Positions 1 through 59,690 of a stretch of 59,690 bases of DNA are shown here, in pieces. Made by a program: the position numbers and the translations under genes. The notes under the pieces were generated by a model. The model was not told where the DNA came from. It saw only the letters and a list, made by a program, of their open reading frames with translations, and ran no database searches. This DNA is from an uncultured Bacilli bacterium (GTDB lineage: Bacteria > Bacillota_I > Bacilli_A > RF39 > UBA660). The stretch spans positions 1 through 59,690 of the forward strand of contig CAJFEV010000001.1 in the NCBI GenBank assembly GCA_904374795.1. Reading direction: 5' to 3'. How positions within the stretch are numbered: the first letter of the stretch is position 1; every line of letters starts with the position of its first letter.

Positions 1-333
1 TTCATGGACTTTTTTCAAAAATACGAAAGCATCGAAGAATTAAAAGAAAAGTATAAGGGGAAGGAGAAGTTCAAAGGTATGGTAAAAAAAGTAGAAGAAC
101 TAACTCAAGATGAAAATTTCTTAATGTATTATGATTTAGAAGAAAAACATAAACATGAAAAACAAAGTTCATATGAGTTAGGTGTAGAACATGGCATGGA
201 ACAAGGCATCAAAGAAGGAAGCAAACAAAATTCTATTGAAATTGCTAAGAAATTAAAAGAACTTAATCTTTCAATCGATAAGATTGTTAAAGCAACAGGT
301 TTGAGTGAAGAAGAAATCAAGAATTTACATTGA
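1..333 (+). CDS. Rpn-family (PD-(D/E)XK putative transposase/invertase-like) protein, C-terminal part; 5' end outside the window
   Basis: The frame is open to base 1. The tail EHGMEQGIKEGSKQNSIEIAKKLKELNLSIDKIVKATGLSEEEIKNL matches the characteristic C-terminal tail of Rpn/TIGR01784-type proteins. Confidence 0.45.
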   Translation, partial: FMDFFQKYESIEELKEKYKGKEKFKGMVKKVEELTQDENFLMYYDLEEKHKHEKQSSYELGVEHGMEQGIKEGSKQNSIEIAKKLKELNLSIDKIVKATGLSEEEIKNLH

Positions 334-353
334 TTTCTTTTTTTGTATAAAAA

Positions 354-376
354 AAAGAACTTTTAATTTGTTCTTT
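354..376. terminator. Hairpin between convergent genes (aaagaac-N9-gttcttt), possible bidirectional terminator
   Basis: 7-bp inverted repeat flanked by A/T runs, lying between the stop at 333 (+) and the stop at 375 (-). Confidence 0.3.
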
Positions 377-1166
377 AGGAAACTCCCATACTATTTGTTT
401 CCGGTAGTGTACTTCCTCCATCAAAAACAATTGTCTCTGCTGTGATGTAACTTGATTCTTCACTAGCTAGGAAAGCTGCCAATTCGCCTAGTTCATAAAT
501 CGTTCCCATTCTTTTCATGGGAATTGCATCTGCAATGCCTTTAATTACTGTCTCTGGGTCGGTTGGATTCGTTTGCTTAGCCATGTTTTCAACCATTGGT
601 GTTCTTATATACCCTGGAAGAATCGCATTGACACGGATTCCAGCGCTTACTAAATCGGCAGCAAGTCCTTTTGTAAATCCAATTAAAGCTGCTTTAGTTG
701 TAGCATAAGCACATTCCCCTGGGTCAGCAACTTTAGGTCCTGTTACACTAGATAGATTTACAATACTTCCCTTTTTCATATATGGAAGAACTGCTCTAGT
801 AACATTCCATGTGCCTTTAATATTAATATCAAATTGTTTATCGCGAATTTCATCACTCATGTCTTTAAAAGGCTCTAGAATACATACTCCGGCATTATTG
901 ACTAAAATATCAATATTTCCATGTTTGGTATATACATCATGACAAATTGCTTCCAGCATTTTTTTGTCACGAATATCTACTTCATAACCTAGTATAGTGC
1001 TTTCTGGAAATTCTTTTTCTAAGGCTCCTAAAGTTGTAGCTAGCTCTTTAGCAGCATCTAATATTACTACTTTTGCACCATATTTCAAAAAAACTTTAAC
1101 AATACCTAAGCCATTGCCCATGGCTCCACCTGTAACAACAGCTACTTTATTTTCTAATTTTTTCAT
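375..1166 (-). CDS. SDR-family oxidoreductase (UcpA-like short-chain dehydrogenase)
   Basis: TGGAMGNGLG (TGxxxGxG cofactor motif), NNAG and catalytic YATTKAA (YxxxK). Start moved to MKKLENK (1166), which follows a GGAGAG RBS. Confidence 0.85.
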   Translation of the reverse strand: MKKLENKVAVVTGGAMGNGLGIVKVFLKYGAKVVILDAAKELATTLGALEKEFPESTILGYEVDIRDKKMLEAICHDVYTKHGNIDILVNNAGVCILEPFKDMSDEIRDKQFDINIKGTWNVTRAVLPYMKKGSIVNLSSVTGPKVADPGECAYATTKAALIGFTKGLAADLVSAGIRVNAILPGYIRTPMVENMAKQTNPTDPETVIKGIADAIPMKRMGTIYELGELAAFLASEESSYITAETIVFDGGSTLPETNSMGVS

Positions 1167-1229
1167 AACTCTCTCCATTCTATTTCTATTATAACCTAAA
1201 AAATGGAAACTATCAAAAAAAATTTAGGA

Positions 1230-2639
1230 TTATTTTCCTAAAGTTTCAAGCTCTTGTTTGTTGATAAAATTTGAATGAAGTAGTATCTTTTTTCCTTCTT
1301 TTATTTGATAATCGATTTGTAGAATATCAATTTGATTAAGTAAACCTTTTTCTTCTAGTTCTTCATCGGTTATCTTATAAGTATTCTCGTATGAAGCCAT
1401 ATCATTTGAAAAACTTCGATAGTCAATTAAATATAAACTATATAAATCGTTTTCTTCATCATATTCTATTTTATTTAAAACTGGATAATAAGTAGGACAC
1501 CCTCCATCTGCAGCCATGCCTGTATCATAATATACGTTACCTATTTTTTCTAAAGATGCAAAGTCTTCTTCATTTATTTCTTGATTAAAGAATGTTTTAG
1601 ATTTTTCTTCTAAATATCCTTTTTGAACAAAGACATCTGAGGAAGGTTGGTTTTCTCTTTCCACATATTGAATCTTACTTTCATCTTCTTTAGTAATTAC
1701 CACGAAATCCCTAATAAATGCGAGTCTTGTATTTAAATCTTGAAAATCTAGGGTATGAGTTTCTTTATAGTATATTTTAAAAACAGATGCAAGTAAGGAA
1801 CCGTTCTTTTTTAAGAATTCGATAAGACTTTCCTTATTTTTTAAACTTTCCATAAAATTCGTTCCATCGTTAGTAAAGCCAACGTCTTGATATTCTAAAC
1901 TGTTTACATCTTCACGATAGATGAATTCACTTTTTGTTAAATAGGATTCACCATTTTCTTCTTTTACTTCAATTATTAGTAGATTTGTTTTATCTAATAA
2001 TCCTAAATTTTGAAGTTCTTCATCAGATATTTCGGTTGTATTTGCATAGTTTTCTAAACTTTCTGAAATACTACGGTAATCTACTATATAAATCGTTGTT
2101 GTTTTCGTTGTTTCATCATATACAATTTTATTTAAAACTGGATAGAACATAGGTAATCCACCATCTGGCATCATTTCTGTGTTGTAAAAAGATTCGTCGA
2201 TTTTATTTACTGATGAAAGATCACTTGCGGTAAGATCTATATCGAAAAATTCTTTACTCTTTTCTTTTATATAATTTTCTTCTAAATACGTGTCTAGCAT
2301 AGGTTGCATACCTGTATCGTCTTGTGAACGATATAATTCTTCATTAAGGTCTTTAATTAAAAAATAATCCCGAATGAAAGCTAGTCTAGTTGAAACGTCT
2401 TGAAAATCTAGAGAAACATCATATGGACTATATGTCTTAAAAAGTGTTCCTAGTAAGCAAGTGTTTCCTTTTACAAACTCGATTATTTCTTTTTCATTTT
2501 CCTCTAGTGATGGAACTTCTTGTTCTCCTAACTCTTGTTCTTTTTGATAATTTACATATGTCATCGTACAACCAGTTATAATCACTCCAATTAGAAACAA
2601 ACACCCCAAAATTACTTTCCATGAAAATTTTGGTTTCAT
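1230..2639 (-). CDS. Lipoprotein of unknown function with an internal two-fold domain duplication
   Basis: Lipobox LIGVIITGC. Two ~200-aa repeats share LFKTYSPYDVSLDFQDVSTRLAFIRDY / VFKIYYKETHTLDFQDLNTRLAFIRDF and DGGLPMFYPVLNKIVYDE / DGGCPTYYPVLNKIEYDE. Confidence 0.6.
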   Translation of the reverse strand: MKPKFSWKVILGCLFLIGVIITGCTMTYVNYQKEQELGEQEVPSLEENEKEIIEFVKGNTCLLGTLFKTYSPYDVSLDFQDVSTRLAFIRDYFLIKDLNEELYRSQDDTGMQPMLDTYLEENYIKEKSKEFFDIDLTASDLSSVNKIDESFYNTEMMPDGGLPMFYPVLNKIVYDETTKTTTIYIVDYRSISESLENYANTTEISDEELQNLGLLDKTNLLIIEVKEENGESYLTKSEFIYREDVNSLEYQDVGFTNDGTNFMESLKNKESLIEFLKKNGSLLASVFKIYYKETHTLDFQDLNTRLAFIRDFVVITKEDESKIQYVERENQPSSDVFVQKGYLEEKSKTFFNQEINEEDFASLEKIGNVYYDTGMAADGGCPTYYPVLNKIEYDEENDLYSLYLIDYRSFSNDMASYENTYKITDEELEEKGLLNQIDILQIDYQIKEGKKILLHSNFINKQELETLGK

Positions 2640-2756
2640 ATAAAAACAACTCCTTCTTATTATTATAGTAAGATGCTTCTAATAAAAATACAAGTTCAAA
2701 AAAAGATTTGACAGTATATTAGACAAAAATTATAATGAGTAAAAGGAGTGTTTATT

Positions 2757-3200
2757 ATGTCTTTAGAAATGTATTCTCCCGATAATATTTTGCATCAAGA
2801 TTTTATTAAAGAAATTATGAAAGATGATTCTGTTCAGGATTTTTTAGGAAATATTGATTCTCAAACTTATTTAAAGGATAGCTTTTTATTAAAAAATGAA
2901 ACGGATTATGTTGGTTTTATTACTCATTCTCCAATAGTAGATACAAGAGTTGGGAAAACGGTATCTGTTTACTATGCTATCTCACCAAGGTACCGGCATT
3001 TAGGATATGGAACTGTTATGCTTAATCTCTTTATGGAAACATTTGCTGCCATGTATTCTTTAGATAAATTTATTTTAAACATAAAAAAAGAAAACCTTTC
3101 AAGTCAACAAGTGGCTTTAAAATGTGGTTTTCAATGTATTTATGAAGATGATGAAAATCAAATGTATTGTAAAGATGTTGTACGGGAAAAGAAACTTTAA
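2757..3200 (+). CDS. GNAT-family N-acetyltransferase
   Basis: RYRHLGYG (R/QxxGxG/A acetyl-CoA motif A). An AAGGAG RBS lies 8 nt before the ATG at 2757; the track's GTG at 2748 overlaps that RBS. Confidence 0.55.
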   Translation: MSLEMYSPDNILHQDFIKEIMKDDSVQDFLGNIDSQTYLKDSFLLKNETDYVGFITHSPIVDTRVGKTVSVYYAISPRYRHLGYGTVMLNLFMETFAAMYSLDKFILNIKKENLSSQQVALKCGFQCIYEDDENQMYCKDVVREKKL

Positions 3201-4210
3201 ACTTCCTTACTTCTTAGTTGACCACAAGCTGCTGAAATTTTGCTTCCAAATTCCCGACGCACTGTTACGTTAATTTTTTCTTTTTGTAAAGTTTGATAGA
3301 AGGCATCAATGCTTTTTTTCTCGCTTTTTTTAAACTCAATATGATTGGTTTCGTTATAAGGGATTAAGTTTACATAGACATTCATCCCTCTAAGTAAGGT
3401 AGCAAGTTCATGAGCGTGAGCTATACTGTCATTTACATTTTTCAGTAAGATGTATTCTATAGTTACTCGACGATTTGTTTTTTTAATATATTCTTTAACT
3501 GCTTCAATAACTTCTTTTAAGGGGTACGCCTTATTTATTGGCATGATTTTACTTCTTAATTCATCATTTGGAGCATGCAAGCTAATGGCCAGATTAATTT
3601 GTAAAGGAAACTCACTTAAAAGTTTAATTTTTGGAATAATTCCACATGTAGATAATGTAATATGTCTTGAACCAATAGCGATTCCTTTTGGATGATTGAT
3701 AATCTTTATAAAATCAATAACATTTTCATAGTTATCTAAAGGTTCTCCTATCCCCATGATTACTACGGAGCTAATTCTTTCCTTAATCTCTTTTTCGATT
3801 GCTAAAATTTGTCCGACCATTTCATAAGTTTCTAAATTTCGTACTTTTTTTAATCTTCCGGATTCACAAAATTTACATCCCATATTGCATCCTACTTGAG
3901 AGGATACACAGACACTTAATCCATAATTATGACGCATTAAAACTGTTTCAATTTTTTCGTCATCAGAAAGATTAAATAAAAATTTTTCAACATCAATATC
4001 TATTTCTCTTTTTATAATTTTTGGAATATCCATTTTAAAATCCTGTTCTAGTTGGGTTCTGATTTCTTTTTTTATATTTGAAAAATTTTCAATCTTTTCT
4101 TCTCTTTTTTGATAAATCCATTCAAAAACTTGAGTGGCTTTAAATTTTTTTTCACCAATGCTTTCAAAATATTTTTCTAAATTTTCTAAGGTCTGTCCGT
4201 AAAGATTCAT
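3197..4210 (-). CDS. rlmN: 23S rRNA/tRNA (adenine-C2)-methyltransferase RlmN (radical SAM)
   Basis: CNMGCKFCESG (CxxxCxxC), GIGEPLDNY, and a C-terminal SAACGQL. Start at MNLYGQT (4210), which follows GAAAGGGAAG. Confidence 0.9.
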   Translation of the reverse strand: MNLYGQTLENLEKYFESIGEKKFKATQVFEWIYQKREEKIENFSNIKKEIRTQLEQDFKMDIPKIIKREIDIDVEKFLFNLSDDEKIETVLMRHNYGLSVCVSSQVGCNMGCKFCESGRLKKVRNLETYEMVGQILAIEKEIKERISSVVIMGIGEPLDNYENVIDFIKIINHPKGIAIGSRHITLSTCGIIPKIKLLSEFPLQINLAISLHAPNDELRSKIMPINKAYPLKEVIEAVKEYIKKTNRRVTIEYILLKNVNDSIAHAHELATLLRGMNVYVNLIPYNETNHIEFKKSEKKSIDAFYQTLQKEKINVTVRREFGSKISAACGQLRSKEV

Positions 4211-4268
4211 TTCATTCACTTCCCTTTCTTCTATTAAAACACGAAAAAACAAAAGAAACAATCTTTTG

Positions 4269-5135
4269 TTATCTATACCTTTTTAAATATTTTACAATTT
4301 GAGAAAGTGAATCTAAAACTTCGTAGCTTTCTGATTTTTTTCTCTTTTCATATTCTTCAATAAGCATTTTACTCGTAGAAATCAACTGTTTTTTACTGTA
4401 TAAAGCTAAAATTTCAGGGTCACATGTATGTCTACTAATAACATATAAATCGTTATTTTGTAAAACTTGATCTTCTTTTACTAAATATTTTTCTCTAGAA
4501 TTTTGATAAATAAAAAAAGCACTAACTAACATTGAATATGTATCATAAGAGTATCCTTTAACCAAAGAATTTTCAAGAAGTTCATTTATATTTTTATAGT
4601 CTTTCACACTTTCATATAAAGCCAAACTATATAAGGCACTATTTTCATCTTTAAAATATTCATTTGATGCTGAATCATTTATAACTTTTTTATTTAAATA
4701 TAGAAGTTCGATCCATTTTTCTTCTAAACGGGCACGCGTAAGATCAGCGTTCAGTCCTGTAGGATTTCTTAATACTACTTCTAAATCTTTATTAATTTGT
4801 TGATAAATTTTTATGAATTTTTCATAAATATTTTTTCCTATTTTTTTATTTCCATGTTCATATATTTTTTGAAAAATTCTATCTATTATTTGCTCAATAT
4901 TTCCTAATGATTCGCTTAAAAAATTAAGTTGATTATAAACCTGTTCAAAAGCTTTTACTTCTCTTTTCATTTCACCATATAGTTGAGGGTGTTGAAGACG
5001 TGAAAAAACTCCTATTAAACTTATAGGATACTTTTCGTAATATATTTCTTTTATATTGGAGCAATTTTCTGCAGCAATATTTTTTCTTATTAAAGTAGAT
5101 TGATATAATTTTTTAATTTCTTCAAAACTTTTCAT
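4269..5135 (-). CDS. Hypothetical protein (helical, no recognised motif)
   Basis: Long ORF with a GGGAGG RBS. It occupies the slot between fmt and rlmN where rsmB is usually found. Confidence 0.5.
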   Translation of the reverse strand: MKSFEEIKKLYQSTLIRKNIAAENCSNIKEIYYEKYPISLIGVFSRLQHPQLYGEMKREVKAFEQVYNQLNFLSESLGNIEQIIDRIFQKIYEHGNKKIGKNIYEKFIKIYQQINKDLEVVLRNPTGLNADLTRARLEEKWIELLYLNKKVINDSASNEYFKDENSALYSLALYESVKDYKNINELLENSLVKGYSYDTYSMLVSAFFIYQNSREKYLVKEDQVLQNNDLYVISRHTCDPEILALYSKKQLISTSKMLIEEYEKRKKSESYEVLDSLSQIVKYLKRYR

Positions 5136-5233
5136 TTTTATAAACCTCCCTTAATTTTTAAATGTGATTTGGTGACAAAAAAGATACTTTTGTATGTTTA
5201 GTTAAAAAAAGAAGAAAAGAAAATTTATCTTTT

Positions 5234-6166
5234 TTAAGATATTTGCCATTTTTCGATTTCTTCTTTTTTTGTACCATTTAGAAAATCTTTAACATTCATT
5301 ATTTTCTTGCCAAAAGGTTTTATAACTTTTATATAAATTATTCCATCTTGGCACTCTATTCCTATTGCATCTTTAGTTATTTCGTTTATTTTATAGGGAA
5401 CGGTATTTTCTTTTTTTGAAAAATCCGCTTCTAAAATTTTATACTCTTCATCGTTTACTAAAATGTTTGCCATTGGCCAGGGATTAAGACCTCGAATTTT
5501 ATTCAAGATATTTTTTCCTAAATCATTAAAGTCTACATGTTCTTCTTCTCTTTTGATATTGTAGCCAAAAGTCACTTTGCTTTCATCTTGAACTATTCGA
5601 TTATTTGTACCCGCTATAATGCTTGGTAATGTCTTTATAAGTAAATCGGCTCCAATACGGGATAATTTTTCATGTAAAGTTCCGACATTATCTTCCGGTA
5701 AAATTAAATACTCTTCTTGAGCAATAATATCTCCAGCATCCATTTTTTCAGCCATGTACATAATGCTAACACCCGTTTTTTCTTCCCCATTAATAAGGCA
5801 CCAGTGGATTGGCGCGCCTCCACGATATTTTGGAAGTAAAGATGCGTGAACATTGATGCATCCCAGACGCGGATATTCTAATATTTCTTTAGGAATAATT
5901 TGACCATAGGCACAAGTAATCAAAATATCACAAGGCGTTTGTAATACTTGTTCAAAATCTTTTCGGATTTTTTCTGGTTGAAAAACAGGGATGTTATTTT
6001 CCATAGCTATTTTTTTTACAGGACTTGGAGTTAACACGTGCTTTCTTCCAACTGGCTTATCAGGCTGAGTCACTACTAAAACCACTTGAGTATTTTCCAG
6101 TAATTTTTCTAGAACAGGAACAGAAAACTTCGGTGTTCCCATAAAAATAACTTTTAAATCTTTCAT
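5234..6166 (-). CDS. fmt: Methionyl-tRNA formyltransferase
   Basis: VIFMGTPKFSVPVLEKL, HASLLPKYRGGAPIHW, and a C-terminal Fmt domain. Start at MKDLKV (6166), which follows AAGGAGA. Confidence 0.9.
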   Translation of the reverse strand: MKDLKVIFMGTPKFSVPVLEKLLENTQVVLVVTQPDKPVGRKHVLTPSPVKKIAMENNIPVFQPEKIRKDFEQVLQTPCDILITCAYGQIIPKEILEYPRLGCINVHASLLPKYRGGAPIHWCLINGEEKTGVSIMYMAEKMDAGDIIAQEEYLILPEDNVGTLHEKLSRIGADLLIKTLPSIIAGTNNRIVQDESKVTFGYNIKREEEHVDFNDLGKNILNKIRGLNPWPMANILVNDEEYKILEADFSKKENTVPYKINEITKDAIGIECQDGIIYIKVIKPFGKKIMNVKDFLNGTKKEEIEKWQIS

Positions 6167-6167
6167 G

Positions 6168-6905
6168 TTATCTCCTTCTTGATAATGTATTTTCTTTTTT
6201 TTCAAGTTCATTTAAACAATCTTTCAATTCATCAACACTAATCTTTTCTTGAGTAGGGTCTAAATCAAAGAGTTCTGTCCAGTCTTGATATCTTATATAT
6301 TGTTTGTCAAACTCTCCTAAGCTTGCATTCTCTATGCTATATTCTAAATTGCCATCAACATAGTCTTGGAAATTCACATAAATACTTTCTGTTTTTACGT
6401 CTTTATAAACCATTTTTAAAAAAGCATCATCTGAAACATTTGTAACTGAAATAAACATTTCTTTATCTAATTTTGTTACAGCTTCTAAGCTACTTTCGTC
6501 AACTTCATTTCCGTATTTATCATAATAATACATTTTATGAATGGTTGGAATATTTTTGTTAACAAAAAAGTATCTACTTTCTTCTGTTTCTAATTCACCT
6601 TTTTTTTCAATCAACCATAAAGAATCTTTTTTAAACATATTTGTTGATGAGATTTGCTCTTTTATTGGGTCAATAACATTTTCGTTTATTTTTTCATCAG
6701 CTTCTCGACTGAAGTCTACTAACCCATTCCAAATCTCTGATGCTTTTTCTTTAGCTTTCTCTTTGTTTTCATCTGTTGTAAGTTCATCCCACCATTCAGA
6801 TACTTTCGTAGTTAAGCCTGTTTCTTCAGCTTTTACAACAGTTGGTGAAGAGGCAGCAATCGCCACTCCTAAAAGAACTCCTCGCATTACATGAAATTTT
6901 TTCAT
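6168..6905 (-). CDS. Secreted hypothetical protein
   Basis: N-terminal signal peptide MKKFHVMRGVLLGVAIAASSPTVVKAEE. It lies between priA and fmt, where def is usually found. Confidence 0.5.
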   Translation of the reverse strand: MKKFHVMRGVLLGVAIAASSPTVVKAEETGLTTKVSEWWDELTTDENKEKAKEKASEIWNGLVDFSREADEKINENVIDPIKEQISSTNMFKKDSLWLIEKKGELETEESRYFFVNKNIPTIHKMYYYDKYGNEVDESSLEAVTKLDKEMFISVTNVSDDAFLKMVYKDVKTESIYVNFQDYVDGNLEYSIENASLGEFDKQYIRYQDWTELFDLDPTQEKISVDELKDCLNELEKKENTLSRRR

Positions 6906-6920
6906 TAATCATCCCTCTTT

Positions 6921-9098
6921 CTAATAATGAAAATCAATATCCATCGTTACTTTTTTATTTAAAAGAACTAGTTCATCTAACTCTTTTATTGTATTTATTA
7001 GTTTATCATCAAAACGATATTTTATCAAGATTTCAAAATGATACACCCCGTTTACCAAGAACATATTTGCTGTTGTCGGTCCTAAAATAATTGTTTCTTT
7101 CGCTTTGTTTTTCTCTAAGAAATCTTTTGCTTTATTTGACTCAGTGCTCACAGCTGAGTAATCTCTACCTTTAAATGTGAGTAAAATAAGATAGTAAAAT
7201 GGTGGATATTTTAATGTTTTTCGAATATTCATTTCGTATTGATAAAATTTTGCATATGTATGATTTTTTACACATTGCAAGATATAATTTTCTGGTTGAA
7301 AGGTTTGAATAATCACTAAACCTTTTTTACTTCCTCTTCCTGCTCTTCCACTGGCTTGTGAAAGAAGAGCATATGTATTTTCATTGCTTTTGTAATCAGG
7401 AATTTGTAAAGATGCATCAGCGTCTAATATCCCAACTAAGGTTACGTCTGGAAAGTCAAGTCCTTTACTAATCATTTGTGTTCCAAGCAAAATGTCATAT
7501 TTATGATTTTGAAAATCCGTTGTAATTTTCTCATGCATTCCTTTATTTGCTGTACTATCTCTATCCATCCGAACAATTCTTGCTGTTGGAAAAACATTTT
7601 CTAAATACTCTTCTAATTTTTCTGTTCCTAAACCATAGTAGTTTAAAGATTTTTCATGACAATTTGGACAGAAATCATCTATATATTTTGTGTATCCACA
7701 GTAATGGCAACGTAAGTTTTTGCTACTTTTATGATAAGTTAGAGAAATTTCACAATGAGGACATCGATAGGTAAAGCCACAGTTAGAGCAAGTAATTGTT
7801 GTTGAGTGTCCTCTTCGATTTAATAACAACATAATTTGTTCTTTTTTATTTATTTTTTCAATAATTGCGCATTCTAGTTCTCTACTTATTATAGGATGTC
7901 TTGCTTTTACTTCTTCTGCCATATCTACTAAAATACAATCTGGTAAAATCGCTTCGTTTGCTCTTTTTTTCAAAGGTAAATAGGTATAGATTTTTTTACC
8001 TGCTCGGGCCATTGAATCTAGTGTGGGAGTGGCACTTCCAAGTATTAAAGGACAATGGTAAGTTTCACTTCGTTTTTTTAAAACATCTAATGCATGATAT
8101 CTTGGCTGATTTTCTTGTTTATACGATTCTGAGTGCTCTTCATCCATAATGAGAATGCCTAAATTTTTAAAAGGGGCAAAAGAGGCACTACGCGCTCCTA
8201 TACATATATGTACCTCTCCCCTTAATATTTTACGCCATTCATCATATTTTTCTCCATCAGATAATCCACTATGTAAAACAGCTAAATCATCTGGAAATCT
8301 TTTGGCAAAGCGTTCAACTAACTGGGGAGTTAAACTGATTTCTGGAACTAACACAAGGGCTTCTTTTCCCATTTTTAAAACTTCTTCAATCACTTGTAAA
8401 TAAATTTCTGTTTTTCCAGAGCCAGTTACTCCATGTAATAAAAATATTTCATTTTTTCCTAAACTATGCACAATCTTTTCATAAGCATTTTGTTGTTCTT
8501 CATTCAACGTTTTCGCGTGTTCTTTTTCTTTATAAGAAAGATTATAGCGATAAACTTCTCTTGCTTCTTCGACAAGTATCCCTTTTTTTAGAAGTGTTTT
8601 CACAGCTGATGCACTTACTTGATTGGCTTTGGATTTTAAAACTTCCATATTTTCTTTAAACAAAAGAAGAACATCTTTTTGAGAAGCTGTAGTCACTTGG
8701 CTCAAAAGTTCGTCTATTTCTCCAGTTAATTTTATATAAATTTGTTCTTTTTTATTTATGTGAGATTTTTTACTAGCCTTTAGTGCTTTTGGAAGAATGG
8801 TGCTATAACACGAGCTTAAACTGCTAAGTGTTTTTTCTTGTAAGAACTTTCCTAATTCCAACATTTCTTCATTTAAAACAGGTTCATCATCTAATACGGC
8901 AAGCAAATCCTTGGTTTCTATATCTACTTTATCTTTCAAAGATAAAACATAGCCCTCAACTTCTTGACGACCAAATAAAACCAAAACTCTTTTCCCAACA
9001 CAAACATCATCTTTTAAAGAATCTGGAATATGATAAGTAAAAGTTTTATCAATATGTTTACTACGAATTTCAACTAACACATCTGCATACATTTTCAT
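6921..9098 (-). CDS. priA: Primosomal protein N' (replication restart helicase PriA)
   Basis: Walker A GVTGSGKTE, DEEH box (IMDEEH), Cys-rich zinc module CSNCGF..CPHC..CHYCGY..CPNC, and QASGRAGRG. The start is probably MKMYADV (9098). Confidence 0.9.
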   Translation of the reverse strand: MKMYADVLVEIRSKHIDKTFTYHIPDSLKDDVCVGKRVLVLFGRQEVEGYVLSLKDKVDIETKDLLAVLDDEPVLNEEMLELGKFLQEKTLSSLSSCYSTILPKALKASKKSHINKKEQIYIKLTGEIDELLSQVTTASQKDVLLLFKENMEVLKSKANQVSASAVKTLLKKGILVEEAREVYRYNLSYKEKEHAKTLNEEQQNAYEKIVHSLGKNEIFLLHGVTGSGKTEIYLQVIEEVLKMGKEALVLVPEISLTPQLVERFAKRFPDDLAVLHSGLSDGEKYDEWRKILRGEVHICIGARSASFAPFKNLGILIMDEEHSESYKQENQPRYHALDVLKKRSETYHCPLILGSATPTLDSMARAGKKIYTYLPLKKRANEAILPDCILVDMAEEVKARHPIISRELECAIIEKINKKEQIMLLLNRRGHSTTITCSNCGFTYRCPHCEISLTYHKSSKNLRCHYCGYTKYIDDFCPNCHEKSLNYYGLGTEKLEEYLENVFPTARIVRMDRDSTANKGMHEKITTDFQNHKYDILLGTQMISKGLDFPDVTLVGILDADASLQIPDYKSNENTYALLSQASGRAGRGSKKGLVIIQTFQPENYILQCVKNHTYAKFYQYEMNIRKTLKYPPFYYLILLTFKGRDYSAVSTESNKAKDFLEKNKAKETIILGPTTANMFLVNGVYHFEILIKYRFDDKLINTIKELDELVLLNKKVTMDIDFHY

Positions 9099-9336
9099 CA
9101 CTAAAGGTAGTATACTACAAATTGAAAAAAGTTGCATTAAGAACAAATCCATTATACTCTTTTATTTTTTCTTTTCTAAAAAAACATATAATTTATGAAT
9201 TAAAAAAAGACATTTAAGTCTAAAACTCAAATATCTAAATACAGTTTAAATGATTTATCTTCTTTTTCAGTTGCTATAGAATTACCTTCTAAGTATCATA
9301 ATTTGTCTGATAATAAAAGTTCTATCTTTTTAAAAT

Positions 9337-10032
9337 TTAGATAATCAAAAATTCAATTATATCATCTTCAATCTTAACAGTAACACTGTAATAGTGTGGA
9401 TTGAGATTTATAAGAGCATTATAATTAGAATTAATAAACTCAATTGTACTATCTGTTTCTTGAAAATCCGTTTTTTCTTTTTCTGTTCCTGAAAAATCAT
9501 AGACTGAAAGTACACGCATATCCCTTTTCTTTTTTAATATATATGTTTCAAATTGATTAGGAACTGGTAACGCTATTAGTGTTTTATATACCTTTACATA
9601 TTCAATAGGACTTATCATATTTTCATAAGTCTGATTTTGGATTTGTAATGGAATAACTCCTATTATAGTTCCTTTATCCATGTCCAAATAATTGATATAA
9701 TTTTTCATAGACATATTATCATATATTTTTTCTTTTATAAATTCTTTCTTTTTCTCTTCATTTTCAAAATTCTTATAAATTTTAGTTACCGTATAATTTT
9801 CGTTTTTCTGATAACCTTCTACTTCAATTACTTCCTGTTCTTCTATCAAGTTTGAATGAATAACAACCTTCTTACCATTATCTAGTAAAGCTAATGAATT
9901 ATCAAAATCAGATACTTCAATTACTTTTGCCGTTCCTGTGAAAAATTTTTCTGCATTTTTATTTATGAAAAAATATATACATCCAAATACTATTATTAAT
10001 CCAAAAATTAAAAAAGAAATTTTTTTACTCAT
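9337..10032 (-). CDS. Membrane-anchored hypothetical protein
   Basis: N-terminal TM segment ISFLIFGLIIVFGCIYFFI. No catalytic motif. Confidence 0.5.
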   Translation of the reverse strand: MSKKISFLIFGLIIVFGCIYFFINKNAEKFFTGTAKVIEVSDFDNSLALLDNGKKVVIHSNLIEEQEVIEVEGYQKNENYTVTKIYKNFENEEKKKEFIKEKIYDNMSMKNYINYLDMDKGTIIGVIPLQIQNQTYENMISPIEYVKVYKTLIALPVPNQFETYILKKKRDMRVLSVYDFSGTEKEKTDFQETDSTIEFINSNYNALINLNPHYYSVTVKIEDDIIEFLII

Positions 10033-10156
10033 AACAACATTTTTCTCCTTTTAAATCACCAATTTTTTTCACTCATAGCATAATTGTTCATAGCTTTTCC
10101 AGTTACTTCTAACACATATTCTAGTTTTTCTGTATTATAATCAAATTGTATATTTT

Positions 10157-10594
10157 TTACCCTTCCTTCTTAGTACAATTTTCACTTATACTCATATCAT
10201 TTCCTATAAAAATATCAGTTATTCCACCATTTCCTTCATAACTATTGCAAGAAGCTAAATAGAAATCTCTATTAGCTAAATTATTGTCATCTTTCGAATA
10301 TTTATATATTATTGAACCACCATCATTTAAAGCATCATGATATTCCATTTTTGCAATGATATCGTCTACTGTAATATATTCATTTTTTAAAGCTCCCGAC
10401 AACTCTATTTTAGTATCACCATCTAAATAATAATTTTCAGCAAATGTTGAATAAACTTTTCTTCCATCGCTTAGTTCAAAAATTTCAATAAATGAACTAT
10501 TTAATTCCTGACCTTCAAAAGATAATATCGTTTGTTTTTTACATCCCGTTAAAAAAAGTAAAAATATTGGTATTAACAGTAATTTCTTTTTCAT
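10157..10594 (-). CDS. Small lipoprotein, unknown function
   Basis: Lipobox LLFLTGC at the N-terminus. Confidence 0.55.
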   Translation of the reverse strand: MKKKLLLIPIFLLFLTGCKKQTILSFEGQELNSSFIEIFELSDGRKVYSTFAENYYLDGDTKIELSGALKNEYITVDDIIAKMEYHDALNDGGSIIYKYSKDDNNLANRDFYLASCNSYEGNGGITDIFIGNDMSISENCTKKEG

Positions 10595-10684
10595 TTTCTT
10601 CCTCGCTTTCTTTTTTATTTTGCTATTACCTATTCCTTTCCAATAGTATATTGGTTACTAATTTTCTTTTCTGTTGATTATACT

Positions 10685-10729
10685 TTATCATGAAATCAAG
10701 AAAAAAAATAGTGTCAATTTGGCACTATT
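10685..10729 (-). terminator. Rho-independent terminator inside a ~45-nt repeat that is also present in the ICE cargo (49486-49530)
   Basis: On the minus strand, AAUAGUG-CCAAAUUGA-CACUAUU is followed by U8. Confidence 0.5.
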
Positions 10730-10872
10730 TAGTTTTTAAGTATTTTTCACTATAATTCTTTTCAAAATTCTCATATATTTTAATTTTCCACATTAGCTTT
10801 AATGATAAATCTGTTATTAATAAAATTTATAAATTACAAGAAGCTATTGGATTCTATTTAATTATTCATTTT

Positions 10873-11652
10873 TTATAAAGCTATGATATTTTCTCCATCA
10901 TTGACTACTCCAAAAGAAATAGTTCCTTCAGTTCCTTTATATTTGAAATCAACTTTTATCAGGTAAACATTTTCTTTTGAAATATATGGAGTTAAATCCT
11001 CTATGAATTTTCCTTCATATATTATAGAGTATTCTTTATATGCCCTTGTTATCATACTATTTTCACCAATGTAATACGAGCGTGAAAGATCATCGTTCCC
11101 TAATGAATAAGTGTATTTATCATCATAATCATATTGTAAAATCTGCATTCTTTCGTATGATGTATCATAATTTTCATATTTAGATTCTGTGTTACTATTA
11201 CAAGATATTGGAACTTTATCTTTATCGCTTTTAAGAAAACAAGTATATGATTTTATGCTTAATAAATATGATTCATCTGTTATTACATTATCTTTTTCAT
11301 TATTTTTAGAATAAAAAAATTCCGAATTTCCATTTGGTATTACCAAAAAAATTGGTATAATCGTTGTATTATTAATTTTTTCGCTAACACTTAATTCATG
11401 ATTGTTTATTTTAACTTCATAGAATCGTAGGTGCTTTTTCGCAACAAACATCCAACTAAAAGGTCCATAAAAAAAGAAAAATATTAGAAATATAATACAT
11501 ATACTTATTAAAAATATTCTTTTTTTTCTTTTCTTTTTTAAGTGTTTTAATGTTTCAAGTGAAGAAGCCATATAATCATTCAAAGTTTTCTTTTTCTCTT
11601 CTTCAGTTTCCATACTAAATTTCATTCCTTTCATTTTGTTCAAGGCACACAT
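10873..11652 (-). CDS. Membrane protein, unknown function
   Basis: Basic stretch KKKRKKR followed by TM segment IFLISICIIFLIFFFFY. Start uncertain, with several in-frame Met codons. Confidence 0.45.
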   Translation of the reverse strand: MCALNKMKGMKFSMETEEEKKKTLNDYMASSLETLKHLKKKRKKRIFLISICIIFLIFFFFYGPFSWMFVAKKHLRFYEVKINNHELSVSEKINNTTIIPIFLVIPNGNSEFFYSKNNEKDNVITDESYLLSIKSYTCFLKSDKDKVPISCNSNTESKYENYDTSYERMQILQYDYDDKYTYSLGNDDLSRSYYIGENSMITRAYKEYSIIYEGKFIEDLTPYISKENVYLIKVDFKYKGTEGTISFGVVNDGENIIAL

Positions 11653-11783
11653 AGGAACGAAAACCTTGAACTAAATTTATTTTTCTATATAATATCAGTC
11701 CTGAAGGAGTGTGTACTACAAAACACGGTGGGATGAGTTGCAGGCTTCTCGTAACTCTTAGGATTATAATTGTTTTCTTTCTT

Positions 11784-12350
11784 TTATTTAATTTTTGTAC
11801 ATTTTCCTTTTTTTACGAGATAAACATTTTTAGCTACATCCATTAAAGCTTTGTCATTATATGAATCTGTATAGACTGTTTGAATCTTTTTTTTAAGAAA
11901 TTTTTCTTGAAAAACTTTTACTTTATTTTTTCCAAAATTCAAAAAATAAATTTTACCTTTTTCTATATCAATTTCCGTAGCTACAATATTTTGCGTATTT
12001 AAATCAGACTCTATTTCTTTTATCAAAAACGATGGACTACATGTTAAAATTACATCTTCTTTTTTTATTTTAGCTAGCATGTTTGGATTTAATTTTTTTC
12101 GATTTTTTTGCCAAAAATCTTGAACAGATTTTTTTATAAATTCTTTATTTTGTAAAAAAGGTCCAGTAAATTTTTCTAATTCATTTTGAAATTCTACTGC
12201 ATTCATTTTACATCTTTTATACTTTATTAATAATCTCATTATTCCTGGTGCATATTTTAATAAACTTTTCTTTCTTTTGATAATAAACATAGCAAAATCA
12301 AAAGTACTCTCTCCATGATAAATTGTATTATCAAAGTCAAAAACTTGCAT
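11784..12350 (-). CDS. HAD-superfamily hydrolase (subfamily IB-like)
   Basis: Motif I FDFDNT (DxDxT) at the N-terminus and a C-terminal TDSYNDKALM (motif IV-like). Confidence 0.6.
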   Translation of the reverse strand: MQVFDFDNTIYHGESTFDFAMFIIKRKKSLLKYAPGIMRLLIKYKRCKMNAVEFQNELEKFTGPFLQNKEFIKKSVQDFWQKNRKKLNPNMLAKIKKEDVILTCSPSFLIKEIESDLNTQNIVATEIDIEKGKIYFLNFGKNKVKVFQEKFLKKKIQTVYTDSYNDKALMDVAKNVYLVKKGKCTKIK

Positions 12351-12812
12351 TTATCTGCCTCTTCCCTTTTTTTCTTCTTTTGTTTCCTCCATATACCTTT
12401 GAAACATTTCTTGTCTTTGTTTTTGAAGAATGATTTTATTTGTTATTTCTTTTTCTAACAGAGACATTTTATTCCACATCATTCGATATTCTTCATTTTT
12501 TATTTGATTTTTATATTTTTTTTGTAATATTTTTTTCGCTTTTAAAATTTCATCTAAAACTATATTTGTATCTCCTATTGTCCCATCATCTTCAATGCTA
12601 TCCATTACGATTTTGAAAAGACGACGAAAAGCCACTTGAAATTGTAATTTTAAAACTTTTTCTTTTAAAGAAGGATTGATAATGATAATTTCTTTTACTT
12701 CAATTAAATCTCTATGATTACGTAATTTAGGATTCATTTTAACCCCTTGACATACTGGCTTTCTTTTCCCTAAATTTTTTTTATTCTTTTCTTTTCGTAT
12801 TTGATAAGACAT
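12351..12812 (-). CDS. Basic, lysine-rich hypothetical protein
   Basis: ORF immediately downstream of trmD. An AGGTGA RBS lies 5 nt before the ATG at 12812. No motif recognised. Confidence 0.45.
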   Translation of the reverse strand: MSYQIRKEKNKKNLGKRKPVCQGVKMNPKLRNHRDLIEVKEIIIINPSLKEKVLKLQFQVAFRRLFKIVMDSIEDDGTIGDTNIVLDEILKAKKILQKKYKNQIKNEEYRMMWNKMSLLEKEITNKIILQKQRQEMFQRYMEETKEEKKGRGR

Positions 12813-12821
12813 CCTACTCAC

Positions 12822-13487
12822 CTACTTTTCTAATAAGTCTTTTCTTCTTTTTTTTGTGTTTTCTAAGGCTTGTTCTTCACGCCACTGTTTTATTTTTGCG
12901 TGGTCTCCAGATAATAATACTTCTGGAACTGTTAAGCCACGAAATGTAGCAGGTTTTGTGTAAGTTGGATAATCTAGGCGATTATTCATGAATGAATCTT
13001 CTAAATAAGAATCCTCTTTAATTACTCCAGGTAAAAGACGGATTACGGAATCCATAATCGCCATGGCTGGAATTTCTCCTCCAGTCAAAACGTAATCTCC
13101 AATGCTAATTTCTTCATCTACAAAGTTTCTGATACGTTCATCATATCCTTCGTAATGTCCACAGACAAAAATCAAATGTTTTTCTTTAGAAAGTTCTATA
13201 GCTTTTTTTTCTTTGTAAGGAACTCCTTGAGGACACATAAGTAAAACTTTTGAATCCATTGTTTTCACAGATTCAATAGCTTCTACTAGGGGTTCACAAC
13301 GAAGAACCATCCCTGAGCCTCCTCCGTAAGGCGTATCATCTACTTGGTGATTTGACAAATGAGAAAACTCACGGAAATCAATAATATTAATCTCAACAAT
13401 TCCTTTTTCTATTGCTCTTTTAATAATTGATTCTTCTAATATTCCTTCAAACATTTTTGGAAAAAGTGTTAAAATGTCAATTTTCAT
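12822..13487 (-). CDS. trmD: tRNA (guanine37-N1)-methyltransferase
   Basis: MKIDILTLFPKMFEG, YGGGSGMVL, CGHYEGYDERI, SIGDYVLTGGE. Confidence 0.9.
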   Translation of the reverse strand: MKIDILTLFPKMFEGILEESIIKRAIEKGIVEINIIDFREFSHLSNHQVDDTPYGGGSGMVLRCEPLVEAIESVKTMDSKVLLMCPQGVPYKEKKAIELSKEKHLIFVCGHYEGYDERIRNFVDEEISIGDYVLTGGEIPAMAIMDSVIRLLPGVIKEDSYLEDSFMNNRLDYPTYTKPATFRGLTVPEVLLSGDHAKIKQWREEQALENTKKRRKDLLEK

Positions 13488-13969
13488 AACATCAATCCTT
13501 TGATATTTTGGCCTATTACTTTTTTTTCTGGCCAGACAATTTCTTTAATATAAAAGTCGTTGTATGGAATTAAAAATGTTTTTTCTCCTACAACACTTAA
13601 TAAAATACCGCTTTTATTATATCGAATATTTTTAATTATTCCTAGTATTTTTCCTTCTTCACAGATAGAAAATCCTATTATATCTTGAAAAAGAAATTCG
13701 CCATTTTTTAACTCAAGCTCTTCTCTTTCGATAAAAATTTTTTGATGACGAAATTCTTCAACTTCATTGATATCTTCATGATTATCTATGCGAATCAAGA
13801 AACATCCTTTATGAGCCCTGATACTTGAAAGGATATGTTTTTGGTCTTTAATGTAAATGGGATGATTTTTTTTTAAAACTAAATCCTTTCGTTCAAAATC
13901 CGTAAAACACTTTAGTTCTCCTTTTAATCCAAAGGTAGAAGTCGTGTAACCAAAATATATTTTACTCAT
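13484..13969 (-). CDS. rimM: 16S rRNA processing protein RimM
   Basis: Position directly upstream of trmD with a 4-nt overlap. N-terminal FGLKGELK and a PRC-barrel-like C-terminus. Confidence 0.8.
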   Translation of the reverse strand: MSKIYFGYTTSTFGLKGELKCFTDFERKDLVLKKNHPIYIKDQKHILSSIRAHKGCFLIRIDNHEDINEVEEFRHQKIFIEREELELKNGEFLFQDIIGFSICEEGKILGIIKNIRYNKSGILLSVVGEKTFLIPYNDFYIKEIVWPEKKVIGQNIKGLML

Positions 13970-14696
13970 ACGTACTCCTCTTATTTATTTCATACATTAA
14001 TATGGAAGCGCTTACTCCAGCATTTAAGGATTCACAATTGCTATCCATAGGTATATAGAAGAATTTATCACAAAGAGCTCGTATATTTTTATTCATACCT
14101 GTTCCTTCACTGCCAATAATTAAGGCATACTGAGGTGGAAATACACTTTCTTCTACTAAAATTCCATCTTTAACATCTGTACCAAAAATCACATATTCAT
14201 CTTGAATGCTTTTTAAGAATTCTTCTAAATTTTTTCTAAAAATTTTTACATGAAAAAGCATTCCTTCTGTACTTCTTATTACTTTTGGATTATACACATC
14301 GACTGTGTGTTCACTTAGTACAATTTCTTTAAATCCAAAAGCTACAGCACTTCGAATAATCGTTCCTAAGTTTCCTGGGTCTTGAATATCATCTAAACAA
14401 AGTACAGGTCCCGGAGTAAAAACTTCTTCTTGTTTTTTACAAACTGCAACAACTGAGGAAGGACTAACTTGGTCACTGATTTTTTTCATAATTTCTTTCG
14501 TTACTGTAAAAGTTGGAATTCTACTATCTTGCTTATCTTCAGTAGTGATAATTTCTAGAACTAAACCTTTTTTCTTTGCTTCAGTTACTAAATGGTCGCC
14601 TTCGACTAAAAAAGTTCCCGTTTTATCTCTTTCTTTTTTATCTTTTAATCTGACCCATTTTTTTACTCGGTCGTTTTTTAAAGACTCAATTTTCAT
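13962..14696 (-). CDS. TrmH/SpoU-family RNA 2'-O-methyltransferase
   Basis: DPGNLGTIIRSA, IIGSEGTGM and SLNAGVSASILMYE (SpoU motifs 1-3). Confidence 0.8.
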   Translation of the reverse strand: MKIESLKNDRVKKWVRLKDKKERDKTGTFLVEGDHLVTEAKKKGLVLEIITTEDKQDSRIPTFTVTKEIMKKISDQVSPSSVVAVCKKQEEVFTPGPVLCLDDIQDPGNLGTIIRSAVAFGFKEIVLSEHTVDVYNPKVIRSTEGMLFHVKIFRKNLEEFLKSIQDEYVIFGTDVKDGILVEESVFPPQYALIIGSEGTGMNKNIRALCDKFFYIPMDSNCESLNAGVSASILMYEINKRSTYE

Positions 14697-15325
14697 CCTC
14701 TAAGCCTCCTTCTTGCTTCTTTATATTTTGGATAGTATTCACTCACGTGGTCCCAAAATCTGCTACTATGATTTGCTTCATAAAAATGACACAACTCATG
14801 GATAATTACATAATCTAATAAATCTAAATCTTTTTTTAATAATTCACTATTTAAAGTAATTGTATTGTTTCCTCGATTATTTACTCCCCATCTGGTTTTC
14901 ATTTTTCGAATTTTTAAAGAAAACTTTGGAATATTTTTAAAATAAGGAGTAATTCTTTCTACTTCACTTTTAAAAACTCGAATACATTCTTTTTGAAAAA
15001 ATTTTTCTAACGTTTTTTCATCTTTTGCTATAATACAATCACTTTCAAAAAAAACATTTTTACTTATTCCATCAAATACTTTTGTATAAGGTTTTCCTAA
15101 ATACCAAAAGAAAGCCTCTTTTTTTTCTTCATTTTCTTTTTTTTCAACCATTTTTAATAAAGAATCTTCATTTTTATAAAGAATTTTTTCTATTTCTCTT
15201 TCACTTACTAAACGACTACAGCTTACGGTTATTGTGTGGCTATCTTTAAATCGCATATAAATATTTTTATTTGGTTTTCTAATTATTTCAACATCAAAAG
15301 TTTTATTATTTAAACATACTTGCAT
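14693..15325 (-). CDS. YgjP-like (DUF45 / M48-type) zinc metallopeptidase
   Basis: HELCHFYEANHSSRFW (HExxH plus downstream H). The ATG at 15325 follows AGGGTGG. Confidence 0.75.
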   Translation of the reverse strand: MQVCLNNKTFDVEIIRKPNKNIYMRFKDSHTITVSCSRLVSEREIEKILYKNEDSLLKMVEKKENEEKKEAFFWYLGKPYTKVFDGISKNVFFESDCIIAKDEKTLEKFFQKECIRVFKSEVERITPYFKNIPKFSLKIRKMKTRWGVNNRGNNTITLNSELLKKDLDLLDYVIIHELCHFYEANHSSRFWDHVSEYYPKYKEARRRLRG

Positions 15326-15387
15326 GTAAACCACCCTATATATAGGATATCACAAAAAAAAGCACTTTAAAAGTGCAATTAACCTTT

Positions 15388-15703
15388 TTATAAGCTCAAA
15401 ACAAATGGACTTACTTGAGTTCCTTCTCCTGATATAATTTTAACATTTGAAACTAAATATAAAGCTGGGAAAACAGTACCTAAAAAATTAGCATCCCTAT
15501 AACTCACCTGACCATAAGAGCCACGTAAAGCATGAACATATGTAGTATTAGAAGAACTTGGCGTCAACATAAAATTTACATAATCAGCTATTTGAAGCCA
15601 ATCTCCTCCTCTACAATCAGTATTGGATGACCATTGATCTAAATTTAAATTTAAGCATGTCTCTCTATCTATATTATTTCCTCCACTTGTTGCATACCCA
15701 TAA
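15388..15703 (-). pseudogene. 3' fragment of a large secreted-protein gene split by ICE insertion (5' part at 58523-59690)
   Basis: The frame is open from the junction: (S)DYGYATSGGNNIDRETCLNLNLDQWSSNTDCRGGDWLQIADYVNFMLTPSS...VFPALYLVSNVKIISGEGTQVSPFVLSL. There is no start or RBS of its own, and the track's 60-aa ORF is only the part after the first Met. Confidence 0.75.
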
Positions 15704-17482
15704 TCGCTTGGCGCACCTATATGCAGTCAAGCCAGTTTTTTTATCCTCGCTCGTTACGTGCAAGGATTCATTATACGTACTAAATTTATCATTTATTTTC
15801 TCTGAAATCAAGCCTTTTATATCTTCATTCGTAATTATTTCAGATGTTTTTAAAATGAATTGTATGCTTTTGTAATCAAAAGTACCGTCATCTAATTTTT
15901 TTCCAATCACAATCCTATCTACTAAAGCTTCAAATATGTCATCGTCAAATTCTTTTAATTCGCGTTTTTCTTCAATTATACTAATTATCTTATTCATTTG
16001 TGCAATTTTTTCACTTTTCAATTGAGAATGTTGATGTAATTTTTCTAAAGCCTCTTTTATTTCTTCGTGTTTTATATCTAATTCAGCCATTTTACTATCT
16101 AAAACTTGTTTAGATATTTTATTGTCTAGGGCTAAATCCAATAGTTTTGATTGTTTTTGTACAATCATATCACGTTCTTTTTCTAATGAATAAATTTCTT
16201 TTTCTATGTTATCTTTATTCAATACTGTATCTACATAATGTAAAAACTGTTTTACATACTTATCTTTATCACTATATAATTGATTAAATAAAAACACAAA
16301 CATTTTTTTTAGCTCTTCATCTTTATATTTAATTTTATTCTCACAAGAGATTTCATGAAATTGACTTCTACATCCCCAAAATATTACTCTTTCACTGTTC
16401 ATATCTTTTTTATTTTTTATATAAGATCTTCTTACAAATCGTTCTCCACAAAATCCGCAATAAATCTTGCTGCTAAAAGCGTATCTTCTACTATATTTAT
16501 CACGATGATTTTTAGATTTATCGCTTCTTTTTTTATACATTTCATGTGCTTTCATCCACAACTCCTTTGAGATAATTGCTTCATGTTTGTTTTCCGTATA
16601 CCATTGTTTAGATTGACCTTGATTCATTTTCTTTCTATGAGTTACAGGGCTTTCAACAAAGGTTTTTCCAGTACAAAGATCACCTAAATATTTTTCGTTA
16701 AATAGTAATCTTCGAATGGTAGATGGACTCCATCTTTTTCCAGTTGGACTAAGTATTTTGTCATTATTTAATCCTTTACAAATCCTGCCAGAACCATATC
16801 CTCGAGCATATTCTTCAAAAATCCTTTTAACGATTTTAGCTTTTTCAGTATTAATCTCCAAAGTTTTTGCTTCTTTATTCCAATCATAGCCATAACACTC
16901 AGGACATCCAACATATTCTCCACGTTTCATTTTCATTTGCAATCCAGACTTCATATTTTCCGAAATAGATTCACTTTCTGCTTGAGCAAACGCACTATAC
17001 AATGTTAAAAAGAGCTCATTAGTAACAGAAAAAGTATGTATATTTTCTTTTTCAAAAAATACATCAACATTATGTGATTTCAGCAACCTTACAATATTTA
17101 ATGTATCTACAGTATTTCTAGCAAATCTTGAAATAGACTTTGTAATGATCATGTCGATTTTCTCATTAAGCGCATCTTTTATCATTTTATTAAAAGAATC
17201 GCGATTTTTGGTTTGTGTACCAGAAAGACCCTCATCAGCATATATTCCTGCAAATTCCCAGTTTGGATTTTGCTTAATTAATCCATCATAATATACATAT
17301 TGAGAATGAAAACTTGTTTGTTGCTCTTCAAAATCAGTACTTACTCTAACATATGCAGCTACCTTTAAACGCATTTTCGTATAAGATTGTGCAAATTCTT
17401 TAGTTATTACATTTTTACTTTCTTTTAATTCATCAAAATTAATTTCTTTTGTTTTAAGTGTTTTATCTTCCATATTATTCAT
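15674..17482 (-). CDS. Large serine recombinase (integrase of the element)
   Basis: The resolvase catalytic domain has AAYVRVSTDFEEQQTS (nucleophile Ser) and ITKSISRFARN. A recombinase domain follows, then a zinc ribbon (CGFCGERF...WGCRS) and a long coiled-coil. The last 9 codons lie in host DNA beyond the junction. Confidence 0.9.
   Translation of the reverse strand: MNNMEDKTLKTKEINFDELKESKNVITKEFAQSYTKMRLKVAAYVRVSTDFEEQQTSFHSQYVYYDGLIKQNPNWEFAGIYADEGLSGTQTKNRDSFNKMIKDALNEKIDMIITKSISRFARNTVDTLNIVRLLKSHNVDVFFEKENIHTFSVTNELFLTLYSAFAQAESESISENMKSGLQMKMKRGEYVGCPECYGYDWNKEAKTLEINTEKAKIVKRIFEEYARGYGSGRICKGLNNDKILSPTGKRWSPSTIRRLLFNEKYLGDLCTGKTFVESPVTHRKKMNQGQSKQWYTENKHEAIISKELWMKAHEMYKKRSDKSKNHRDKYSRRYAFSSKIYCGFCGERFVRRSYIKNKKDMNSERVIFWGCRSQFHEISCENKIKYKDEELKKMFVFLFNQLYSDKDKYVKQFLHYVDTVLNKDNIEKEIYSLEKERDMIVQKQSKLLDLALDNKISKQVLDSKMAELDIKHEEIKEALEKLHQHSQLKSEKIAQMNKIISIIEEKRELKEFDDDIFEALVDRIVIGKKLDDGTFDYKSIQFILKTSEIITNEDIKGLISEKINDKFSTYNESLHVTSEDKKTGLTAYRCAKRLWVCNKWRK
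15691..15728. repeat. Left attachment junction (host arm, TC core at 15704-15705, element arm 15706-15728)
   Basis: The element arm GCTTGGCGCACCTATATGCAGTC is a 20/23 inverted copy of 58498-58520. The same TC dinucleotide is present at 58521-58522. Confidence 0.7.
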
Positions 17483-17503
17483 AACCTTTCTATAATATTG
17501 AAA

Positions 17504-17716
17504 TCAAACACTCACTAAAATTTTTTTAGATGATATAAAGTCTTGATACGGGATATATAATGCTATTTTTTTTAAATAATTTTCGTCGATTAATTTTTTT
17601 ATTCTTTTATATTCTTCTTCACTTATTACCATACTAATTTGTGATAGCATAGTTTTCATATAAACGTATTCTTCAATTATTTCCTTATATTTATCACTTC
17701 TTTCTCCGTAATTCAT
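17504..17716 (-). CDS. Small hypothetical protein directly upstream of the recombinase (candidate directionality factor; function unknown)
   Basis: 70-aa ORF with a GAGGGGGG RBS before MNYGERSD. The call rests on position only. Confidence 0.35.
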   Translation of the reverse strand: MNYGERSDKYKEIIEEYVYMKTMLSQISMVISEEEYKRIKKLIDENYLKKIALYIPYQDFISSKKILVSV

Positions 17717-17949
17717 AATACCAACCCCCCTCAACAGCCAGTATTACATACCCATATCAAATCTTCATAACAACTTTTTTAAATTTTTATACTCCATTTA
17801 TTCCAATTCCTCCATTGACAACAGGAACCCATTTAAAATTCTGTTAATTACGACAAAAGCAACAAAAAACATGTTGCTTTTGCTTTTAGCATGACGAATT
17901 TTAAATGCCTATTGTCAATGGATTTTCTCGGCATAAATCATACATTTCA

Positions 17950-18465
17950 CTATGTTTCTAACATTGTTTCATTTTCTTCATCAAAGCCAAAATATTCTTC
18001 TTGGTAATTTAATAGTTCATGAATTAACTCGTTAAAATCAAATTCTGTTTTTTCTACTTCATCAATTTCTGATATGTCATATAACGTTTCCATCAAAAAA
18101 TCTATTTTGTCATACAATTTCAGTTTGTAAAAAGATGACAACCCTGGTTCTATCGATTTTTTATTTTTTATATATGGTTCTATATCAATACCATTCAGAT
18201 CCAAAGTTATATTTTCCTTTTTGGCTGCTAAAATTAATAGTTCTGTTGCAAGTTTCATAGGATCATCAAAATTAATACTGTTTGAGTCTAATACTAATTT
18301 GTTATTATCGTAAGCAGTATCACTATCTAAATAATTTCCATCATTAATTAAACCATTCGTCAAGTGGTTTAATATTACACTCATAAAGTAAAGCTTATTA
18401 GAATCCTCCAGCTTTCTAAATTGAATTACTGCATCTTTTGTTTGCTCACTAATTTTTTCTTTCAT
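17950..18465 (-). CDS. Strongly acidic hypothetical protein
   Basis: GAAGGAGG RBS. By my count about 37 D/E versus 17 K/R in 171 aa. No ArdA motif recognised. Confidence 0.5.
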   Translation of the reverse strand: MKEKISEQTKDAVIQFRKLEDSNKLYFMSVILNHLTNGLINDGNYLDSDTAYDNNKLVLDSNSINFDDPMKLATELLILAAKKENITLDLNGIDIEPYIKNKKSIEPGLSSFYKLKLYDKIDFLMETLYDISEIDEVEKTEFDFNELIHELLNYQEEYFGFDEENETMLET

Positions 18466-18652
18466 AATCTTCCTCCTTCAGAAGCATTTTTAAGCCCGTA
18501 TTACGTTGATTAATTTTATGACGTCCAGTAGATAAAACGCTGGCATTACTCTAAATCACAATCTTATAAACAGTCTAAAAACGCTTTTTTGTTTCAAACA
18601 ATTTATCACTCAAATCCCCAAAAAAATCAAGTACTATTTAGCAAAAATATTT

Positions 18653-21600
18653 TTATAAATCTAGTTCATATTGTTTTGCATTTAATTCATTATCAAACAT
18701 TATTTGTTCTTCGTCTTGATCAATTCCTAATTCTTTATATATTTTATTTTTTTTCAACAATAATTCTTTTAATTCTTCTATTTTATTAAACGGTTTTTTT
18801 AACTCTTCTTGCGTTTGGCTTAATTTTTTATTAATTTTATCAATCGTTTCTATTTCAATAGTTTTGCGATTTTCAATATTTTTTAATACATTTTCAATTT
18901 TAATGATGTTTCCTAAAGAACTAGATGATGTTTCTATTGGATATTTGTATGCCCCCTTTAAATAAAAGTGAGATAAATTCATAACTTGGTCTTTACTTCC
19001 TACTATTTCAAAACCACTAATGTGTCCAAGAACTCTTTCCTCTAATTTTAAGATAGAATTTAATGTTGCAAACTTTTCACTAGCTTTAGAACGTTCATCA
19101 TATACCGTCCCCATGATTTCTATGCAAAAATTTTCGCCTGATGTATCAACTACCAATGGCAAGTCTTGCTCAATTAATTTTAAAATTTGTTTATGTTCAT
19201 TCAATTCTTTAGGATAATTTATTAATACGTCATTTTCCATTTCTTTTTTAGATGAATCATATTTGGCTTTTAATAGGGTAATTTGTTTTAATTCAGTTTC
19301 AACTTTAAACTTTTCCATAATGAGTGGATTTCCAGTTGCAATAGCTTTAACTTCAGAATAACTTAAAGCACTATTATCAACATCTTCCATGGTTCTAGCA
19401 CTAACATTAGAAGTCATAATTTGATTAATAAAGTTGGCTTTAGTTTCAATTAATTGATAGGAATATCCGTCAAATGAACTTTCCGTTACGTATCGAAAAA
19501 TCTGAACCTCTTCATTTTCATTTCCCTGACGAAGTATCCGACCTTCTCTCTGCTCTATATCACTAGGTCTCCATGGACAATCTAAATGATGCAATGCAAT
19601 TAATTTGTTTTGAACATTCATTCCAGCACCCATTTTAAAGGTTGAGCCTAGAAGTATTCTTATTTTACCTGTTCGTACATCTTCAAATAATTCAGCTTTC
19701 TTTTGTTCGGTATCAGCATCATGAATAAACGCTATTTCATTTTCCTCTACTCCATTTTTGATAAGCTTAGCTTTAATATCATCATAAATATTAAAACTCT
19801 TGTCTGCTTTAGGTGTAGATAAATCACAAAATACTAATTGAGTTAAATTGTCTTTCTTAGTATCGTTATATATCTGGGTTATATTATTAACTGCTAAATT
19901 TATTTTGCTATCAGGTAAATCAGGCATATTTTCATCTATTAATCGCAAATCTAGTGCAGCTTTTCTACCATCATTCGTTACCTTTAACATATTATCTTCA
20001 TATGGAGCTACAACATTATTTTTAATATCCTCACTACGTCGTACCAATTCTTCAATATACTGTGATAGCTCATTACTTTTTGGTGCCGAAATAATTTCAT
20101 AACGATTAAATTTCAGCTTTGGAACTGGCAACTGTAATGTTTTAGCTGTTTGAACATCAGCAATATTTTTAAACAAATTTAATAACTCTGGAACATTATT
20201 AAATTTTGCAAATCTAGTTTTATTTCTAAATCCACCATTATCAGGGGATAGTTCTAATGTTGTAATAGTTTGTCCAAAAACGCTAGCCCAACTGTCAAAA
20301 TACTCAAGTCCCATTTGTTTTAAAGTGTTATATTGCAAATATTTTTGCATAGTATACAGTTCTGCAATTGAATTTGAGATCGGTGTTCCTGTAGCGAATA
20401 CAACACAATTATTTGGTTTTAATGAATCCAAATATCTAATTTTCATATATAAATCGCTAGCTTTCTGACTGGCAACAGAGCTAATACCAGACACATTGGT
20501 CATTTTAGAAAATAGAGCTAAATTTTTAAATTCATGTGCTTCGTCAACAAATAAATAGTCCACACCTAATTGCTCGAAATTAATGGTTTCATCTTTTTTT
20601 TCTTCACTCAATAATTTTTGAAACTTTTTAGTTAGACCTTTTTTCATAGCTTCCATTTTTTTTACACTAAATCTTTCGCCATGTTCCATTTTAAGTCGTT
20701 CGATTGCCATTTCTATATTTTTTATTTCATTATTAATATGGTTTAATTGTAGTTCTTTTGAAACTGGTATTTTTTCAAAGGAACTGTGTCCGACTATTAC
20801 TGCATCCCATTCCCCTGTTGCTATACGAGTCATAAATTTTTGGCGATTAATCTTCTGAAAATCTTTTTTGGTTGCAACCAGAATGTGAGAAAAAGGATAT
20901 AATCTTACAAATTCTTTTCCCCATTGTTCTGTTAAATGATTGGGAACTATAATCATTGGTTTATTGGCAATTCCTAAGCGTTTCAATTCCATACATGCTG
21001 CAGCCATCTCAAAAGTTTTTCCAGCTCCTACACTATGAGCCAGTAGTGTATTCCCTCCTAGTAAAATACGAGCAATAGCATTTTTTTGATGAGTTCTTAA
21101 ATTTATATTTGTGGCCATTCCTTTAAATTCTAAGTATGATCCATCATATTCTCTCAAACGAATTGAGTTAAATTTTTCATTATAAATTTCTACCAGTTCA
21201 TTTTTTACATATTCATTTTTTAAAATCCAGTTTTTAAATTCTTCTTTAATTTCATTTTGCTTCTCACGTGCTATAGCAGTTTCTTTAGGATTAAAAATAG
21301 ATGCACCATCTTCAGTTTTATCGTAAACAGAAATATTTTTTAAATTAAGAGAGCACTTAATAAGTGTTAATGCGTCTGCTCTTTTTGTTCCCCAAGTTTT
21401 GGTATTTTTTACCTCACTATCAAATTGAACTCCTGATCTTTGTAATACCCATAAATTAGTTTCAGGCACATAATCAACAAACAAATAATCTCGATAGTAA
21501 TAGGAAATATCTAACAAATCAATACAAAACTTTTTTATGATTCTCGGAGGAATCCATACGGCCCCCAAAGAAATATCAATATCATCCACTGTCAATTCTT

Positions 21601-24600
21601 CAGGTTGCACTGCTTTTAAGGCTTCTATATTTTTATCCAAAGAACCTTTCTCATTTAATAATTCTGCTTGTTTTAACTTTTCTCTGACATTTCCTGATAA
21701 ATATTCATCAGCTACTACCCAAAAATCTTCACCACGTTCTTTCGATATTGACGGTTCTTTATAAACAATGCCATCTAATTGTTCTATTATTTGATCTTCA
21801 CTCATATTAATAAGGCTCTTCATAAATGATAAATCAACATAATTTCGTTCATGAATGGAAATTGTGAGTGCTTCCATTGGAGTTTCAGCTTGCAATAAGT
21901 CTTTTGATTTTCTAACGGTTCTCTTAAAAAATACATCCCCCTTTTTGTAAAGTACAATATCATTTTCTTTATATTCATCTTCAATAGAAGAAATCAGATA
22001 ACAATCTGGATCGTCGGAAAAAGCCTGTAAATTTGCTTTATTGTTAAGAAAACCATATTTTTCAACAAAAGAGTCATACTCAATTGTTAACTGCTTTTGA
22101 GCTATACCTAATTCCTCATCACTTCCATCACGTAATTGAACATCAAATACTTCTTTTAATTTATCACGTACCCTTATCATAGCTTTGATACGACTAGCTA
22201 TTTTTCCCTCTTGATTTTTTAGTGGAATCATAATTGAATCATTTCTCTGATATAATGTGTCTTCTATTAATACATAAGCATTATTTTTTAGGTTAGGAAG
22301 TGCTGGAATGATGTCTTGCTGATTTTTGTCTTCTAACTCAACCTGAGTATAAATGTTTGATTTAAAAGAGTCAACCACTTTATCTAACAACTCATCAAGC
22401 GTAACATCATCAAATGAATGCAACGAAGTATTTTTTTCGTTACCATACATGGAAGCGTCAAACTCCATTTTTCCGAGTAACATTTCTGGATGTTCTAAGT
22501 AGTAATTATTTATAGGAATTCCATCTTCATTCTGACTAACATTTAACCATGAAGGATAAGTAGACAAATCCAATTTGTCTCTTTTTTTAAGAAAAATCAC
22601 ATCTGATGATACTTTAGTGTTGGCTATTTCTTGAAATGTGGTATTTGGTAAACGAAAGGCGCCAATTAATTCTGCACGTTCAGCAATATATTTTCGTATG
22701 CTGTTATCAGCTCTATCTAAAGTACTTGTAGAAGTTATAAAAGCAACAATGCCTCCTGCTCGAAGCTTATCTAAAGTTTTCTGAAAATAATAATCATGAA
22801 TCAAAAAATTACTATTTTTATATTTTCTATCAAAAACCGAAAAATTTCCAAATGGAATGTTACTAATCGCTAAATCAAAAAAATTATCTTGAAAATTGGT
22901 TTCTTCATACCCATTTATCTCTATATTCGCGTTAGGATATAACATTTTAGCGATTCTACCACTAATATTATCAAGTTCAATACCATAAAGTTTTGATTTT
23001 TCGAATTGTTTAGGAATATTTCCAAAAAAATTTCCAATACCCATTGAGGGTTCTAAAATATTACCATTTCTAAAACCAAATTTTTCAATTATTTTCCACA
23101 TTGCTTTAATTACATTATTTGGAGTATAAAAAGATGTTAGAGTTGACTCACGTGCCTTTTCATAATCCGTTTCATCTTCGCCATTAATTAATAATCCTCT
23201 TAATTCTTCATATTCATTAGACCAATCATTACGTGTAGAAGAAAATGCACTTGCTATTCCTCCCCAACCCGAATATTTTGCTAAAATATCTTGTTCTTCT
23301 TTAGTGGGCATTTCATTGTTTTTTTCCAATTTTTTTAAAAGTCTAATTGCTGCAACATTGTTTTTGTACTTTGTTTTTTCACTACCATATGTAATATTAT
23401 TTTCAATATAATAATTGCTGTTTGAAATTTCTTTTTCTTCATGATTATCTAATTTGTTTCTATCAGTATCATAAGAAGCTATTTCTTTGTCAGATAGCTC
23501 AACGACGCTTGTAGGAGTATTTGTTTGTTCAACTACTTGATAAAATGGTTCTTGTTGATCAATGGAGTTTTCTTCTTGAGAACTATCACTTTCAAATAAA
23601 TCCAAAACTTGTTGTTCTTTCTCTTTTTTACTAGATACACTTTTTATTTTGGAAAATGGAGAAAGTGAAATTGTAATTTCTTTTTGGGGATATTCAGCTT
23701 GTGTTGTTTTTATCGAAAATACATCTTCTTTTTTAATTTTTTTGCTTTCTATAAGATTATCTAATAGATTGGTAGCTTGCTCTATATCTTCCAAAGTTTC
23801 ATAATAATTCTCAATAAATCTTTTATCATTATCTATTTTATCAATTAGCTCTTTCAGTTCATCTAAAGGATATTTGTCATACACAATATCTAAAAATTGA
23901 TAAGCCATATCCAAATCGGTTATATGATAAACATTATTTAATATTTTACTTTTATTCGATTCTAGGTTTTCTAATTTTCGTAAAAGATTTTTTTCTGGAA
24001 ACTCTCTATTAGCAATTAAAATTTGATAAAATTCATATACTTTATCCCAATTATATTCCATTGGCAACTCATATTCATCATTAGGATAAATAGTTATTCC
24101 TTTTGAATCATAATCAACAAAACCACTCTCTCCATCTAAATAAGTATAAGAATAACCACCTGTTCCAAAAGACTCTTTTAATTTTTTTATTGCTTCTTTT
24201 TTATCAGAAACTGTTGTTATAATACGATAAATTACTTGATCACCTTTAGAAAAATTATTTCCGTTTTTTAACAAATGTTTTAGCTCTTTCTCTTCTTCTG
24301 ACTCCTCTAAAGAAAAAAGTGAAGATTGCAAAGCAATTATTGGTTCTCGTTCTTGATTGATTTCTTCACTACTCTCTTCACTTAACTGAATAGGACTTTT
24401 TTCTAAAGGTTCTAATTTTTTTTCTAAATCTTTGATTTTAAACATTAAGTTTTTATAAAAATAATATGCTGTATCTAATAAATAGGAATTATTATCATTG
24501 CCATTCAAAAATAAATATTCATCTGCTAAGTTATCAATAATATAATCACATCGATTTAAAACTAATAATGCTGTTACACATGATACAAATGACTTTTCTG

Positions 24601-25027
24601 AATCAGAAAACCCATATTGCTTTTTATCAATCATTTTAAGACTAATATCATAAATTGTTTTATAAAAATTTTTATCTTCTTCATCATTTTTATCAAGATT
24701 ATCTAAATTATATTCACTAATCAGATTTTCAAGAATTACTGGTGTTTTCCTTTTATTAAATAATGAAAAATTTATAGTTCTTCCCCAAGTTTGTGATATA
24801 TCAAAAACTACTATTTTCCATTGATTATCTGTTAATATACGATACCCGTGTTCTCCTCTTTTTATACGTCTACCATTACGATTCCAATCATCATATGTAG
24901 CAAACTTTTTGCCTTTACCATCAGTTAAATTATACAAATTTAAAACATTATCATAGCTATAGTAACTTGCTTTGTAAAATTGAGAAGCAAATTTTATAAA
25001 TTTAAGAAGAGTGTCCTTATCATTCAT
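18653..25027 (-). CDS. Giant polyvalent protein: ArdC-N-like ssDNA-binding domain, N6-adenine DNA methyltransferase and SNF2/DEAD helicase
   Basis: The N-terminus ([24 protein letters not shown]...VVFDISQT) is ArdC-N-like. Methylase motifs are [11 protein letters not shown] (motif I) and SNIPFG (motif IV). Helicase motifs are [20 protein letters not shown] and [11 protein letters not shown]. The start at 25027 follows AGGGGGA and overlaps the sortase stop (ATGAATGA). Confidence 0.85.
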
Positions 25028-25610
25028 GTTTTTCCCCCTGTACAACTATTCGAACACTGTTGTCTTGCGGATTACATGTAATCAATGTAATTTTATCTTT
25101 GCCTTCATTCTCTATTGGTTTGTTATTATACATAGAAACTTCTGAAACGTTAGAAACCTTATAAACATATTTAACATTATGATAATAAATATAGATTTCA
25201 TCTTCTATTTTCAAATTCCAAATGTTTTTAAAATAAGAAGTTCGACTATTCCCGCTATGAGCAAACAAAATAAAATTTCCGTGTTGATCTGGCATAGTTG
25301 AAGTTGGATATATGCTTACATTTCGGTCCATCGTAGTGAAAGAAGAATTACTCATAACTATTCCAGTCTTTAAATTCAAACTCGGTATTTCTATTACTGC
25401 AAGATAGGAATTGATATAATTTTCAGAATCATTTGTTTTTGAATCATTTTTACTCATATTTACATTATCGGATTGATATTCAGATGCAAAAAAATCTTCT
25501 AACATTTTTTCATCTTCATGTGCATATTGTATATCCTGATAAAAGCTAAAACTTAATATAGTAAATCCTATTAAAAAAAATACAACACCTAACATTAATG
25601 CCTTTCTCAT
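25020..25610 (-). CDS. Sortase (cysteine transpeptidase)
   Basis: N-terminal TM anchor, His in FILFAHSGN, catalytic Cys in ITLITCNP, and Arg in VRIVVQG. Confidence 0.75.
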
Positions 25611-25614
25611 ATAT

Positions 25615-25842
25615 CTATTCTCCTTTCAAAAAGTTCTTTTCTTTTAATAAAGTAAAAACGCTTATTTCCAATATGTCGCAAATTTTTAGCATAAGAAAAA
25701 AATCTGGATTTTTTTCTTTTCCAGATTCTATATCTTCAATCGTTTCTACATCAGTATATGATAATTTAGCTAACTTTCTTTTACTCATTCCCCAACTTCT
25801 ACGCTCAGAGCGAATTATTTTTCCTAAATTATTTATATACAT
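25615..25842 (-). CDS. XRE-family helix-turn-helix regulator
   Basis: IIRSERRSWGMSKRKLAKLSYTDVETIEDIESGK is a typical HTH_3 pattern. RBS AGGGGGTGA. Confidence 0.7.
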   Translation of the reverse strand: MYINNLGKIIRSERRSWGMSKRKLAKLSYTDVETIEDIESGKEKNPDFFLMLKICDILEISVFTLLKEKNFLKGE

Positions 25843-25855
25843 AACTAATCACCCC

Positions 25856-26986
25856 CTATATTAATGTAATTTCTAACTCTGTTGCAAACTTTTCTTCAAT
25901 GTCATGACTCTTTACTTTCCATTCGTATTTTTCTTCATCTATGAGCTGTGTAATATTGAAAATTTTATTGGTAGACAAAGGATTATAAAATCCTATCACG
26001 CAAACTACATTATTTTCTTTTTCAACAAAATCAATATTATATTTTAACATTTCAAATTCTGATTTAATATTTGTAACCAGATTGTCTAATTCCTTTTTTT
26101 GCACCAATTCTTCTCTTCCTGTGGAATTCAAATGTTTAAATCTTTTTGATTTAATATCGTCTACAGTATAATATGTATTTTCTAACTGGCTTAAATGTTT
26201 TTTTTGCCTATCAATCGTACCTGATTTATAACACTTGAACTTTTTATAAAAAACTGTATCTCTAAAAATGGGATGTCCCACAACAGGAAAAATGATAGTC
26301 TTAAAATGTAACTGCTTAACTTCGTCAGCTGTTAGTAATTGACGTCCAATTAAATTAGAACTTTTGCTACCACTTGGATGTGTTGTACTAAAAGAATAAT
26401 TGATAGAATTTGTTTCTGTCGTATAATTTCCTAATCTCTTACTAATTTCATCAGCTGTTTCCTGAGTATTTGTTTTCAAATAGCACAATCCACAATTATC
26501 TAATGTAGCTTGAGCTATATCCCTTCCATAAACACTATATAGTTGTGAAAAACTCTGAATATATAAATGAAATCTCATTCCTCTACTTCTAGCAACACTA
26601 ACCATTTTTTCGATTCCTGGATCTAGGAAAGGAGGACAGTTTGCAAATTCATCTAATAAAAAATCAATTTGAATTGGTAGTATTTTGTTGTCTTGAGAAT
26701 TTGCTAATTTTACCAATTCCTTATAAATTAGACCAACAAGCATAGTAACTAATCCAAAATAGGTAGCATCCTCATCTGGAATAATCACATAAAGGACTGC
26801 TGGCGTTTTTCCTAATATATCAAAATCAAAATCACTAGTGCTGGTAATATTAGCAACATTAATATCATCAAATATCGCCATTTTTTCATTAAAAACAGAA
26901 GTAATTGATTTATATGTATTCTCAGATGACGATAATATTGAAAGTAAACTATCCTTACTTTTGGAGCCATATTTTTTTTTGCTCAA
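25856..26986 (-). CDS. Type IV coupling protein (VirD4/TraG-like), C-terminal part of a frameshifted gene
   Basis: Walker B DFLLDEFAN and SVARSRGMRF. It only has a TTG start that lies inside the upstream ORF. Confidence 0.75.
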   Translation of the reverse strand: MSKKKYGSKSKDSLLSILSSSENTYKSITSVFNEKMAIFDDINVANITSTSDFDFDILGKTPAVLYVIIPDEDATYFGLVTMLVGLIYKELVKLANSQDNKILPIQIDFLLDEFANCPPFLDPGIEKMVSVARSRGMRFHLYIQSFSQLYSVYGRDIAQATLDNCGLCYLKTNTQETADEISKRLGNYTTETNSINYSFSTTHPSGSKSSNLIGRQLLTADEVKQLHFKTIIFPVVGHPIFRDTVFYKKFKCYKSGTIDRQKKHLSQLENTYYTVDDIKSKRFKHLNSTGREELVQKKELDNLVTNIKSEFEMLKYNIDFVEKENNVVCVIGFYNPLSTNKIFNITQLIDEEKYEWKVKSHDIEEKFATELEITLI

Positions 26987-27968
26987 TATATTGTTTAAAA
27001 TATTCTGAATTTTCTTCCGTCATTGTACTATTTTGAAATTTTTTTATAGAAGTTAAAGTTATTTGTTCCCGAGAAATTTTTCCGTCTTTATAATCTTCTA
27101 AAAATACCCCTATTATTCCTTCAAGTAAATTTTTAGCACTATTATTCCAAAAGGGATCTTTTGCATTTTTTTCACTCATAATCATAGAACTAATGGAACC
27201 AATCAATCTATTACATTCTGCATAATGAGACATAGAAAGATTTTCCTCATTCATTTGTTCATTACTAGTAGATTCTAATTCTAAATTCATTAAATCAAGA
27301 TTATTTTTTAGATTTCTTTTATAACTTTCTAAATTTATTGTTTCATCTGAGGAAAGTTTTAAAAAATTTTTAGATATATAATCATCTTCTTTGATAAGAA
27401 CCTTTTTTCTTTTGGTTAAAGTTTCAATATAATTTTGAATTTTATCTGATTTTTTTAAATGCTCCATATACGATTCATATTCAATTATACATGGTTCAAG
27501 TAAATTGATTTTTTGAGATTTTTCTGGCTCCCTAAAATCAATAGTTAAAACTTTATAACCTTTATCAAAAAACATTTTACTGGTTTTATTAAAAACTTCT
27601 GCTTTTGGATCAGTAATAAAAGCAGAACGTTTAATCTTTGAATTTGCTAAAAAGGAGCAAAAAGGTATTACACTTGTAGAAGATTTACCAGAACCAGATG
27701 AACCTAAATACACCCAATGTGGAGTTGCTGTGTCAAACCATACATGCTTTAGATTTCTATCAAAAAAAATAGGAAAACCAACCTCTTTTATGTTGGTAAG
27801 ATTTGACTTTCTAAAATTTTTTTTAATCTCTTTTCTTGTTGACCATCTCGCAGATCCATGCTCATTTTTATTTTGCAGTTTTTGTTTAAAAAGCCATGGT
27901 TCAACACAACACATTAAAATTAAAAGTATGACAATCAAAAAAATGATTACTAATAAATTATCAAACAT
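26955..27968 (-). CDS. Type IV coupling protein (VirD4/TraG-like), N-terminal part of a frameshifted gene
   Basis: N-terminal TM segment, HGSARWST, Walker A GSSGSGKSS, and TDPKAE. It terminates just after an A9 run (T9 on the plus strand, 26972-26980). Confidence 0.75.
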   Translation of the reverse strand: MFDNLLVIIFLIVILLILMCCVEPWLFKQKLQNKNEHGSARWSTRKEIKKNFRKSNLTNIKEVGFPIFFDRNLKHVWFDTATPHWVYLGSSGSGKSSTSVIPFCSFLANSKIKRSAFITDPKAEVFNKTSKMFFDKGYKVLTIDFREPEKSQKINLLEPCIIEYESYMEHLKKSDKIQNYIETLTKRKKVLIKEDDYISKNFLKLSSDETINLESYKRNLKNNLDLMNLELESTSNEQMNEENLSMSHYAECNRLIGSISSMIMSEKNAKDPFWNNSAKNLLEGIIGVFLEDYKDGKISREQITLTSIKKFQNSTMTEENSEYFKQYIEQKKIWLQK

Positions 27969-27973
27969 ACCTT

Positions 27974-28219
27974 CTATTCTTTAACCTCTATACTCAAAAT
28001 TTTCTCAAGTTCCTTTCTATAATTTTTTTTGATTTCTATAATGCTACAATAAATCGCATTTTGTACTACATCTTTTTCATTTTTTCTTTTAGCTTCCAAT
28101 TTTATGATTTCTTTATCTATACTTTTTATAAAAAATTTTAATTTTTTTATACATATTTCATTATCTTCTAATTTTTTTTGCATATTCAAAAATTCATTAT
28201 TTAGTCTAGTAAAATCCAT
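27974..28219 (-). CDS. Small coiled-coil hypothetical protein
   Basis: GAGGGGGG RBS. K/E-rich heptad-like sequence. Confidence 0.4.
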   Translation of the reverse strand: MDFTRLNNEFLNMQKKLEDNEICIKKLKFFIKSIDKEIIKLEAKRKNEKDVVQNAIYCSIIEIKKNYRKELEKILSIEVKE

Positions 28220-28243
28220 TATATTTCCCCCCTCTAGATCTTT

Positions 28244-29386
28244 TTATAGCTCTTTTTCTTTAGTTGATTTTTTATCTTTTTTTATTTTATTTTCTTCCAG
28301 TAAACACATTTTTTTTAATAATGTATAAGCCATGTTGTCAAAAACCTTTAATTCCTTATAATCAACCGCTTTTAAAAAACTTTTTACGGCACTTAAATGA
28401 GTATCACAAAAAGAAGTTTCCTTAAAAACTTCCAAACTTAATTCCTCTGCTATTTTTTCAGCTTCACTTTTTTCTAAAAAAATAAAATCTTCATTCTTTC
28501 CAATATTCTTAAGTAAAAAAAGTGAATTATTATCAAATTCTTTCATAATTTTATTTGCATCTATAGCTAAATATTTCCCATTGCTTAAATCACGATAGTA
28601 ATCTACATTATTAGTAAACGAAGCTATGTATTTATATTTATTTACTTTATTTTCACCTAATTCATGTAGCAAGCCCTTTAAAAAATTCTCTTTCTTTTGA
28701 GGACTGTATATTTTATCTTCCTCAAAAATATCCATATCATTTTTCGTAAACAAAGCTTTATTTATATCATAACTAAGAATATTTCTTTCTTTGCAAAATT
28801 TTCTATAATTTTTTATGCCATTTTCATATTCTTTTTCTAAAAAGTCGTCCCCAAAAATTTCTTCTTTTAAAACAGAACGTATATTAGCATGTGTTCTCAT
28901 GGACATTGATTTTATCATGTCTTCCCCTAGATAATATGTAAACAAATCATAGACAGGATCCACCATACCATTTGGTTTCTCAATAATTTCACCGTTATTA
29001 TCTTTAACAAAAAAGCCATCATCATTTAAATAAACACGTTTATCATCCTTTGTAGTAAAGGCATATTCTAAATTTGAATCATAATTAAGTATGTCTTCAA
29101 AGCTGTATCCTTTAACAGCGCAATCTACTATTTGTTCAGAATCCATTTCCATAAGCTCTAAAAAAGGTATTTTATATTTTACTACATTTCTAGCAATAAA
29201 GTCCACATAAAATTGTTTGCTATGTGATAATCCAGAAATATTAAAACAAGCTTGAGATTGAAGAAAAATCGCTCGAATTAATTTTGGATCCATAGAGTAA
29301 TCATAAAAATAACAGCAATCTAAAATCCAACGTTCTCTAGGTCGTATACTATCATATAATTGTTCTTTCGTATCTTCATTGCTCAT
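28244..29386 (-). CDS. Hypothetical protein, tandem paralog A
   Basis: It shares blocks with 29522-30721, for example IVDCAVKGYSFEDIL / IVDCVVNEKDFDELL and YKYIASFTNNVDYYRD / YSYVASLNNGTDYYYD. The start is probably MSNEDTK, which follows GGAGTG. Confidence 0.55.
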   Translation of the reverse strand: MSNEDTKEQLYDSIRPRERWILDCCYFYDYSMDPKLIRAIFLQSQACFNISGLSHSKQFYVDFIARNVVKYKIPFLELMEMDSEQIVDCAVKGYSFEDILNYDSNLEYAFTTKDDKRVYLNDDGFFVKDNNGEIIEKPNGMVDPVYDLFTYYLGEDMIKSMSMRTHANIRSVLKEEIFGDDFLEKEYENGIKNYRKFCKERNILSYDINKALFTKNDMDIFEEDKIYSPQKKENFLKGLLHELGENKVNKYKYIASFTNNVDYYRDLSNGKYLAIDANKIMKEFDNNSLFLLKNIGKNEDFIFLEKSEAEKIAEELSLEVFKETSFCDTHLSAVKSFLKAVDYKELKVFDNMAYTLLKKMCLLEENKIKKDKKSTKEKEL

Positions 29387-29525
29387 TTCTATCACTCCAT
29401 TCAAATAGTATTTTTTGCATATTGTCCAATTCTTCATCATGCGAACACATAGAAGATATTTTTAATGCTGAAAAAAGAAACAAAATTAAAACCATTATCA
29501 CAATAGATAAAATAATTTCTATCAT
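29376..29525 (-). CDS. Small single-pass membrane protein
   Basis: MIEIILSIVIMVLILFLFSAL. Its ATG overlaps the stop of the upstream gene (ATGA). Confidence 0.35.
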   Translation of the reverse strand: MIEIILSIVIMVLILFLFSALKISSMCSHDEELDNMQKILFEWSDRNEQ

Positions 29526-30721
29526 TTTTCTAACTCCATATTTTTTAACTTTTGGTATTGTTCTGATTGGGAAATTAAATATTTTTTGTGCTCTGTATTT
29601 AAACAATCTATTATTCTTACATGCAATGCCATAGACGAATTTAAAGGCTCTTTAATTTCTTTCATATCCATGTAATTTAATACTTTACTTAAAATTTTGT
29701 TCACATTATCTCTGGCTAATCGATCAGATATATCCAATGTCTTAACGGACTTTTCGTATTCCTCATCTAGAGCATTCCATAATTTGTCTAGTTCTTCTTT
29801 TTTAACATAAACAAATTTATTATTTGGCAATAATTCTCCTAAGAAAAAAAGAGGCTCGTCTTCAAAAGTTTTTGTTACATTATTTTTATCTATTCCCACA
29901 TATTCTTCATTTGCGTAATCATAATAATAATCCGTTCCATTATTTAATGAGGCTACATATGAATAGTGTTCATGTATATCATCAGTTGTTTTTAATTCTT
30001 TTTGTAATTTTTTTAACTTATTTTCATCAGTATATATTTTATCTTCACTCATCAAATCTATATCTTCGTTTGTACCTGTTGCTTCTGTGATATCTCTACT
30101 TAGAATATTGTGAGTCTTGCAATACTTCTCATAGTTCTTTACTCCAGACTTATAATACTCTTTTAAGTTTTTTTCTTTTAACCTTTTTCTAATGTATAAG
30201 TGCATATACATAGAAATCATTTTAAAATTATTTTCTGCTAAGTAATACTGAAAAACATCAGAGCTAAAATTTATCATGGGTGCACTCCGAAAAACTAACT
30301 TTCCATTTGGAGCAATTTCACAGCAACATTGCTTTGCTTCGTCAAGAAACACCTTATTATCATTCTTTGTTGTAAAACAATATTTCATTTCACTAACATC
30401 AAAATGCAGTAATTCATCAAAATCCTTTTCATTTACTACACAATCAACAATATCATAAATAGATATATTTTCTAAATCTGAAAGGCTTAATTGATTAGAA
30501 CATACAAACTCAGAAATAAGCGAGGCATAGTCATCTATTCCACTTTTTGTATATTCATCTTCAAGCCAGCATTGATATGCTAGCTTACTTATATGTAACA
30601 CAAATTCATCACTCATATTTGGATCTACATCATAACATGTTCTAAAAGCAAGATAATACAATAATGAACTTTTTGCCTTATCCGATAACTCTTTAAATCT
30701 TATTAAATCTTCTTTTTCCAT
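29522..30721 (-). CDS. Hypothetical protein, tandem paralog B
   Basis: See paralog A. 399 aa versus ~380-398 aa, collinear similarity along the full length. Confidence 0.55.
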   Translation of the reverse strand: MEKEDLIRFKELSDKAKSSLLYYLAFRTCYDVDPNMSDEFVLHISKLAYQCWLEDEYTKSGIDDYASLISEFVCSNQLSLSDLENISIYDIVDCVVNEKDFDELLHFDVSEMKYCFTTKNDNKVFLDEAKQCCCEIAPNGKLVFRSAPMINFSSDVFQYYLAENNFKMISMYMHLYIRKRLKEKNLKEYYKSGVKNYEKYCKTHNILSRDITEATGTNEDIDLMSEDKIYTDENKLKKLQKELKTTDDIHEHYSYVASLNNGTDYYYDYANEEYVGIDKNNVTKTFEDEPLFFLGELLPNNKFVYVKKEELDKLWNALDEEYEKSVKTLDISDRLARDNVNKILSKVLNYMDMKEIKEPLNSSMALHVRIIDCLNTEHKKYLISQSEQYQKLKNMELEK

Positions 30722-30742
30722 GATATTCCCCCTTTACGTTTA

Positions 30743-32104
30743 TTATCTTTTATAATCATCATTAACAAATAATTGATGAAACTCTTTTGCACTTTCATCA
30801 ATTTCTCGGTTCAAATTTTTTACAGCATTAATAACTTCCTGTTTCAAAAATACTTTTTTTGTATTCACAGAAGTATTGAAATAATTTTGTAAAATTAGTA
30901 ATTTTAAATTTTTGTTTTTATATATTCTCGATTTTTCATAAGCAAGCTCTTGCAACAAATCATCCAAAGTAATGCAATCTTTTGTATTTTTAGTCTTTAC
31001 AATATTTTGTAGACGATTACATCTGAAAAGCGCATGATTAACAATTGCATTTAGCACATAACTTTCTATATACTTTTGTTTATCTAACACTAATTTATTA
31101 TTTTTCACTTTCTCTTCAATATGATTTTCCTTATTTAAAATTTTGTAGTAATCTGTAAGTTTATTTAAAGAATTTTGCACATTTAATTGCTGTTTATACA
31201 ATTCTGAATCCTTATTTCTAAATAACTCTTCTTTGATTTCTTTCGTTATTTTTTTTATTTCCTTACCTATCGCGTTGTTTTTTATAGAACCATATTTTAC
31301 TTTTTTAAATTTATTATCTTTACGATATTCAGAAACTAAGAAACCTAATTTCACAATTTTCTCTTCTAATTTAATATCAGAAATATTTTTAAGAATAAAA
31401 TTTTTATCCTGAACGTCAAAATATTTTTTGAACTCATCAATTTCTTGATTTACTTCCATTAATAATGGTCTCATAACTTTATGTCGTTCTATTGATATTA
31501 ACAATTCATTCTTAAAAAAGTTCTTTTCATCAGAAGTTATTTTTCCTTTTCTACGATATAATATCTTACCATCTCTATTGATATGATTAGGTGCAGTTTC
31601 TACAAAAGCCATGTGTAAATGTATATGATTTGTATTACCATGAAAAGAAAAACAATAACGCATTTTTTTCATATCTACAAAACCACATTTTCGCAAAAAT
31701 TTCGGCATAACTTCTTTAGCAATTATTTTTTCTAACTCACGAATATTAATGGCCTTTATAAGCCAATCTGAATCAAAACTTACCACTCCCTTATACAGGT
31801 TAGAATTCTTAATTGCATTTGACATTTGAATTTGAAATTTTTGTAATTCATTTTCAGTAGCATAATGTCCGTCTTCTAAAACAAGATTCACTATTTTATC
31901 CTGCTTACTCCCCCTATAATAATCTATCATACTTACAATTTCTTTTTTTGGATCTCTATAATAATTAGTCATTCTTTTAATGTCTTTTATCATATTTTTT
32001 TCATGGAATGAACTACTAACCTTATTATCAGGATTAGTTAAAGCCAATCTATATCTACAAGTAAAAATAATTTTAGGAGTCAAATTTCTTTTCGTATCGC
32101 TCAT
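30743..32104 (-). CDS. Putative relaxase / mobilisation nuclease
   Basis: Histidine triad FHGNTNHIHLHMAF (HxNxxNHxHxH, relaxase metal-binding type), with N-terminal Tyr candidates. Preceded by two RHH genes and an inverted-repeat-rich intergenic region. Confidence 0.6.
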   Translation of the reverse strand: MSDTKRNLTPKIIFTCRYRLALTNPDNKVSSSFHEKNMIKDIKRMTNYYRDPKKEIVSMIDYYRGSKQDKIVNLVLEDGHYATENELQKFQIQMSNAIKNSNLYKGVVSFDSDWLIKAINIRELEKIIAKEVMPKFLRKCGFVDMKKMRYCFSFHGNTNHIHLHMAFVETAPNHINRDGKILYRRKGKITSDEKNFFKNELLISIERHKVMRPLLMEVNQEIDEFKKYFDVQDKNFILKNISDIKLEEKIVKLGFLVSEYRKDNKFKKVKYGSIKNNAIGKEIKKITKEIKEELFRNKDSELYKQQLNVQNSLNKLTDYYKILNKENHIEEKVKNNKLVLDKQKYIESYVLNAIVNHALFRCNRLQNIVKTKNTKDCITLDDLLQELAYEKSRIYKNKNLKLLILQNYFNTSVNTKKVFLKQEVINAVKNLNREIDESAKEFHQLFVNDDYKR

Positions 32105-32444
32105 TATAATAATTCCTTACAAAATTTTGATAAACCTCATCTTCTTTAAAATTTTGATTTCTGGCAAAACCACTATTCACAAATATCTGTCTTACTAATA
32201 TATTTAGCCAATTACATTTTTTTTGTAAATCTACTACTTCTTTTTGAAGATTGTCTAAATTATTTAAAATAACTGCTACATTGCTCACATTATTAATTTT
32301 ATCTAATTCATTTATGTGATATACAACTAATTCCCCAATTAATTTATTTACACTCATTTTATTTTTTTTAGCAATTTCATTAAGTTCTTCATCAACAAAC
32401 GGCGACAGTCGAATCGTTCTACGCCTAATTTTTTCTTCATTCAT
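32073..32444 (-). CDS. Ribbon-helix-helix protein (relaxosome accessory candidate)
   Basis: RRTIRLSPFVDEELNEIAKKNKMSVNKLIGELV is a typical RHH N-terminus. Confidence 0.5.
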   Translation of the reverse strand: MNEEKIRRRTIRLSPFVDEELNEIAKKNKMSVNKLIGELVVYHINELDKINNVSNVAVILNNLDNLQKEVVDLQKKCNWLNILVRQIFVNSGFARNQNFKEDEVYQNFVRNYYNERYEKKFDS

Positions 32445-32625
32445 TTTGTAAACCCTCATCTTTCAATACAGTTGTTTCTTGGGCTTTTTCTAAAAATGCA
32501 CGTATTCCAAAAGCAACTAACTCTATGAGCTGTTTGTTAAGACTAATACAATTTTGATTTGCTAATATCTTTACTTTTGTATACAAATCTCTTGGTATTC
32601 TAAAAGTAATACGTTTTATATACAT
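32437..32625 (-). CDS. Ribbon-helix-helix protein (relaxosome accessory candidate)
   Basis: KRITFRIPRDLYTKVKILANQNCISLNKQLIELV. RBS GGGGGGA before MYIKR. Confidence 0.5.
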   Translation of the reverse strand: MYIKRITFRIPRDLYTKVKILANQNCISLNKQLIELVAFGIRAFLEKAQETTVLKDEGLQNE

Positions 32626-32722
32626 ACATATCCCCCCAATCAATTTTTTGATTTTTTTGTCGTCATTTTTTTTAAAAACTATATGCCAAACTATCTTTTA
32701 TTTAAATGAGCATAAGATGTTG

Positions 32723-32799
32723 GACACCATGAATGCGATTTTTCATAAGAAAAATCTATGCTTTCCATGGTGTCTTGTCCATTTTTGCACTTGCAAAAA
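32723..32799. promoter_or_regulatory. Candidate oriT: nested hairpin plus adjacent palindrome
   Basis: GACACCATG (32723-32731) pairs with CATGGTGTC (32766-32774) and encloses GATTTTTC-ATAA-GAAAAATC. TTTTTGCA-CT-TGCAAAAA follows at 32782-32799. Confidence 0.35.
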
Positions 32800-32939
32800 T
32801 GACGATTTTATGATTTAATTTGGCGACATACTTTCATAAACTCTTGTAAAATCTACATGTTTCATATTAACATGACGATTGAACATGACACATGAGGAAA
32901 AAGAATATGTGAAAAATGACGACGAGCATTTCTTATGTT

Positions 32940-33839
32940 TTAAAAAAGTGGATCTAGTCCAGTTCCAGGCAAATAATCTTCATGATATGGTGGCAATTCT
33001 GCTCCATCTGAAAAATCTATCAAACTCATTCCATCAACATAACTGTTGTCTTCTAATTGGACTTGATAATGAAGATGATTACCTGTGCCGTAGCCTGTTG
33101 TTCCGACACTTCCGATAACTTGACCTCCTGAAACAATATCACCAACATTTACTTTCTTACTATTAGGATATAAATGGCCATAAGTAATCTTATATATCTC
33201 TTCGTTCATATTACATTTTATTACAATATAATTTCCAAGACCACCTGCAGTATCAGTAACATTTTCTTGATATGTAAAAGAAACTTTTTCAACTACTCCA
33301 TCACAAACGGACATTACTTCAGTTTGTGCCTCTGCAGCAAAATCCCAAGCTTGATGAACATCAAATTCTCCAAAAACATATCGTTGCTCCATAAAAAATG
33401 ATGTAACAGTAATTTTTGAAAAATCTATTGGTTTATTAAAAATTTTCTGTTGATATTCATCAATTTGATTACTATGCTTTAATTCTAATTCATTACATAT
33501 AGCAAAATTTTTATATTCTCCCTGTGTGCAAACAAGAGAAATCGGCTTCATCCTTTTAAGACTCGTATCTAAATTATCAGTATATATTTTACTAAAAGTC
33601 AAATCATCTCTGGATAAATAAAAATATAATATTCTCTCTAAGGGTACATAACCATTTTGAATATTTTCATTTAAAGCATTTTTATAATCTGAAGCATAGG
33701 CTATGTTATCTTTTACATATCCATCTGTCGTACTACTTCCAAAAAAATCTAAAACTAGCATTACGGCAACTAGGATAGCAATTAAAAACGCAAATATTGG
33801 TAAAATTGCAGAAATAACTAAAACCAAAATTTTTTTCAT
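32940..33839 (-). CDS. Membrane-anchored M23 (LytM-type) peptidoglycan hydrolase, VirB1-equivalent
   Basis: N-terminal TM segment. C-terminal GNYIVIKC...YGHL...GTTGYGTGNHLHYQV (M23 HxH). Confidence 0.8.
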   Translation of the reverse strand: MKKILVLVISAILPIFAFLIAILVAVMLVLDFFGSSTTDGYVKDNIAYASDYKNALNENIQNGYVPLERILYFYLSRDDLTFSKIYTDNLDTSLKRMKPISLVCTQGEYKNFAICNELELKHSNQIDEYQQKIFNKPIDFSKITVTSFFMEQRYVFGEFDVHQAWDFAAEAQTEVMSVCDGVVEKVSFTYQENVTDTAGGLGNYIVIKCNMNEEIYKITYGHLYPNSKKVNVGDIVSGGQVIGSVGTTGYGTGNHLHYQVQLEDNSYVDGMSLIDFSDGAELPPYHEDYLPGTGLDPLF

Positions 33840-33840
33840 T

Positions 33841-34068
33841 TCACTTTTTCTTAATCTTCTCTACACTATAAAATTTTCCATGTTTACTTTTTATTCCTTT
33901 TATTTTCTTTAATTCATTTTCAACTAGATTTTCTGGAATAAAATCATATAGTACTTCTGTAAATTCTTCACATGGATCTTCGAAATCATCAAAATATATT
34001 TCTTTAAAAATCTTTTTAATTTTCCCTTTTTCTGGTGTTATTTCATTATAATTCGTATCTTTTCTCAT
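33841..34068 (-). CDS. Small hypothetical protein
   Basis: 75-aa ORF packed between the VirB4-like and M23 genes with 1-nt spacing. Confidence 0.4.
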   Translation of the reverse strand: MRKDTNYNEITPEKGKIKKIFKEIYFDDFEDPCEEFTEVLYDFIPENLVENELKKIKGIKSKHGKFYSVEKIKKK

Positions 34069-36528
34069 TTAATCTTCCCCCATCAGTTGTTGTTCTAATT
34101 GAGTGGCACGCACCCATAGTCGAACTCTTTTTTTATTTGTAATATTTAATAAAAATTCACCTTGTTTAGCTCGTAGCAAAAATTCTTTTTGGGTATCAGT
34201 TAAAGCATTTTGCTTAAATAGTTCTATATAAGCTGAGAGATCATCTTCTTTTAGCATTCCTATCAGTTGATACTGGCAATTGTTGAATATGGCAGTTGCA
34301 TGTCTTAAAATATTTGCCGAGCCAATAAAATCTCTAATAGATTGAGTTGCACATACAAATGAAGAAGAATATTTTCTAAGTCTTCTTGCCATTTGTCCAA
34401 AATTCTTGAGAAGCTCAGGATTTTCTTCATCTATAAAAAGATGAAATTCATCTACTACAACAATAATGTGTTTTTTGTCTTTTACACTTTCATTAAGAAT
34501 TTTATTCTTTACTATCGCATTATTTAAAAAAGTTAATACATTTAATACTTGCGTATTAATCAATCTTTTATTTTCACTAAAAAGTAATTCTTGTAAATTA
34601 AAGCAAATTAAATCATTTTTTTCTAAATTTAAATTTGTATAGTCATCAAATAAAAATGCATCCGTACCTACCAAGAAACGTTCCAATAAAATATCTAATT
34701 GTTCGATAATCTTCAATTTTTCGCTATTTTTGATAACTTCCTTTTCTTCAACAATCAATTGTTTTAAATCTGAAAAAAGTGGAAATTCGTTTGGTTTCAT
34801 ATTTTCTATCATAGATATGGTAGAATTTTTAGTAATTCCAAATTGAGAATACAATTTCTCTGTTTCTTCTAACAGAATTACTAATTCCTTTTCACTAATT
34901 TCTTCAAAAGCACATTTATAAAAAGCTTCTAGGAATCCTAGATGTTTAGCAAGAGGACAATTTGCTACGTCATCTTCATTCTCGCCATTATCAACTGGTA
35001 AAAAACGTATTTGTAGTGGATTGATAATTCCACCAGACTTAGAATACAAATCAATATATTCACCGTGATTTCGTTCAACCAGCTTTTTATATTCATTCTC
35101 ACAATCAAAAATGAATACTTTAGCTCCTATTTGATTGATAGCGTTTGTAATTAATTTTTTTAAAGTAAAACTTTTACCACTGCCTGTAGACCCAACAAGT
35201 GAAATATTATGACTTGTTCTATTAGAAGTAAGCTTAAACATATCAAAATATACAGGCAAAGCTGTATGAATATCCAATCCCATCATAATACCATGCTCAT
35301 CATTAAAACTAGTGGATGTAAGAGGAAAACTTGCAGATAATGTTAAAGTAGGAAGATAAACGGAATAATCACTAATACTACTAGAAGAAATATCAAAACT
35401 TTGCCATGTTTCATATTGTCTAAGTCTTGGAACATCTAAACGAATTTTATAATATTCTGCTAATCTCTTTAATTCTTTTATTATATCCTCTCTTTTCTTT
35501 TTTTCACCGTTGACTGCAACAATAAAATTTACTTCTTTAATTTTTTCTGCTCCATTTTTCAACTGATCCATTAAAATTTGAAAATTTTCTTTTTGAGTAT
35601 CTAGTTCTGTTGCATCTGAAAGCTTTTTTGTAGTGATTCTATCAGACAATAAAAATTGATATGAATTATCTAAATTTTTTATTAAACTATCTGGATCTAC
35701 AGTATCTTTAACATGAATACAACAACGGACACCTGGCATATTAAATATTTGTTCAAAAAAACCCTCATCTAAAAAAGGTGGAATACTTTTAATAGACAAA
35801 AGTTGTACTTCATCATTCTCTAGTTTTAACAAATTAGCTTTCTCAGATATATTAAGTGGAGTTATCAGTTCAGTTAATTCACACCATAATAATTGTTCCA
35901 GATTAGCAGAACTAAAATATAAATTAATCAAAAACTTATAAATTTCATATTTATTAGTTAATTCCTCTAGTTGTAACCTTGGCACAAGACTATAACAAAT
36001 ACGAATTATTTCCTCGACTTGCTTTTTTAGAGCATTTTCATTTTTTGCTATAACAACTAAAAAATAACAATTAGAAACAGTAAACTCATTATTTTCCAAT
36101 TGTTCTAATAGTCCATACCTTTCTTGCAAAAATAATAAACGTTGTTCATTATCTTTACATTCATCTATTAATTTCAAAATATAATCTTTGTTAGAATTAA
36201 GATTTAATTGTTCATTTAATTTATAAATTCTTAAATCTAAATCCTTAATCTGATATAAGTACTTTAATTGAGAATAAAAATAATTTTTTTGTTCTTGACT
36301 GGATAATGATAAATCTATTGCTTGGACTGAAAGCAATTGAGCAACCTCTCCAGATTTTAATTTAATAATCCCTTTTTCAGATACACAATCGACATTGATA
36401 AACGATTGAGAATTCTTTATTTTTTTATTCATCTGACTTTTTGTTAAGTACTTTTTTTTATTATTATTTATTTTACTTTTTACTTTTATAAGCAGTTTTT
36501 TTTCCTTTTCACTTTTTGTTTTTTTCAA
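34069..36528 (-). CDS. VirB4-like conjugative transfer ATPase
   Basis: Walker A GSTGSGKSF, Walker B IIVVVDEFH, 819 aa. It overlaps the upstream PrgI-like gene. Confidence 0.85.
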   Translation of the reverse strand: MKKTKSEKEKKLLIKVKSKINNNKKKYLTKSQMNKKIKNSQSFINVDCVSEKGIIKLKSGEVAQLLSVQAIDLSLSSQEQKNYFYSQLKYLYQIKDLDLRIYKLNEQLNLNSNKDYILKLIDECKDNEQRLLFLQERYGLLEQLENNEFTVSNCYFLVVIAKNENALKKQVEEIIRICYSLVPRLQLEELTNKYEIYKFLINLYFSSANLEQLLWCELTELITPLNISEKANLLKLENDEVQLLSIKSIPPFLDEGFFEQIFNMPGVRCCIHVKDTVDPDSLIKNLDNSYQFLLSDRITTKKLSDATELDTQKENFQILMDQLKNGAEKIKEVNFIVAVNGEKKKREDIIKELKRLAEYYKIRLDVPRLRQYETWQSFDISSSSISDYSVYLPTLTLSASFPLTSTSFNDEHGIMMGLDIHTALPVYFDMFKLTSNRTSHNISLVGSTGSGKSFTLKKLITNAINQIGAKVFIFDCENEYKKLVERNHGEYIDLYSKSGGIINPLQIRFLPVDNGENEDDVANCPLAKHLGFLEAFYKCAFEEISEKELVILLEETEKLYSQFGITKNSTISMIENMKPNEFPLFSDLKQLIVEEKEVIKNSEKLKIIEQLDILLERFLVGTDAFLFDDYTNLNLEKNDLICFNLQELLFSENKRLINTQVLNVLTFLNNAIVKNKILNESVKDKKHIIVVVDEFHLFIDEENPELLKNFGQMARRLRKYSSSFVCATQSIRDFIGSANILRHATAIFNNCQYQLIGMLKEDDLSAYIELFKQNALTDTQKEFLLRAKQGEFLLNITNKKRVRLWVRATQLEQQLMGED

Positions 36529-36814
36529 ATATCATCACTTCCTTACCTTTTGTATAATAAGTAAATTCTTTAGTTGAGACTAAAAAACTAATGATTAAAA
36601 ATAAAATTTTATACATTCGATTTTTTTGGCTGATTTGGATTGGAATAAGCAGAAATCCTCCAGTTATTACAAAAACAATACTGGCTAACTTATATGGAGT
36701 AAAACAAAATAGCACTAAAAAGAAAAATAAAATAGGAATGCCTATAATCAAATCATTAACTTCTAATCCTTTAAACCCTAGATTTTTTTTAATACTTGCT
36801 ACTGTAATGTACAT
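36509..36814 (-). CDS. PrgI/TcpE-like (VirB3-equivalent) small membrane protein
   Basis: 101 aa with two TM hairpin segments, directly upstream of and overlapping the VirB4-like gene. Confidence 0.5.
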   Translation of the reverse strand: MYITVASIKKNLGFKGLEVNDLIIGIPILFFFLVLFCFTPYKLASIVFVITGGFLLIPIQISQKNRMYKILFLIISFLVSTKEFTYYTKGKEVMIFEKNKK

Positions 36815-36840
36815 AATATCACGCTCCTTATTCCATTTTT

Positions 36841-38265
36841 TTATTTTTTTCTTGATCTAATAGTAGGAGTTCTACGAATTGGATTTATCATACCTAATCC
36901 ACCTCTCATCATTGAACTAGTACCAGAAGATATTTTTTTGCTTAAACCAATACCCTCATTATTTGCATTACGTTTCATAGCTGATGATGCTATATTTAAT
37001 CCATAAGAACGTATCGTGTTACCTACACTTTGGACTCCATGTGAAAGAGGATTATGATTATTACTTTCGAAACTATTTCCAAAGCTAGCAATCCCTAAAC
37101 CTGTTTGCTGTAATAAATTATTTGCACCTCTACCTACCTTACCTGCGACTCCTGTTTTCTGTGCCAAATAATTTCCACCTTTTACAGCTGCCCCTCCTAA
37201 AATCATGCCAGTTCCAAAAGCTGTGGCTCCAGTGGCTTTTCCTGCACCACCAGCAATTCTTCCAAAACCCATAAGGGACATTAATTGTTCTCTTCCAGCG
37301 CTAGCACCGATATTACTTCCAATAAACTGGCTAATACTATTACTTCCTGTTAACAATAGGATGGCACACCCAAGATATAATATGGAACGTGTAGCCATAT
37401 CTTGAAAGCCATTATCAAAAAACTGAGTACCATTTATTTGAATTGCAACTAATGCAATTAAGTTAATAATTAGTATAATCATTGCTGATTGTAAGGTTAA
37501 TGAAACTAACTGTTCAATCAAAGTGTTTCTTCTTTGCTTATTACAAACACTAGTAGCATACACTATGGGTGAAATAACAAATAAAACTAAAAATTCTATT
37601 TGTCTTTTTGCTAACATAACAGCTGAAAATATTAAAGCATACAGAAAAAAGCCCCCACACAAAATAGCTAAAATCCACTGAATAGAATATTTGTAATCTC
37701 TTTCATCCGAACGAATCCAACGATCTTTTACAACGTATTTGTCGTTATAACCTTGATAAGCCGTAAAAGTTCCATTTCTAATCGATGTTTGATAATCATC
37801 ATTTTCAAACTTATCACTCGATTTATAACCATTAGAATAATCTATATAATTTATTAGAAGTTCACTTCCAAGTGTTGTGTTATTATCTGATTTTATCATT
37901 GTACCTACAAACCCCGATAACTGAATTGAAAAAGTTGAAACTTGAACAAATAAAAATGTGGACACTAATATTAGAATTCCACATTTTATTACTTCTTTTA
38001 CAATCTGTGTAAAATTTGGCCCTTCTTCTGGATCTATTGCTTTTTTAGCAAATTGCCAAATAGTAAATAATCCAAATACACTTATTGCTATTACAACAAT
38101 ATTAGTATAAAAATTTGAAAATATTGTATTATTTGCCATAGTTCCAACTATATCTAATTCATTTATTTTTGAGATAATTTCATAAATTGCGTCTATCAAA
38201 TTAAATATGAGACTTATAAATCCCCATCCAAGCTCTCTTAATAAATCTAACGCTTTTAATATCAT
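36841..38265 (-). CDS. VirB6-like polytopic mobilome membrane protein
   Basis: Multiple TM segments and a Gly-rich C-terminal tail (GASAGREQLMSLMGFGRIAGGAGKATGATAFGTG...), typical of Gram-positive ICE channel proteins. Confidence 0.65.
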   Translation of the reverse strand: MILKALDLLRELGWGFISLIFNLIDAIYEIISKINELDIVGTMANNTIFSNFYTNIVVIAISVFGLFTIWQFAKKAIDPEEGPNFTQIVKEVIKCGILILVSTFLFVQVSTFSIQLSGFVGTMIKSDNNTTLGSELLINYIDYSNGYKSSDKFENDDYQTSIRNGTFTAYQGYNDKYVVKDRWIRSDERDYKYSIQWILAILCGGFFLYALIFSAVMLAKRQIEFLVLFVISPIVYATSVCNKQRRNTLIEQLVSLTLQSAMIILIINLIALVAIQINGTQFFDNGFQDMATRSILYLGCAILLLTGSNSISQFIGSNIGASAGREQLMSLMGFGRIAGGAGKATGATAFGTGMILGGAAVKGGNYLAQKTGVAGKVGRGANNLLQQTGLGIASFGNSFESNNHNPLSHGVQSVGNTIRSYGLNIASSAMKRNANNEGIGLSKKISSGTSSMMRGGLGMINPIRRTPTIRSRKK

Positions 38266-38274
38266 AAACCACTC

Positions 38275-38577
38275 CTATATTGTAAACGATTCGATTATTA
38301 GATTTACAAGAGACAACGCAGTTATAATACCTGCAATTCCTAATAGTGTCAAAATAATTCCATGCTTTACTTGAGCCTTTTTTTCGACATCTACTACTGA
38401 ATACATTACAAATCCAATAACTAGAGACAATCCAGCAGCAGCAATACCTATTCTTGTAACCCAATCAGTCAGTGTACCAATTACTTCTATAATAGAGTTA
38501 ATATCGTATGTTCCACCTTCAAGTTTTTGAATACCACTCTGCTGCGTAGCTTCTGCTAGTAAAAACAAATTTTTCAT
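38275..38577 (-). CDS. Maff2-like small membrane protein of conjugative elements
   Basis: 100 aa with two TM segments (IGIAAAGLSLVIGFVMY and GIILTLLGIAGIITALSLV). RBS AAAGGGGGG before MKNLF. Confidence 0.45.
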   Translation of the reverse strand: MKNLFLLAEATQQSGIQKLEGGTYDINSIIEVIGTLTDWVTRIGIAAAGLSLVIGFVMYSVVDVEKKAQVKHGIILTLLGIAGIITALSLVNLIIESFTI

Positions 38578-38674
38578 CTTCAACCCCCCTTTAAGATAAA
38601 AAATAATCACATAAAATTATTGGTGCATAATTATCACTCTTAAAATTATTTGTATTACACCTTTTTATTCCTTT

Positions 38675-39163
38675 TTATACCATTGAATTGTCAAAAAATA
38701 ATTGCTGATAAATATGATTGCCGTTGGAAATTAAATATGTATTGAAATCTTTTTTATATTTTTCGATAATAAAATTTAATTTTTCGTTATAATTTAAACT
38801 TTGAACCTTTTTCAAATCTACATTTTTGAAGTTTTGTAATTCTTGCATAATTTTCTCATCACTCGATAAATCCAAATTCCCTAGTTCTTCTAGATTTTCT
38901 AATAAATTACTTATAGAATTCACCTTTGTGTTTTTAAGAGAAAATAGAGAAAAATCGAGGAAATCTTGTGGATATTGCTCCCCTAAAATGATTTCCTCGT
39001 TTGTTATAATACTGCCATATCGATTGACTAACACTAAATTTTCAATTGTAGAAATTTCTTGCCAATCATCTTCTGAACTTCGCAAAGAATAACAATATAA
39101 TCCTAAATCACGCAAAGTATCTCTTGCTTCCTGATTTTTGTACTCTGTAATAAAATAAAGCAT
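38675..39163 (-). CDS. Conserved ICE-associated hypothetical protein
   Basis: LRDLGLYCYSLRSSEDDWQEISTIENLVLVNRYGSIIT resembles a small domain I recall from clostridial ICE polyvalent proteins. This is recalled, not verified. Confidence 0.4.
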   Translation of the reverse strand: MLYFITEYKNQEARDTLRDLGLYCYSLRSSEDDWQEISTIENLVLVNRYGSIITNEEIILGEQYPQDFLDFSLFSLKNTKVNSISNLLENLEELGNLDLSSDEKIMQELQNFKNVDLKKVQSLNYNEKLNFIIEKYKKDFNTYLISNGNHIYQQLFFDNSMV

Positions 39164-39169
39164 ACGAAC

Positions 39170-39532
39170 TTACATATCCATTTCTTTTGAATTGCTAGAA
39201 ATTACCCTAGTATTTTCTTGAACAATTTGCTTTTCGATTTTTTGAATTTCAAAAGGACGAATTTGCAAAGTTTGTTTTCCGTCTTTTTGATATGAATCTA
39301 ATTTCCCCACAACAGTGATTTTATTTCCAACTTGTAAATCTTCTTTCAAAACATTTTCTAAAATATTTCCATCTAAATAAATCGGATAAAAACTTGCTCG
39401 CCCATCACGACTATTTTGAGCAATATTCATATACATAAAATTTTTACCATTTGATTTTTCTTTAACTTCTGACATAGAAGCAATATTTCCTGTAATTTCT
39501 ATACTATTTTTATAGTTGTTTTGTTGCTCCAT
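39170..39532 (-). CDS. Single-stranded DNA-binding (OB-fold) protein
   Basis: NSIEITGNI...VVGKLDSYQKDGKQTLQIRPFEI has the OB-fold SSB pattern. Its position within the transfer operon fits this call. Confidence 0.55.
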   Translation of the reverse strand: MEQQNNYKNSIEITGNIASMSEVKEKSNGKNFMYMNIAQNSRDGRASFYPIYLDGNILENVLKEDLQVGNKITVVGKLDSYQKDGKQTLQIRPFEIQKIEKQIVQENTRVISSNSKEMDM

Positions 39533-39533
39533 A

Positions 39534-42500
39534 TTATTTTCCCTCCTTCTTTTTTTGCTTCTTAATATAAGCTATAGTCAATAATCCTCCTGCAAATAAA
39601 AATGTACAACCTAAAATCTTAGAATAATCATACTTTCCTGTTTGAGGTAATTTTTTATTTACCAATGATAACTCGACAAATTCATCTTGAGAATCGATTG
39701 AAAAATATAGACTTTCTGAGCTAATTTCATAACCATCTAAGGTTTTGATTTCTTTTATTTCATAATTTCCGTATTCTATATTTTCAATAGTTATAAGTCC
39801 TTCTTCATTTGTAATAAATGTTCCATATAAACTGCCATCTTCTTTATATATATTTATTTTTACTCCTAATAATGGATTACCTAATTCGTCAGTTTTTAAT
39901 AGTTTTAGTATTCCCTTAATTTTTTCGTTAGTCATATTAACTTTTTCTATCTTACCATTTTCTTTAATACTAAAATACATAGGTTCATCATTTAAAATAT
40001 ATCCTGCTGGAGCATTACTTTCTTCAATTCTGAAATTGCCAACATACAAATTAGAAATTGTAATCTTTCCATCCTTATCAGTTTTTCCTTCAAAAATCAG
40101 AACGTTTGTACTTTCGTCGTAAATTTTAATGGTTGTGTTAGGCAATGGTTCATCATCAACTAAATCGGTTTTTGTAAACTCTAGTGTACCTTTTTTTAAA
40201 TAATTTTTTAGCTCAAAGATTTTGTAAACAATTGGTGTATATTGATCCTGATATTCTAAAACAATTTCATATTCTTCATTTGACAATACATATCCATCTC
40301 TCGTTGACACTTCCTTTAAAATGTATTTTCCTAATTTTAAATTTTTAAACGTTCCAAGACCATTTTCGTCCGTTTTAATTTTTTGAATCAAATTACCGTT
40401 TTCATCATATAATTCAAAAACCACATCTGCTAGATTAGTTTCTTGATAGTAATAAGAATTGTTTTCAATAACTAATTCCTCACCAACTTTATGAATTTGA
40501 ATTTCCCCAAATACTTCTTGATTTTCAAAAGTTAAAACAACTAATGTACCTAAATCTTTATCCTCGATAAAATTAGAATTTTCATCAATTGTAAATTCTA
40601 AACCATTTTGATTCCAAAGATAACCATATATACTTTGGTCAACCTCTTCTAGGCGATAATGACCAGGATATAAAATATCAGGAGTTATAAATTCCCCGTT
40701 CATATCAGTTTCAAACACACAGATCTCTTCAACATTAGGATAAGTAATGTTTTGACAAACATATTTTCCATTATCTATATCATAAATTTTAAATTTAATT
40801 CCTGCCAATGCAATTTTATTATTATTAGTATCAACTTTTTCCACTTTAATTTTCGCACTGTAAGGTTCATTAGCCAAAGTTATGTAAGTTTCAGGTTCTG
40901 TCTCTTCGTTCACAGAAAAATCAATGTCATTTGCAAGCTTATATCCTTCTTTCCCCGACACTTGTTTAATAATATATTTATCGTATGGCAAAAGAATACT
41001 TGCCGTTGCTGATTTATCTATTACAAGAGTTGCAACTTTTTTATTTTTGGTAGTGCTCCAAACTTCAAAAGTTGCACCCACTTCTGCCTGAACTCCATTC
41101 TGGCTGAGATAAGTTTTATTTATAGTCAGAAACGTCGTATAGGGAATATCTTTTAACTGAAACGTAAAGACTTTTTTATAATTTTCTGGTGTAATAGAGA
41201 AATCATATTTTTTATTATCTATTTTATATCCAGTTCCAGATTTTATCTCTTGAATATAATAATCTCCTATTCTCAAATTTTTTTCTGATTTTGCATAACA
41301 ATTTTCATCAATAACTAATTGAGATATTAAAGTTCCATCACTTTTATATATTCCATATACTGTACCTTTTAAACTTGCTGAACCAGACGAAACACATGAG
41401 TTTGTAATAGAATCAAATTTATATATTTCCACTTGACCGAGGAAAGGACTATCATAAACAATTAACTCTTTTTTAGTTTGTGATTTGGTTATATCAAAAA
41501 AATGCTTTGTTGAATCCAATTCAAAATTACCATTAACGCTATACTCTTGAACATAATAACTTCCCAAAGCTAAATTTTTTGCAGAAGCAGAACAATTCTC
41601 ATCGATAATTAAATCTTGAATATAAGTTCCGTCATTTTTATATAATTTATATATAGTATTTTTTAAATATTTATCGCAAGTTTTTGTTTCTGCATCATAT
41701 TTTTTTAATTGTAATTCTCCAGCTACAACATCAAAACTCAAATTAACTTTGAGAGGATCTACTATTCCAGGAACCATAATATTTTGACTTGTTGGACTCG
41801 AATAAACAATAAATTCCTCCGTCCATGTTCCTCGTTTACTTTCTAATGTAATTGTCCCACTTTCAATTGATGTAGGAGTTACAACTAAGTTATTTCCAGA
41901 TATAGAAGCATTACAATTAACACATGAAGATACTTGATAATTACTTAAAAGGCCAGCATAATCCACAAATGAATAACTGTCGCCTACATTTATAGTTGCA
42001 TAAGTCGCATTAAACGCAGGCGTCCTTTTATAATTTGCAACGAGGCTTTCAATCTCATTCATTTTAGCTTGAATTGTAGTTGGAGTAGCGATGACATAAG
42101 CCCATGGATTTGCAGCCGAATTACGACTGGTAAATTGATAACTTTTTCCAAGTTTTGACCAAATAAGTGCTTGCGTTGCAACATACCATTCATTTGTATT
42201 ATGCCCAATATATCCATAACCAAACTGAGCAATCAGTGAAACTTCTCGTAGCTGATTGCTTGTTAAACCAACATAACTTGCTTTTTGATCATTAGTTAAA
42301 TTAGTGTATCCAATGTAATTTCCACCTTTAAACGATGTGCCTGGCTGAATACAATATGCTCGACTTCCATCAGAATTTCTAGTAAACAATTCAAAATCCC
42401 CAAATTTTCCATCATCAAAAACATAATGATATGTCCCGATAAAAGTTCTATTAAAGGAATCCGTTACTGTTTGAGCATTTATTTCTTTACTTTCTATGCT

Positions 42501-42554
42501 AATTCCCAGCATCAAAAAAAGAACTAGTAATAGTCCTTTTAAATTTTTCTTCAT
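39534..42554 (-). CDS. LPXTG-anchored thioester-domain adhesin with repeated SpaA/Cna-B-type domains
   Basis: Signal peptide, then thioester Cys in RAYCIQPG and Gln in ATQALIW (TQxAxW). At least six ~100-aa repeats of the type ..Y.L.E...P.GY.. follow. C-terminal LPQTG, a TM segment and KKQKKK. AGGAGGTG RBS before the ATG at 42554. Confidence 0.8.
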   Translation of the reverse strand: MKKNLKGLLLVLFLMLGISIESKEINAQTVTDSFNRTFIGTYHYVFDDGKFGDFELFTRNSDGSRAYCIQPGTSFKGGNYIGYTNLTNDQKASYVGLTSNQLREVSLIAQFGYGYIGHNTNEWYVATQALIWSKLGKSYQFTSRNSAANPWAYVIATPTTIQAKMNEIESLVANYKRTPAFNATYATINVGDSYSFVDYAGLLSNYQVSSCVNCNASISGNNLVVTPTSIESGTITLESKRGTWTEEFIVYSSPTSQNIMVPGIVDPLKVNLSFDVVAGELQLKKYDAETKTCDKYLKNTIYKLYKNDGTYIQDLIIDENCSASAKNLALGSYYVQEYSVNGNFELDSTKHFFDITKSQTKKELIVYDSPFLGQVEIYKFDSITNSCVSSGSASLKGTVYGIYKSDGTLISQLVIDENCYAKSEKNLRIGDYYIQEIKSGTGYKIDNKKYDFSITPENYKKVFTFQLKDIPYTTFLTINKTYLSQNGVQAEVGATFEVWSTTKNKKVATLVIDKSATASILLPYDKYIIKQVSGKEGYKLANDIDFSVNEETEPETYITLANEPYSAKIKVEKVDTNNNKIALAGIKFKIYDIDNGKYVCQNITYPNVEEICVFETDMNGEFITPDILYPGHYRLEEVDQSIYGYLWNQNGLEFTIDENSNFIEDKDLGTLVVLTFENQEVFGEIQIHKVGEELVIENNSYYYQETNLADVVFELYDENGNLIQKIKTDENGLGTFKNLKLGKYILKEVSTRDGYVLSNEEYEIVLEYQDQYTPIVYKIFELKNYLKKGTLEFTKTDLVDDEPLPNTTIKIYDESTNVLIFEGKTDKDGKITISNLYVGNFRIEESNAPAGYILNDEPMYFSIKENGKIEKVNMTNEKIKGILKLLKTDELGNPLLGVKINIYKEDGSLYGTFITNEEGLITIENIEYGNYEIKEIKTLDGYEISSESLYFSIDSQDEFVELSLVNKKLPQTGKYDYSKILGCTFLFAGGLLTIAYIKKQKKKEGK

Positions 42555-42596
42555 TATTTCACCTCCTAAAATAAAAAAGCTATAAATCAATAGCTT

Positions 42597-43406
42597 TTAA
42601 TAAATATCACTTGAAATATTAGTACATGAATAACCTATCTTTCTTAAATAAGCAACATTTCCAATTTTTTCATTTTTCCAATCATATACATGACTTCCAG
42701 TCCAATTATTATCGCAAAATATATCTTTTGTTTCAATTGTAAGAGATGTTAACTGAATATTTGGATTTGGTGTATTGACTACTATACAGCTATACATCCA
42801 TCCATATTGTTCCCATTCTTTTCCAGCATTTTCACATTGAGACAAAGTCAAAAAATCTAATTCAAAATCTGATATTTGTTGTTTTGCATAACTTAAAAGA
42901 AAATTTTTCTCTTCTGAAGACAAACTAGAAACTCCTGCAGAAAAATCAATACTATCCCATGTAATCAATTGTTCTTCACTAGTAGAATTATTTTCTTGAG
43001 TGGTTTGGTTATTACTACTATTCGAATTAGTATTACCAGTGTTAGCACTCGAATTATTAGATGTTTGAGGTTGATTATTAACACTATTATCACTTGAATT
43101 ATTATTACTTGAATTTGTATTTGAATTAGAACTTGAAACACTATTATTTTTTTCATTACTTTGAGAAGATTCTTGTTCTAGTAATTCGTTTCCAGTATCA
43201 TCATTATTATTTGGGACACTTTCATCATTTGATTCAGTTGGCTCGTTAATTTCTGTTTCTTCATCTATTTCTACAGTTGGTTCAACTGGATTTGAATTTT
43301 CGTTATCCCAAAAATTCTTTACACAAAAATATCCAATAACAATTCCAATCAATGCAATTAGAATTGCAATGGAAACATAAATTGCAATTTTACCTTTTCT
43401 ACTCAT
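42597..43406 (-). CDS. Membrane-anchored protein with an S/N-rich low-complexity linker
   Basis: N-terminal TM segment IAIYVSIAILIALIGIVIGYF, an SNSNTNSSNNNSS-type linker, and a Cys-containing C-terminal domain. Confidence 0.5.
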   Translation of the reverse strand: MSRKGKIAIYVSIAILIALIGIVIGYFCVKNFWDNENSNPVEPTVEIDEETEINEPTESNDESVPNNNDDTGNELLEQESSQSNEKNNSVSSSNSNTNSSNNNSSDNSVNNQPQTSNNSSANTGNTNSNSSNNQTTQENNSTSEEQLITWDSIDFSAGVSSLSSEEKNFLLSYAKQQISDFELDFLTLSQCENAGKEWEQYGWMYSCIVVNTPNPNIQLTSLTIETKDIFCDNNWTGSHVYDWKNEKIGNVAYLRKIGYSCTNISSDIY

Positions 43407-43431
43407 GTCTCAAACCTCTTTTCATGATTAT

Positions 43432-43460
43432 ATTGTATAATTTTTCTGAAAGTTTGTCAG
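43432..43460 (-). promoter_or_regulatory. Candidate sigma-A promoter of the transfer operon
   Basis: Minus strand CTGACA-17 nt-TACAAT, about 25 nt upstream of the ATG at 43406. Confidence 0.35.
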
Positions 43461-43500
43461 TATCTTTCTTATACTTTTACATAAAAAAGCATATAACATG

Positions 43501-43971
43501 TTAGCTATATGCTGAAACATTTAAAGCAATTGCCATCTTGACAATGCAACTTGCTTTAATAGTCTTAAATAGATGTCTCGTAGTCTGAATCTTATCAATC
43601 AAATAATTTTCTGATTTTTTTAAATACAACACATCTAAAAAGTATGTAAATTCATCTCTACTTAATGTACTTAATGCCAAGGAGATTTCACTATATAATG
43701 TTTGCATTCTCATTTCCGTATCACACTTTTTAGCAATGTAATTTCCTACCTTATCATTGGAAGATTTTATAAAGCACTCATAACGCACTTCATAATTGCT
43801 AGTAATTCTAGGTTTAGGTATATTTGGATATTGAACTTGTAATGTTATAAATTCATTGATCTTTTTTAAAACTTCTTCGTAACAAATATCCATATCATAT
43901 TTTTGTATTTCCTCCCGCGGTAGTGCAGGATTATCAACAATATTGTCTTCTAACTTATACTCAAATAACAA
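43501..43971 (-). CDS. ArpU-like / sigma-region-4-like transcriptional regulator
   Basis: The C-terminus (LSRDEFTYFLDVLYLKKSENYLIDKIQTTRHLFKTIKASCIVKMAIAL) resembles ArpU-family HTH tails. TTG start 8 nt after TAGGAG. Confidence 0.4.
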   Translation of the reverse strand: MLFEYKLEDNIVDNPALPREEIQKYDMDICYEEVLKKINEFITLQVQYPNIPKPRITSNYEVRYECFIKSSNDKVGNYIAKKCDTEMRMQTLYSEISLALSTLSRDEFTYFLDVLYLKKSENYLIDKIQTTRHLFKTIKASCIVKMAIALNVSAYS

Positions 43972-44435
43972 TGATAAAACTCCTATTACTAAAAAAGAGA
44001 GATAAAGCCCCTAAAGCTTGTTCTCTCTTTCGTTACAAAAACATGACTTAAACAATTATAAGACCTATTACTACAATAATTTCTACCATCAGACTTGATC
44101 ACATTTCTTTTCATTGCTTTACACCACCTAACTATTAATCGTTTCCTAATAAATAAGTAGCGCATAATTTCTCGCTTTCTTGAAATTAGGTTATCTATAC
44201 TAATGAAAATTTTAGTACTTGTCAAGCTTTTTTTTCATTTTTTCACCTCCAAACCCCCATAAAAAAAGCCATAAATCGTAAAATAACAATTTATGACCAA
44301 AAACCAAAACAAGATTGCTCGTTTGCAAACTTATTTCAAGTTTACATTATAATATCACTTAATATGAAAATAACAACAAAAATTCATATTTTTTTGTGCG
44401 ATTTTGTGAAAAAATTGTGCGATTTTGAAATTTGT

Positions 44436-44876
44436 TTATATTATTAGTAATTTTGATAGTTGCACAAAAACTGTATCAATAGTATTTGATTCTTCTAAAA
44501 TTTTATATATTTTATTATACTCCTCATTTGCCTTTTCTTCTGCTTCTTCGCTAGAATAAAATAAATCAGAAAGATTATAAGATATTTTCTTTTCAACGTC
44601 ATAACAATCTATTAATAATGTTGTGTCAAATCGCATTTCAAAAATGTCTGGGTTAATTTTAAAGTCATCCGTAACAATTAAACAGTTTTTTTTTGGATAC
44701 AACTGTTTATATGTAATTAGATTAAATCTGAAATTTTCTAAAGATTTAGTATACTTTCTAACAATTTTTTCTTGGAATAAATGCTTATCATACTTGGTAG
44801 TGCTATTATCATTCGTAGTAATTTCCAGAGGTTCAATATTTAATCTTTTTAAAAAATCTAAATAGTATTTATTCAT
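44436..44876 (-). CDS. Hypothetical protein
   Basis: 146-aa ORF with a GGGAGAAG RBS. No motif recognised. Confidence 0.45.
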   Translation of the reverse strand: MNKYYLDFLKRLNIEPLEITTNDNSTTKYDKHLFQEKIVRKYTKSLENFRFNLITYKQLYPKKNCLIVTDDFKINPDIFEMRFDTTLLIDCYDVEKKISYNLSDLFYSSEEAEEKANEEYNKIYKILEESNTIDTVFVQLSKLLII

Positions 44877-44956
44877 ATTCTCGCTTCTCCCTATCGCTTT
44901 TTATTATACAAACAAGCACTAATAAAAGCAAATATTTTTAAAAGCATATATCATAA

Positions 44957-45086
44957 TTTTTGATGTGTGGGAAAACATAGTAAACTCTTTTAATTTAACG
45001 TTATGGGTTTATGTGTTAAATTAATAGTGAACAACATTAGAAAACCAATGTATTAAAATGGTAAAAGCTTTCCCACACATCAAAAA
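44957..45086. repeat. Perfect 18-bp inverted repeat bracketing a 94-bp segment
   Basis: TTTTTGATGTGTGGGAAA (44957-44974) pairs with TTTCCCACACATCAAAAA (45069-45086). The interior holds a second 9-bp stem, TAATTTAAC...GTTAAATTA. Confidence 0.6.
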
Positions 45087-45258
45087 CAATAAATTTCAAA
45101 TTTTTTTTCTGTAATTATTATATCATGTGTAAGACTAAGTAGTAAATAAATGAAATAAGAACGTTGCTCAAAAAATTGCATAAAATGATTTTTTCTACCC
45201 CAAATATATCTCTCAATGCTTTTTTAAGCAAAAAAACGCACATTTCATACAATTTTTA

Positions 45259-45286
45259 TTGTTCTATATCTTTTTGGTGTTATAAT
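45259..45286 (+). promoter_or_regulatory. Sigma-A promoter with extended -10 for the nucleotidyltransferase gene
   Basis: TTGTTC-16 nt-(TGt)TATAAT, 25 nt upstream of the ATG at 45312. Confidence 0.45.
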
Positions 45287-45311
45287 TTCTTCAAAAGAAA
45301 GGTTTGTTTAT

Positions 45312-46073
45312 ATGGAAAAATTCACAGATATTATTAATAAATTTGTGAATAAAATGGGGTATTTAAAAAATGCTAATTTAGAAGGAATCGTGTGGTATGG
45401 TTCGAGTCAAACTGGATTTGCTAATAGCTGTTCCGATATTGATTTGCATATTGTCTTTTCTGATTTAACAAATGAAGTACGAGGCTCGGATTTTATAGAC
45501 AATTATCGCATTGAATATTTTGAAAAGACACTATCAAGTTTATATCAAAAAGTTGACTATGAATTTAATCATCAGTCAAATGCTATGGTATCTATGTTTG
45601 CCTATGGAACAGTATTGCTAGACAAAAGAGGAAATATAAAAAAATTACAAGAATATATAAAAAGAACATATTCTGCTCCTATGCCTTGTTTAAACGAAGA
45701 AGAAACTAAAGAACAAATTGCAATTATTAATAATTTTTTTGATGACTTAAACTATTATATAGAAACAAACGACTTATATGCCAATCATGTCTTTCACCTA
45801 ACATTAGAAAGAATAAAAGATTTATATTTTGCAATAAATGCCTTGCCTGGTGTTTCTCGAACTAAAGCATTAAAAACTATGCTAAACGATAATTATAGAA
45901 ATGCAACCAAAAAAAAGAATCCTGAACCAGAATTCATCGATTTATACATTCGTTGTTTAAACGAAAATATATCTTTATTACAAAGATTAAACTTATTACA
46001 ATTTTTATATCAAATTACAATTCAAAATATATCTTTTAATAAAAATGTACATAGAATAGTACTGAAAAAGTAA
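45312..46073 (+). CDS. Pol-beta-superfamily nucleotidyltransferase with a C-terminal helical domain (ANT-like architecture)
   Basis: GIVWYGSSQTGFANSCSDIDLHIVF (G-S...D-x-D NTase signature). Its 253 aa match the size of antibiotic nucleotidyltransferases. Substrate unknown. Confidence 0.65.
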   Translation: MEKFTDIINKFVNKMGYLKNANLEGIVWYGSSQTGFANSCSDIDLHIVFSDLTNEVRGSDFIDNYRIEYFEKTLSSLYQKVDYEFNHQSNAMVSMFAYGTVLLDKRGNIKKLQEYIKRTYSAPMPCLNEEETKEQIAIINNFFDDLNYYIETNDLYANHVFHLTLERIKDLYFAINALPGVSRTKALKTMLNDNYRNATKKKNPEPEFIDLYIRCLNENISLLQRLNLLQFLYQITIQNISFNKNVHRIVLKK

Positions 46074-46149
46074 TATTTTTTGTACATTTTCATAGTATCT
46101 TTAATACTGTTTAAAATATTTTTTCAAAATTCATAAGATCTTTATCAAT

Positions 46150-47115
46150 TTATTTTGAATTGAAACTTAATATCTTTTTAATCGTATAATTACAAAGCCA
46201 CGCTAATACCAAACAAATTAATAACAGAATAAATTGATAGAATAAAATACCTATAATATAATTAAATGAAATTAAATTCTGAAAAATTGAAAGTTCATAT
46301 ATCTTATTTTGTAAAAGTGGATGAAATAAATAGATATAAAGAGAATTAGCAGAAATTAAAGTTAAAAATTTATGTTGATGTTTTATTTTAAAGCCTAAAA
46401 TACAATTCATAAAAAGTATGGACATACTAATTAGTAATAAACTATCTATATTGTATAATTCTAAATGATCATTCGTATAGAAAATTATGCCAATTATATA
46501 TAAAATAAAGAATAGAATGCCACTTAATTTAGTAAATTTTATTTGATCGTGAATTTTGTAAAAAAGACTGCCCATTAAATAATAACCAATACTATAAGTT
46601 GGGATTGCTACGCCCCAATAAGTGGAAAACTCAAGAGAAAAAAGTTTTAATAAGGCTGGCATAATTAGTATTACACTTATTAAAAATATATGTTCTTTAG
46701 TTGAAGCATTTTTGGTTATGTAATTTAAAAATGGCATTATGAGATATAAACCAATTAACATATAAATATACCAAAATGGCTCGATTATCGGCGTTGCTAT
46801 AAAGTTTTGTAAAAAAAGAAAATCAATGGTTTTATGTTGTAAAAGATAAATAAGTCCCGATAAAAGAAATAAAGGAATGAATACTTTTAAAATCTTTTTT
46901 AATATATCTTTTCCTTTTAATTCTTTCGTACACATTAAATAGCCTGTGCACATAATAAATATGGGAACTGCTATTCGGCATAAAACAAATTCGATTTTAT
47001 AAAAAGGCAAATAATTTTCATTTATTAAAAGATAAGAACTTGTATGATTAATAATAACTAATATACACGCTATTGATTTTAATAAATCAATATTTTTAAA
47101 ATACTCTTTTTTCAT
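46150..47115 (-). CDS. Acyltransferase family 3 integral membrane protein
   Basis: The N-terminus (NIDLLKSIACILVIINHTS) is followed by about 10 TM segments. AAGGAG RBS before MKKEYF (47115). Confidence 0.7.
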   Translation of the reverse strand: MKKEYFKNIDLLKSIACILVIINHTSSYLLINENYLPFYKIEFVLCRIAVPIFIMCTGYLMCTKELKGKDILKKILKVFIPLFLLSGLIYLLQHKTIDFLFLQNFIATPIIEPFWYIYMLIGLYLIMPFLNYITKNASTKEHIFLISVILIMPALLKLFSLEFSTYWGVAIPTYSIGYYLMGSLFYKIHDQIKFTKLSGILFFILYIIGIIFYTNDHLELYNIDSLLLISMSILFMNCILGFKIKHQHKFLTLISANSLYIYLFHPLLQNKIYELSIFQNLISFNYIIGILFYQFILLLICLVLAWLCNYTIKKILSFNSK

Positions 47116-47288
47116 TTGCACCAGCTCCTTAAGATTCGGAATATAATAATTAAAAGGTAAACCCAAAAAATTCGTATTAATGTTTCAAATCGAAGATATT
47201 TCGTTAATTATTAATAGTGTAACATATAAATAAAATTATTTCAAAAGAGGAAGCATATGTCTTCCCCTATTTGAGATATTATTATTGA

Positions 47289-47978
47289 TTATTCTAAAAA
47301 TGAATAACTTGAATAATTATTTTCTTTAGCATTAAAAGCTTTTTTCGTAGTATTATTATAAGAAAGCATTCCATAATCATTCGCTATAATGGTAAAGTAC
47401 TCTTCACCTTCAGCTTTGTGTAAAAACAATAATCTAGTATCTTCCTCTTCTATAGATTGATCTCCTATACTTTCACTTTTAAAACGAACTTTTGCAGAGC
47501 TTTTTTGAGCTGTCGTTAAATCATTAGCACCAATTTTTTCTGCAAAATCATCATCTCTAGCATTTAAGAGTTGTTGTAAAGAAATAGTTCCACCACTTCT
47601 TTTAGTTAAAATGTCTTCTCCTATAGCAAAATTCCCAGTATTTTTTATAATACTTTGAACATTAAATTTCGAAATAGTAAACGGAACTTCATTTTCATTT
47701 ATTTCTGTTTCAACATCTTCTACGAAATTTGCAATAACAACTAGGTTTGCCATTTCAAATAAATCCTCTGGATTTGAAGTTGGATAGCTATAAGATGCAG
47801 TAACTTCGTACATTATAGAACCATCATCCAAAGTTTCTGATCCGTCTATAAATTCTTGAGTGTTTATTTTATCACCTTCTAATTTTTTTGATTGATAATT
47901 TATTATAATAACACCAACTAATAAAGCTACTACAAGCAATGCAGTGCATCCAATTCCAATTTTTTGTATTCTATTCAT
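47289..47978 (-). CDS. Membrane-anchored extracellular protein, unknown function
   Basis: N-terminal TM segment IGIGCTALLVVALLVGVIII. No catalytic motif. Confidence 0.5.
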   Translation of the reverse strand: MNRIQKIGIGCTALLVVALLVGVIIINYQSKKLEGDKINTQEFIDGSETLDDGSIMYEVTASYSYPTSNPEDLFEMANLVVIANFVEDVETEINENEVPFTISKFNVQSIIKNTGNFAIGEDILTKRSGGTISLQQLLNARDDDFAEKIGANDLTTAQKSSAKVRFKSESIGDQSIEEEDTRLLFLHKAEGEEYFTIIANDYGMLSYNNTTKKAFNAKENNYSSYSFLE

Positions 47979-47995
47979 ATTATAATCACACCTTT

Positions 47996-48619
47996 CTATG
48001 GATATAAAGCATTAAATGCATCCTGATCTACTTGTTGAATTGTATATACATTTCTGCTATCCCAGTTATACATAATACTATTTGGATTTTCTGGATTATG
48101 TCCTAATCCCCAAGCATGGCCAAATTCATGAGCAATGATACCTTGTCGTTGATTAAAGTCAGTATATCCATCAAAAATATCATTATTTATATGAATTTCA
48201 GCAAACAAATAATTTTCCGCAGGAACACCAGTACCAGTTCTATTTGGAACCTCAACCCATCCAACACTAACCGCATTCCCATTTACTCTTTTGTAAGTTT
48301 CGGTCATAGCAGTAAAAGCATAATTTCCATAAAATGCTGCATAAAAATCGACTGCACTATTTGTTTTATTATAAGTTCTAGTATTTGGATATAATTTATT
48401 ATAACCTAAACCAGTATAAACCCAATTGTTAGCAGCAGCGGCTATAGTTCCTGAGTATCCAGGAGCTGACTGGTCTATATAATAATATATACTTTCAATA
48501 TTCCAAGTCAACTTATAATTTCCATAAGCTGGCATAGTTGCAGCTGAAGCTGCTGGGATTACTCCCAAACTACCAATAATTAGCAATAAACCTATTAACC
48601 AATATCTTAATTTTTTCAT
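47996..48619 (-). CDS. Secreted zinc metalloprotease, matrixin-like (metzincin)
   Basis: Signal peptide. HEFGHAWGLGHNPENPNSIMY contains HExxHxxGxxH plus a Met-turn. Confidence 0.8.
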   Translation of the reverse strand: MKKLRYWLIGLLLIIGSLGVIPAASAATMPAYGNYKLTWNIESIYYYIDQSAPGYSGTIAAAANNWVYTGLGYNKLYPNTRTYNKTNSAVDFYAAFYGNYAFTAMTETYKRVNGNAVSVGWVEVPNRTGTGVPAENYLFAEIHINNDIFDGYTDFNQRQGIIAHEFGHAWGLGHNPENPNSIMYNWDSRNVYTIQQVDQDAFNALYP

Positions 48620-48741
48620 TTACATCCTCCTTTTCTAAAAAAATTAAGTTTATTTTACTTCCATATCACCTTTTCCTTTCTCATAATGCAATATCTAATT
48701 CATGACTTAGATATTGTCAAAACTATTTTATATAAAATTTC

Positions 48742-49455
48742 TTAAAGACTTATATCAACACCAGGAGCATTATCATAAACATTTCTAGCAGTTCCTATAA
48801 ATTGAAAGACGTTTCCATATCCCCCAACTCCAATCGTATATTGATTACTAACTACTGAACTTGTATTACTCATAGCATGTTGATAGCTTCCATATATTGT
48901 TCCGCTTTGTGTTGTTGTAAATGATACAGAAACTTGAATATTGGATGTATTAGGTAATTGAAATGAATATCCAAAACCATTATTAAATTTTTTAGGATTA
49001 TTATAGGATTGAGAAAAATTATTTCCCTCTATCCTTAAATTATTAATCGTTAAAAGACTTGGACCATTTAATCTCACTCCCATGACATCATAACTTTTTA
49101 CAAAAGGACTTCCAATCCATGTTGCAACAAGTGTGTTCAAACAGCTACTATTACAAACTTTTGTAATTGAAAGTGTTCTTAAATTACTTGTTACTGAACT
49201 ACCACGAGTTATAGGATAATTTGTATAAGTTTTCTTTTCTATTTCTTGATCAAATAAATCCATATCCTTAATTTGTAAATATTCTTCTTGTGTCAAAGAT
49301 TTTTGATATCCTTCCCAGTATAATTTGCTAAAAAAATCATATTCTTTTTCAGATAAACTAACTCCATTTTCATTAGTAAAATAATTTTCTTTTGCAGATG
49401 CACATGGCGCCAAAAATATACACAATAATAAGCCAAACAAAATTTTTCTTTTCAT
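48742..49455 (-). CDS. Secreted hypothetical protein (beta-rich C-terminal domain)
   Basis: Signal peptide MKRKILFGLLLCIFLAPCASA. No recognised motif. Confidence 0.5.
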   Translation of the reverse strand: MKRKILFGLLLCIFLAPCASAKENYFTNENGVSLSEKEYDFFSKLYWEGYQKSLTQEEYLQIKDMDLFDQEIEKKTYTNYPITRGSSVTSNLRTLSITKVCNSSCLNTLVATWIGSPFVKSYDVMGVRLNGPSLLTINNLRIEGNNFSQSYNNPKKFNNGFGYSFQLPNTSNIQVSVSFTTTQSGTIYGSYQHAMSNTSSVVSNQYTIGVGGYGNVFQFIGTARNVYDNAPGVDISL

Positions 49456-49485
49456 ATAATCCCTCTCTCTTCTACTGATTCAAAC

Positions 49486-49530
49486 TTATCATAAAATCAA
49501 GAAAAAAGGTAGTGCCAATTTGGCACCACC
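49486..49530 (-). terminator. Rho-independent terminator inside the repeat shared with 10685-10729
   Basis: On the minus strand, GGUGGUGCC-AAAUU-GGCACUACC is followed by U6CUUG. It overlaps the last codons of the 49489-50595 ORF. Confidence 0.5.
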
Positions 49531-50595
49531 AGTTTTTTCCAAATATTGCCAAATCGGCACTATACTGATTTTAAATATTTTTCTACATAATTCATTATAT
49601 ATTTTTTCAGCATTTTCACAGTTTCCTTCTATACAATTAACTTGATTGTCAACAACTTCAAAATCAGTCAATGTTTTTAAATTAAAATAAGAAAAAACAT
49701 TCAAATTCAAATTATAAGTATAATTTTCTTCCGTATTATTTACAAAAAACAAACCAGAATTATATGTCAAAAGAAAATCATCAGTTTTTAAAACACAATT
49801 GTCATTTTCATCACATTGAAAAGTTTCTTTAATTTTTATAGGTGTCTCAAATTTTTTCATTTCTTGTTCTTTTCCAATCTCCTTTTCTTCTACATATACA
49901 AAATTATTATTTGAGACTTCTTCAATAAAATTTAGTGTAATCTCTTCGTTACCAATTCTCACAAAAATTTTTTGATTACCACTAATAAAATCATTATATG
50001 AAATAAAACTTTCATACCCATAATTGTCTTGTATAAGAACTTGATATTCTCCATCATAAACTAATCGTCTTTCTTTGTTTGTCTCAATAAAAATTTTAAT
50101 ATTTTCTACTTCTGGAGCAATACTACCTATTTGAAAATAAATTTTTTCTTTAGATAAGACTAATAAACCATTAGTTAGCTCATAAGATGGAGATGAGCCG
50201 GAAAATGTATAGATTTTCATCGTATCATAGTTTTGAAAAAAGTATAATATTATTAGTCCTATAAAACTAATTACTACAAATATAGCGAGTAATATAGCTA
50301 TAAATCGAGCTTTTTTAAATTTTGAATTTTGATTTTGCAAATACTTAAAAAGTGAATTTTGTAATTTTTTTTCATTTTGTTTATTTTTTCTTTCGCAAGC
50401 TGTTAACTCATCTAAAGAAATATCAAAAATTTGACTATAATATATCAAATCATCAAAAGTTGGGCGCCGTTTATTATTTTCAAGACGATTTATCTTCGAA
50501 TGATCCACATGCATTTGCTCTGCTAAATCATATTGAGACATATTTTTACTTAATCTTAAATCCTTTAAAAATGGTCCAATCTTATTATAATCCAT
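49489..50595 (-). CDS. Membrane-bound XRE-family HTH regulator with an extracellular domain
   Basis: The N-terminal HTH_3 (LKDLRLSKNMSQYDLAEQMHVDHSKINRLENNKR) is followed by TM segment FIAILLAIFVVISFIGLIILYFF and a ~230-aa outside domain. Confidence 0.7.
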   Translation of the reverse strand: MDYNKIGPFLKDLRLSKNMSQYDLAEQMHVDHSKINRLENNKRRPTFDDLIYYSQIFDISLDELTACERKNKQNEKKLQNSLFKYLQNQNSKFKKARFIAILLAIFVVISFIGLIILYFFQNYDTMKIYTFSGSSPSYELTNGLLVLSKEKIYFQIGSIAPEVENIKIFIETNKERRLVYDGEYQVLIQDNYGYESFISYNDFISGNQKIFVRIGNEEITLNFIEEVSNNNFVYVEEKEIGKEQEMKKFETPIKIKETFQCDENDNCVLKTDDFLLTYNSGLFFVNNTEENYTYNLNLNVFSYFNLKTLTDFEVVDNQVNCIEGNCENAEKIYNELCRKIFKISIVPIWQYLEKTGGAKLALPFFLIL

Positions 50596-50608
50596 ATAAC
50601 AGTACACC

Positions 50609-50685
50609 TCAGCAAAAGTATATCATGGACAAACCGAAACTTAAAGATTTAAAAGCCATAATCTACTTTTGATTATGACCATTTT
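50609..50685. repeat. Copy A of a ~77-bp terminator-promoter cassette
   Basis: About 95% identical to 51202-51279. On the minus strand it reads CATAATC-AAAAGTA-GATTATG hairpin, a U-rich tail, then TGATATACT (extended -10). Confidence 0.6.
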
Positions 50686-50814
50686 TAATTTTATTTTGAA
50701 TTTCTGGATATATTTTTAAAATTACTTCTTACGGTAAGAAATTTGTTTTTAATGATTAGTTAAAACTTCAAAAAAAGTTTCGTTTTCATTTAATACTTTT
50801 CTTGAACACAATCA

Positions 50815-51141
50815 TCATTCTTTTATTTCACTACCTATTTCTTTATATTTTGCTAAACATTCTTCAACAGCGTCTTTTCTAATCAATGTAAAATAAATTT
50901 TATCTTCGTCATCTTCCGTATCTAAAATATTTTTGATGGCATCCAATTTATTCTCTAACCATTCCATAAAATGTTTTTGAAGTTTTTCTTTATCTTCAAG
51001 TTTTTTCTGTAATTCTTTATTTTCTTGTTTCATTATATCTATATATTTTTGTATTGTTAACCAACTTTCATACGCGTCTGTATTATCTAATTTTTTGGTT
51101 AATTTGCATGATAATTCTTCCAACATTTTTTCATTCATCAT
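50815..51141 (-). CDS. Small coiled-coil hypothetical protein
   Basis: 108-aa K/E-rich ORF with a GGTGAGG RBS. It is flanked by the duplicated cassette. Confidence 0.45.
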   Translation of the reverse strand: MMNEKMLEELSCKLTKKLDNTDAYESWLTIQKYIDIMKQENKELQKKLEDKEKLQKHFMEWLENKLDAIKNILDTEDDEDKIYFTLIRKDAVEECLAKYKEIGSEIKE

Positions 51142-51201
51142 TCTACCTCACCTAATCTTAAATTTTTTAAAAATGAATTGTAATCTACAAAATAATACGC
51201 A

Positions 51202-51279
51202 TCAGTAAAAGTATATCATGAACAAACTGAAACTTAAAGATTTAAAAAGCCATAATCTACTTTTGATTATGACTATTTT
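51202..51279. repeat. Copy B of the terminator-promoter cassette (begins at the HelD-like gene stop codon)
   Basis: See copy A. It overlaps the stop codon at 51273-51275. Confidence 0.6.
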
Positions 51280-53411
51280 CGATATAAACTTCTAGCTAAA
51301 GGCTTAGTAATTGGTTCTTGATATAAAATTTCTAAATCGTGTAAAGCACGAGTCATTGAGACATATAAGTTTTTTAAGTCAGTATTATTATCAGATGAAT
51401 ATGTTTTCTCACTTACGTTTGCAATAATAACTGCATCAAATTCTAATCCCTTTGAACATTGACTACTTATAGAACAAATACCACCTTCGTATACACTATT
51501 ATTCATATTTATATACGATATATTTACTCCTAGTTGTTGTAATTTAACTGCAATTTGATTAGCCTCTTCTTCAGTACGACTTATTACAGCAATTGATGAA
51601 AAATTCTGTGCAATTAAACCTTCTATTTTATTTTTTAATAATTGAATATCGTTTGGATTATACAATGTATACCTTACATCTTCACCATGTCTTATAACAG
51701 GCTCAGAAACTTTCATATTTAAATAATCTAAAATTTGATTAGCCTGTTCCATAATCTCAATAGTAGTACGATAACTTTTTAATAAATAGTCAACATTGCA
51801 TTTATTATTAAAACATGCTTTTTCTACTTCTTCCCAATTATCAATACTTCTATAGTCATAAATAGATTGAGCTAAATCCCCGAAAATACTAAATGTACAA
51901 CTTGGCAAAGCTTTTTTTAGAGCATAGAAATTGAATACTCCATAATCTTGTGCTTCATCGATGACTGCATGACGGAATTTTTTATATTCTTGAGATCCAT
52001 GTAATAATGTATGTAAATAAACAATACCTGGTAAATCTTCAAAAGTAATTCCTTTTTTAATTGGTATAGTAATTTTTTTTAAGCTATCATTCACTTCTCT
52101 ATCTGCAAATTGAGATAGTTTCGTTAAAAAATTATTATATATTGTTGATGTTTTTTTGCTTTTAATTGAAAAATGTTTTCTTAAGGATGCCACACATCCA
52201 CTTTCTATTTCTTTCTTTAAAGCTTGATATTCCTTTTGATATTTTTCTTTTGTAATATTTCCAGCATCCATTTTTTCCTGATATTGTTGATTTACTGATG
52301 AAACCAATTTAGAAGAATTATTCTTAATATAATTTGACAATAACAATACGCATCTTTCAATTTTCATTTCTATATTATCATATATTTTATCTTGAATTTC
52401 TTGATATGTTTTTAAAATTGCCTCTTTAGGTAATATTTTAATATTTTTGATTGTAAAGTCTTTACCAGGAACAACTTCATATTCATCTAAATATTTTACA
52501 TATTTGTCTATTAGTTCTTTAAAATCCATAGACATTTTGAAATGATATGGATTTACACCATTTATAACATCAGGATTATATCCTATATCATCAATACTAA
52601 TTTCCTCACCAATAAATTCTTGTGCAAATTCGGGATATGTAAGCTGCGGAACACTAGTTACATCTAATTCTGGCAGAACAGACGAGATGTAATTAATAAA
52701 GAATTTATTTGGTCCTATTACCATATATTGGTCAGATTTAATTGTTTCCCTAAAGTTATAAGCCAAATAAGCAATTCTATGTAAAGCCACAGTAGTTTTT
52801 CCTGAACCAGCTACTCCTTGACATATTGTATTGTTAGTAATAGGTTCTCTTATAATTGTATTTTGTTCATTTTGTATAGAACTAACTATATTTTTCAAAC
52901 GATTATCTGCATTTACTCCTAAATATGGTTTTAAAATTTCATCATTAGAAACCGTGTCTACATCTCGATAGGATAACAACTCACCATTTTCAATTTCATA
53001 TTGACGTTTTAATTCCATAGTTCCACTTATTGTTCCCTTAGGTGCTTCATAACTTGCTGGTCCTATATTGCTATCATAATATAAAGATGCAATAGGAGCA
53101 CGCCAATCAACTGTAATTATATTACCATCACTGTCTACTACTCCTACTTTTCCAATGTAGCAAACTTCTTTTCTATGTTCATCGTCTGAAGTAAAATCAA
53201 TACGAGCAAAATATGGTTTTTGAAATCCATTTTCTAACACCTTTAATTTATTTTCATATTGGTCCATTAAATTATTATAAACAATAGGATCCATAACATT
53301 TCGTCTTTTTAATGAATTAATCATCAATTCTACATCTTCATATACATGATGTAGTTCAGATATAACAGATTGTGTTTTTTCTTTTTCTAATTCAAATTCG
53401 TGTTTTTCCAT
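51273..53411 (-). CDS. HelD-like (helicase IV / UvrD-superfamily) RNA-polymerase-associated ATPase
   Basis: N-terminal coiled-coil, then KPYFARIDF...YIGKVGV...VDWRAPIASLYY (HelD N-domain signature). Walker A GVAGSGKTTVALHR and Walker B VIDEAQD. The ATG at 53411 follows AGGGGGA. Confidence 0.8.
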   Translation of the reverse strand: MEKHEFELEKEKTQSVISELHHVYEDVELMINSLKRRNVMDPIVYNNLMDQYENKLKVLENGFQKPYFARIDFTSDDEHRKEVCYIGKVGVVDSDGNIITVDWRAPIASLYYDSNIGPASYEAPKGTISGTMELKRQYEIENGELLSYRDVDTVSNDEILKPYLGVNADNRLKNIVSSIQNEQNTIIREPITNNTICQGVAGSGKTTVALHRIAYLAYNFRETIKSDQYMVIGPNKFFINYISSVLPELDVTSVPQLTYPEFAQEFIGEEISIDDIGYNPDVINGVNPYHFKMSMDFKELIDKYVKYLDEYEVVPGKDFTIKNIKILPKEAILKTYQEIQDKIYDNIEMKIERCVLLLSNYIKNNSSKLVSSVNQQYQEKMDAGNITKEKYQKEYQALKKEIESGCVASLRKHFSIKSKKTSTIYNNFLTKLSQFADREVNDSLKKITIPIKKGITFEDLPGIVYLHTLLHGSQEYKKFRHAVIDEAQDYGVFNFYALKKALPSCTFSIFGDLAQSIYDYRSIDNWEEVEKACFNNKCNVDYLLKSYRTTIEIMEQANQILDYLNMKVSEPVIRHGEDVRYTLYNPNDIQLLKNKIEGLIAQNFSSIAVISRTEEEANQIAVKLQQLGVNISYINMNNSVYEGGICSISSQCSKGLEFDAVIIANVSEKTYSSDNNTDLKNLYVSMTRALHDLEILYQEPITKPLARSLYRK

Positions 53412-53433
53412 TACACATCCCCCTTTCAAAATT

Positions 53434-53871
53434 TTATTTTTTATAATTCAATTTTTTTAAAGCATACCAAGCAAATGGTGATAACTGTTCTTCATTTAGT
53501 TCTTCAATTGGCAACCAAACAGCTCCATCAGAATCAAGACCATCAGCATCAATTTTTAAATTTTCTTCCTTAATATCAACAAGATACAAAATTCCAATAT
53601 GATGTAAATCTTCTGTTACATTTTCTTCCATAAGCCATTTAATATTAGTAGAAGTTGCATCTAATAATTCTTCTTTAATAACAGTTCCTTCTACTTCTTC
53701 CATCATTTCTCTATGTAGAGCTTCGATAGGTGTTTCGGTATGTTCGATACCTCCACCTGGAAGATCATATTTCCCCTTATAGCCTCCTCTAGCCTTTTTT
53801 ACAAGAGCTATTTTACCATCTCGTATTAAAATGCCATAAGCTCCTACATGTGTTTTAACAATAGTTTTCAT
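53434..53871 (-). CDS. NUDIX hydrolase
   Basis: Near-canonical Nudix box GGGIEHTETPIEALHREMMEEVEG. Confidence 0.85.
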   Translation of the reverse strand: MKTIVKTHVGAYGILIRDGKIALVKKARGGYKGKYDLPGGGIEHTETPIEALHREMMEEVEGTVIKEELLDATSTNIKWLMEENVTEDLHHIGILYLVDIKEENLKIDADGLDSDGAVWLPIEELNEEQLSPFAWYALKKLNYKK

Positions 53872-53921
53872 ATATTTCCCTCTCTTTCATTTCCTTACAA
53901 ATTTTACCATACGATCTTATA

Positions 53922-54818
53922 TTATTCAAATAATACTTGCGTTAAATTCAAATCATTTAATAAATTATACCACTTTTCCCAGCCATCCTTTTTTTGGCGA
54001 GGATCACTTAAATCAATTTTGCCCATTTGATATAAAGCAATTTTTTCTAAAATAACTTTTAAAATGTAAAACTCCCACATACATTTTAGATTTTGAATAC
54101 TTAAATTCATTTGATTTTCATATTCTTTTAGTAATTCCTTAGCTAACTGAATATCAAAGTCATTATAATGAAAACATAATTTTATAACAGAACTAATAAC
54201 TTCATACTCTTGTGTCGCAACAATAGCTTCATCAAAATCAATTAAATAAAGTGTATGATTTTTCCATAACATGTTTTGCGAAGATAAATCACCATGTACT
54301 AAATAAAAATTTAAGTTTGAAAAATCTAATGATTCATATTTAGTAATAAGTTCATATATTGTTTTTTTGTTTATTTTATATGTAGCTATTTCTTTTAAAT
54401 ACCGTACATAATAATTTACTTTAGCAAAAATATTATCATTTTGATAGTCCTTAATAGACACTTTCTTATCTAATAAACTAACTGTTTTAACAAGCAAACA
54501 AATATCATTAATTTTAAGCTTTTTTTTATGGTATCCATCAATAAATTCATATAAATAAAATAATCTATTATTAATTTTTTGTTTAGTGATCTCAATAGGA
54601 ACATTAATATTCTGTTTTAAGCAGTGAGCTAGTAAATCTTTTTTACATCTTTTATTATATTTTCCCACATATTCTTTTAAAAGGTAATTATTATCACTCG
54701 TAATAACTTTATAAACTTTATTTGTAATACCATACTTCATTCTCTTTAATGCAATAACATTTGAAATATTGGTATTTTCAAAAAATTTTTGAATATCTCT
54801 ATCTGTTTCTAAATTCAT
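53922..54818 (-). CDS. APH/choline-kinase-fold phosphotransferase
   Basis: VHGDLSSQNMLW (HGDxxxxN catalytic loop) and LIDFDEA (DFD metal-binding motif). Confidence 0.75.
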   Translation of the reverse strand: MNLETDRDIQKFFENTNISNVIALKRMKYGITNKVYKVITSDNNYLLKEYVGKYNKRCKKDLLAHCLKQNINVPIEITKQKINNRLFYLYEFIDGYHKKKLKINDICLLVKTVSLLDKKVSIKDYQNDNIFAKVNYYVRYLKEIATYKINKKTIYELITKYESLDFSNLNFYLVHGDLSSQNMLWKNHTLYLIDFDEAIVATQEYEVISSVIKLCFHYNDFDIQLAKELLKEYENQMNLSIQNLKCMWEFYILKVILEKIALYQMGKIDLSDPRQKKDGWEKWYNLLNDLNLTQVLFE

Positions 54819-55980
54819 CTTGAGCCTCTTTATATACTTCTATCATTTTAGTTACTATTCTCTCATTTGAAAACACATCATGAATTATTTTATAACATTT
54901 TTCAGCAATTTCAGATTTTTCGGGATTGTTATACAGTTGAATAATTTTATGAGCCAATTCCTCGATATTATCATGTTTAAAAAATATTTCTGGACATTGT
55001 TTTTGCATTAATTCAGAAAAACCAGTGTTATCGCTTATAAGTATAGGTAATCTAGTACTTATTTCTTCTAATGCTACATAAGGTAAATTATCAAACTGCG
55101 ATGGAACAATACCAATACAACTTTTGTTCATATAATCATTCAGTTGCTCATGGGGCATTTGATAAAAGAATTTTAAATGTGCATGATATTTTGACTTAAC
55201 TATACTTTTAATATATTCAATAGTAGAAATTGCTCGATTATTTCTAAAAGTATCTTTCCCAATAAACCAAAAATTTAAATGTTTGGTAGTTTCATTTTCA
55301 AGAATTATATTAATAGCTTCTGCTAAAACTAGTACGCCTTTTCTTTCTTCTATACTACCACAATACAAAACATTATTACTTTGATGAAAAGGCTCTTTTA
55401 AATAAAAATTATTAAAATCAGCTAAATTTGGAACTACTTCTACATTTGTTAATTTAATTTGATGTTGGGTAATAATTTTATTAATAAGCAACTGAGAACA
55501 TGAAATAACTTTTTCAGCATTTTCTATGCAATATTTTTCCCACTCTAACACTGCATTATTAACTTCGCTTGATAATCCACTTTTGTTATATTCTTGCCAT
55601 ACACACAACGGAGTATGCAATTTTACAACAACTGGAATTTTTCTATTTTGTTTCTTTAGATAAAATATTGTTTCTGCACCCCAATCTGGCGTTTCAATTA
55701 TGTCTATTGATTCTTCTTTTTCCAAATCCTCAATAGTAAAACATACTTTTTTTCTATAATCAATATAATCATCTAAAGTATTTGCATTTAATGGCCTAAA
55801 TATTCGAATAATATGAACTCCGTTTTCCACGGTACTGCTATCTTTTTCCAAAGATCTAGCAATAACATATACAGTATGACCAATCATGGCCATATTCTCA
55901 GCTAAACGTTTTTGATAAGTTGCTATACCTCCAAAATTTGTTTCTTCTGGATATTCTTCATGAACATAACAAATTTTCAT
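54799..55980 (-). CDS. GT4-family (GT-B, retaining) glycosyltransferase
   Basis: N-terminal FGGIATYQKRLAE and C-terminal PSQFDNLPYVALEEISTRLPILISDNTG (E-x7-E region). It overlaps the downstream kinase gene by 20 nt. Confidence 0.8.
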   Translation of the reverse strand: MKICYVHEEYPEETNFGGIATYQKRLAENMAMIGHTVYVIARSLEKDSSTVENGVHIIRIFRPLNANTLDDYIDYRKKVCFTIEDLEKEESIDIIETPDWGAETIFYLKKQNRKIPVVVKLHTPLCVWQEYNKSGLSSEVNNAVLEWEKYCIENAEKVISCSQLLINKIITQHQIKLTNVEVVPNLADFNNFYLKEPFHQSNNVLYCGSIEERKGVLVLAEAINIILENETTKHLNFWFIGKDTFRNNRAISTIEYIKSIVKSKYHAHLKFFYQMPHEQLNDYMNKSCIGIVPSQFDNLPYVALEEISTRLPILISDNTGFSELMQKQCPEIFFKHDNIEELAHKIIQLYNNPEKSEIAEKCYKIIHDVFSNERIVTKMIEVYKEAQDEFRNR

Positions 55981-56582
55981 TATTTTACTCGCTTTCTTAC
56001 ATTAGGCTCAAAGCCAATTGCTTCCTCAGCTACTCTATATGTTTCTTCTTTATTACTTACATCTGTATATATAGTTGCTAACGAAAATTGAGATACTTCG
56101 TTAAAATACTTTTCATGATCTTCCAAAGCACTTTCTACACGGTAACGTATATCTGAAGCATTATGATTTCTACTTGAATTCACTATGCGTTCTCTAATTC
56201 CTTTTTCAATATCTTGAAAAGTTAAAACGACTAACCGAACTGGTATTTCTAAATGTTTTAATTGCAATATATCTTTATATGACGAATTTATTAACAAAGT
56301 ATCTGCATTCTCAAACGCATTAAAACAGTCGTTTTTCAAAACTCCATATCCGCGAATGCCATCACTTGAAGCAATTAAGAATTGTTGATTGTTTACTAAT
56401 TTCAAAAACTCCAAATATTCAATGTAACGGTAGAAGCCAGGTTTATCATCACGCCTAGCTTCTCTTGTCGTTACATGTCGCGGTACAATAATGTCATGAT
56501 TTAAAATCAAATTGTCCGTCAAAGTCGTCTTGCCACTACCTGATGGTCCCATAATACTCACTATTACTTTATCCTCTTTCAA
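55980..56582 (-). CDS. Guanylate-kinase-like P-loop kinase
   Basis: IMGPSGSGKTTL followed by HVTTREARRDDKPGFYRY (GMP-kinase-type TTR..R motif). I place the start at the TTG 4-5 nt after GGGGTGA, because the track's upstream TTG lies inside the predicted promoter. Confidence 0.65.
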   Translation of the reverse strand: MKEDKVIVSIMGPSGSGKTTLTDNLILNHDIIVPRHVTTREARRDDKPGFYRYIEYLEFLKLVNNQQFLIASSDGIRGYGVLKNDCFNAFENADTLLINSSYKDILQLKHLEIPVRLVVLTFQDIEKGIRERIVNSSRNHNASDIRYRVESALEDHEKYFNEVSQFSLATIYTDVSNKEETYRVAEEAIGFEPNVRKRVK

Positions 56583-56604
56583 ACTATCACCCCACACAGC
56601 GACT

Positions 56605-56633
56605 AGTATAAATGCAAAAGTATGTTTAGTCAA
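56605..56633 (-). promoter_or_regulatory. Near-consensus sigma-A promoter of the 5-gene cargo operon
   Basis: Minus strand TTGACT-17 nt-TATACT. Confidence 0.45.
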
Positions 56634-57018
56634 CAAAAAATATCGTATTTAGTAGCATTTTTGTGTGTAAAAACATTTTTTCATTTTGTTCTCTTTCAGA
56701 TTTGTAAAATTAATTTCATTCAATCCTAAGAATGATCGTATAATTTTTTCTGTTATAATATTTGTTTAAAACTAAAATACTTACATCTTTCAATAATCTT
56801 ATTTATTGTTTTGGATAATTTAGTAAAATCCAAAAAGTTTTATAGTCATTTTATTCATACTTTTATGATAATTGACCATAATATAAATAATCTATTTGAA
56901 TTAAGTATTCCATCAAAAAATTTCTATGTTTTTCACGATAATTTCTGCCAAAATATCGTATATGGTTGCAAATGAACTGATGGACAATTTTAAATGAGAA
57001 AATGTTTTCGGTGATTGT

Positions 57019-57471
57019 ATGAACTGTGATAATAGACTATTTTTTATTAGGGAACATCTAGATTATACTCAGGTGCAAATGGCAAAAAAGTTAGGAGTAA
57101 GTCGTGCTTATTATTCTTTATGTGAGACTAATACTAAATTTATGACTTTAAATAGACTAAATGATTTCTGTAACATTTTTCAAGTTGATATAGATTATGT
57201 GTATTATTTAACTAATAAGAAAACCAACAACACTAAAAAAATCAATAAAATCAATCCTAAAACCGTCGGAAATAATTTATGTACAATATTAAAGGACAAC
57301 AATGTTACTCAAAAAGAAATAGCACAATTTTTAAATACAACTCAATCTACAATTTCTAGTTATTGTAACGGACACACAATAATTTTAACATCATTTGCTG
57401 TTCAATTAGCCAAAAAATATTCCTTTTCACTTGACTGGTTAATAGGTAGATCCGACACAAAAAAATTATAA
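57019..57471 (+). CDS. Transcriptional regulator with two XRE-type HTH domains
   Basis: IREHLDYTQVQMAKKLGVSRAYYSLCE and LKDNNVTQKEIAQFLNTTQSTISSYCNG. Confidence 0.65.
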   Translation: MNCDNRLFFIREHLDYTQVQMAKKLGVSRAYYSLCETNTKFMTLNRLNDFCNIFQVDIDYVYYLTNKKTNNTKKINKINPKTVGNNLCTILKDNNVTQKEIAQFLNTTQSTISSYCNGHTIILTSFAVQLAKKYSFSLDWLIGRSDTKKL

Positions 57472-57479
57472 TTCTAAAC

Positions 57480-57722
57480 TTATTTATACATTGAAAAATA
57501 GCGATCAACAAGTTCTTCATTTTTTCTTTTTTCTCTTTGACTTTTAGAAAATACTTTAGCTTGTATTATACAATCCAAAACCATTTGTAATGATACCCCT
57601 TCAATAAAGATATCGCCTTTTTTTGCTTGTAAGAAAAAGTATTTATCTTGAAATGTGATTTTTAACTTTTCGTCATTAACTAGTCTAAGTTCTGAAATAT
57701 CTTTATCTTTTAATATTTCCAC
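57480..57722 (-). CDS. Small hypothetical protein, divergent from the XRE regulator
   Basis: 80-aa ORF with a GTG start after AGGAAGGAAAG. Confidence 0.4.
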   Translation of the reverse strand: MEILKDKDISELRLVNDEKLKITFQDKYFFLQAKKGDIFIEGVSLQMVLDCIIQAKVFSKSQREKRKNEELVDRYFSMYK

Positions 57723-58016
57723 TATTCTTTCCTTCCTATTTTACTTTTTTCTCATTTTGAGTATCATCTAAAGTTACCATTAGTGTTCCCTTTGAATTTT
57801 TTATAATAATTGAAGTTTCTGGATGATCCGTTGAACTAATTGTAAGAACTTCATTCAAATCAAGAGAAATATGCGTTTCTTTTGCTTTTTTAGTATCTGC
57901 CATTTTAATCACCTCCTATCCTTACTATCTATAATACCACAAATATAGTCAGGTGCATTTATTAAATGTAGTACATTTAACACATCTTCATTGGATAATT
58001 GTACTAGGTGGTTAAA

Positions 58017-58256
58017 ATGAAAATCAATAAAAGTGATAATAAATATATTTATGTCATTGCTGGAAAAAATATTAAAAGAATTCGAGAAGAAAAAGGATTA
58101 ACTCAGGTTCAACTAGCTGATTTAATAAAATATAATGAGGGGACAATTTCAAATATAGAGAATGACAGTTTTCAAACATTTAGTTTAGAATTTTTATATA
58201 TTATTTCAAAAAAGTTAAAAGTACCTATGAGCGAATTTTTTAAAGAAATAGACTAG
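58017..58256 (+). CDS. XRE-family HTH regulator (candidate element repressor)
   Basis: IKRIREEKGLTQVQLADLIKYNEGTISNIEND. The ATG at 58017 lies 5 nt after TAGGTGG. Confidence 0.7.
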   Translation: MKINKSDNKYIYVIAGKNIKRIREEKGLTQVQLADLIKYNEGTISNIENDSFQTFSLEFLYIISKKLKVPMSEFFKEID

Positions 58257-58305
58257 AATAACTTTACTTTAATTTATATAAAGAATTATTAATATAAAAA
58301 TTAAG

Positions 58306-58339
58306 GACCCTATTTAAATTATAGGCTCCTTTTTTTCTT
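58306..58339 (+). terminator. Rho-independent terminator
   Basis: AGGACCCTAT-ttaaatt-ATAGGCTCCT (10-bp stem, one mismatch) followed by T7. Confidence 0.6.
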
Positions 58340-58497
58340 CAATAATAATTACTTCCAATATATTTATTTAGTGAGTGTTTTATACTATTAATGAAGTAAC
58401 TAACTCAACTTTGTCCACCAATACAACTTTATTACCGTAATTCTTTCTTTCATTAACATTAAAACTAGATTTATTAAGTATTAAAGTTGCAAAAGTG

Positions 58498-58535
58498 GAC
58501 TGCATATAGGTGCACCAACTTCACTAGGATACATG
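58498..58535. repeat. Right attachment junction (element arm 58498-58520, TC core 58521-58522, host arm)
   Basis: GACTGCATATAGGTGCACCAACT is the inverted partner of 15706-15728. The host arm continues as ACTAGGATACAT, which reads MYPS on the minus strand. Confidence 0.7.
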
Positions 58536-59690
58536 AGTCCAATACTTCCTATCCATTCTGTTGGTCGTCCATTATATACATCTACACCTCTTTCAGATAT
58601 ATAGAAACTTGATGCAATATTCGATAAACTAGATACTCCTCCTAATTTCCATTTAACATTACTTATCATCTCTTTTGAAGGACTTGTGATACTTTCCAAA
58701 TATGGCCCATTCAACTCTTCTTGTAAACTTGCTGTTGTCCAATCATTGGCGTTTTCACTATCCCATGCCATGCTAGTACTATAGGGTTCGTCTCTTATGA
58801 TTTTTAATCTTGTTTCTTTTTTTCCAGTTCCAACTTCAATATTATTAAATACTCCGATGATTCGCCATAGAATGGGTTGATTCGATTTATCTTCAGTTAC
58901 ACAATATGTGCTTTTCAATTCTTCAATATTTGAAACATAGTAGTGTTCTTCTAATGCTGTTTGTAAATCACTGATGCATTCTTCTTCTGTAGAAAAACCT
59001 AAATCTTCATAATTTGAACAGTTAAAATTTGAATCTACAAATTCATTGCATTCTTCTGCAGATGTTGCAGATACACCTATTTCTTCCCATTTATTTATGA
59101 CTGTTCCTTCTGGATATTTTTCTCCTATATCAATATAGTTATTTGGATTCGCTCCAATATATCTTAAATTGTTATCTACGGTTTCATCATAAACTAATTC
59201 TTCTGTATTTAAACCTGCATTTTCAAGTAAACATTCTGCTCCTGTTTTTCCTTCTTGTGAGCAGGCTGCTACTTCTCCTGCAAAAGTTGTTTTTTCTGCA
59301 ATAAGTTTTACAGTAACTTTTCCACTGAATGTTTGTCCTTGTTGAGCATTTTGATTTCCATTATTTTTATATTCATATACTAAATAATACGTTGTTTTTT
59401 GTAATGTTGATGTATCAAAATCCGCTTGTTCTAATATGATTTCAGAATTATTTGTTAATGTTATTGGTCCATAAACTATTTCTGGTGTTCCATTAATCGT
59501 TATTGTATCTTCTTTTACAAATCCTTCACTTGTTTGAGTTAACTCTCCTTCTTCTCTTACTACATTATTCGTGACTGGTTCTGTTGTTTTGTATAAAGTG
59601 ATTTCTATATCACTTCCAAATACTTCTGGCACTACTCCTTCTAAATCAATTTCATAGATTCCTGTTCCTTCTTGACTTCCTTTTTCTATA
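58523..59690 (-). pseudogene. 5'-proximal part of the ICE-interrupted large secreted-protein gene (continues beyond the window end)
   Basis: The frame is open to base 59690. It ends ...RPTEWIGSIGLMYPS at the junction, then reads 13 element-encoded codons (EVGAPICSPLLQL) to a stop at 58481. Confidence 0.75.

Follow-up and report, generated by a model that had tools for sequence, protein, structure and literature searches.

A 42.8-kb block interrupting a host gene in an uncultured Bacilli bacterium is very probably an integrative conjugative element moved by a large serine recombinase

We find that positions 15706-58522 (42,817 bp) of the window, i.e., of the whole 59,690-nt stretch of DNA analysed here, are very probably an integrative conjugative element (ICE) that is moved by a large serine recombinase, with a GA crossover and an attB inside a host gene. 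The hosts are all uncultured, and the evidence throughout comes from assemblies.

Both junction sequences proposed in the first-pass annotation match the window exactly. On the plus strand, the left junction reads ...CATACCCATAA-TC-GCTTGGCGCACCTATATGCAGTC, with TC at 15704-15705 and the arm of the recombinase end (attP half-site P) at 15706-15728, within the 3' end of the recombinase ORF. The right junction reads GACTGCATATAGGTGCACCAACT-TC-ACTAGGATACAT..., with the far-end arm (attP half-site P') at 58498-58520 and TC at 58521-58522. GA on the minus strand corresponds to TC on the plus strand, and, as that annotation had it, a single copy abuts each arm, the 23-bp arms agreeing at 20 of 23 positions as an inverted repeat. 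They share an exact core of 16 nt, and the dyad symmetry of attP stops beyond them. Since a generic inverted-repeat scan of the AT-rich window returns 101 pairs of at least 20 nt, repeat length alone is not evidence; the evidence for the arms is their composition, together with their independent placement by the empty site. The 16-nt core occurs in the window only at the two ends, in inverted orientation, with an expected count of 0 (100 shuffles).

The interrupted gene lies on the minus strand. Its 3' part, obtained by in-frame reconstruction, occupies 15388-15705 (105 codons plus the stop, including the TC/GA at 15704-15705), and its 5' part occupies 58521-59690, contains the second crossover copy (58521-58522) and runs past the window edge. 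In-silico removal of 15706-58522, with one TC kept, yields a minus-strand ORF that is in frame across the junction (...IGLMYPS-DYGYATSGG..., the hyphen marking the insertion point) and that differs from the intact 568-aa gene of metagenome contig L011 at 1 of 494 residues; the flanks are thus two halves of a single gene, as had been claimed. The predicted attB is ATGTATCCTAGT-GA-TTATGGGTATGCA, and the predicted 77-nt empty site is matched exactly in contigs L011 and L015, whose flanks are 99.66-99.9% identical to those of the window and in which the 568-aa gene is uninterrupted. The flanks therefore adjoin in near-identical genomes. When aligned to L011 with blastn, they overlap by exactly 2 bp, GA, and the attB of L011 shares with both junctions only this GA and no long direct repeats, in agreement with the serine-integrase architecture originally proposed (2-bp core, dyad-symmetric attP, no long direct repeats). 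Full-length homologues cross the junction point with the motif conserved, the consensus at the target site being ...(L/I)(M/I)Y(P/A)S-D(Y/F)GYA.... The target family is large and multi-copy, and its N-terminus resembles a secretion signal; judging by this signal-like N-terminus, the interrupted gene looks like one encoding a secreted-type protein.

The same arms, together with GA, are found at no fewer than eight different host junctions, spread over four species-level MAGs (labelled "uncultured Bacilli bacterium") and other metagenomes. Eight distinct junctions occur at the recombinase end (arm plus GA on contigs L009, L010, L012, L014, L019, L020, L024-L029, L034 and L035) and four at the far end (arm plus TC on contigs L001-L003 and L021-L023). 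All but one fall in codons of a conserved ...YPS-DYGYA... motif of one large protein family; the single insertion outside the family is on L034. In every one of the at least eight independent insertion contexts recovered, the block stops at identical nucleotides, and assemblies made independently from many samples show the same boundaries. Near-identical strains differ in whether the site is occupied, and at the window's own site a sibling copy on L009 is 99.995% identical over 20.7 kb. Relatives whose recombinases are 54-66% identical show the same end organisation and are inserted in the same protein family at ...CAAGC-GA, so that GA is found at every junction context, among both the element's own copies and these relatives.

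The large serine recombinase placed at the left end by the first-pass annotation is encoded at 15674-17482 on the minus strand (602 aa, or 599 aa from a second possible ATG). It carries PF00239, PF07508 and PF13408 at residues 41-189, 213-319 and 336-395, and its sequence contains the catalytic-serine motif YVRVST (S48). The protein can be aligned with 3g13 and with the integrases of TP901-1 and phiC31, and the best PDB match of its catalytic domain is 3g13, a Clostridioides difficile "putative conjugative transposon recombinase" (E = 7e-52), while the CcrB, CcrC and XisF profiles score below cut-off. Within the element the ORF meets no stop codon; it passes through the arm and GA and terminates 10 codons into host DNA. 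Among 12 members read from its cluster at 90% identity or more, 10 different C-terminal tails are present. Directly upstream lies a small conserved ORF (17504-17734, minus strand; 70 aa according to gene callers), followed by a conserved 171-aa ORF (17950-18465, minus strand) whose position is also kept in relatives. Indeed, the gene order SNF2, 160-171-aa ORF, 70/71-aa ORF, recombinase is retained in the relatives with 54-66% identical recombinases. This conserved position makes both small ORFs candidate directionality factors, and the 70-aa ORF might serve as the excision/directionality factor. Neither ORF matches a known family, and no directionality factor is identifiable in the element by such matches.

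We call the block an ICE because of its gene content, which comprises the serine recombinase, a relaxase, a coupling protein (T4CP), VirB4, VirB6-like and pilin-like proteins, an M23 hydrolase, a single-strand DNA-binding protein (SSB), a sortase and an LPQTG adhesin. All transfer genes are on the minus strand. Next to the integration module, a 2130-aa polyvalent protein (18653-25045), of a type that is typical of conjugative elements, combines an ArdC-like N-terminus, a DNA methyltransferase region (oMTase and MTase_II at residues 629-817) and an SNF2 helicase with a DrmD- and BrxH-like helicase region. The VirD4-type coupling protein (25856-27968; PF02534, PF12696, PF10412) is present as two halves of 337 and 376 aa. 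The ORF at 30743-32104 may encode a relaxase, an assignment we make weakly: it scores 28.6 bits against MobL (cut-off 28.5), carries a MobA/VirD2 nuclease domain, matches MobP2 with E = 1.4e-11 at 44.7 bits, below the cut-off of 200, and has no homologue among plasmids. An M23 peptidoglycan hydrolase follows at 32940-33839 (PF01551; DD-endopeptidase profiles below cut-off). An 819-aa VirB4-like ATPase and an overlapping upstream 101-aa ORF occupy 34069-36814; the former matches NF045975 (Mbov_0397 family) with E = 4.9e-145, and the latter, which is VirB3-like, matches the N-terminus of the same model. At 484.5 bits against a cut-off of 590, membership of VirB4 in the Mbov_0397 equivalog is rejected and it counts as a relative only, its nearest plasmid relatives being on Spiroplasma plasmids at 28% identity. 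A 474-aa VirB6-like transmembrane protein and a 111-aa pilin-like protein (36841-38610) match the profiles pLS20_p028, MMCAP2_0566 and Mbov_0396 and, for the pilin-like protein, Mbov_0395 and PF18895 T4SS_pilin; the VirB4 and VirB6-like matches all score under the NCBIfam curated cut-offs. An LPD28-domain protein and the SSB (PF18843, PF00436) complete the set at 38675-39532.

The block had been described as containing a full Gram-positive transfer module. The VirB4, VirB6-like, pilin-like and M23 genes support this description. In the window copy, however, an A9 run shifts the frame of the T4CP gene, which makes "full" an overstatement there; the relaxase call, too, is weak. The split results from one extra A (T9 on the plus strand, 26972-26980); because of it, the window copy may be unable to transfer itself. 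Repair to A8 gives a 703-aa T4CP that is matched exactly on 7 other contigs, whereas the 337-aa product is recorded on 10, so both alleles exist. It is therefore conceivable, although we consider it rather doubtful, that the window holds a decayed ICE: with its ends and recombinase intact it could probably still excise, and with its coupling protein truncated it would be unable to move to a new host on its own and would need a helper element. Against such decay, the lesion is a single homopolymer base, which might stem from a mistake in sequencing or assembly or from slippage that can revert; the near-identical sibling copy comes from a contig (L009) whose length, 59,954 nt, equals that of the longest contig with an intact T4CP; and the remaining module genes are all open.

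The ICE also carries surface, cargo and regulatory genes. The sortase (25020-25610, minus strand; PF04203) scores above cut-off for TIGR01076 and below the cut-offs of the class C, D and E sortase models. A 1018-aa surface adhesin (39534-42590, minus strand) has a thioester domain, seven SpaA-type domains and a C-terminal LPQTG, the latter followed by a hydrophobic stretch and KKQKKKEGK. The cargo and regulatory region (43501-56636) encodes a nucleotidyltransferase (plus strand), an acyltransferase and a metallopeptidase, and includes an HTH-zincin regulator (49489-50607) and a five-gene cluster (51273-56636) for a UvrD-like helicase, a NUDIX protein, an APH/RIO-like kinase, a GT4-conflict glycosyltransferase and a P-loop kinase-like protein. 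Two Xre-type HTH regulators lie at the far end (57019-57471 and 58008-58256, plus strand), and the ORFs within 28244-30721, 42597-44876 and 47289-49455 are without annotation.

The position of the element inside a coding sequence, where excision would restore the frame exactly, is also what one would expect if the element had been domesticated as a gene-interrupting switch, like the skin, SPbeta and fdxN elements, with programmed excision restoring the gene under particular conditions and conjugation being secondary; the weak XisF profile match of the recombinase points the same way. We consider this very improbable, given that near-identical copies sit in at least eight different genes of several species. 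Moreover, occupancy is polymorphic, the target family is multi-copy and a transfer module is present, and these properties together fit a parasite that moves, not a developmental switch that stays in place.

A prophage, or a phage-like satellite with a serine integrase, is more improbable still, even though temperate phages often carry large serine integrases and Xre-type regulators. The first-pass annotation had argued that a block lacking capsid, terminase and tail genes is an ICE and not a prophage. Consistent with this argument, Pfam searches of every ORF of at least 80 aa return no capsid, terminase, portal or tail gene, and PHROGs returns no structural gene for ten of the ORFs left unannotated by Pfam. 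In addition, the block has relaxase, T4CP, VirB4 and pilin-like genes, and a search of IMG/VR for the arm sequence finds no copy. The circular joint was sought as well, and attP was found neither in the metagenome contig collection nor in IMG/VR; since that contig collection contains only two copies of the element, the missing joint is weak negative evidence against the ICE reading. The circular form of the recombinase protein is likewise absent from the protein collection searched. Finally, the idea that the arms are chance inverted repeats, of which AT-rich DNA offers many, and the block a non-mobile island or an assembly chimera, is hardly credible and is refuted by a 16-mer core with no chance expectation, by boundaries that equal the observed empty site to the base and by their recurrence in independent assemblies.

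Compared with known systems, the element is an unremarkable new member of a group already described, and each of its architectural features has a published precedent. Tn5397 of C. difficile, moved by TndX, has GA at each end and in the target, undergoes 2-bp staggered cuts, retains one GA in the circular joint, and prefers DNA encoding a conserved protein domain (Fic), with occasional other sites (PMC4430133, PMC3672683). Both elements carry conjugation genes, use one large serine recombinase with a GA crossover and target a conserved coding motif, the one non-family site of our element being that on L034. They differ in that Tn5397 is 21 kb long, with a Tn916-type module and Fic as its target, whereas the present element is 42.8 kb long, with an Mbov_0395-0397/pLS20_p028-type core and the YPSDYGYA family as its target; no Tn916-type conjugation module was encountered, and the conjugation proteins match Mbov_0395-0397, pLS20_p028 and VirD4-type T4CP profiles. 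The rumA-targeting streptococcal and clostridial ICEs and CTn5 of C. difficile have a single serine integrase gene at the element end, att in the 3' end of that gene so that integration swaps the C-termini of integrase and target, very short direct repeats and an intragenic target (PMC4701971). They thus share with our element, whose recombinase has at least 10 tails, an ORF that runs through the att arm; however, they carry Tn1549, Tn5252 or vanG-type modules and target rumA, whereas our element has an uncultured Bacilli host and another module and target.

The best NCBIfam matches of the VirB4, VirB6-like and pilin-like proteins come from Mollicutes systems (Mycoplasma ICEs, Spiroplasma plasmids) and from Bacillus pLS20, although none of these matches reaches its curated cut-off and VirB4 shares only 28% identity with its nearest plasmid relatives. 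The transposase of the Mycoplasma ICE (MICE) is of the DDE type. One account describes it as Mutator-like and reports no preferential insertion site (PMC6030558). In contrast, our element has a site-specific serine recombinase and, by Pfam, no transposase domain. It also encodes a sortase, an LPQTG adhesin and an M23 hydrolase, which are cell-wall functions that wall-less Mollicutes hosts would not need. Among phage enzymes, the phiC31, Bxb1, TP901-1 and A118 integrases consist of a resolvase and a recombinase domain, a zinc ribbon and a coiled-coil region; phage large serine integrases use a 2-bp non-palindromic crossover, a dyad-symmetric attP some 50 bp long and an attB that is shorter and unlike it. 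Our element resembles them in domain architecture, in its 2-bp crossover and in the length and dyad symmetry of its attP, and differs in being very probably a conjugative vehicle, in having many attB variants for one enzyme and in an attP that overlaps the recombinase coding sequence.

Altogether, we infer a mechanism in which the recombinase would join a nearly palindromic attP of about 48 bp (arm-GA-arm) to attB in a host gene, the exchange taking place at the GA dinucleotide with a 2-bp stagger and attB being the DNA that encodes the conserved (L/I)(M/I)Y(P/A)S-D(Y/F)GYA motif. Because the attP arm lies in the last codons and the gene reads outward at the end of the element, the C-terminal tail of the recombinase varies with the integration site. 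Excision would give the host gene back its exact sequence and release the element as a circle. The relaxase and the VirD4-type coupling protein could then transfer this circle together with a type IV secretion system of the Gram-positive kind, presumably built from the VirB4, VirB6-like and pilin-like proteins, the M23 hydrolase and the sortase-anchored adhesin. The near-identical copies at eight or more sites and in four species-level MAGs speak indirectly for such excision and transfer. Since the target motif belongs to a large multi-copy family, such an element would find many sites per genome and across species.

Deleting 15706-58522 from the window (42,817 bp, with one TC retained) restores an unbroken minus-strand ORF, ...EWIGSIGLMYPS|DYGYATSGGNNIDR..., at the site occupied by the 42.8-kb integrative conjugative element (ICE). 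The empty site that the first-pass annotation had predicted has an exact 77-nt match in two contigs from other samples, L011 and L015. These were found, together with four contigs occupied at the same site (L009, L010, L012, and L014), via the neighboring SpoU-methylase protein. L011 and L015 are uninserted and carry a DUF2207 gene, the full-length host gene, and a YgjP-like gene in that order; the host gene encodes 568 aa in L011 and runs off the contig end in L015. A BLAST comparison of the flanks with related genomes, which the first-pass annotation had proposed as a check, recovered the uninterrupted gene in L011. Using blastn, we found that L011 7824-8993 aligns with window positions 59690-58521 (99.9% identity) and L011 8992-19430 with 15705-5256 (99.66% identity), and that the two alignments share exactly 2 bp, GA. 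Of 494 residues in the reconstructed host protein, one differs from the L011 gene product.

A protein search with the host gene returned a truncated N-terminal product (P0001, 99% identity) and many full-length homologs of about 560 aa that reach across the junction, with the motif GLMYPSDYGYATSGG among their best-conserved stretches. Because the C-terminal fragment most resembles the paralog P0023, and the N-terminal part most resembles P0002 and P0003, the two halves could be suspected of coming from different paralogs joined by a rearrangement. This is excluded, since P0023 lies at another locus and the gene in L011 and L015 is continuous with the same N- and C-terminal combination; the flanks are thus two halves of one host ORF. 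Rfam and tRNA scans of the whole window returned no tRNA and no Rfam RNA; the integration target is not an RNA gene.

The host-protein family has 5827 matches, with several paralogs per genome, and matches no Pfam or NCBIfam model. Its N-terminus (...SFAYFS...) resembles a SipW-type signal peptide, and the family appears to be one of diversifying surface or secreted proteins. The target locus between the DUF2207 and YgjP-like genes (L011 7603-9309, L013 2203-4708, L017 8648-9274, and L018 6883-7509) holds very different alleles, namely one 568-aa gene, three genes of 128, 124, and 515 aa, or a 208-aa gene, within flanks that are 98-99.9% identical. The left flank of the element (window 1-15334) is ordinary housekeeping DNA, all on the minus strand: rlmN-like, fmt, priA, a HAD-family gene, trmD, rimM, the SpoU methylase, and the YgjP-like gene.

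Both junctions read as the first-pass annotation had quoted them, our plus-strand sequences being the reverse complements: ...TTGCATACCCATAA-TC-GCTTGGCGCACCTATATGCAGTC... at the left (15690-15728) and ...GACTGCATATAGGTGCACCAACT-TC-ACTAGGATACATGAG... at the right (58498-58537). The arms (15706-15728 and 58498-58520) are inverted repeats that agree at 20 of 23 positions, as had been proposed, with no similarity beyond them. Their exact 16-nt core, GCACCTATATGCAGTC, occurs twice in the window, both times at the element ends, and was found in 0 of 100 dinucleotide-preserving shuffles. We used this core test in place of a generic inverted-repeat scan, in which the terminal repeat did not stand out from the background of an AT-rich window (28% GC, 101 inverted pairs of at least 20 nt); the repeat is therefore convincing by its composition and placement, not by its length. 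A shifted half-site motif common to attP and attB, in which TGCATA recurs, was dropped, as its spacing differs between the two attB halves. Five contigs (L020, L021, L023, L002, and L003) break off 27-160 nt inside the element ends; assembly-graph branching of this kind is expected if a sample holds several contexts, or both occupied and empty states.

The recombinase at the left end (15674-17482, minus strand) has resolvase, recombinase, and zinc-ribbon domains and a YVRVST serine motif, and its catalytic domain aligns with 3g13, a "putative conjugative transposon recombinase" of C. difficile (E = 7e-52). When attB is compared with both junctions, GA is the sole shared sequence, in agreement with the crossover dinucleotide assigned earlier; sharing of GA alone is the signature of a 2-bp staggered exchange by serine integrases. 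From these data, we infer a cycle in which the attP joint, reconstructed as the 48-mer GACTGCATATAGGTGCGCCAAGCGAAGTTGGTGCACCTATATGCAGTC (P-GA-P'), would recombine with attB (B-GA-B') on integration, the reverse reaction, aided by a directionality factor, would excise the element, and the element's own relaxase, coupling protein, and type IV secretion apparatus would transfer the circle. Two conserved ORFs of 70 and 171 aa are, by position only, candidate directionality factors. The attP joint pattern was absent from the metagenome contig collection, which is uninformative because that collection holds just two integrated copies of the element. An exact look-up of the circular-form recombinase (predicted forms of 636 and 639 aa) in the protein collection likewise returned no match.

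Within the element, the recombinase ORF meets no stop codon; it continues across the arm and GA and terminates after 10 codons of host DNA. Such read-through past the attP arm and crossover was seen in every family member examined except that on contig L019. Consequently, integrated copies have site-dependent tails of 5-25 residues, and within the cluster of recombinases at 90% identity or more, the 12 members read show 10 different tails after ...AYRCAKR. In the circular form, the ORF is predicted to extend by 37 codons to 639 aa, with a fixed 37-residue extension (...RSWCTYMQSTFATLILNK...). It is conceivable, though we think it very improbable, that this state-dependent C-terminus serves as a built-in sensor of the integrated versus the free element, tuning the stability of the enzyme or its direction of action. 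The idea draws on an analogy with the integration-dependent immunity of mycobacteriophages. In L019 (2971-2995, CALVPL010000131.1), the arm ends ...CCAAGT-GA rather than ...CCAAGC-GA, so that a TGA stop overlaps the crossover dinucleotide; the recombinase would then have one and the same sequence whether the element is integrated or circular, an argument that the enzyme can do without the tail. Since the far ends of the element copies are nearly identical, a coding-constraint test on the circular-form tail is without power.

The same ends are found at other sites. An arm-pattern scan of GTDB representative genomes gave six matches in four metagenome-assembled genomes, all labeled "uncultured Bacilli bacterium", and these, with contigs reached through recombinase variants, form our junction set. 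Within it, the recombinase-end arm and GA border eight different host sequences (window, L019, L020, L024 [=L028], L025/L026, L027 [=L029], L034, and L035), and the far-end arm and TC border four (window, L021, L022, and L023). D(Y/F)(G/A)(Y/F)AT... is encoded by 7 of the 8 recombinase-end flanks, and ...G(L)(M/I)Y(P/A)S by all 4 far-end flanks. This shared motif places the crossover of on-family sites at the first two bases of its Asp codon, in separate genes that diverge from one another at many nucleotide positions. The remaining flank, in L034 (4746-4887, ERZ28614826 scaffold_13564), follows a near-identical element copy with GA and then CTGCGGATATACC...; about 115 nt of it are available, no DYGYA motif is encoded, and it is probably a secondary, off-family integration site. 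Over 4 kb of element DNA, L024 is 99.4% identical to the window, yet it comes from a different species-level genome. Unoccupied attB-like sites were present in paralogs and other alleles (L004-L008, L013, L016, and L023). Among individual copies, L012 (1-6044) has its SNF2 gene split into three ORFs, a sign of decay, and L035 (28-453) carries an IS200/IS605-type Y1 transposase gene in place of the 171-aa ORF upstream of the recombinase.

In three more distant relatives, whose recombinases show 54-66% identity, the order SNF2 protein, 160-171-aa ORF, 70/71-aa ORF, recombinase is preserved. They end in ...CAAGC-GA, after which comes the C-terminal portion of a member of that host protein family (SDYALASG..., SEVVYAGG..., and SDFGFATSGG...). 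Both where the element ends and what it targets are thus characteristic of an element family. A relative with a 56% identical recombinase lies on the 56-kb JGI contig Ga0081461_1001469 (L032).

In order of transcription on the minus strand, the element encodes Xre-type regulators; a five-gene cluster (51273-56636, minus strand) for a P-loop guanylate-kinase-like protein, a "GT4-conflict" glycosyltransferase, an APH/RIO-like kinase, a NUDIX protein, and a UvrD/GajB-like helicase; an HTH-zincin regulator, a metallopeptidase, an acyltransferase, and a nucleotidyltransferase; an adhesin of 1018 aa that combines a thioester domain with SpaA-type domains and carries an LPQTG signal at its C-terminus; SSB and an LPD28-domain protein; a pilin-like protein, a VirB6-like protein, a VirB3-like ORF, and VirB4; an M23 hydrolase; a small Arc-like protein adjoining a weakly assigned relaxase; two unannotated proteins of about 400 aa each; a VirD4-type coupling protein and a sortase; a 2130-aa ArdC/methyltransferase/SNF2 protein; and two small conserved ORFs, then the recombinase. 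No element ORF of 80 aa or more matches a phage structural family in Pfam, nor do ten of the ORFs without Pfam annotation in PHROGs, as expected from the earlier observation that capsid, terminase, and tail genes are missing, and an IMG/VR scan for the arm sequence gave no match. Judged by its predicted products, the gene content is that of an ICE. The best model for VirB4 is Mbov_0397 of a Mycoplasma ICE (E = 4.9e-145; 484.5 bits, below the cut-off of 590), and the VirB6-like membrane protein matches the pLS20_p028, MMCAP2_0566, and Mbov_0396 models. Among plasmids, the closest VirB4 genes are those of Spiroplasma (28% identity), and the putative relaxase has no relative in PLSDB. The cluster at 51273-56636 matched no defined defense system and may be an uncharacterized defense or DNA/nucleotide-modification module; its NUDIX protein is the PADLOC candidate PDC-S07.

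The coupling-protein gene (25856-27968, minus strand) is interrupted by an A9 run (T9 on the plus strand, 26972-26980) that leaves two ORFs of 337 and 376 aa. Removing one A yields a 703-aa protein with exact matches on seven other contigs; the longest of these equals the L009 contig in length. The truncated 337-aa product is recorded on 10 contigs. The window allele could be a genuine frameshift (null) allele, a slippage-prone tract, or a homopolymer or assembly error.

Every architectural feature of the element has precedent in Tn5397 and rumA-type ICEs. TndX of Tn5397 cuts at GA in the element ends and target, leaving one GA in the joint, and strongly prefers DNA coding for a conserved domain (Fic), using other sites if Fic is absent (PMC4430133, PMC3672683); the window element similarly combines a GA crossover with a preference for a conserved coding motif. 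In streptococcal ICEs with a single serine integrase, the two repeat copies lie in the target rumA and in the integrase gene, and integration swaps the 3' parts of both genes, so that each product gains a changed C-terminus; CTn5 of C. difficile acts in a similar way (PMC4701971). The same exchange of integrase C-termini occurs in the window element. Specific to it are its target family, its host lineage, the wide range of natural attB variants on record, and the pairing of a clostridial-type integrase with a secretion core that is a distant relative of those in Mollicutes and pLS20.

Altogether, these results confirm the original observation and support its interpretation as an ICE, now cleanly delimited and from an uncultured low-GC Bacilli lineage. 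They are not surprising and leave current understanding unchanged, extending the pattern known from Tn5397 and rumA-type ICEs. One attP, one near-invariant integrase, at least eight attB variants, one off-family site, and an observed empty site form an unusually complete natural data set, which could be used directly to study the tolerance of a serine integrase for attB variation or to supply genome-engineering toolkits with a characterized integrase/att pair. The finding also shows that one element has spread very recently among several species-level genomes. It further connects a secretion core like those of Mollicutes and pLS20 with a serine integrase of clostridial type, in a host whose genes include ones for cell-wall synthesis enzymes.

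Follow-up and report, generated by a model that had tools for sequence, protein, structure and literature searches.

The 59,690-nucleotide stretch of an uncultured Bacilli genome analysed here (the window) carries five co-directional minus-strand genes that constitute one sigma-A-driven operon and encode, from 5' to 3', a guanylate kinase (GK)-like kinase, a GT4 glycosyltransferase, an APH-fold kinase, a NUDIX hydrolase and a class I HelD. Since these genes are found together again in other gut Firmicutes, in altered order and in part as fusions, we regard the module, on comparative grounds, as a real, undescribed and horizontally mobile system of low-GC gut Firmicutes. The first-pass annotation of this DNA had not recognised the combination as a described system, and likewise no published description of it was found in the literature. 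Its best reading is, tentatively, protection of transcription against a nucleotide- or glycoside-like poison directed at RNA polymerase (RNAP). Gene content, operon organisation, location on a conjugative element, conservation, fusion, non-orthologous displacement, joint mobility, folds, catalytic motifs and the lack of membrane or export parts are observed. By contrast, what compound is acted on, whether it is detoxified or synthesised, in what order the steps run and that HelD serves the same purpose as the enzymes are inferred.

All five ORFs proposed in the first-pass annotation, with their families, and the promoter placed ahead of them are present (Table 1). Promoter-like matches of this type occur at chance density across the window (56 found, 54 expected). 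A near-consensus sigma-A promoter ending 23-32 nt before the first start codon is found in six diverged variants of the module (the window, L010, L014, L015, L017 and L019), and because of this equivalent placement the operon promoter is very probably genuine. It falls within the longest-ORF call of the first gene; homologue N-termini put the start of the GK gene at TTG 56582 (200 aa), which is probably where it begins. The 1-nt overlap, 20-nt overlap and 50-nt gap claimed between the first four genes hold, but the 4-nt gap before helD exists only with a TTG start. The probable start of helD is ATG 53411, which has a ribosome-binding site (GAAAGGGGGA) and agrees with homologue N-termini and public gene calls (712 aa), and this gives a NUDIX-helD gap of 22 nt. 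No minus-strand terminator was found within the operon. The 150-aa double-HTH gene that diverges from it also lies upstream in L001-L006 and L013, and similar genes are close to the module in L014 and L015. Neither a riboswitch nor an attenuator was found ahead of the window operon. Convergent promoters of the B. subtilis rifampicin-sensing type, defined as sense and antisense promoters 45-100 bp apart, each scoring at least 10 (3.7% of random windows), were found in none of 11 module upstream regions; a weaker antisense match at 56530-56558 falls on the P-loop codons and is no better than expected by chance.

Table 1. Features of the operon and of the element that carries it (window positions)
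Feature	Position	Strand	Remarks
Sigma-A-type promoter TTGACT-17-TATACT	56605..56633	-	10/12 match
GK-fold P-loop kinase gene	55980..56582	-	~200 aa; probable start TTG 56582
GT4 (GT-B) glycosyltransferase gene, predicted cytosolic	54799..55980	-	Pfam
APH/ELK-fold small-molecule hydroxyl kinase gene	53922..54818	-	Pfam, motifs, fold
MutT-like NUDIX pyrophosphohydrolase gene	53434..53871	-	Pfam, Nudix box
Class I HelD gene, 'small' isoform	51273..53411	-	712 aa, ATG 53411
Intrinsic terminator	51248..51274	-	10-bp stem then T-run; overlaps helD stop codon
Double-HTH (Xre-type) protein, divergent, candidate regulator	57019..57471	+	two HTH_3 domains
Integrative conjugative element (ICE) with operon, 42,809 bp	15712..58520		ICE-free site L025
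Serine recombinase	15674-17482		ICE gene
MobL relaxase	30743-32104		ICE gene
VirB4-like ATPase	34069-36528		ICE gene

The operon had been described as ICE cargo, and the comparison with a sister site bears this out. The ICE-free site L025 aligns to window positions 59690-58521 and 15711-5256 with >99.6% identity and an 8-bp overlap, and this two-part match delimits an insertion of 42,809 bp. The insertion has a recombinase, a relaxase, a T4SS ATPase, defined junction sequences with imperfect terminal inverted repeats and an empty counterpart, as an ICE should; a SNF2 giant protein is encoded on it together with the operon. Its host is an uncultured human-gut Firmicute, and an acyltransferase_3 gene lies 4 kb from the operon. 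Nor is the window helD a resident housekeeping gene of the strain: it comes in with the ICE, and ICE-free sister sites lack it.

Orthologues of the GK-like kinase, GT4 and APH, 27-61% identical to the window proteins, occur with a pyrophosphohydrolase in eight distinct architectures on low-GC Firmicute contigs. HelD adjoins the module, upstream or downstream, in six of the eight (402-440 bits to HelD_BACSU) and is absent nearby in two (L017/L018 and L022). In four other lineages (L019-L022), GT4 carries APH as a C-terminal fusion. The hydrolase slot is filled by one of three unrelated enzymes, a MutT-like NUDIX, an IDI/YfcD-like NUDIX or a MazG-like protein, and this non-orthologous displacement points to pyrophosphate cleavage of a nucleotide-like compound. 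Lineage-specific extras include an ATP-grasp domain fused to NUDIX, a radical SAM protein (L015) and additional NUDIX copies. Between the window and L014, identity is 49% for APH and 75-76% for NUDIX and HelD; APH, the fastest-diverging part, thus behaves as would be expected of a substrate-recognition part under changing selection. An exporter or other transporter, a flippase, a polymerase and a priming transferase were found in none of the eight architectures.

The module also moves as a unit. In L020, a 6,740-bp insertion between 127-nt direct repeats of the spoIVA 3' end contains exactly GT4::APH, GK, NUDIX::ATP-grasp and HelD. In L014 the module occupies an accessory position between a CHAP hydrolase and the sigma70_r4/tyrosine-integrase end, which we take to be where tet(M) would lie in Tn916. 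Two unrelated element types therefore carry it, the 42.8-kb serine-recombinase ICE and the L014 element, and several further copies sit at ordinary chromosomal sites of spore-formers, adjoining spoIVA, spoVG and yabP/yabQ. The objection that the five families might not co-occur elsewhere falls, since they do so at identities that go down to 27-49%, and the view that they form a coherent system stands, as conserved linkage, fusion and joint insertion all argue against chance adjacency. As ICE cargo that would free a blocked essential machine (ribosome or RNAP), the module resembles tet(M) of the Tn916 family and other target-protection cargo. However, tet(M) works alone, whereas the module core always has four enzymes and HelD is dispensable in two lineages.

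Profile searches and structure prediction, which had been suggested as a check, confirmed the family matches of the five proteins. The window HelD is, judged from its sequence, a class I protein of the 'small', short-arm isoform and is predicted to bind RNAP. It scores 422.1 bits against NCBIfam HelD_BACSU (cutoff 419) and is similar over its full length to B. subtilis HelD, whose structure 6WVK (6WVK_H) is its best PDB relative (284 bits, residues 19-698). It has DWRAP (the Trp-cage motif, DWR[A/S]P) at residue 102 and the SF1 ATPase motifs, with GVAGSGKT (Walker A) at 199, VIDEAQ at 483 and TRA at 687. Its secondary-channel arm has about 65 residues before PYFARIDF compared with about 104 in B. 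subtilis (about 40 fewer), the tip region varies among the six module-linked HelDs and is acidic in none of them, and a long acidic-tipped arm reaching the active site was not seen in the window HelD by sequence comparison. The acidic tip of the B. subtilis arm (D56/D57/E60) is needed for rifampicin protection (PMC12802891). A short arm fits the 'small' HelD isoform of Larsen et al. Class II HelR, in contrast, has a PCh-loop in the clamp arm that the window HelD lacks, and the motor_HelR and motor_HelR_2 models match at only 140-158 bits (cutoffs 750-1100). Both HelD classes protect RNAP from rifamycins experimentally, and helD and helR are co-regulated with drug-modifying transferases (PMC12802891; PMC10719064).

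The GK-like protein matches Pfam Guanylate_kin at 26.1 bits (cutoff 25.2) and TIGR03263 at 47 bits (cutoff 160), so it is not a Gmk equivalog. Its AF2 model (pLDDT 90) matches guanylate kinases in Foldseek (TM ~0.78, 17-23% identity), and in a 30-sequence alignment the P-loop, HxTTRxxRxDD, FYRY, SYKDI and lid Arg residues are invariant. The guanine-reading positions, which we assume to be those of yeast Ser34 and Glu69, are here an invariant His and Ser. These positions thus appear altered while the phosphate-binding residues are invariant, and the predicted substrate is probably a phosphomonoester other than GMP. GT4, which belongs with the retaining enzymes of two-domain GT-B fold, matches Pfam Glyco_trans_1_4, Glycos_transf_1 and Glyco_transf_4 at 61-63 bits and has the C-terminal (E/D)x7E motif with invariant D297 and E305. 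Its nearest PDB relatives by profile are sucrose-phosphate synthase (88.9 bits), BshA, GlgM and MshA, which places it nearest to glycosyltransferases whose acceptors are small soluble metabolites, often phosphorylated ones.

APH (Pfam 27.9 bits, cutoff 23.2) has the fold, catalytic Lys, HGDxxxxN loop and DFD metal site of its family; K48, H175-G-D177, N182 and D194-F-D-E197 are intact and invariant in nine diverged sequences. Foldseek matches of its AF2 model (pLDDT 91.7) are homoserine kinase II, amicoumacin kinase, APH(9), YtaA, NahK and LicA, with TM 0.6-0.7 to homoserine, amicoumacin, spectinomycin, hexosamine and choline kinases. By structure and by profile, antibiotic kinases are among its nearest relatives; one of the top structural matches is YtaA, a CotS-family protein of B. 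subtilis, and TIGR02906 matches weakly. NUDIX (Pfam 57.3 bits) has an intact Nudix box, GGIEHTETPIEALHREMMEE, at residue 40 (pattern Gx5Ex7REUxEExGU). No membrane segment was found in the five proteins (maximum Kyte-Doolittle 19-residue mean at most 1.11), and all five are predicted to be cytosolic.

If the module protects transcription, HelD would be coupled to a four-step cytosolic small-molecule pathway (kinase, GT4, hydroxyl kinase, pyrophosphohydrolase). The poison, once activated to a di- or triphosphate, would be broken down by the hydrolase. GT4 and APH, which presumably act next to each other since they are often one polypeptide, would glycosylate and phosphorylate the compound, and these caps would keep it from being re-activated or from binding. 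The GK-like kinase would process a monophosphate intermediate, and HelD, as an ATPase of the kind that enters RNAP and frees stalled polymerase, would strip polymerases already blocked. Several observations are consistent with this proposal: the GK/GT4/APH linkage across eight architectures, which is not due to chance; the L020 insertion, which carries precisely the module with HelD; the accessory positions on two unrelated element types; the rifamycin protection by both HelD classes and the co-regulation of helD and helR with transferases (PMC12802891, PMC10719064); the antibiotic kinases near APH and its rapid divergence; the variety in the hydrolase slot; the true guanylate-kinase fold with its invariant phosphate-binding residues; and five cytosolic proteins without an exporter in any architecture. 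On the other hand, it is not obvious what an NMP kinase would do in detoxification, drug glycosylation is usually performed by GT1 rather than GT4 enzymes, and neither rifampicin-type convergent promoters nor a riboswitch or attenuator was found. Lineage-specific tailoring enzymes resemble a diversifying biosynthetic pathway more than a resistance cassette. In addition, several copies have ordinary chromosomal locations, two architectures have no HelD nearby, and the short non-acidic arm is unlike the B. subtilis tip.

The main rival, which we consider possible but doubtful, is that the four enzymes convert cellular nucleotides into a glycosylated, phosphorylated one while HelD keeps the host RNAP working. 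The pyrophosphatase would yield an NMP for GT4 and APH to modify; the GK-like kinase, accepting only the modified NMP, would re-phosphorylate it to a product that interferes with the RNAP of phage or competitors or tunes the host's own. Each enzyme then has a role, as in the synthesis of hydroxymethyl-dC by phage T4, whose modified-nucleotide pathway comprises the dCTPase gp56, the dNMP kinase gp1 and alpha- and beta-glucosyltransferases. By activity, the two may share a triad of NTP pyrophosphatase, dedicated NMP kinase and GT-B glycosyltransferase; the module differs in having no base-modifying enzyme, a cellular genome or an ICE rather than a phage as carrier, and a link to RNAP rather than DNA replication. 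The apparent change at the guanine-reading positions beside invariant phosphate-binding residues, the GT4::APH fusion, the relation of GT4 to enzymes acting on phosphorylated metabolites, and the tailoring enzymes that vary by lineage (ATP-grasp, radical SAM, extra NUDIX) agree with synthesis. A Firmicute precedent is thuringiensin (beta-exotoxin of Bacillus thuringiensis), an adenosine-glucose-phosphate compound and competitor of ATP at RNAP. Its synthesis involves a glycosyltransferase and a P-loop kinase encoded on a plasmid that also has a T4SS-like system (PMC4147579). The likeness, by description, lies in a nucleoside-sugar-phosphate product, these two enzymes and the plasmid with its T4SS-like system. 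Among the 11 genes of the thu cluster are those for an NRPS-like carrier and for sugar-acid enzymes, and separate efflux genes, berAB, are proposed for immunity (PMC4147579); unlike the module, the cluster has no HelD, NUDIX or APH. Viperin with CMPK2, and prokaryotic viperins that have nucleotide kinases next to them, may offer an analogy, in that a nucleotide kinase is paired with the maker of an RNAP chain terminator inside the cell and without an exporter. The module core, however, lacks viperin, and the L015 radical SAM protein was not recognised by PADLOC. Also against synthesis are the strong, apparently constitutive promoter, which would be risky for a toxic product, the core's lack of a base-modifying or scaffold-building enzyme, the failure to match viperin or known defence models, and the absence of an exporter from every architecture, because of which any product would act inside the cell.

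An RNAP-antibiotic resistance island had been proposed in the first-pass annotation. Its general frame fits best, but its rifamycin-specific form, in which rifamycins would be displaced or kept out by HelD and their ansa hydroxyls glycosylated and phosphorylated by GT4 and APH, in analogy to HelR with Rgt and Rph, now seems unlikely. In its favour, B. subtilis tolerates more rifampicin through its class I HelD, which is induced together with Pps, an RPH homologue (PMC12802891). In actinomycetes, helR, rgt and rox have the RAE element in common, and the two mRNAs of M. abscessus that rifampicin induces most are those of helR and arr (PMC10719064). Glycosylation and phosphorylation are known group-transfer routes, and an ICE in a human-gut organism could fit rifaximin exposure. 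Both actinobacterial HelR (with Rgt, Rph, Arr and Rox under RAE) and B. subtilis HelD with Pps resemble the module in linking a HelD-family RNAP-binding ATPase, by gene position or by regulation, to group-transfer enzymes (a glycosyltransferase and a kinase), that is, target protection to chemical modification. The module differs from that resistome, however, in being a single operon on mobile elements with a short-armed class I HelD, obligatory NMP-kinase-fold and NTP pyrophosphatase partners, and no RAE or convergent promoter. Its transferase and kinase are not homologues of Rgt and RPH, being a GT4 rather than a GT1 and an APH/ELK fold rather than the three-domain PEP-synthase-like RPH. The GK-like kinase and the NUDIX/MazG slot would have no role in rifamycin inactivation, and the low HelR scores, the promoter survey and the arm comparison also argue against it.

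The module may also act in defence through nucleotide metabolism and RNAP rescue, as had been suggested, but it matches no known defence model: against PADLOC-DB v2, only generic UvrD/GajB-type and NUDIX (PDC-S07) matches were obtained, and none for GT4, APH, the fusions, radical SAM or ATP-grasp. That a CotSA/CotS-like GT4 and kinase modify a spore or cell component while HelD serves RNAP storage, the ICE copy being a hitch-hiker, is very improbable. B. subtilis cotSA (GT4) and cotS are, we assume, adjacent, and the YtaA and TIGR02906 matches and the copies beside sporulation genes accord with this idea; however, the promoters are of the sigma-A and not the mother-cell type, the L020 copy by spoIVA is an insertion, ICEs carry the module too, and the nucleotide enzymes would be left unexplained. 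Conversion of a surface glycopolymer or serotype, also raised in the first-pass annotation, or mere adjacency of unrelated genes, is scarcely credible and largely refuted by the neighbourhood survey: in principle, a wall polymer could be modified by a GT4 with sugar-type kinases, and an acyltransferase_3 gene is nearby, but the cytosolic proteins, the lack of transport and polymer-assembly genes, the GT4 profile and the conserved linkage disfavour it.

Transcription protection thus remains our leading, tentative reading. It is rather unlikely, though conceivable, that the module by itself makes a glycosylated and phosphorylated nucleotide analogue that poisons transcription in phage, or in competitors after cell lysis, with the short-armed HelD as the host's immunity factor. 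If so, it would represent a viperin- or thuringiensin-like strategy with a built-in RNAP-rescue partner that is spread by ICEs among gut Firmicutes, and the 'small' HelD paralogues, so far unexplained, would for the first time have a specific function.

All five gene families proposed for the operon in the first-pass annotation, a guanylate-kinase-like (GK-like) P-loop kinase, a GT4 glycosyltransferase, an APH-fold kinase, a NUDIX hydrolase and HelD, were confirmed. Lack of co-occurrence elsewhere had been set beforehand as a refuting outcome, but the linkage of these genes recurs in other contigs, rearranged and fused. The assembly collection has an identical GT4 in 102 blocks, accompanied by the other four genes wherever examined. 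The same gene order is kept in the diverged copies L007, L010 and L014 (kinase 46-49% identical); identities of L014 to the window are 61% for GK, 58% for GT4, 49% for APH, 75% for NUDIX and 76% for HelD. GK, GT4 and APH are orthologous in every architecture. Every architecture also has a pyrophosphohydrolase, drawn from three unrelated lineages, and HelD is adjacent in six of the eight. The GT4::APH fusions of L019, L020 and L021 are 666-679 aa long. The most direct evidence that HelD belongs to the unit comes from L020, in which a 6,740-bp insertion holds exactly GT4::APH, GK, NUDIX::ATP-grasp and HelD. This insertion lies between two 127-nt copies of the spoIVA 3' end, and no recombinase was found inside it.

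The module is rare and is confined to low-GC (24-28%) Firmicute contigs. An exhaustive HMMER search (E<=1e-30), which included the fusions, found only 49 kinase-family representatives among 1.84 billion; word-index homology searches, which missed known fusions, find far too few of its members. Only 2 of 185,579 species genomes have the module. In the phage and plasmid collections, no APH homologue was found except one weak homoserine-kinase match, and guanylate-kinase matches were generic phage enzymes only.

In the operon, three of the spacings claimed earlier stood (a 1-nt overlap, a 20-nt overlap and a 50-nt gap), but the fourth is 22 nt, not 4. The HelD start codon agrees with the N-termini of homologues and with 712-aa public gene calls. 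The promoter falls within the longest ORF of the first gene, the GK-like kinase, whose start was placed by the N-termini of homologues; because this start codon is ambiguous, public gene calls range from 116 to 231 aa. The G+C content of the window is 27-28% and promoter-type matches occur in it at chance density, so that the promoter alone is unremarkable in such AT-rich DNA. In six variants that have otherwise diverged, a near-consensus sigma-A promoter ends 23-32 nt 5' of the first start codon, and we therefore accept the near-consensus promoter of the first-pass annotation as real. No riboswitch or leader RNA able to name a ligand was found upstream of the operon.

Positions of features in the window and in comparison contigs, and gene orders of the variants
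Locus	Feature	Position	Strand	Remark
Window	Promoter, five genes and terminator	56633-51248	minus	5.4 kb
Window	Promoter TTGACT-17-TATACT	56633-56605	minus	upstream of five genes
Window	GK-like kinase start (TTG)	56582		
Window	HelD start (ATG)	53411		RBS GAAAGGGGGA upstream
Window	Terminator hairpin	51274-51248	minus	overlaps helD stop codon
Window	~100-nt direct repeat	50584-50685 and 51177-51279		85-95% identity, spacing 593-594 nt
Window	108-aa ORF	50815-51141		directly downstream of helD
Window	HTH_3 protein	49489-50607		downstream of operon
Window	ICE	15712-58520		
Window	Flanks matched by L025	59690-58521, then 15711-5256		>99.6% identity, 8-bp overlap
Window	8 bp common to ICE junctions and empty site	15704-15711 / 58521-58528		
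Window	Serine-recombinase ORF	15674-17482		
Window	SNF2/ResIII helicase protein	18653-25045		2,130 aa, ICE-encoded
Window	Adhesin	39534-42590		1,018 aa, ICE-encoded
Window	Operon and HTH genes	51150-58032		compared with L002/L005
Window	Adjoining block	45223-50685		compared with L002/L005
L014	pemK RNA motif	14720-14800		Rfam RF02913, 45 bits
L015	Region between helD and GK	7848-8000		second strong promoter, TTGACA-17-TGnTAATAT
L015	19-codon ORF	7912-7971		after second promoter
L020	127-nt spoIVA duplication	5734-5860 and 12474-12600		
L015	LysR-HelD-GK-GT4-APH-NUDIX-radical SAM-NUDIX fusion			helD upstream
L017, L018	GK-GT4-APH, then MazG-like protein replacing NUDIX			HelD missing
L019	GT4::APH, GK, IDI/YfcD-like NUDIX			HelD upstream
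L020, L021	GT4::APH, GK, IDI/YfcD-like NUDIX fused to ATP-grasp			HelD downstream
L022	NUDIX-GK-GT4::APH			neighbouring helicase rejected as HelD; it is PcrA

The ~100-nt repeat copies, which both include a terminator hairpin and a promoter-like stretch, bracket the 108-aa ORF. The ORF is missing from contigs L002, L005 and L006, which have a single repeat copy each, so the ORF and one copy are an indel. The HTH_3 protein has one strong transmembrane segment (residues ~103-121) and is thus a membrane-anchored Xre-type regulator; its orthologue also lies 3' of the operon in L001-L006.

Comparison with the empty site L025 bore out the earlier description of the operon as ICE cargo. Because L025, from an assembly of the same organism that lacks the element, matches both flanks, the insertion is delimited to 42,809 bp. 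It carries a large serine recombinase, a MobL relaxase and a VirB4-like ATPase, imperfect inverted repeats are present at its ends, and the operon lies ~1.9 kb from the recombinase-distal end. Chromosomal priA, rimM and trmD adjoin the element. The insertion disrupts a 568-aa gene of unassigned function, leaving a 476-aa part and a 60-aa remnant. Since the final ~37 nt of the recombinase ORF run past the junction into this gene, the recombinase C-terminus is supplied by chromosomal DNA. The ICE also encodes a helicase protein and an adhesin with seven SpaA domains and a thioester domain. The host is an uncultured human-gut species, and metagenomes hold both ICE-bearing sites (L023, L024, L026 and L028) and ICE-free sites (L025, L027, L029 and L030). 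Therefore helD is here an accessory gene and not a resident housekeeping copy, which the first-pass annotation had named as a refuting outcome; it is absent from the ICE-free sites.

A position of the operon outside the ICE had first been suspected from L002 and L005, and was overturned for the window lineage by the empty-site comparison. In these two contigs a ~13-kb operon-bearing block without conjugation genes lies between VanY/PBP5/LytR and SpoVAC/SpoVAD. The operon and HTH genes are 97% identical to those of the window, whereas the adjoining block (HTH, a 237-aa gene, M10 peptidase, acyltransferase_3 and NTase) is 87.5% identical. This contrast, together with the context of the block, suggests either that the operon segment was exchanged recently by recombination or that another species retains an ICE remnant. 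One NCBI member of the GK-like kinase cluster is labelled 'Corallococcus sp. CAG:1435' (Myxococcota). The label is at odds with 27% G+C and with the SpoVA genes beside the near-identical block of L002/L005, so it is an old misfiling of a gut Firmicute.

L014 is another element type, which brings to two the ICE types that carry the module in a cargo position. Upstream of the module are a CHAP hydrolase and HTH genes; downstream of it are a sigma70_r4 protein, a tyrosine integrase and, between the genes for core proteins and these, no further module part. The motif is in a Tn916-like regulatory region, and the layout resembles that of Tn916, with the module at what we take to be the place of tet(M). 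In L015, an 11-bp hairpin with a U-run after it (z = -2.8) has the stop codon of the 19-codon ORF in its loop, an arrangement that looks like a leader-peptide attenuator; no counterpart was found in the window. A distant APH-fold relative, P0006 (28% identical kinase), is found in a different cluster in L012, with ThiF, an HD/TGS (SpoT-like) protein, an archaeal-type AdoMet synthase, radical SAM, peptidase S51 and a SLFN-like helicase. That cluster is possibly another nucleotide-centred conflict system.

The HelD protein scores 422.1 against a cutoff of 419 for the NCBIfam HelD_BACSU equivalog and aligns nearly full-length to B. subtilis HelD (PDB 6WVK). In all module-linked HelDs the secondary-channel arm is short and its tip is variable and non-acidic, features that place them among the 'small' HelD variants. 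The predicted APH structure (pLDDT 91.7) resembles homoserine kinase II, amicoumacin kinase, APH(9), YtaA, N-acetylhexosamine 1-kinase and choline kinase at 10-18% identity; APH(9) ranks first by sequence profile, and the catalytic residues are invariant. This confident model thus resembles small-molecule hydroxyl kinases. The GK-like model (pLDDT 90) superposes on closed-state true guanylate kinases (TM ~0.78). Conserved without exception are the P-loop, the TTRxxR arginines, two tyrosines and the lid arginines. His and Ser occupy the putative guanine-reading positions, so the substrate of this kinase is probably a phosphomonoester other than GMP. The profile neighbours of the GT4 are sucrose-phosphate synthase (88.9 bits), then BshA, PglA, GlgA, GlgM and MshA, most of which use small soluble, often phosphorylated acceptors. 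The Pfam 'GT4-conflict' lead was rejected; the architecture differs, and the module GT scores higher on general GT4 models. The source paper of that family assigns GT4 an effector role in STAND, AP-GTPase and TPR-GreA/B-C-PIN proteins. Known defence systems gave generic matches only in two PADLOC scans. The radical SAM protein of L015, considered as a possible viperin, was not recognised as one.

In published experiments, RNAP is shielded from rifamycins by HelD proteins of both classes, HelR (class II) and B. subtilis HelD (class I), and helD/helR are co-regulated with drug-modifying transferases (PMC12802891, PMC10719064). This published protection and the cargo positions in two ICE types make transcription protection, as proposed in the first-pass annotation, the best frame for the module. 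Since the nucleotide-type enzymes indicate a nucleotide- or glycoside-phosphate-like molecule, we tentatively favour, though at somewhat less than even confidence, the view that the module guards against an RNAP-directed poison of nucleotide or glycoside type. The pyrophosphohydrolase would hydrolyse the activated form of the poison, glycosylation and phosphorylation would cap it, and HelD would remove blocked polymerases.

The strongest rival runs in the reverse direction: the module would synthesise such a compound, with HelD as immunity. Synthesis gives all four enzymes a natural use, as in the nucleotide modification of phage T4, and explains the lineage-specific ATP-grasp and radical-SAM additions. 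A Firmicute precedent is thuringiensin (PMC4147579). However, an exporter is missing and known defence models are not matched, and we regard synthesis as unlikely, if still a serious contender. That the module is something more unusual seems rather improbable. The narrow rifamycin-specific form of the protection proposal fits poorly, on four counts. Neither the GT nor the kinase is an Rgt or RPH. Rifamycin chemistry has no role for an enzyme of NMP-kinase fold or for an NTP-pyrophosphatase slot (NUDIX or MazG-like). Convergent promoters of the kind with which Bacillus senses rifampicin were found in no variant examined, and the arm to which B. subtilis HelD owes its protective effect is truncated in the module. 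Surface-glycan conversion, also proposed earlier, is largely excluded, with no membrane segment in any of the five proteins and no transporter in any module architecture, as is chance adjacency of the genes.

The first-pass annotation had not recognised the combination as a described system, and we found no description of it in the HelD literature or by full-text searches. All the folds and the concept of target protection combined with modification are already known; what is new is which genes are combined, that nucleotide enzymes are obligatory, that fusion forms exist and that the module is mobile on ICEs. Recognition of the HelD family as resistance factors that protect RNAP is recent. Why many Firmicutes have extra 'small' HelD variants is left open in the literature, and Larsen et al. 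left their separate role open. In this module a small HelD is linked with a constant set of nucleotide- and sugar-modifying enzymes and moves with them between human-gut genomes on conjugative elements. A module that protects against an RNAP inhibitor would be a transmissible resistance determinant of new composition, probably overlooked by standard resistance-gene screens; one that makes an RNAP-directed nucleotide would be a chemical weapon or defence of a new type.
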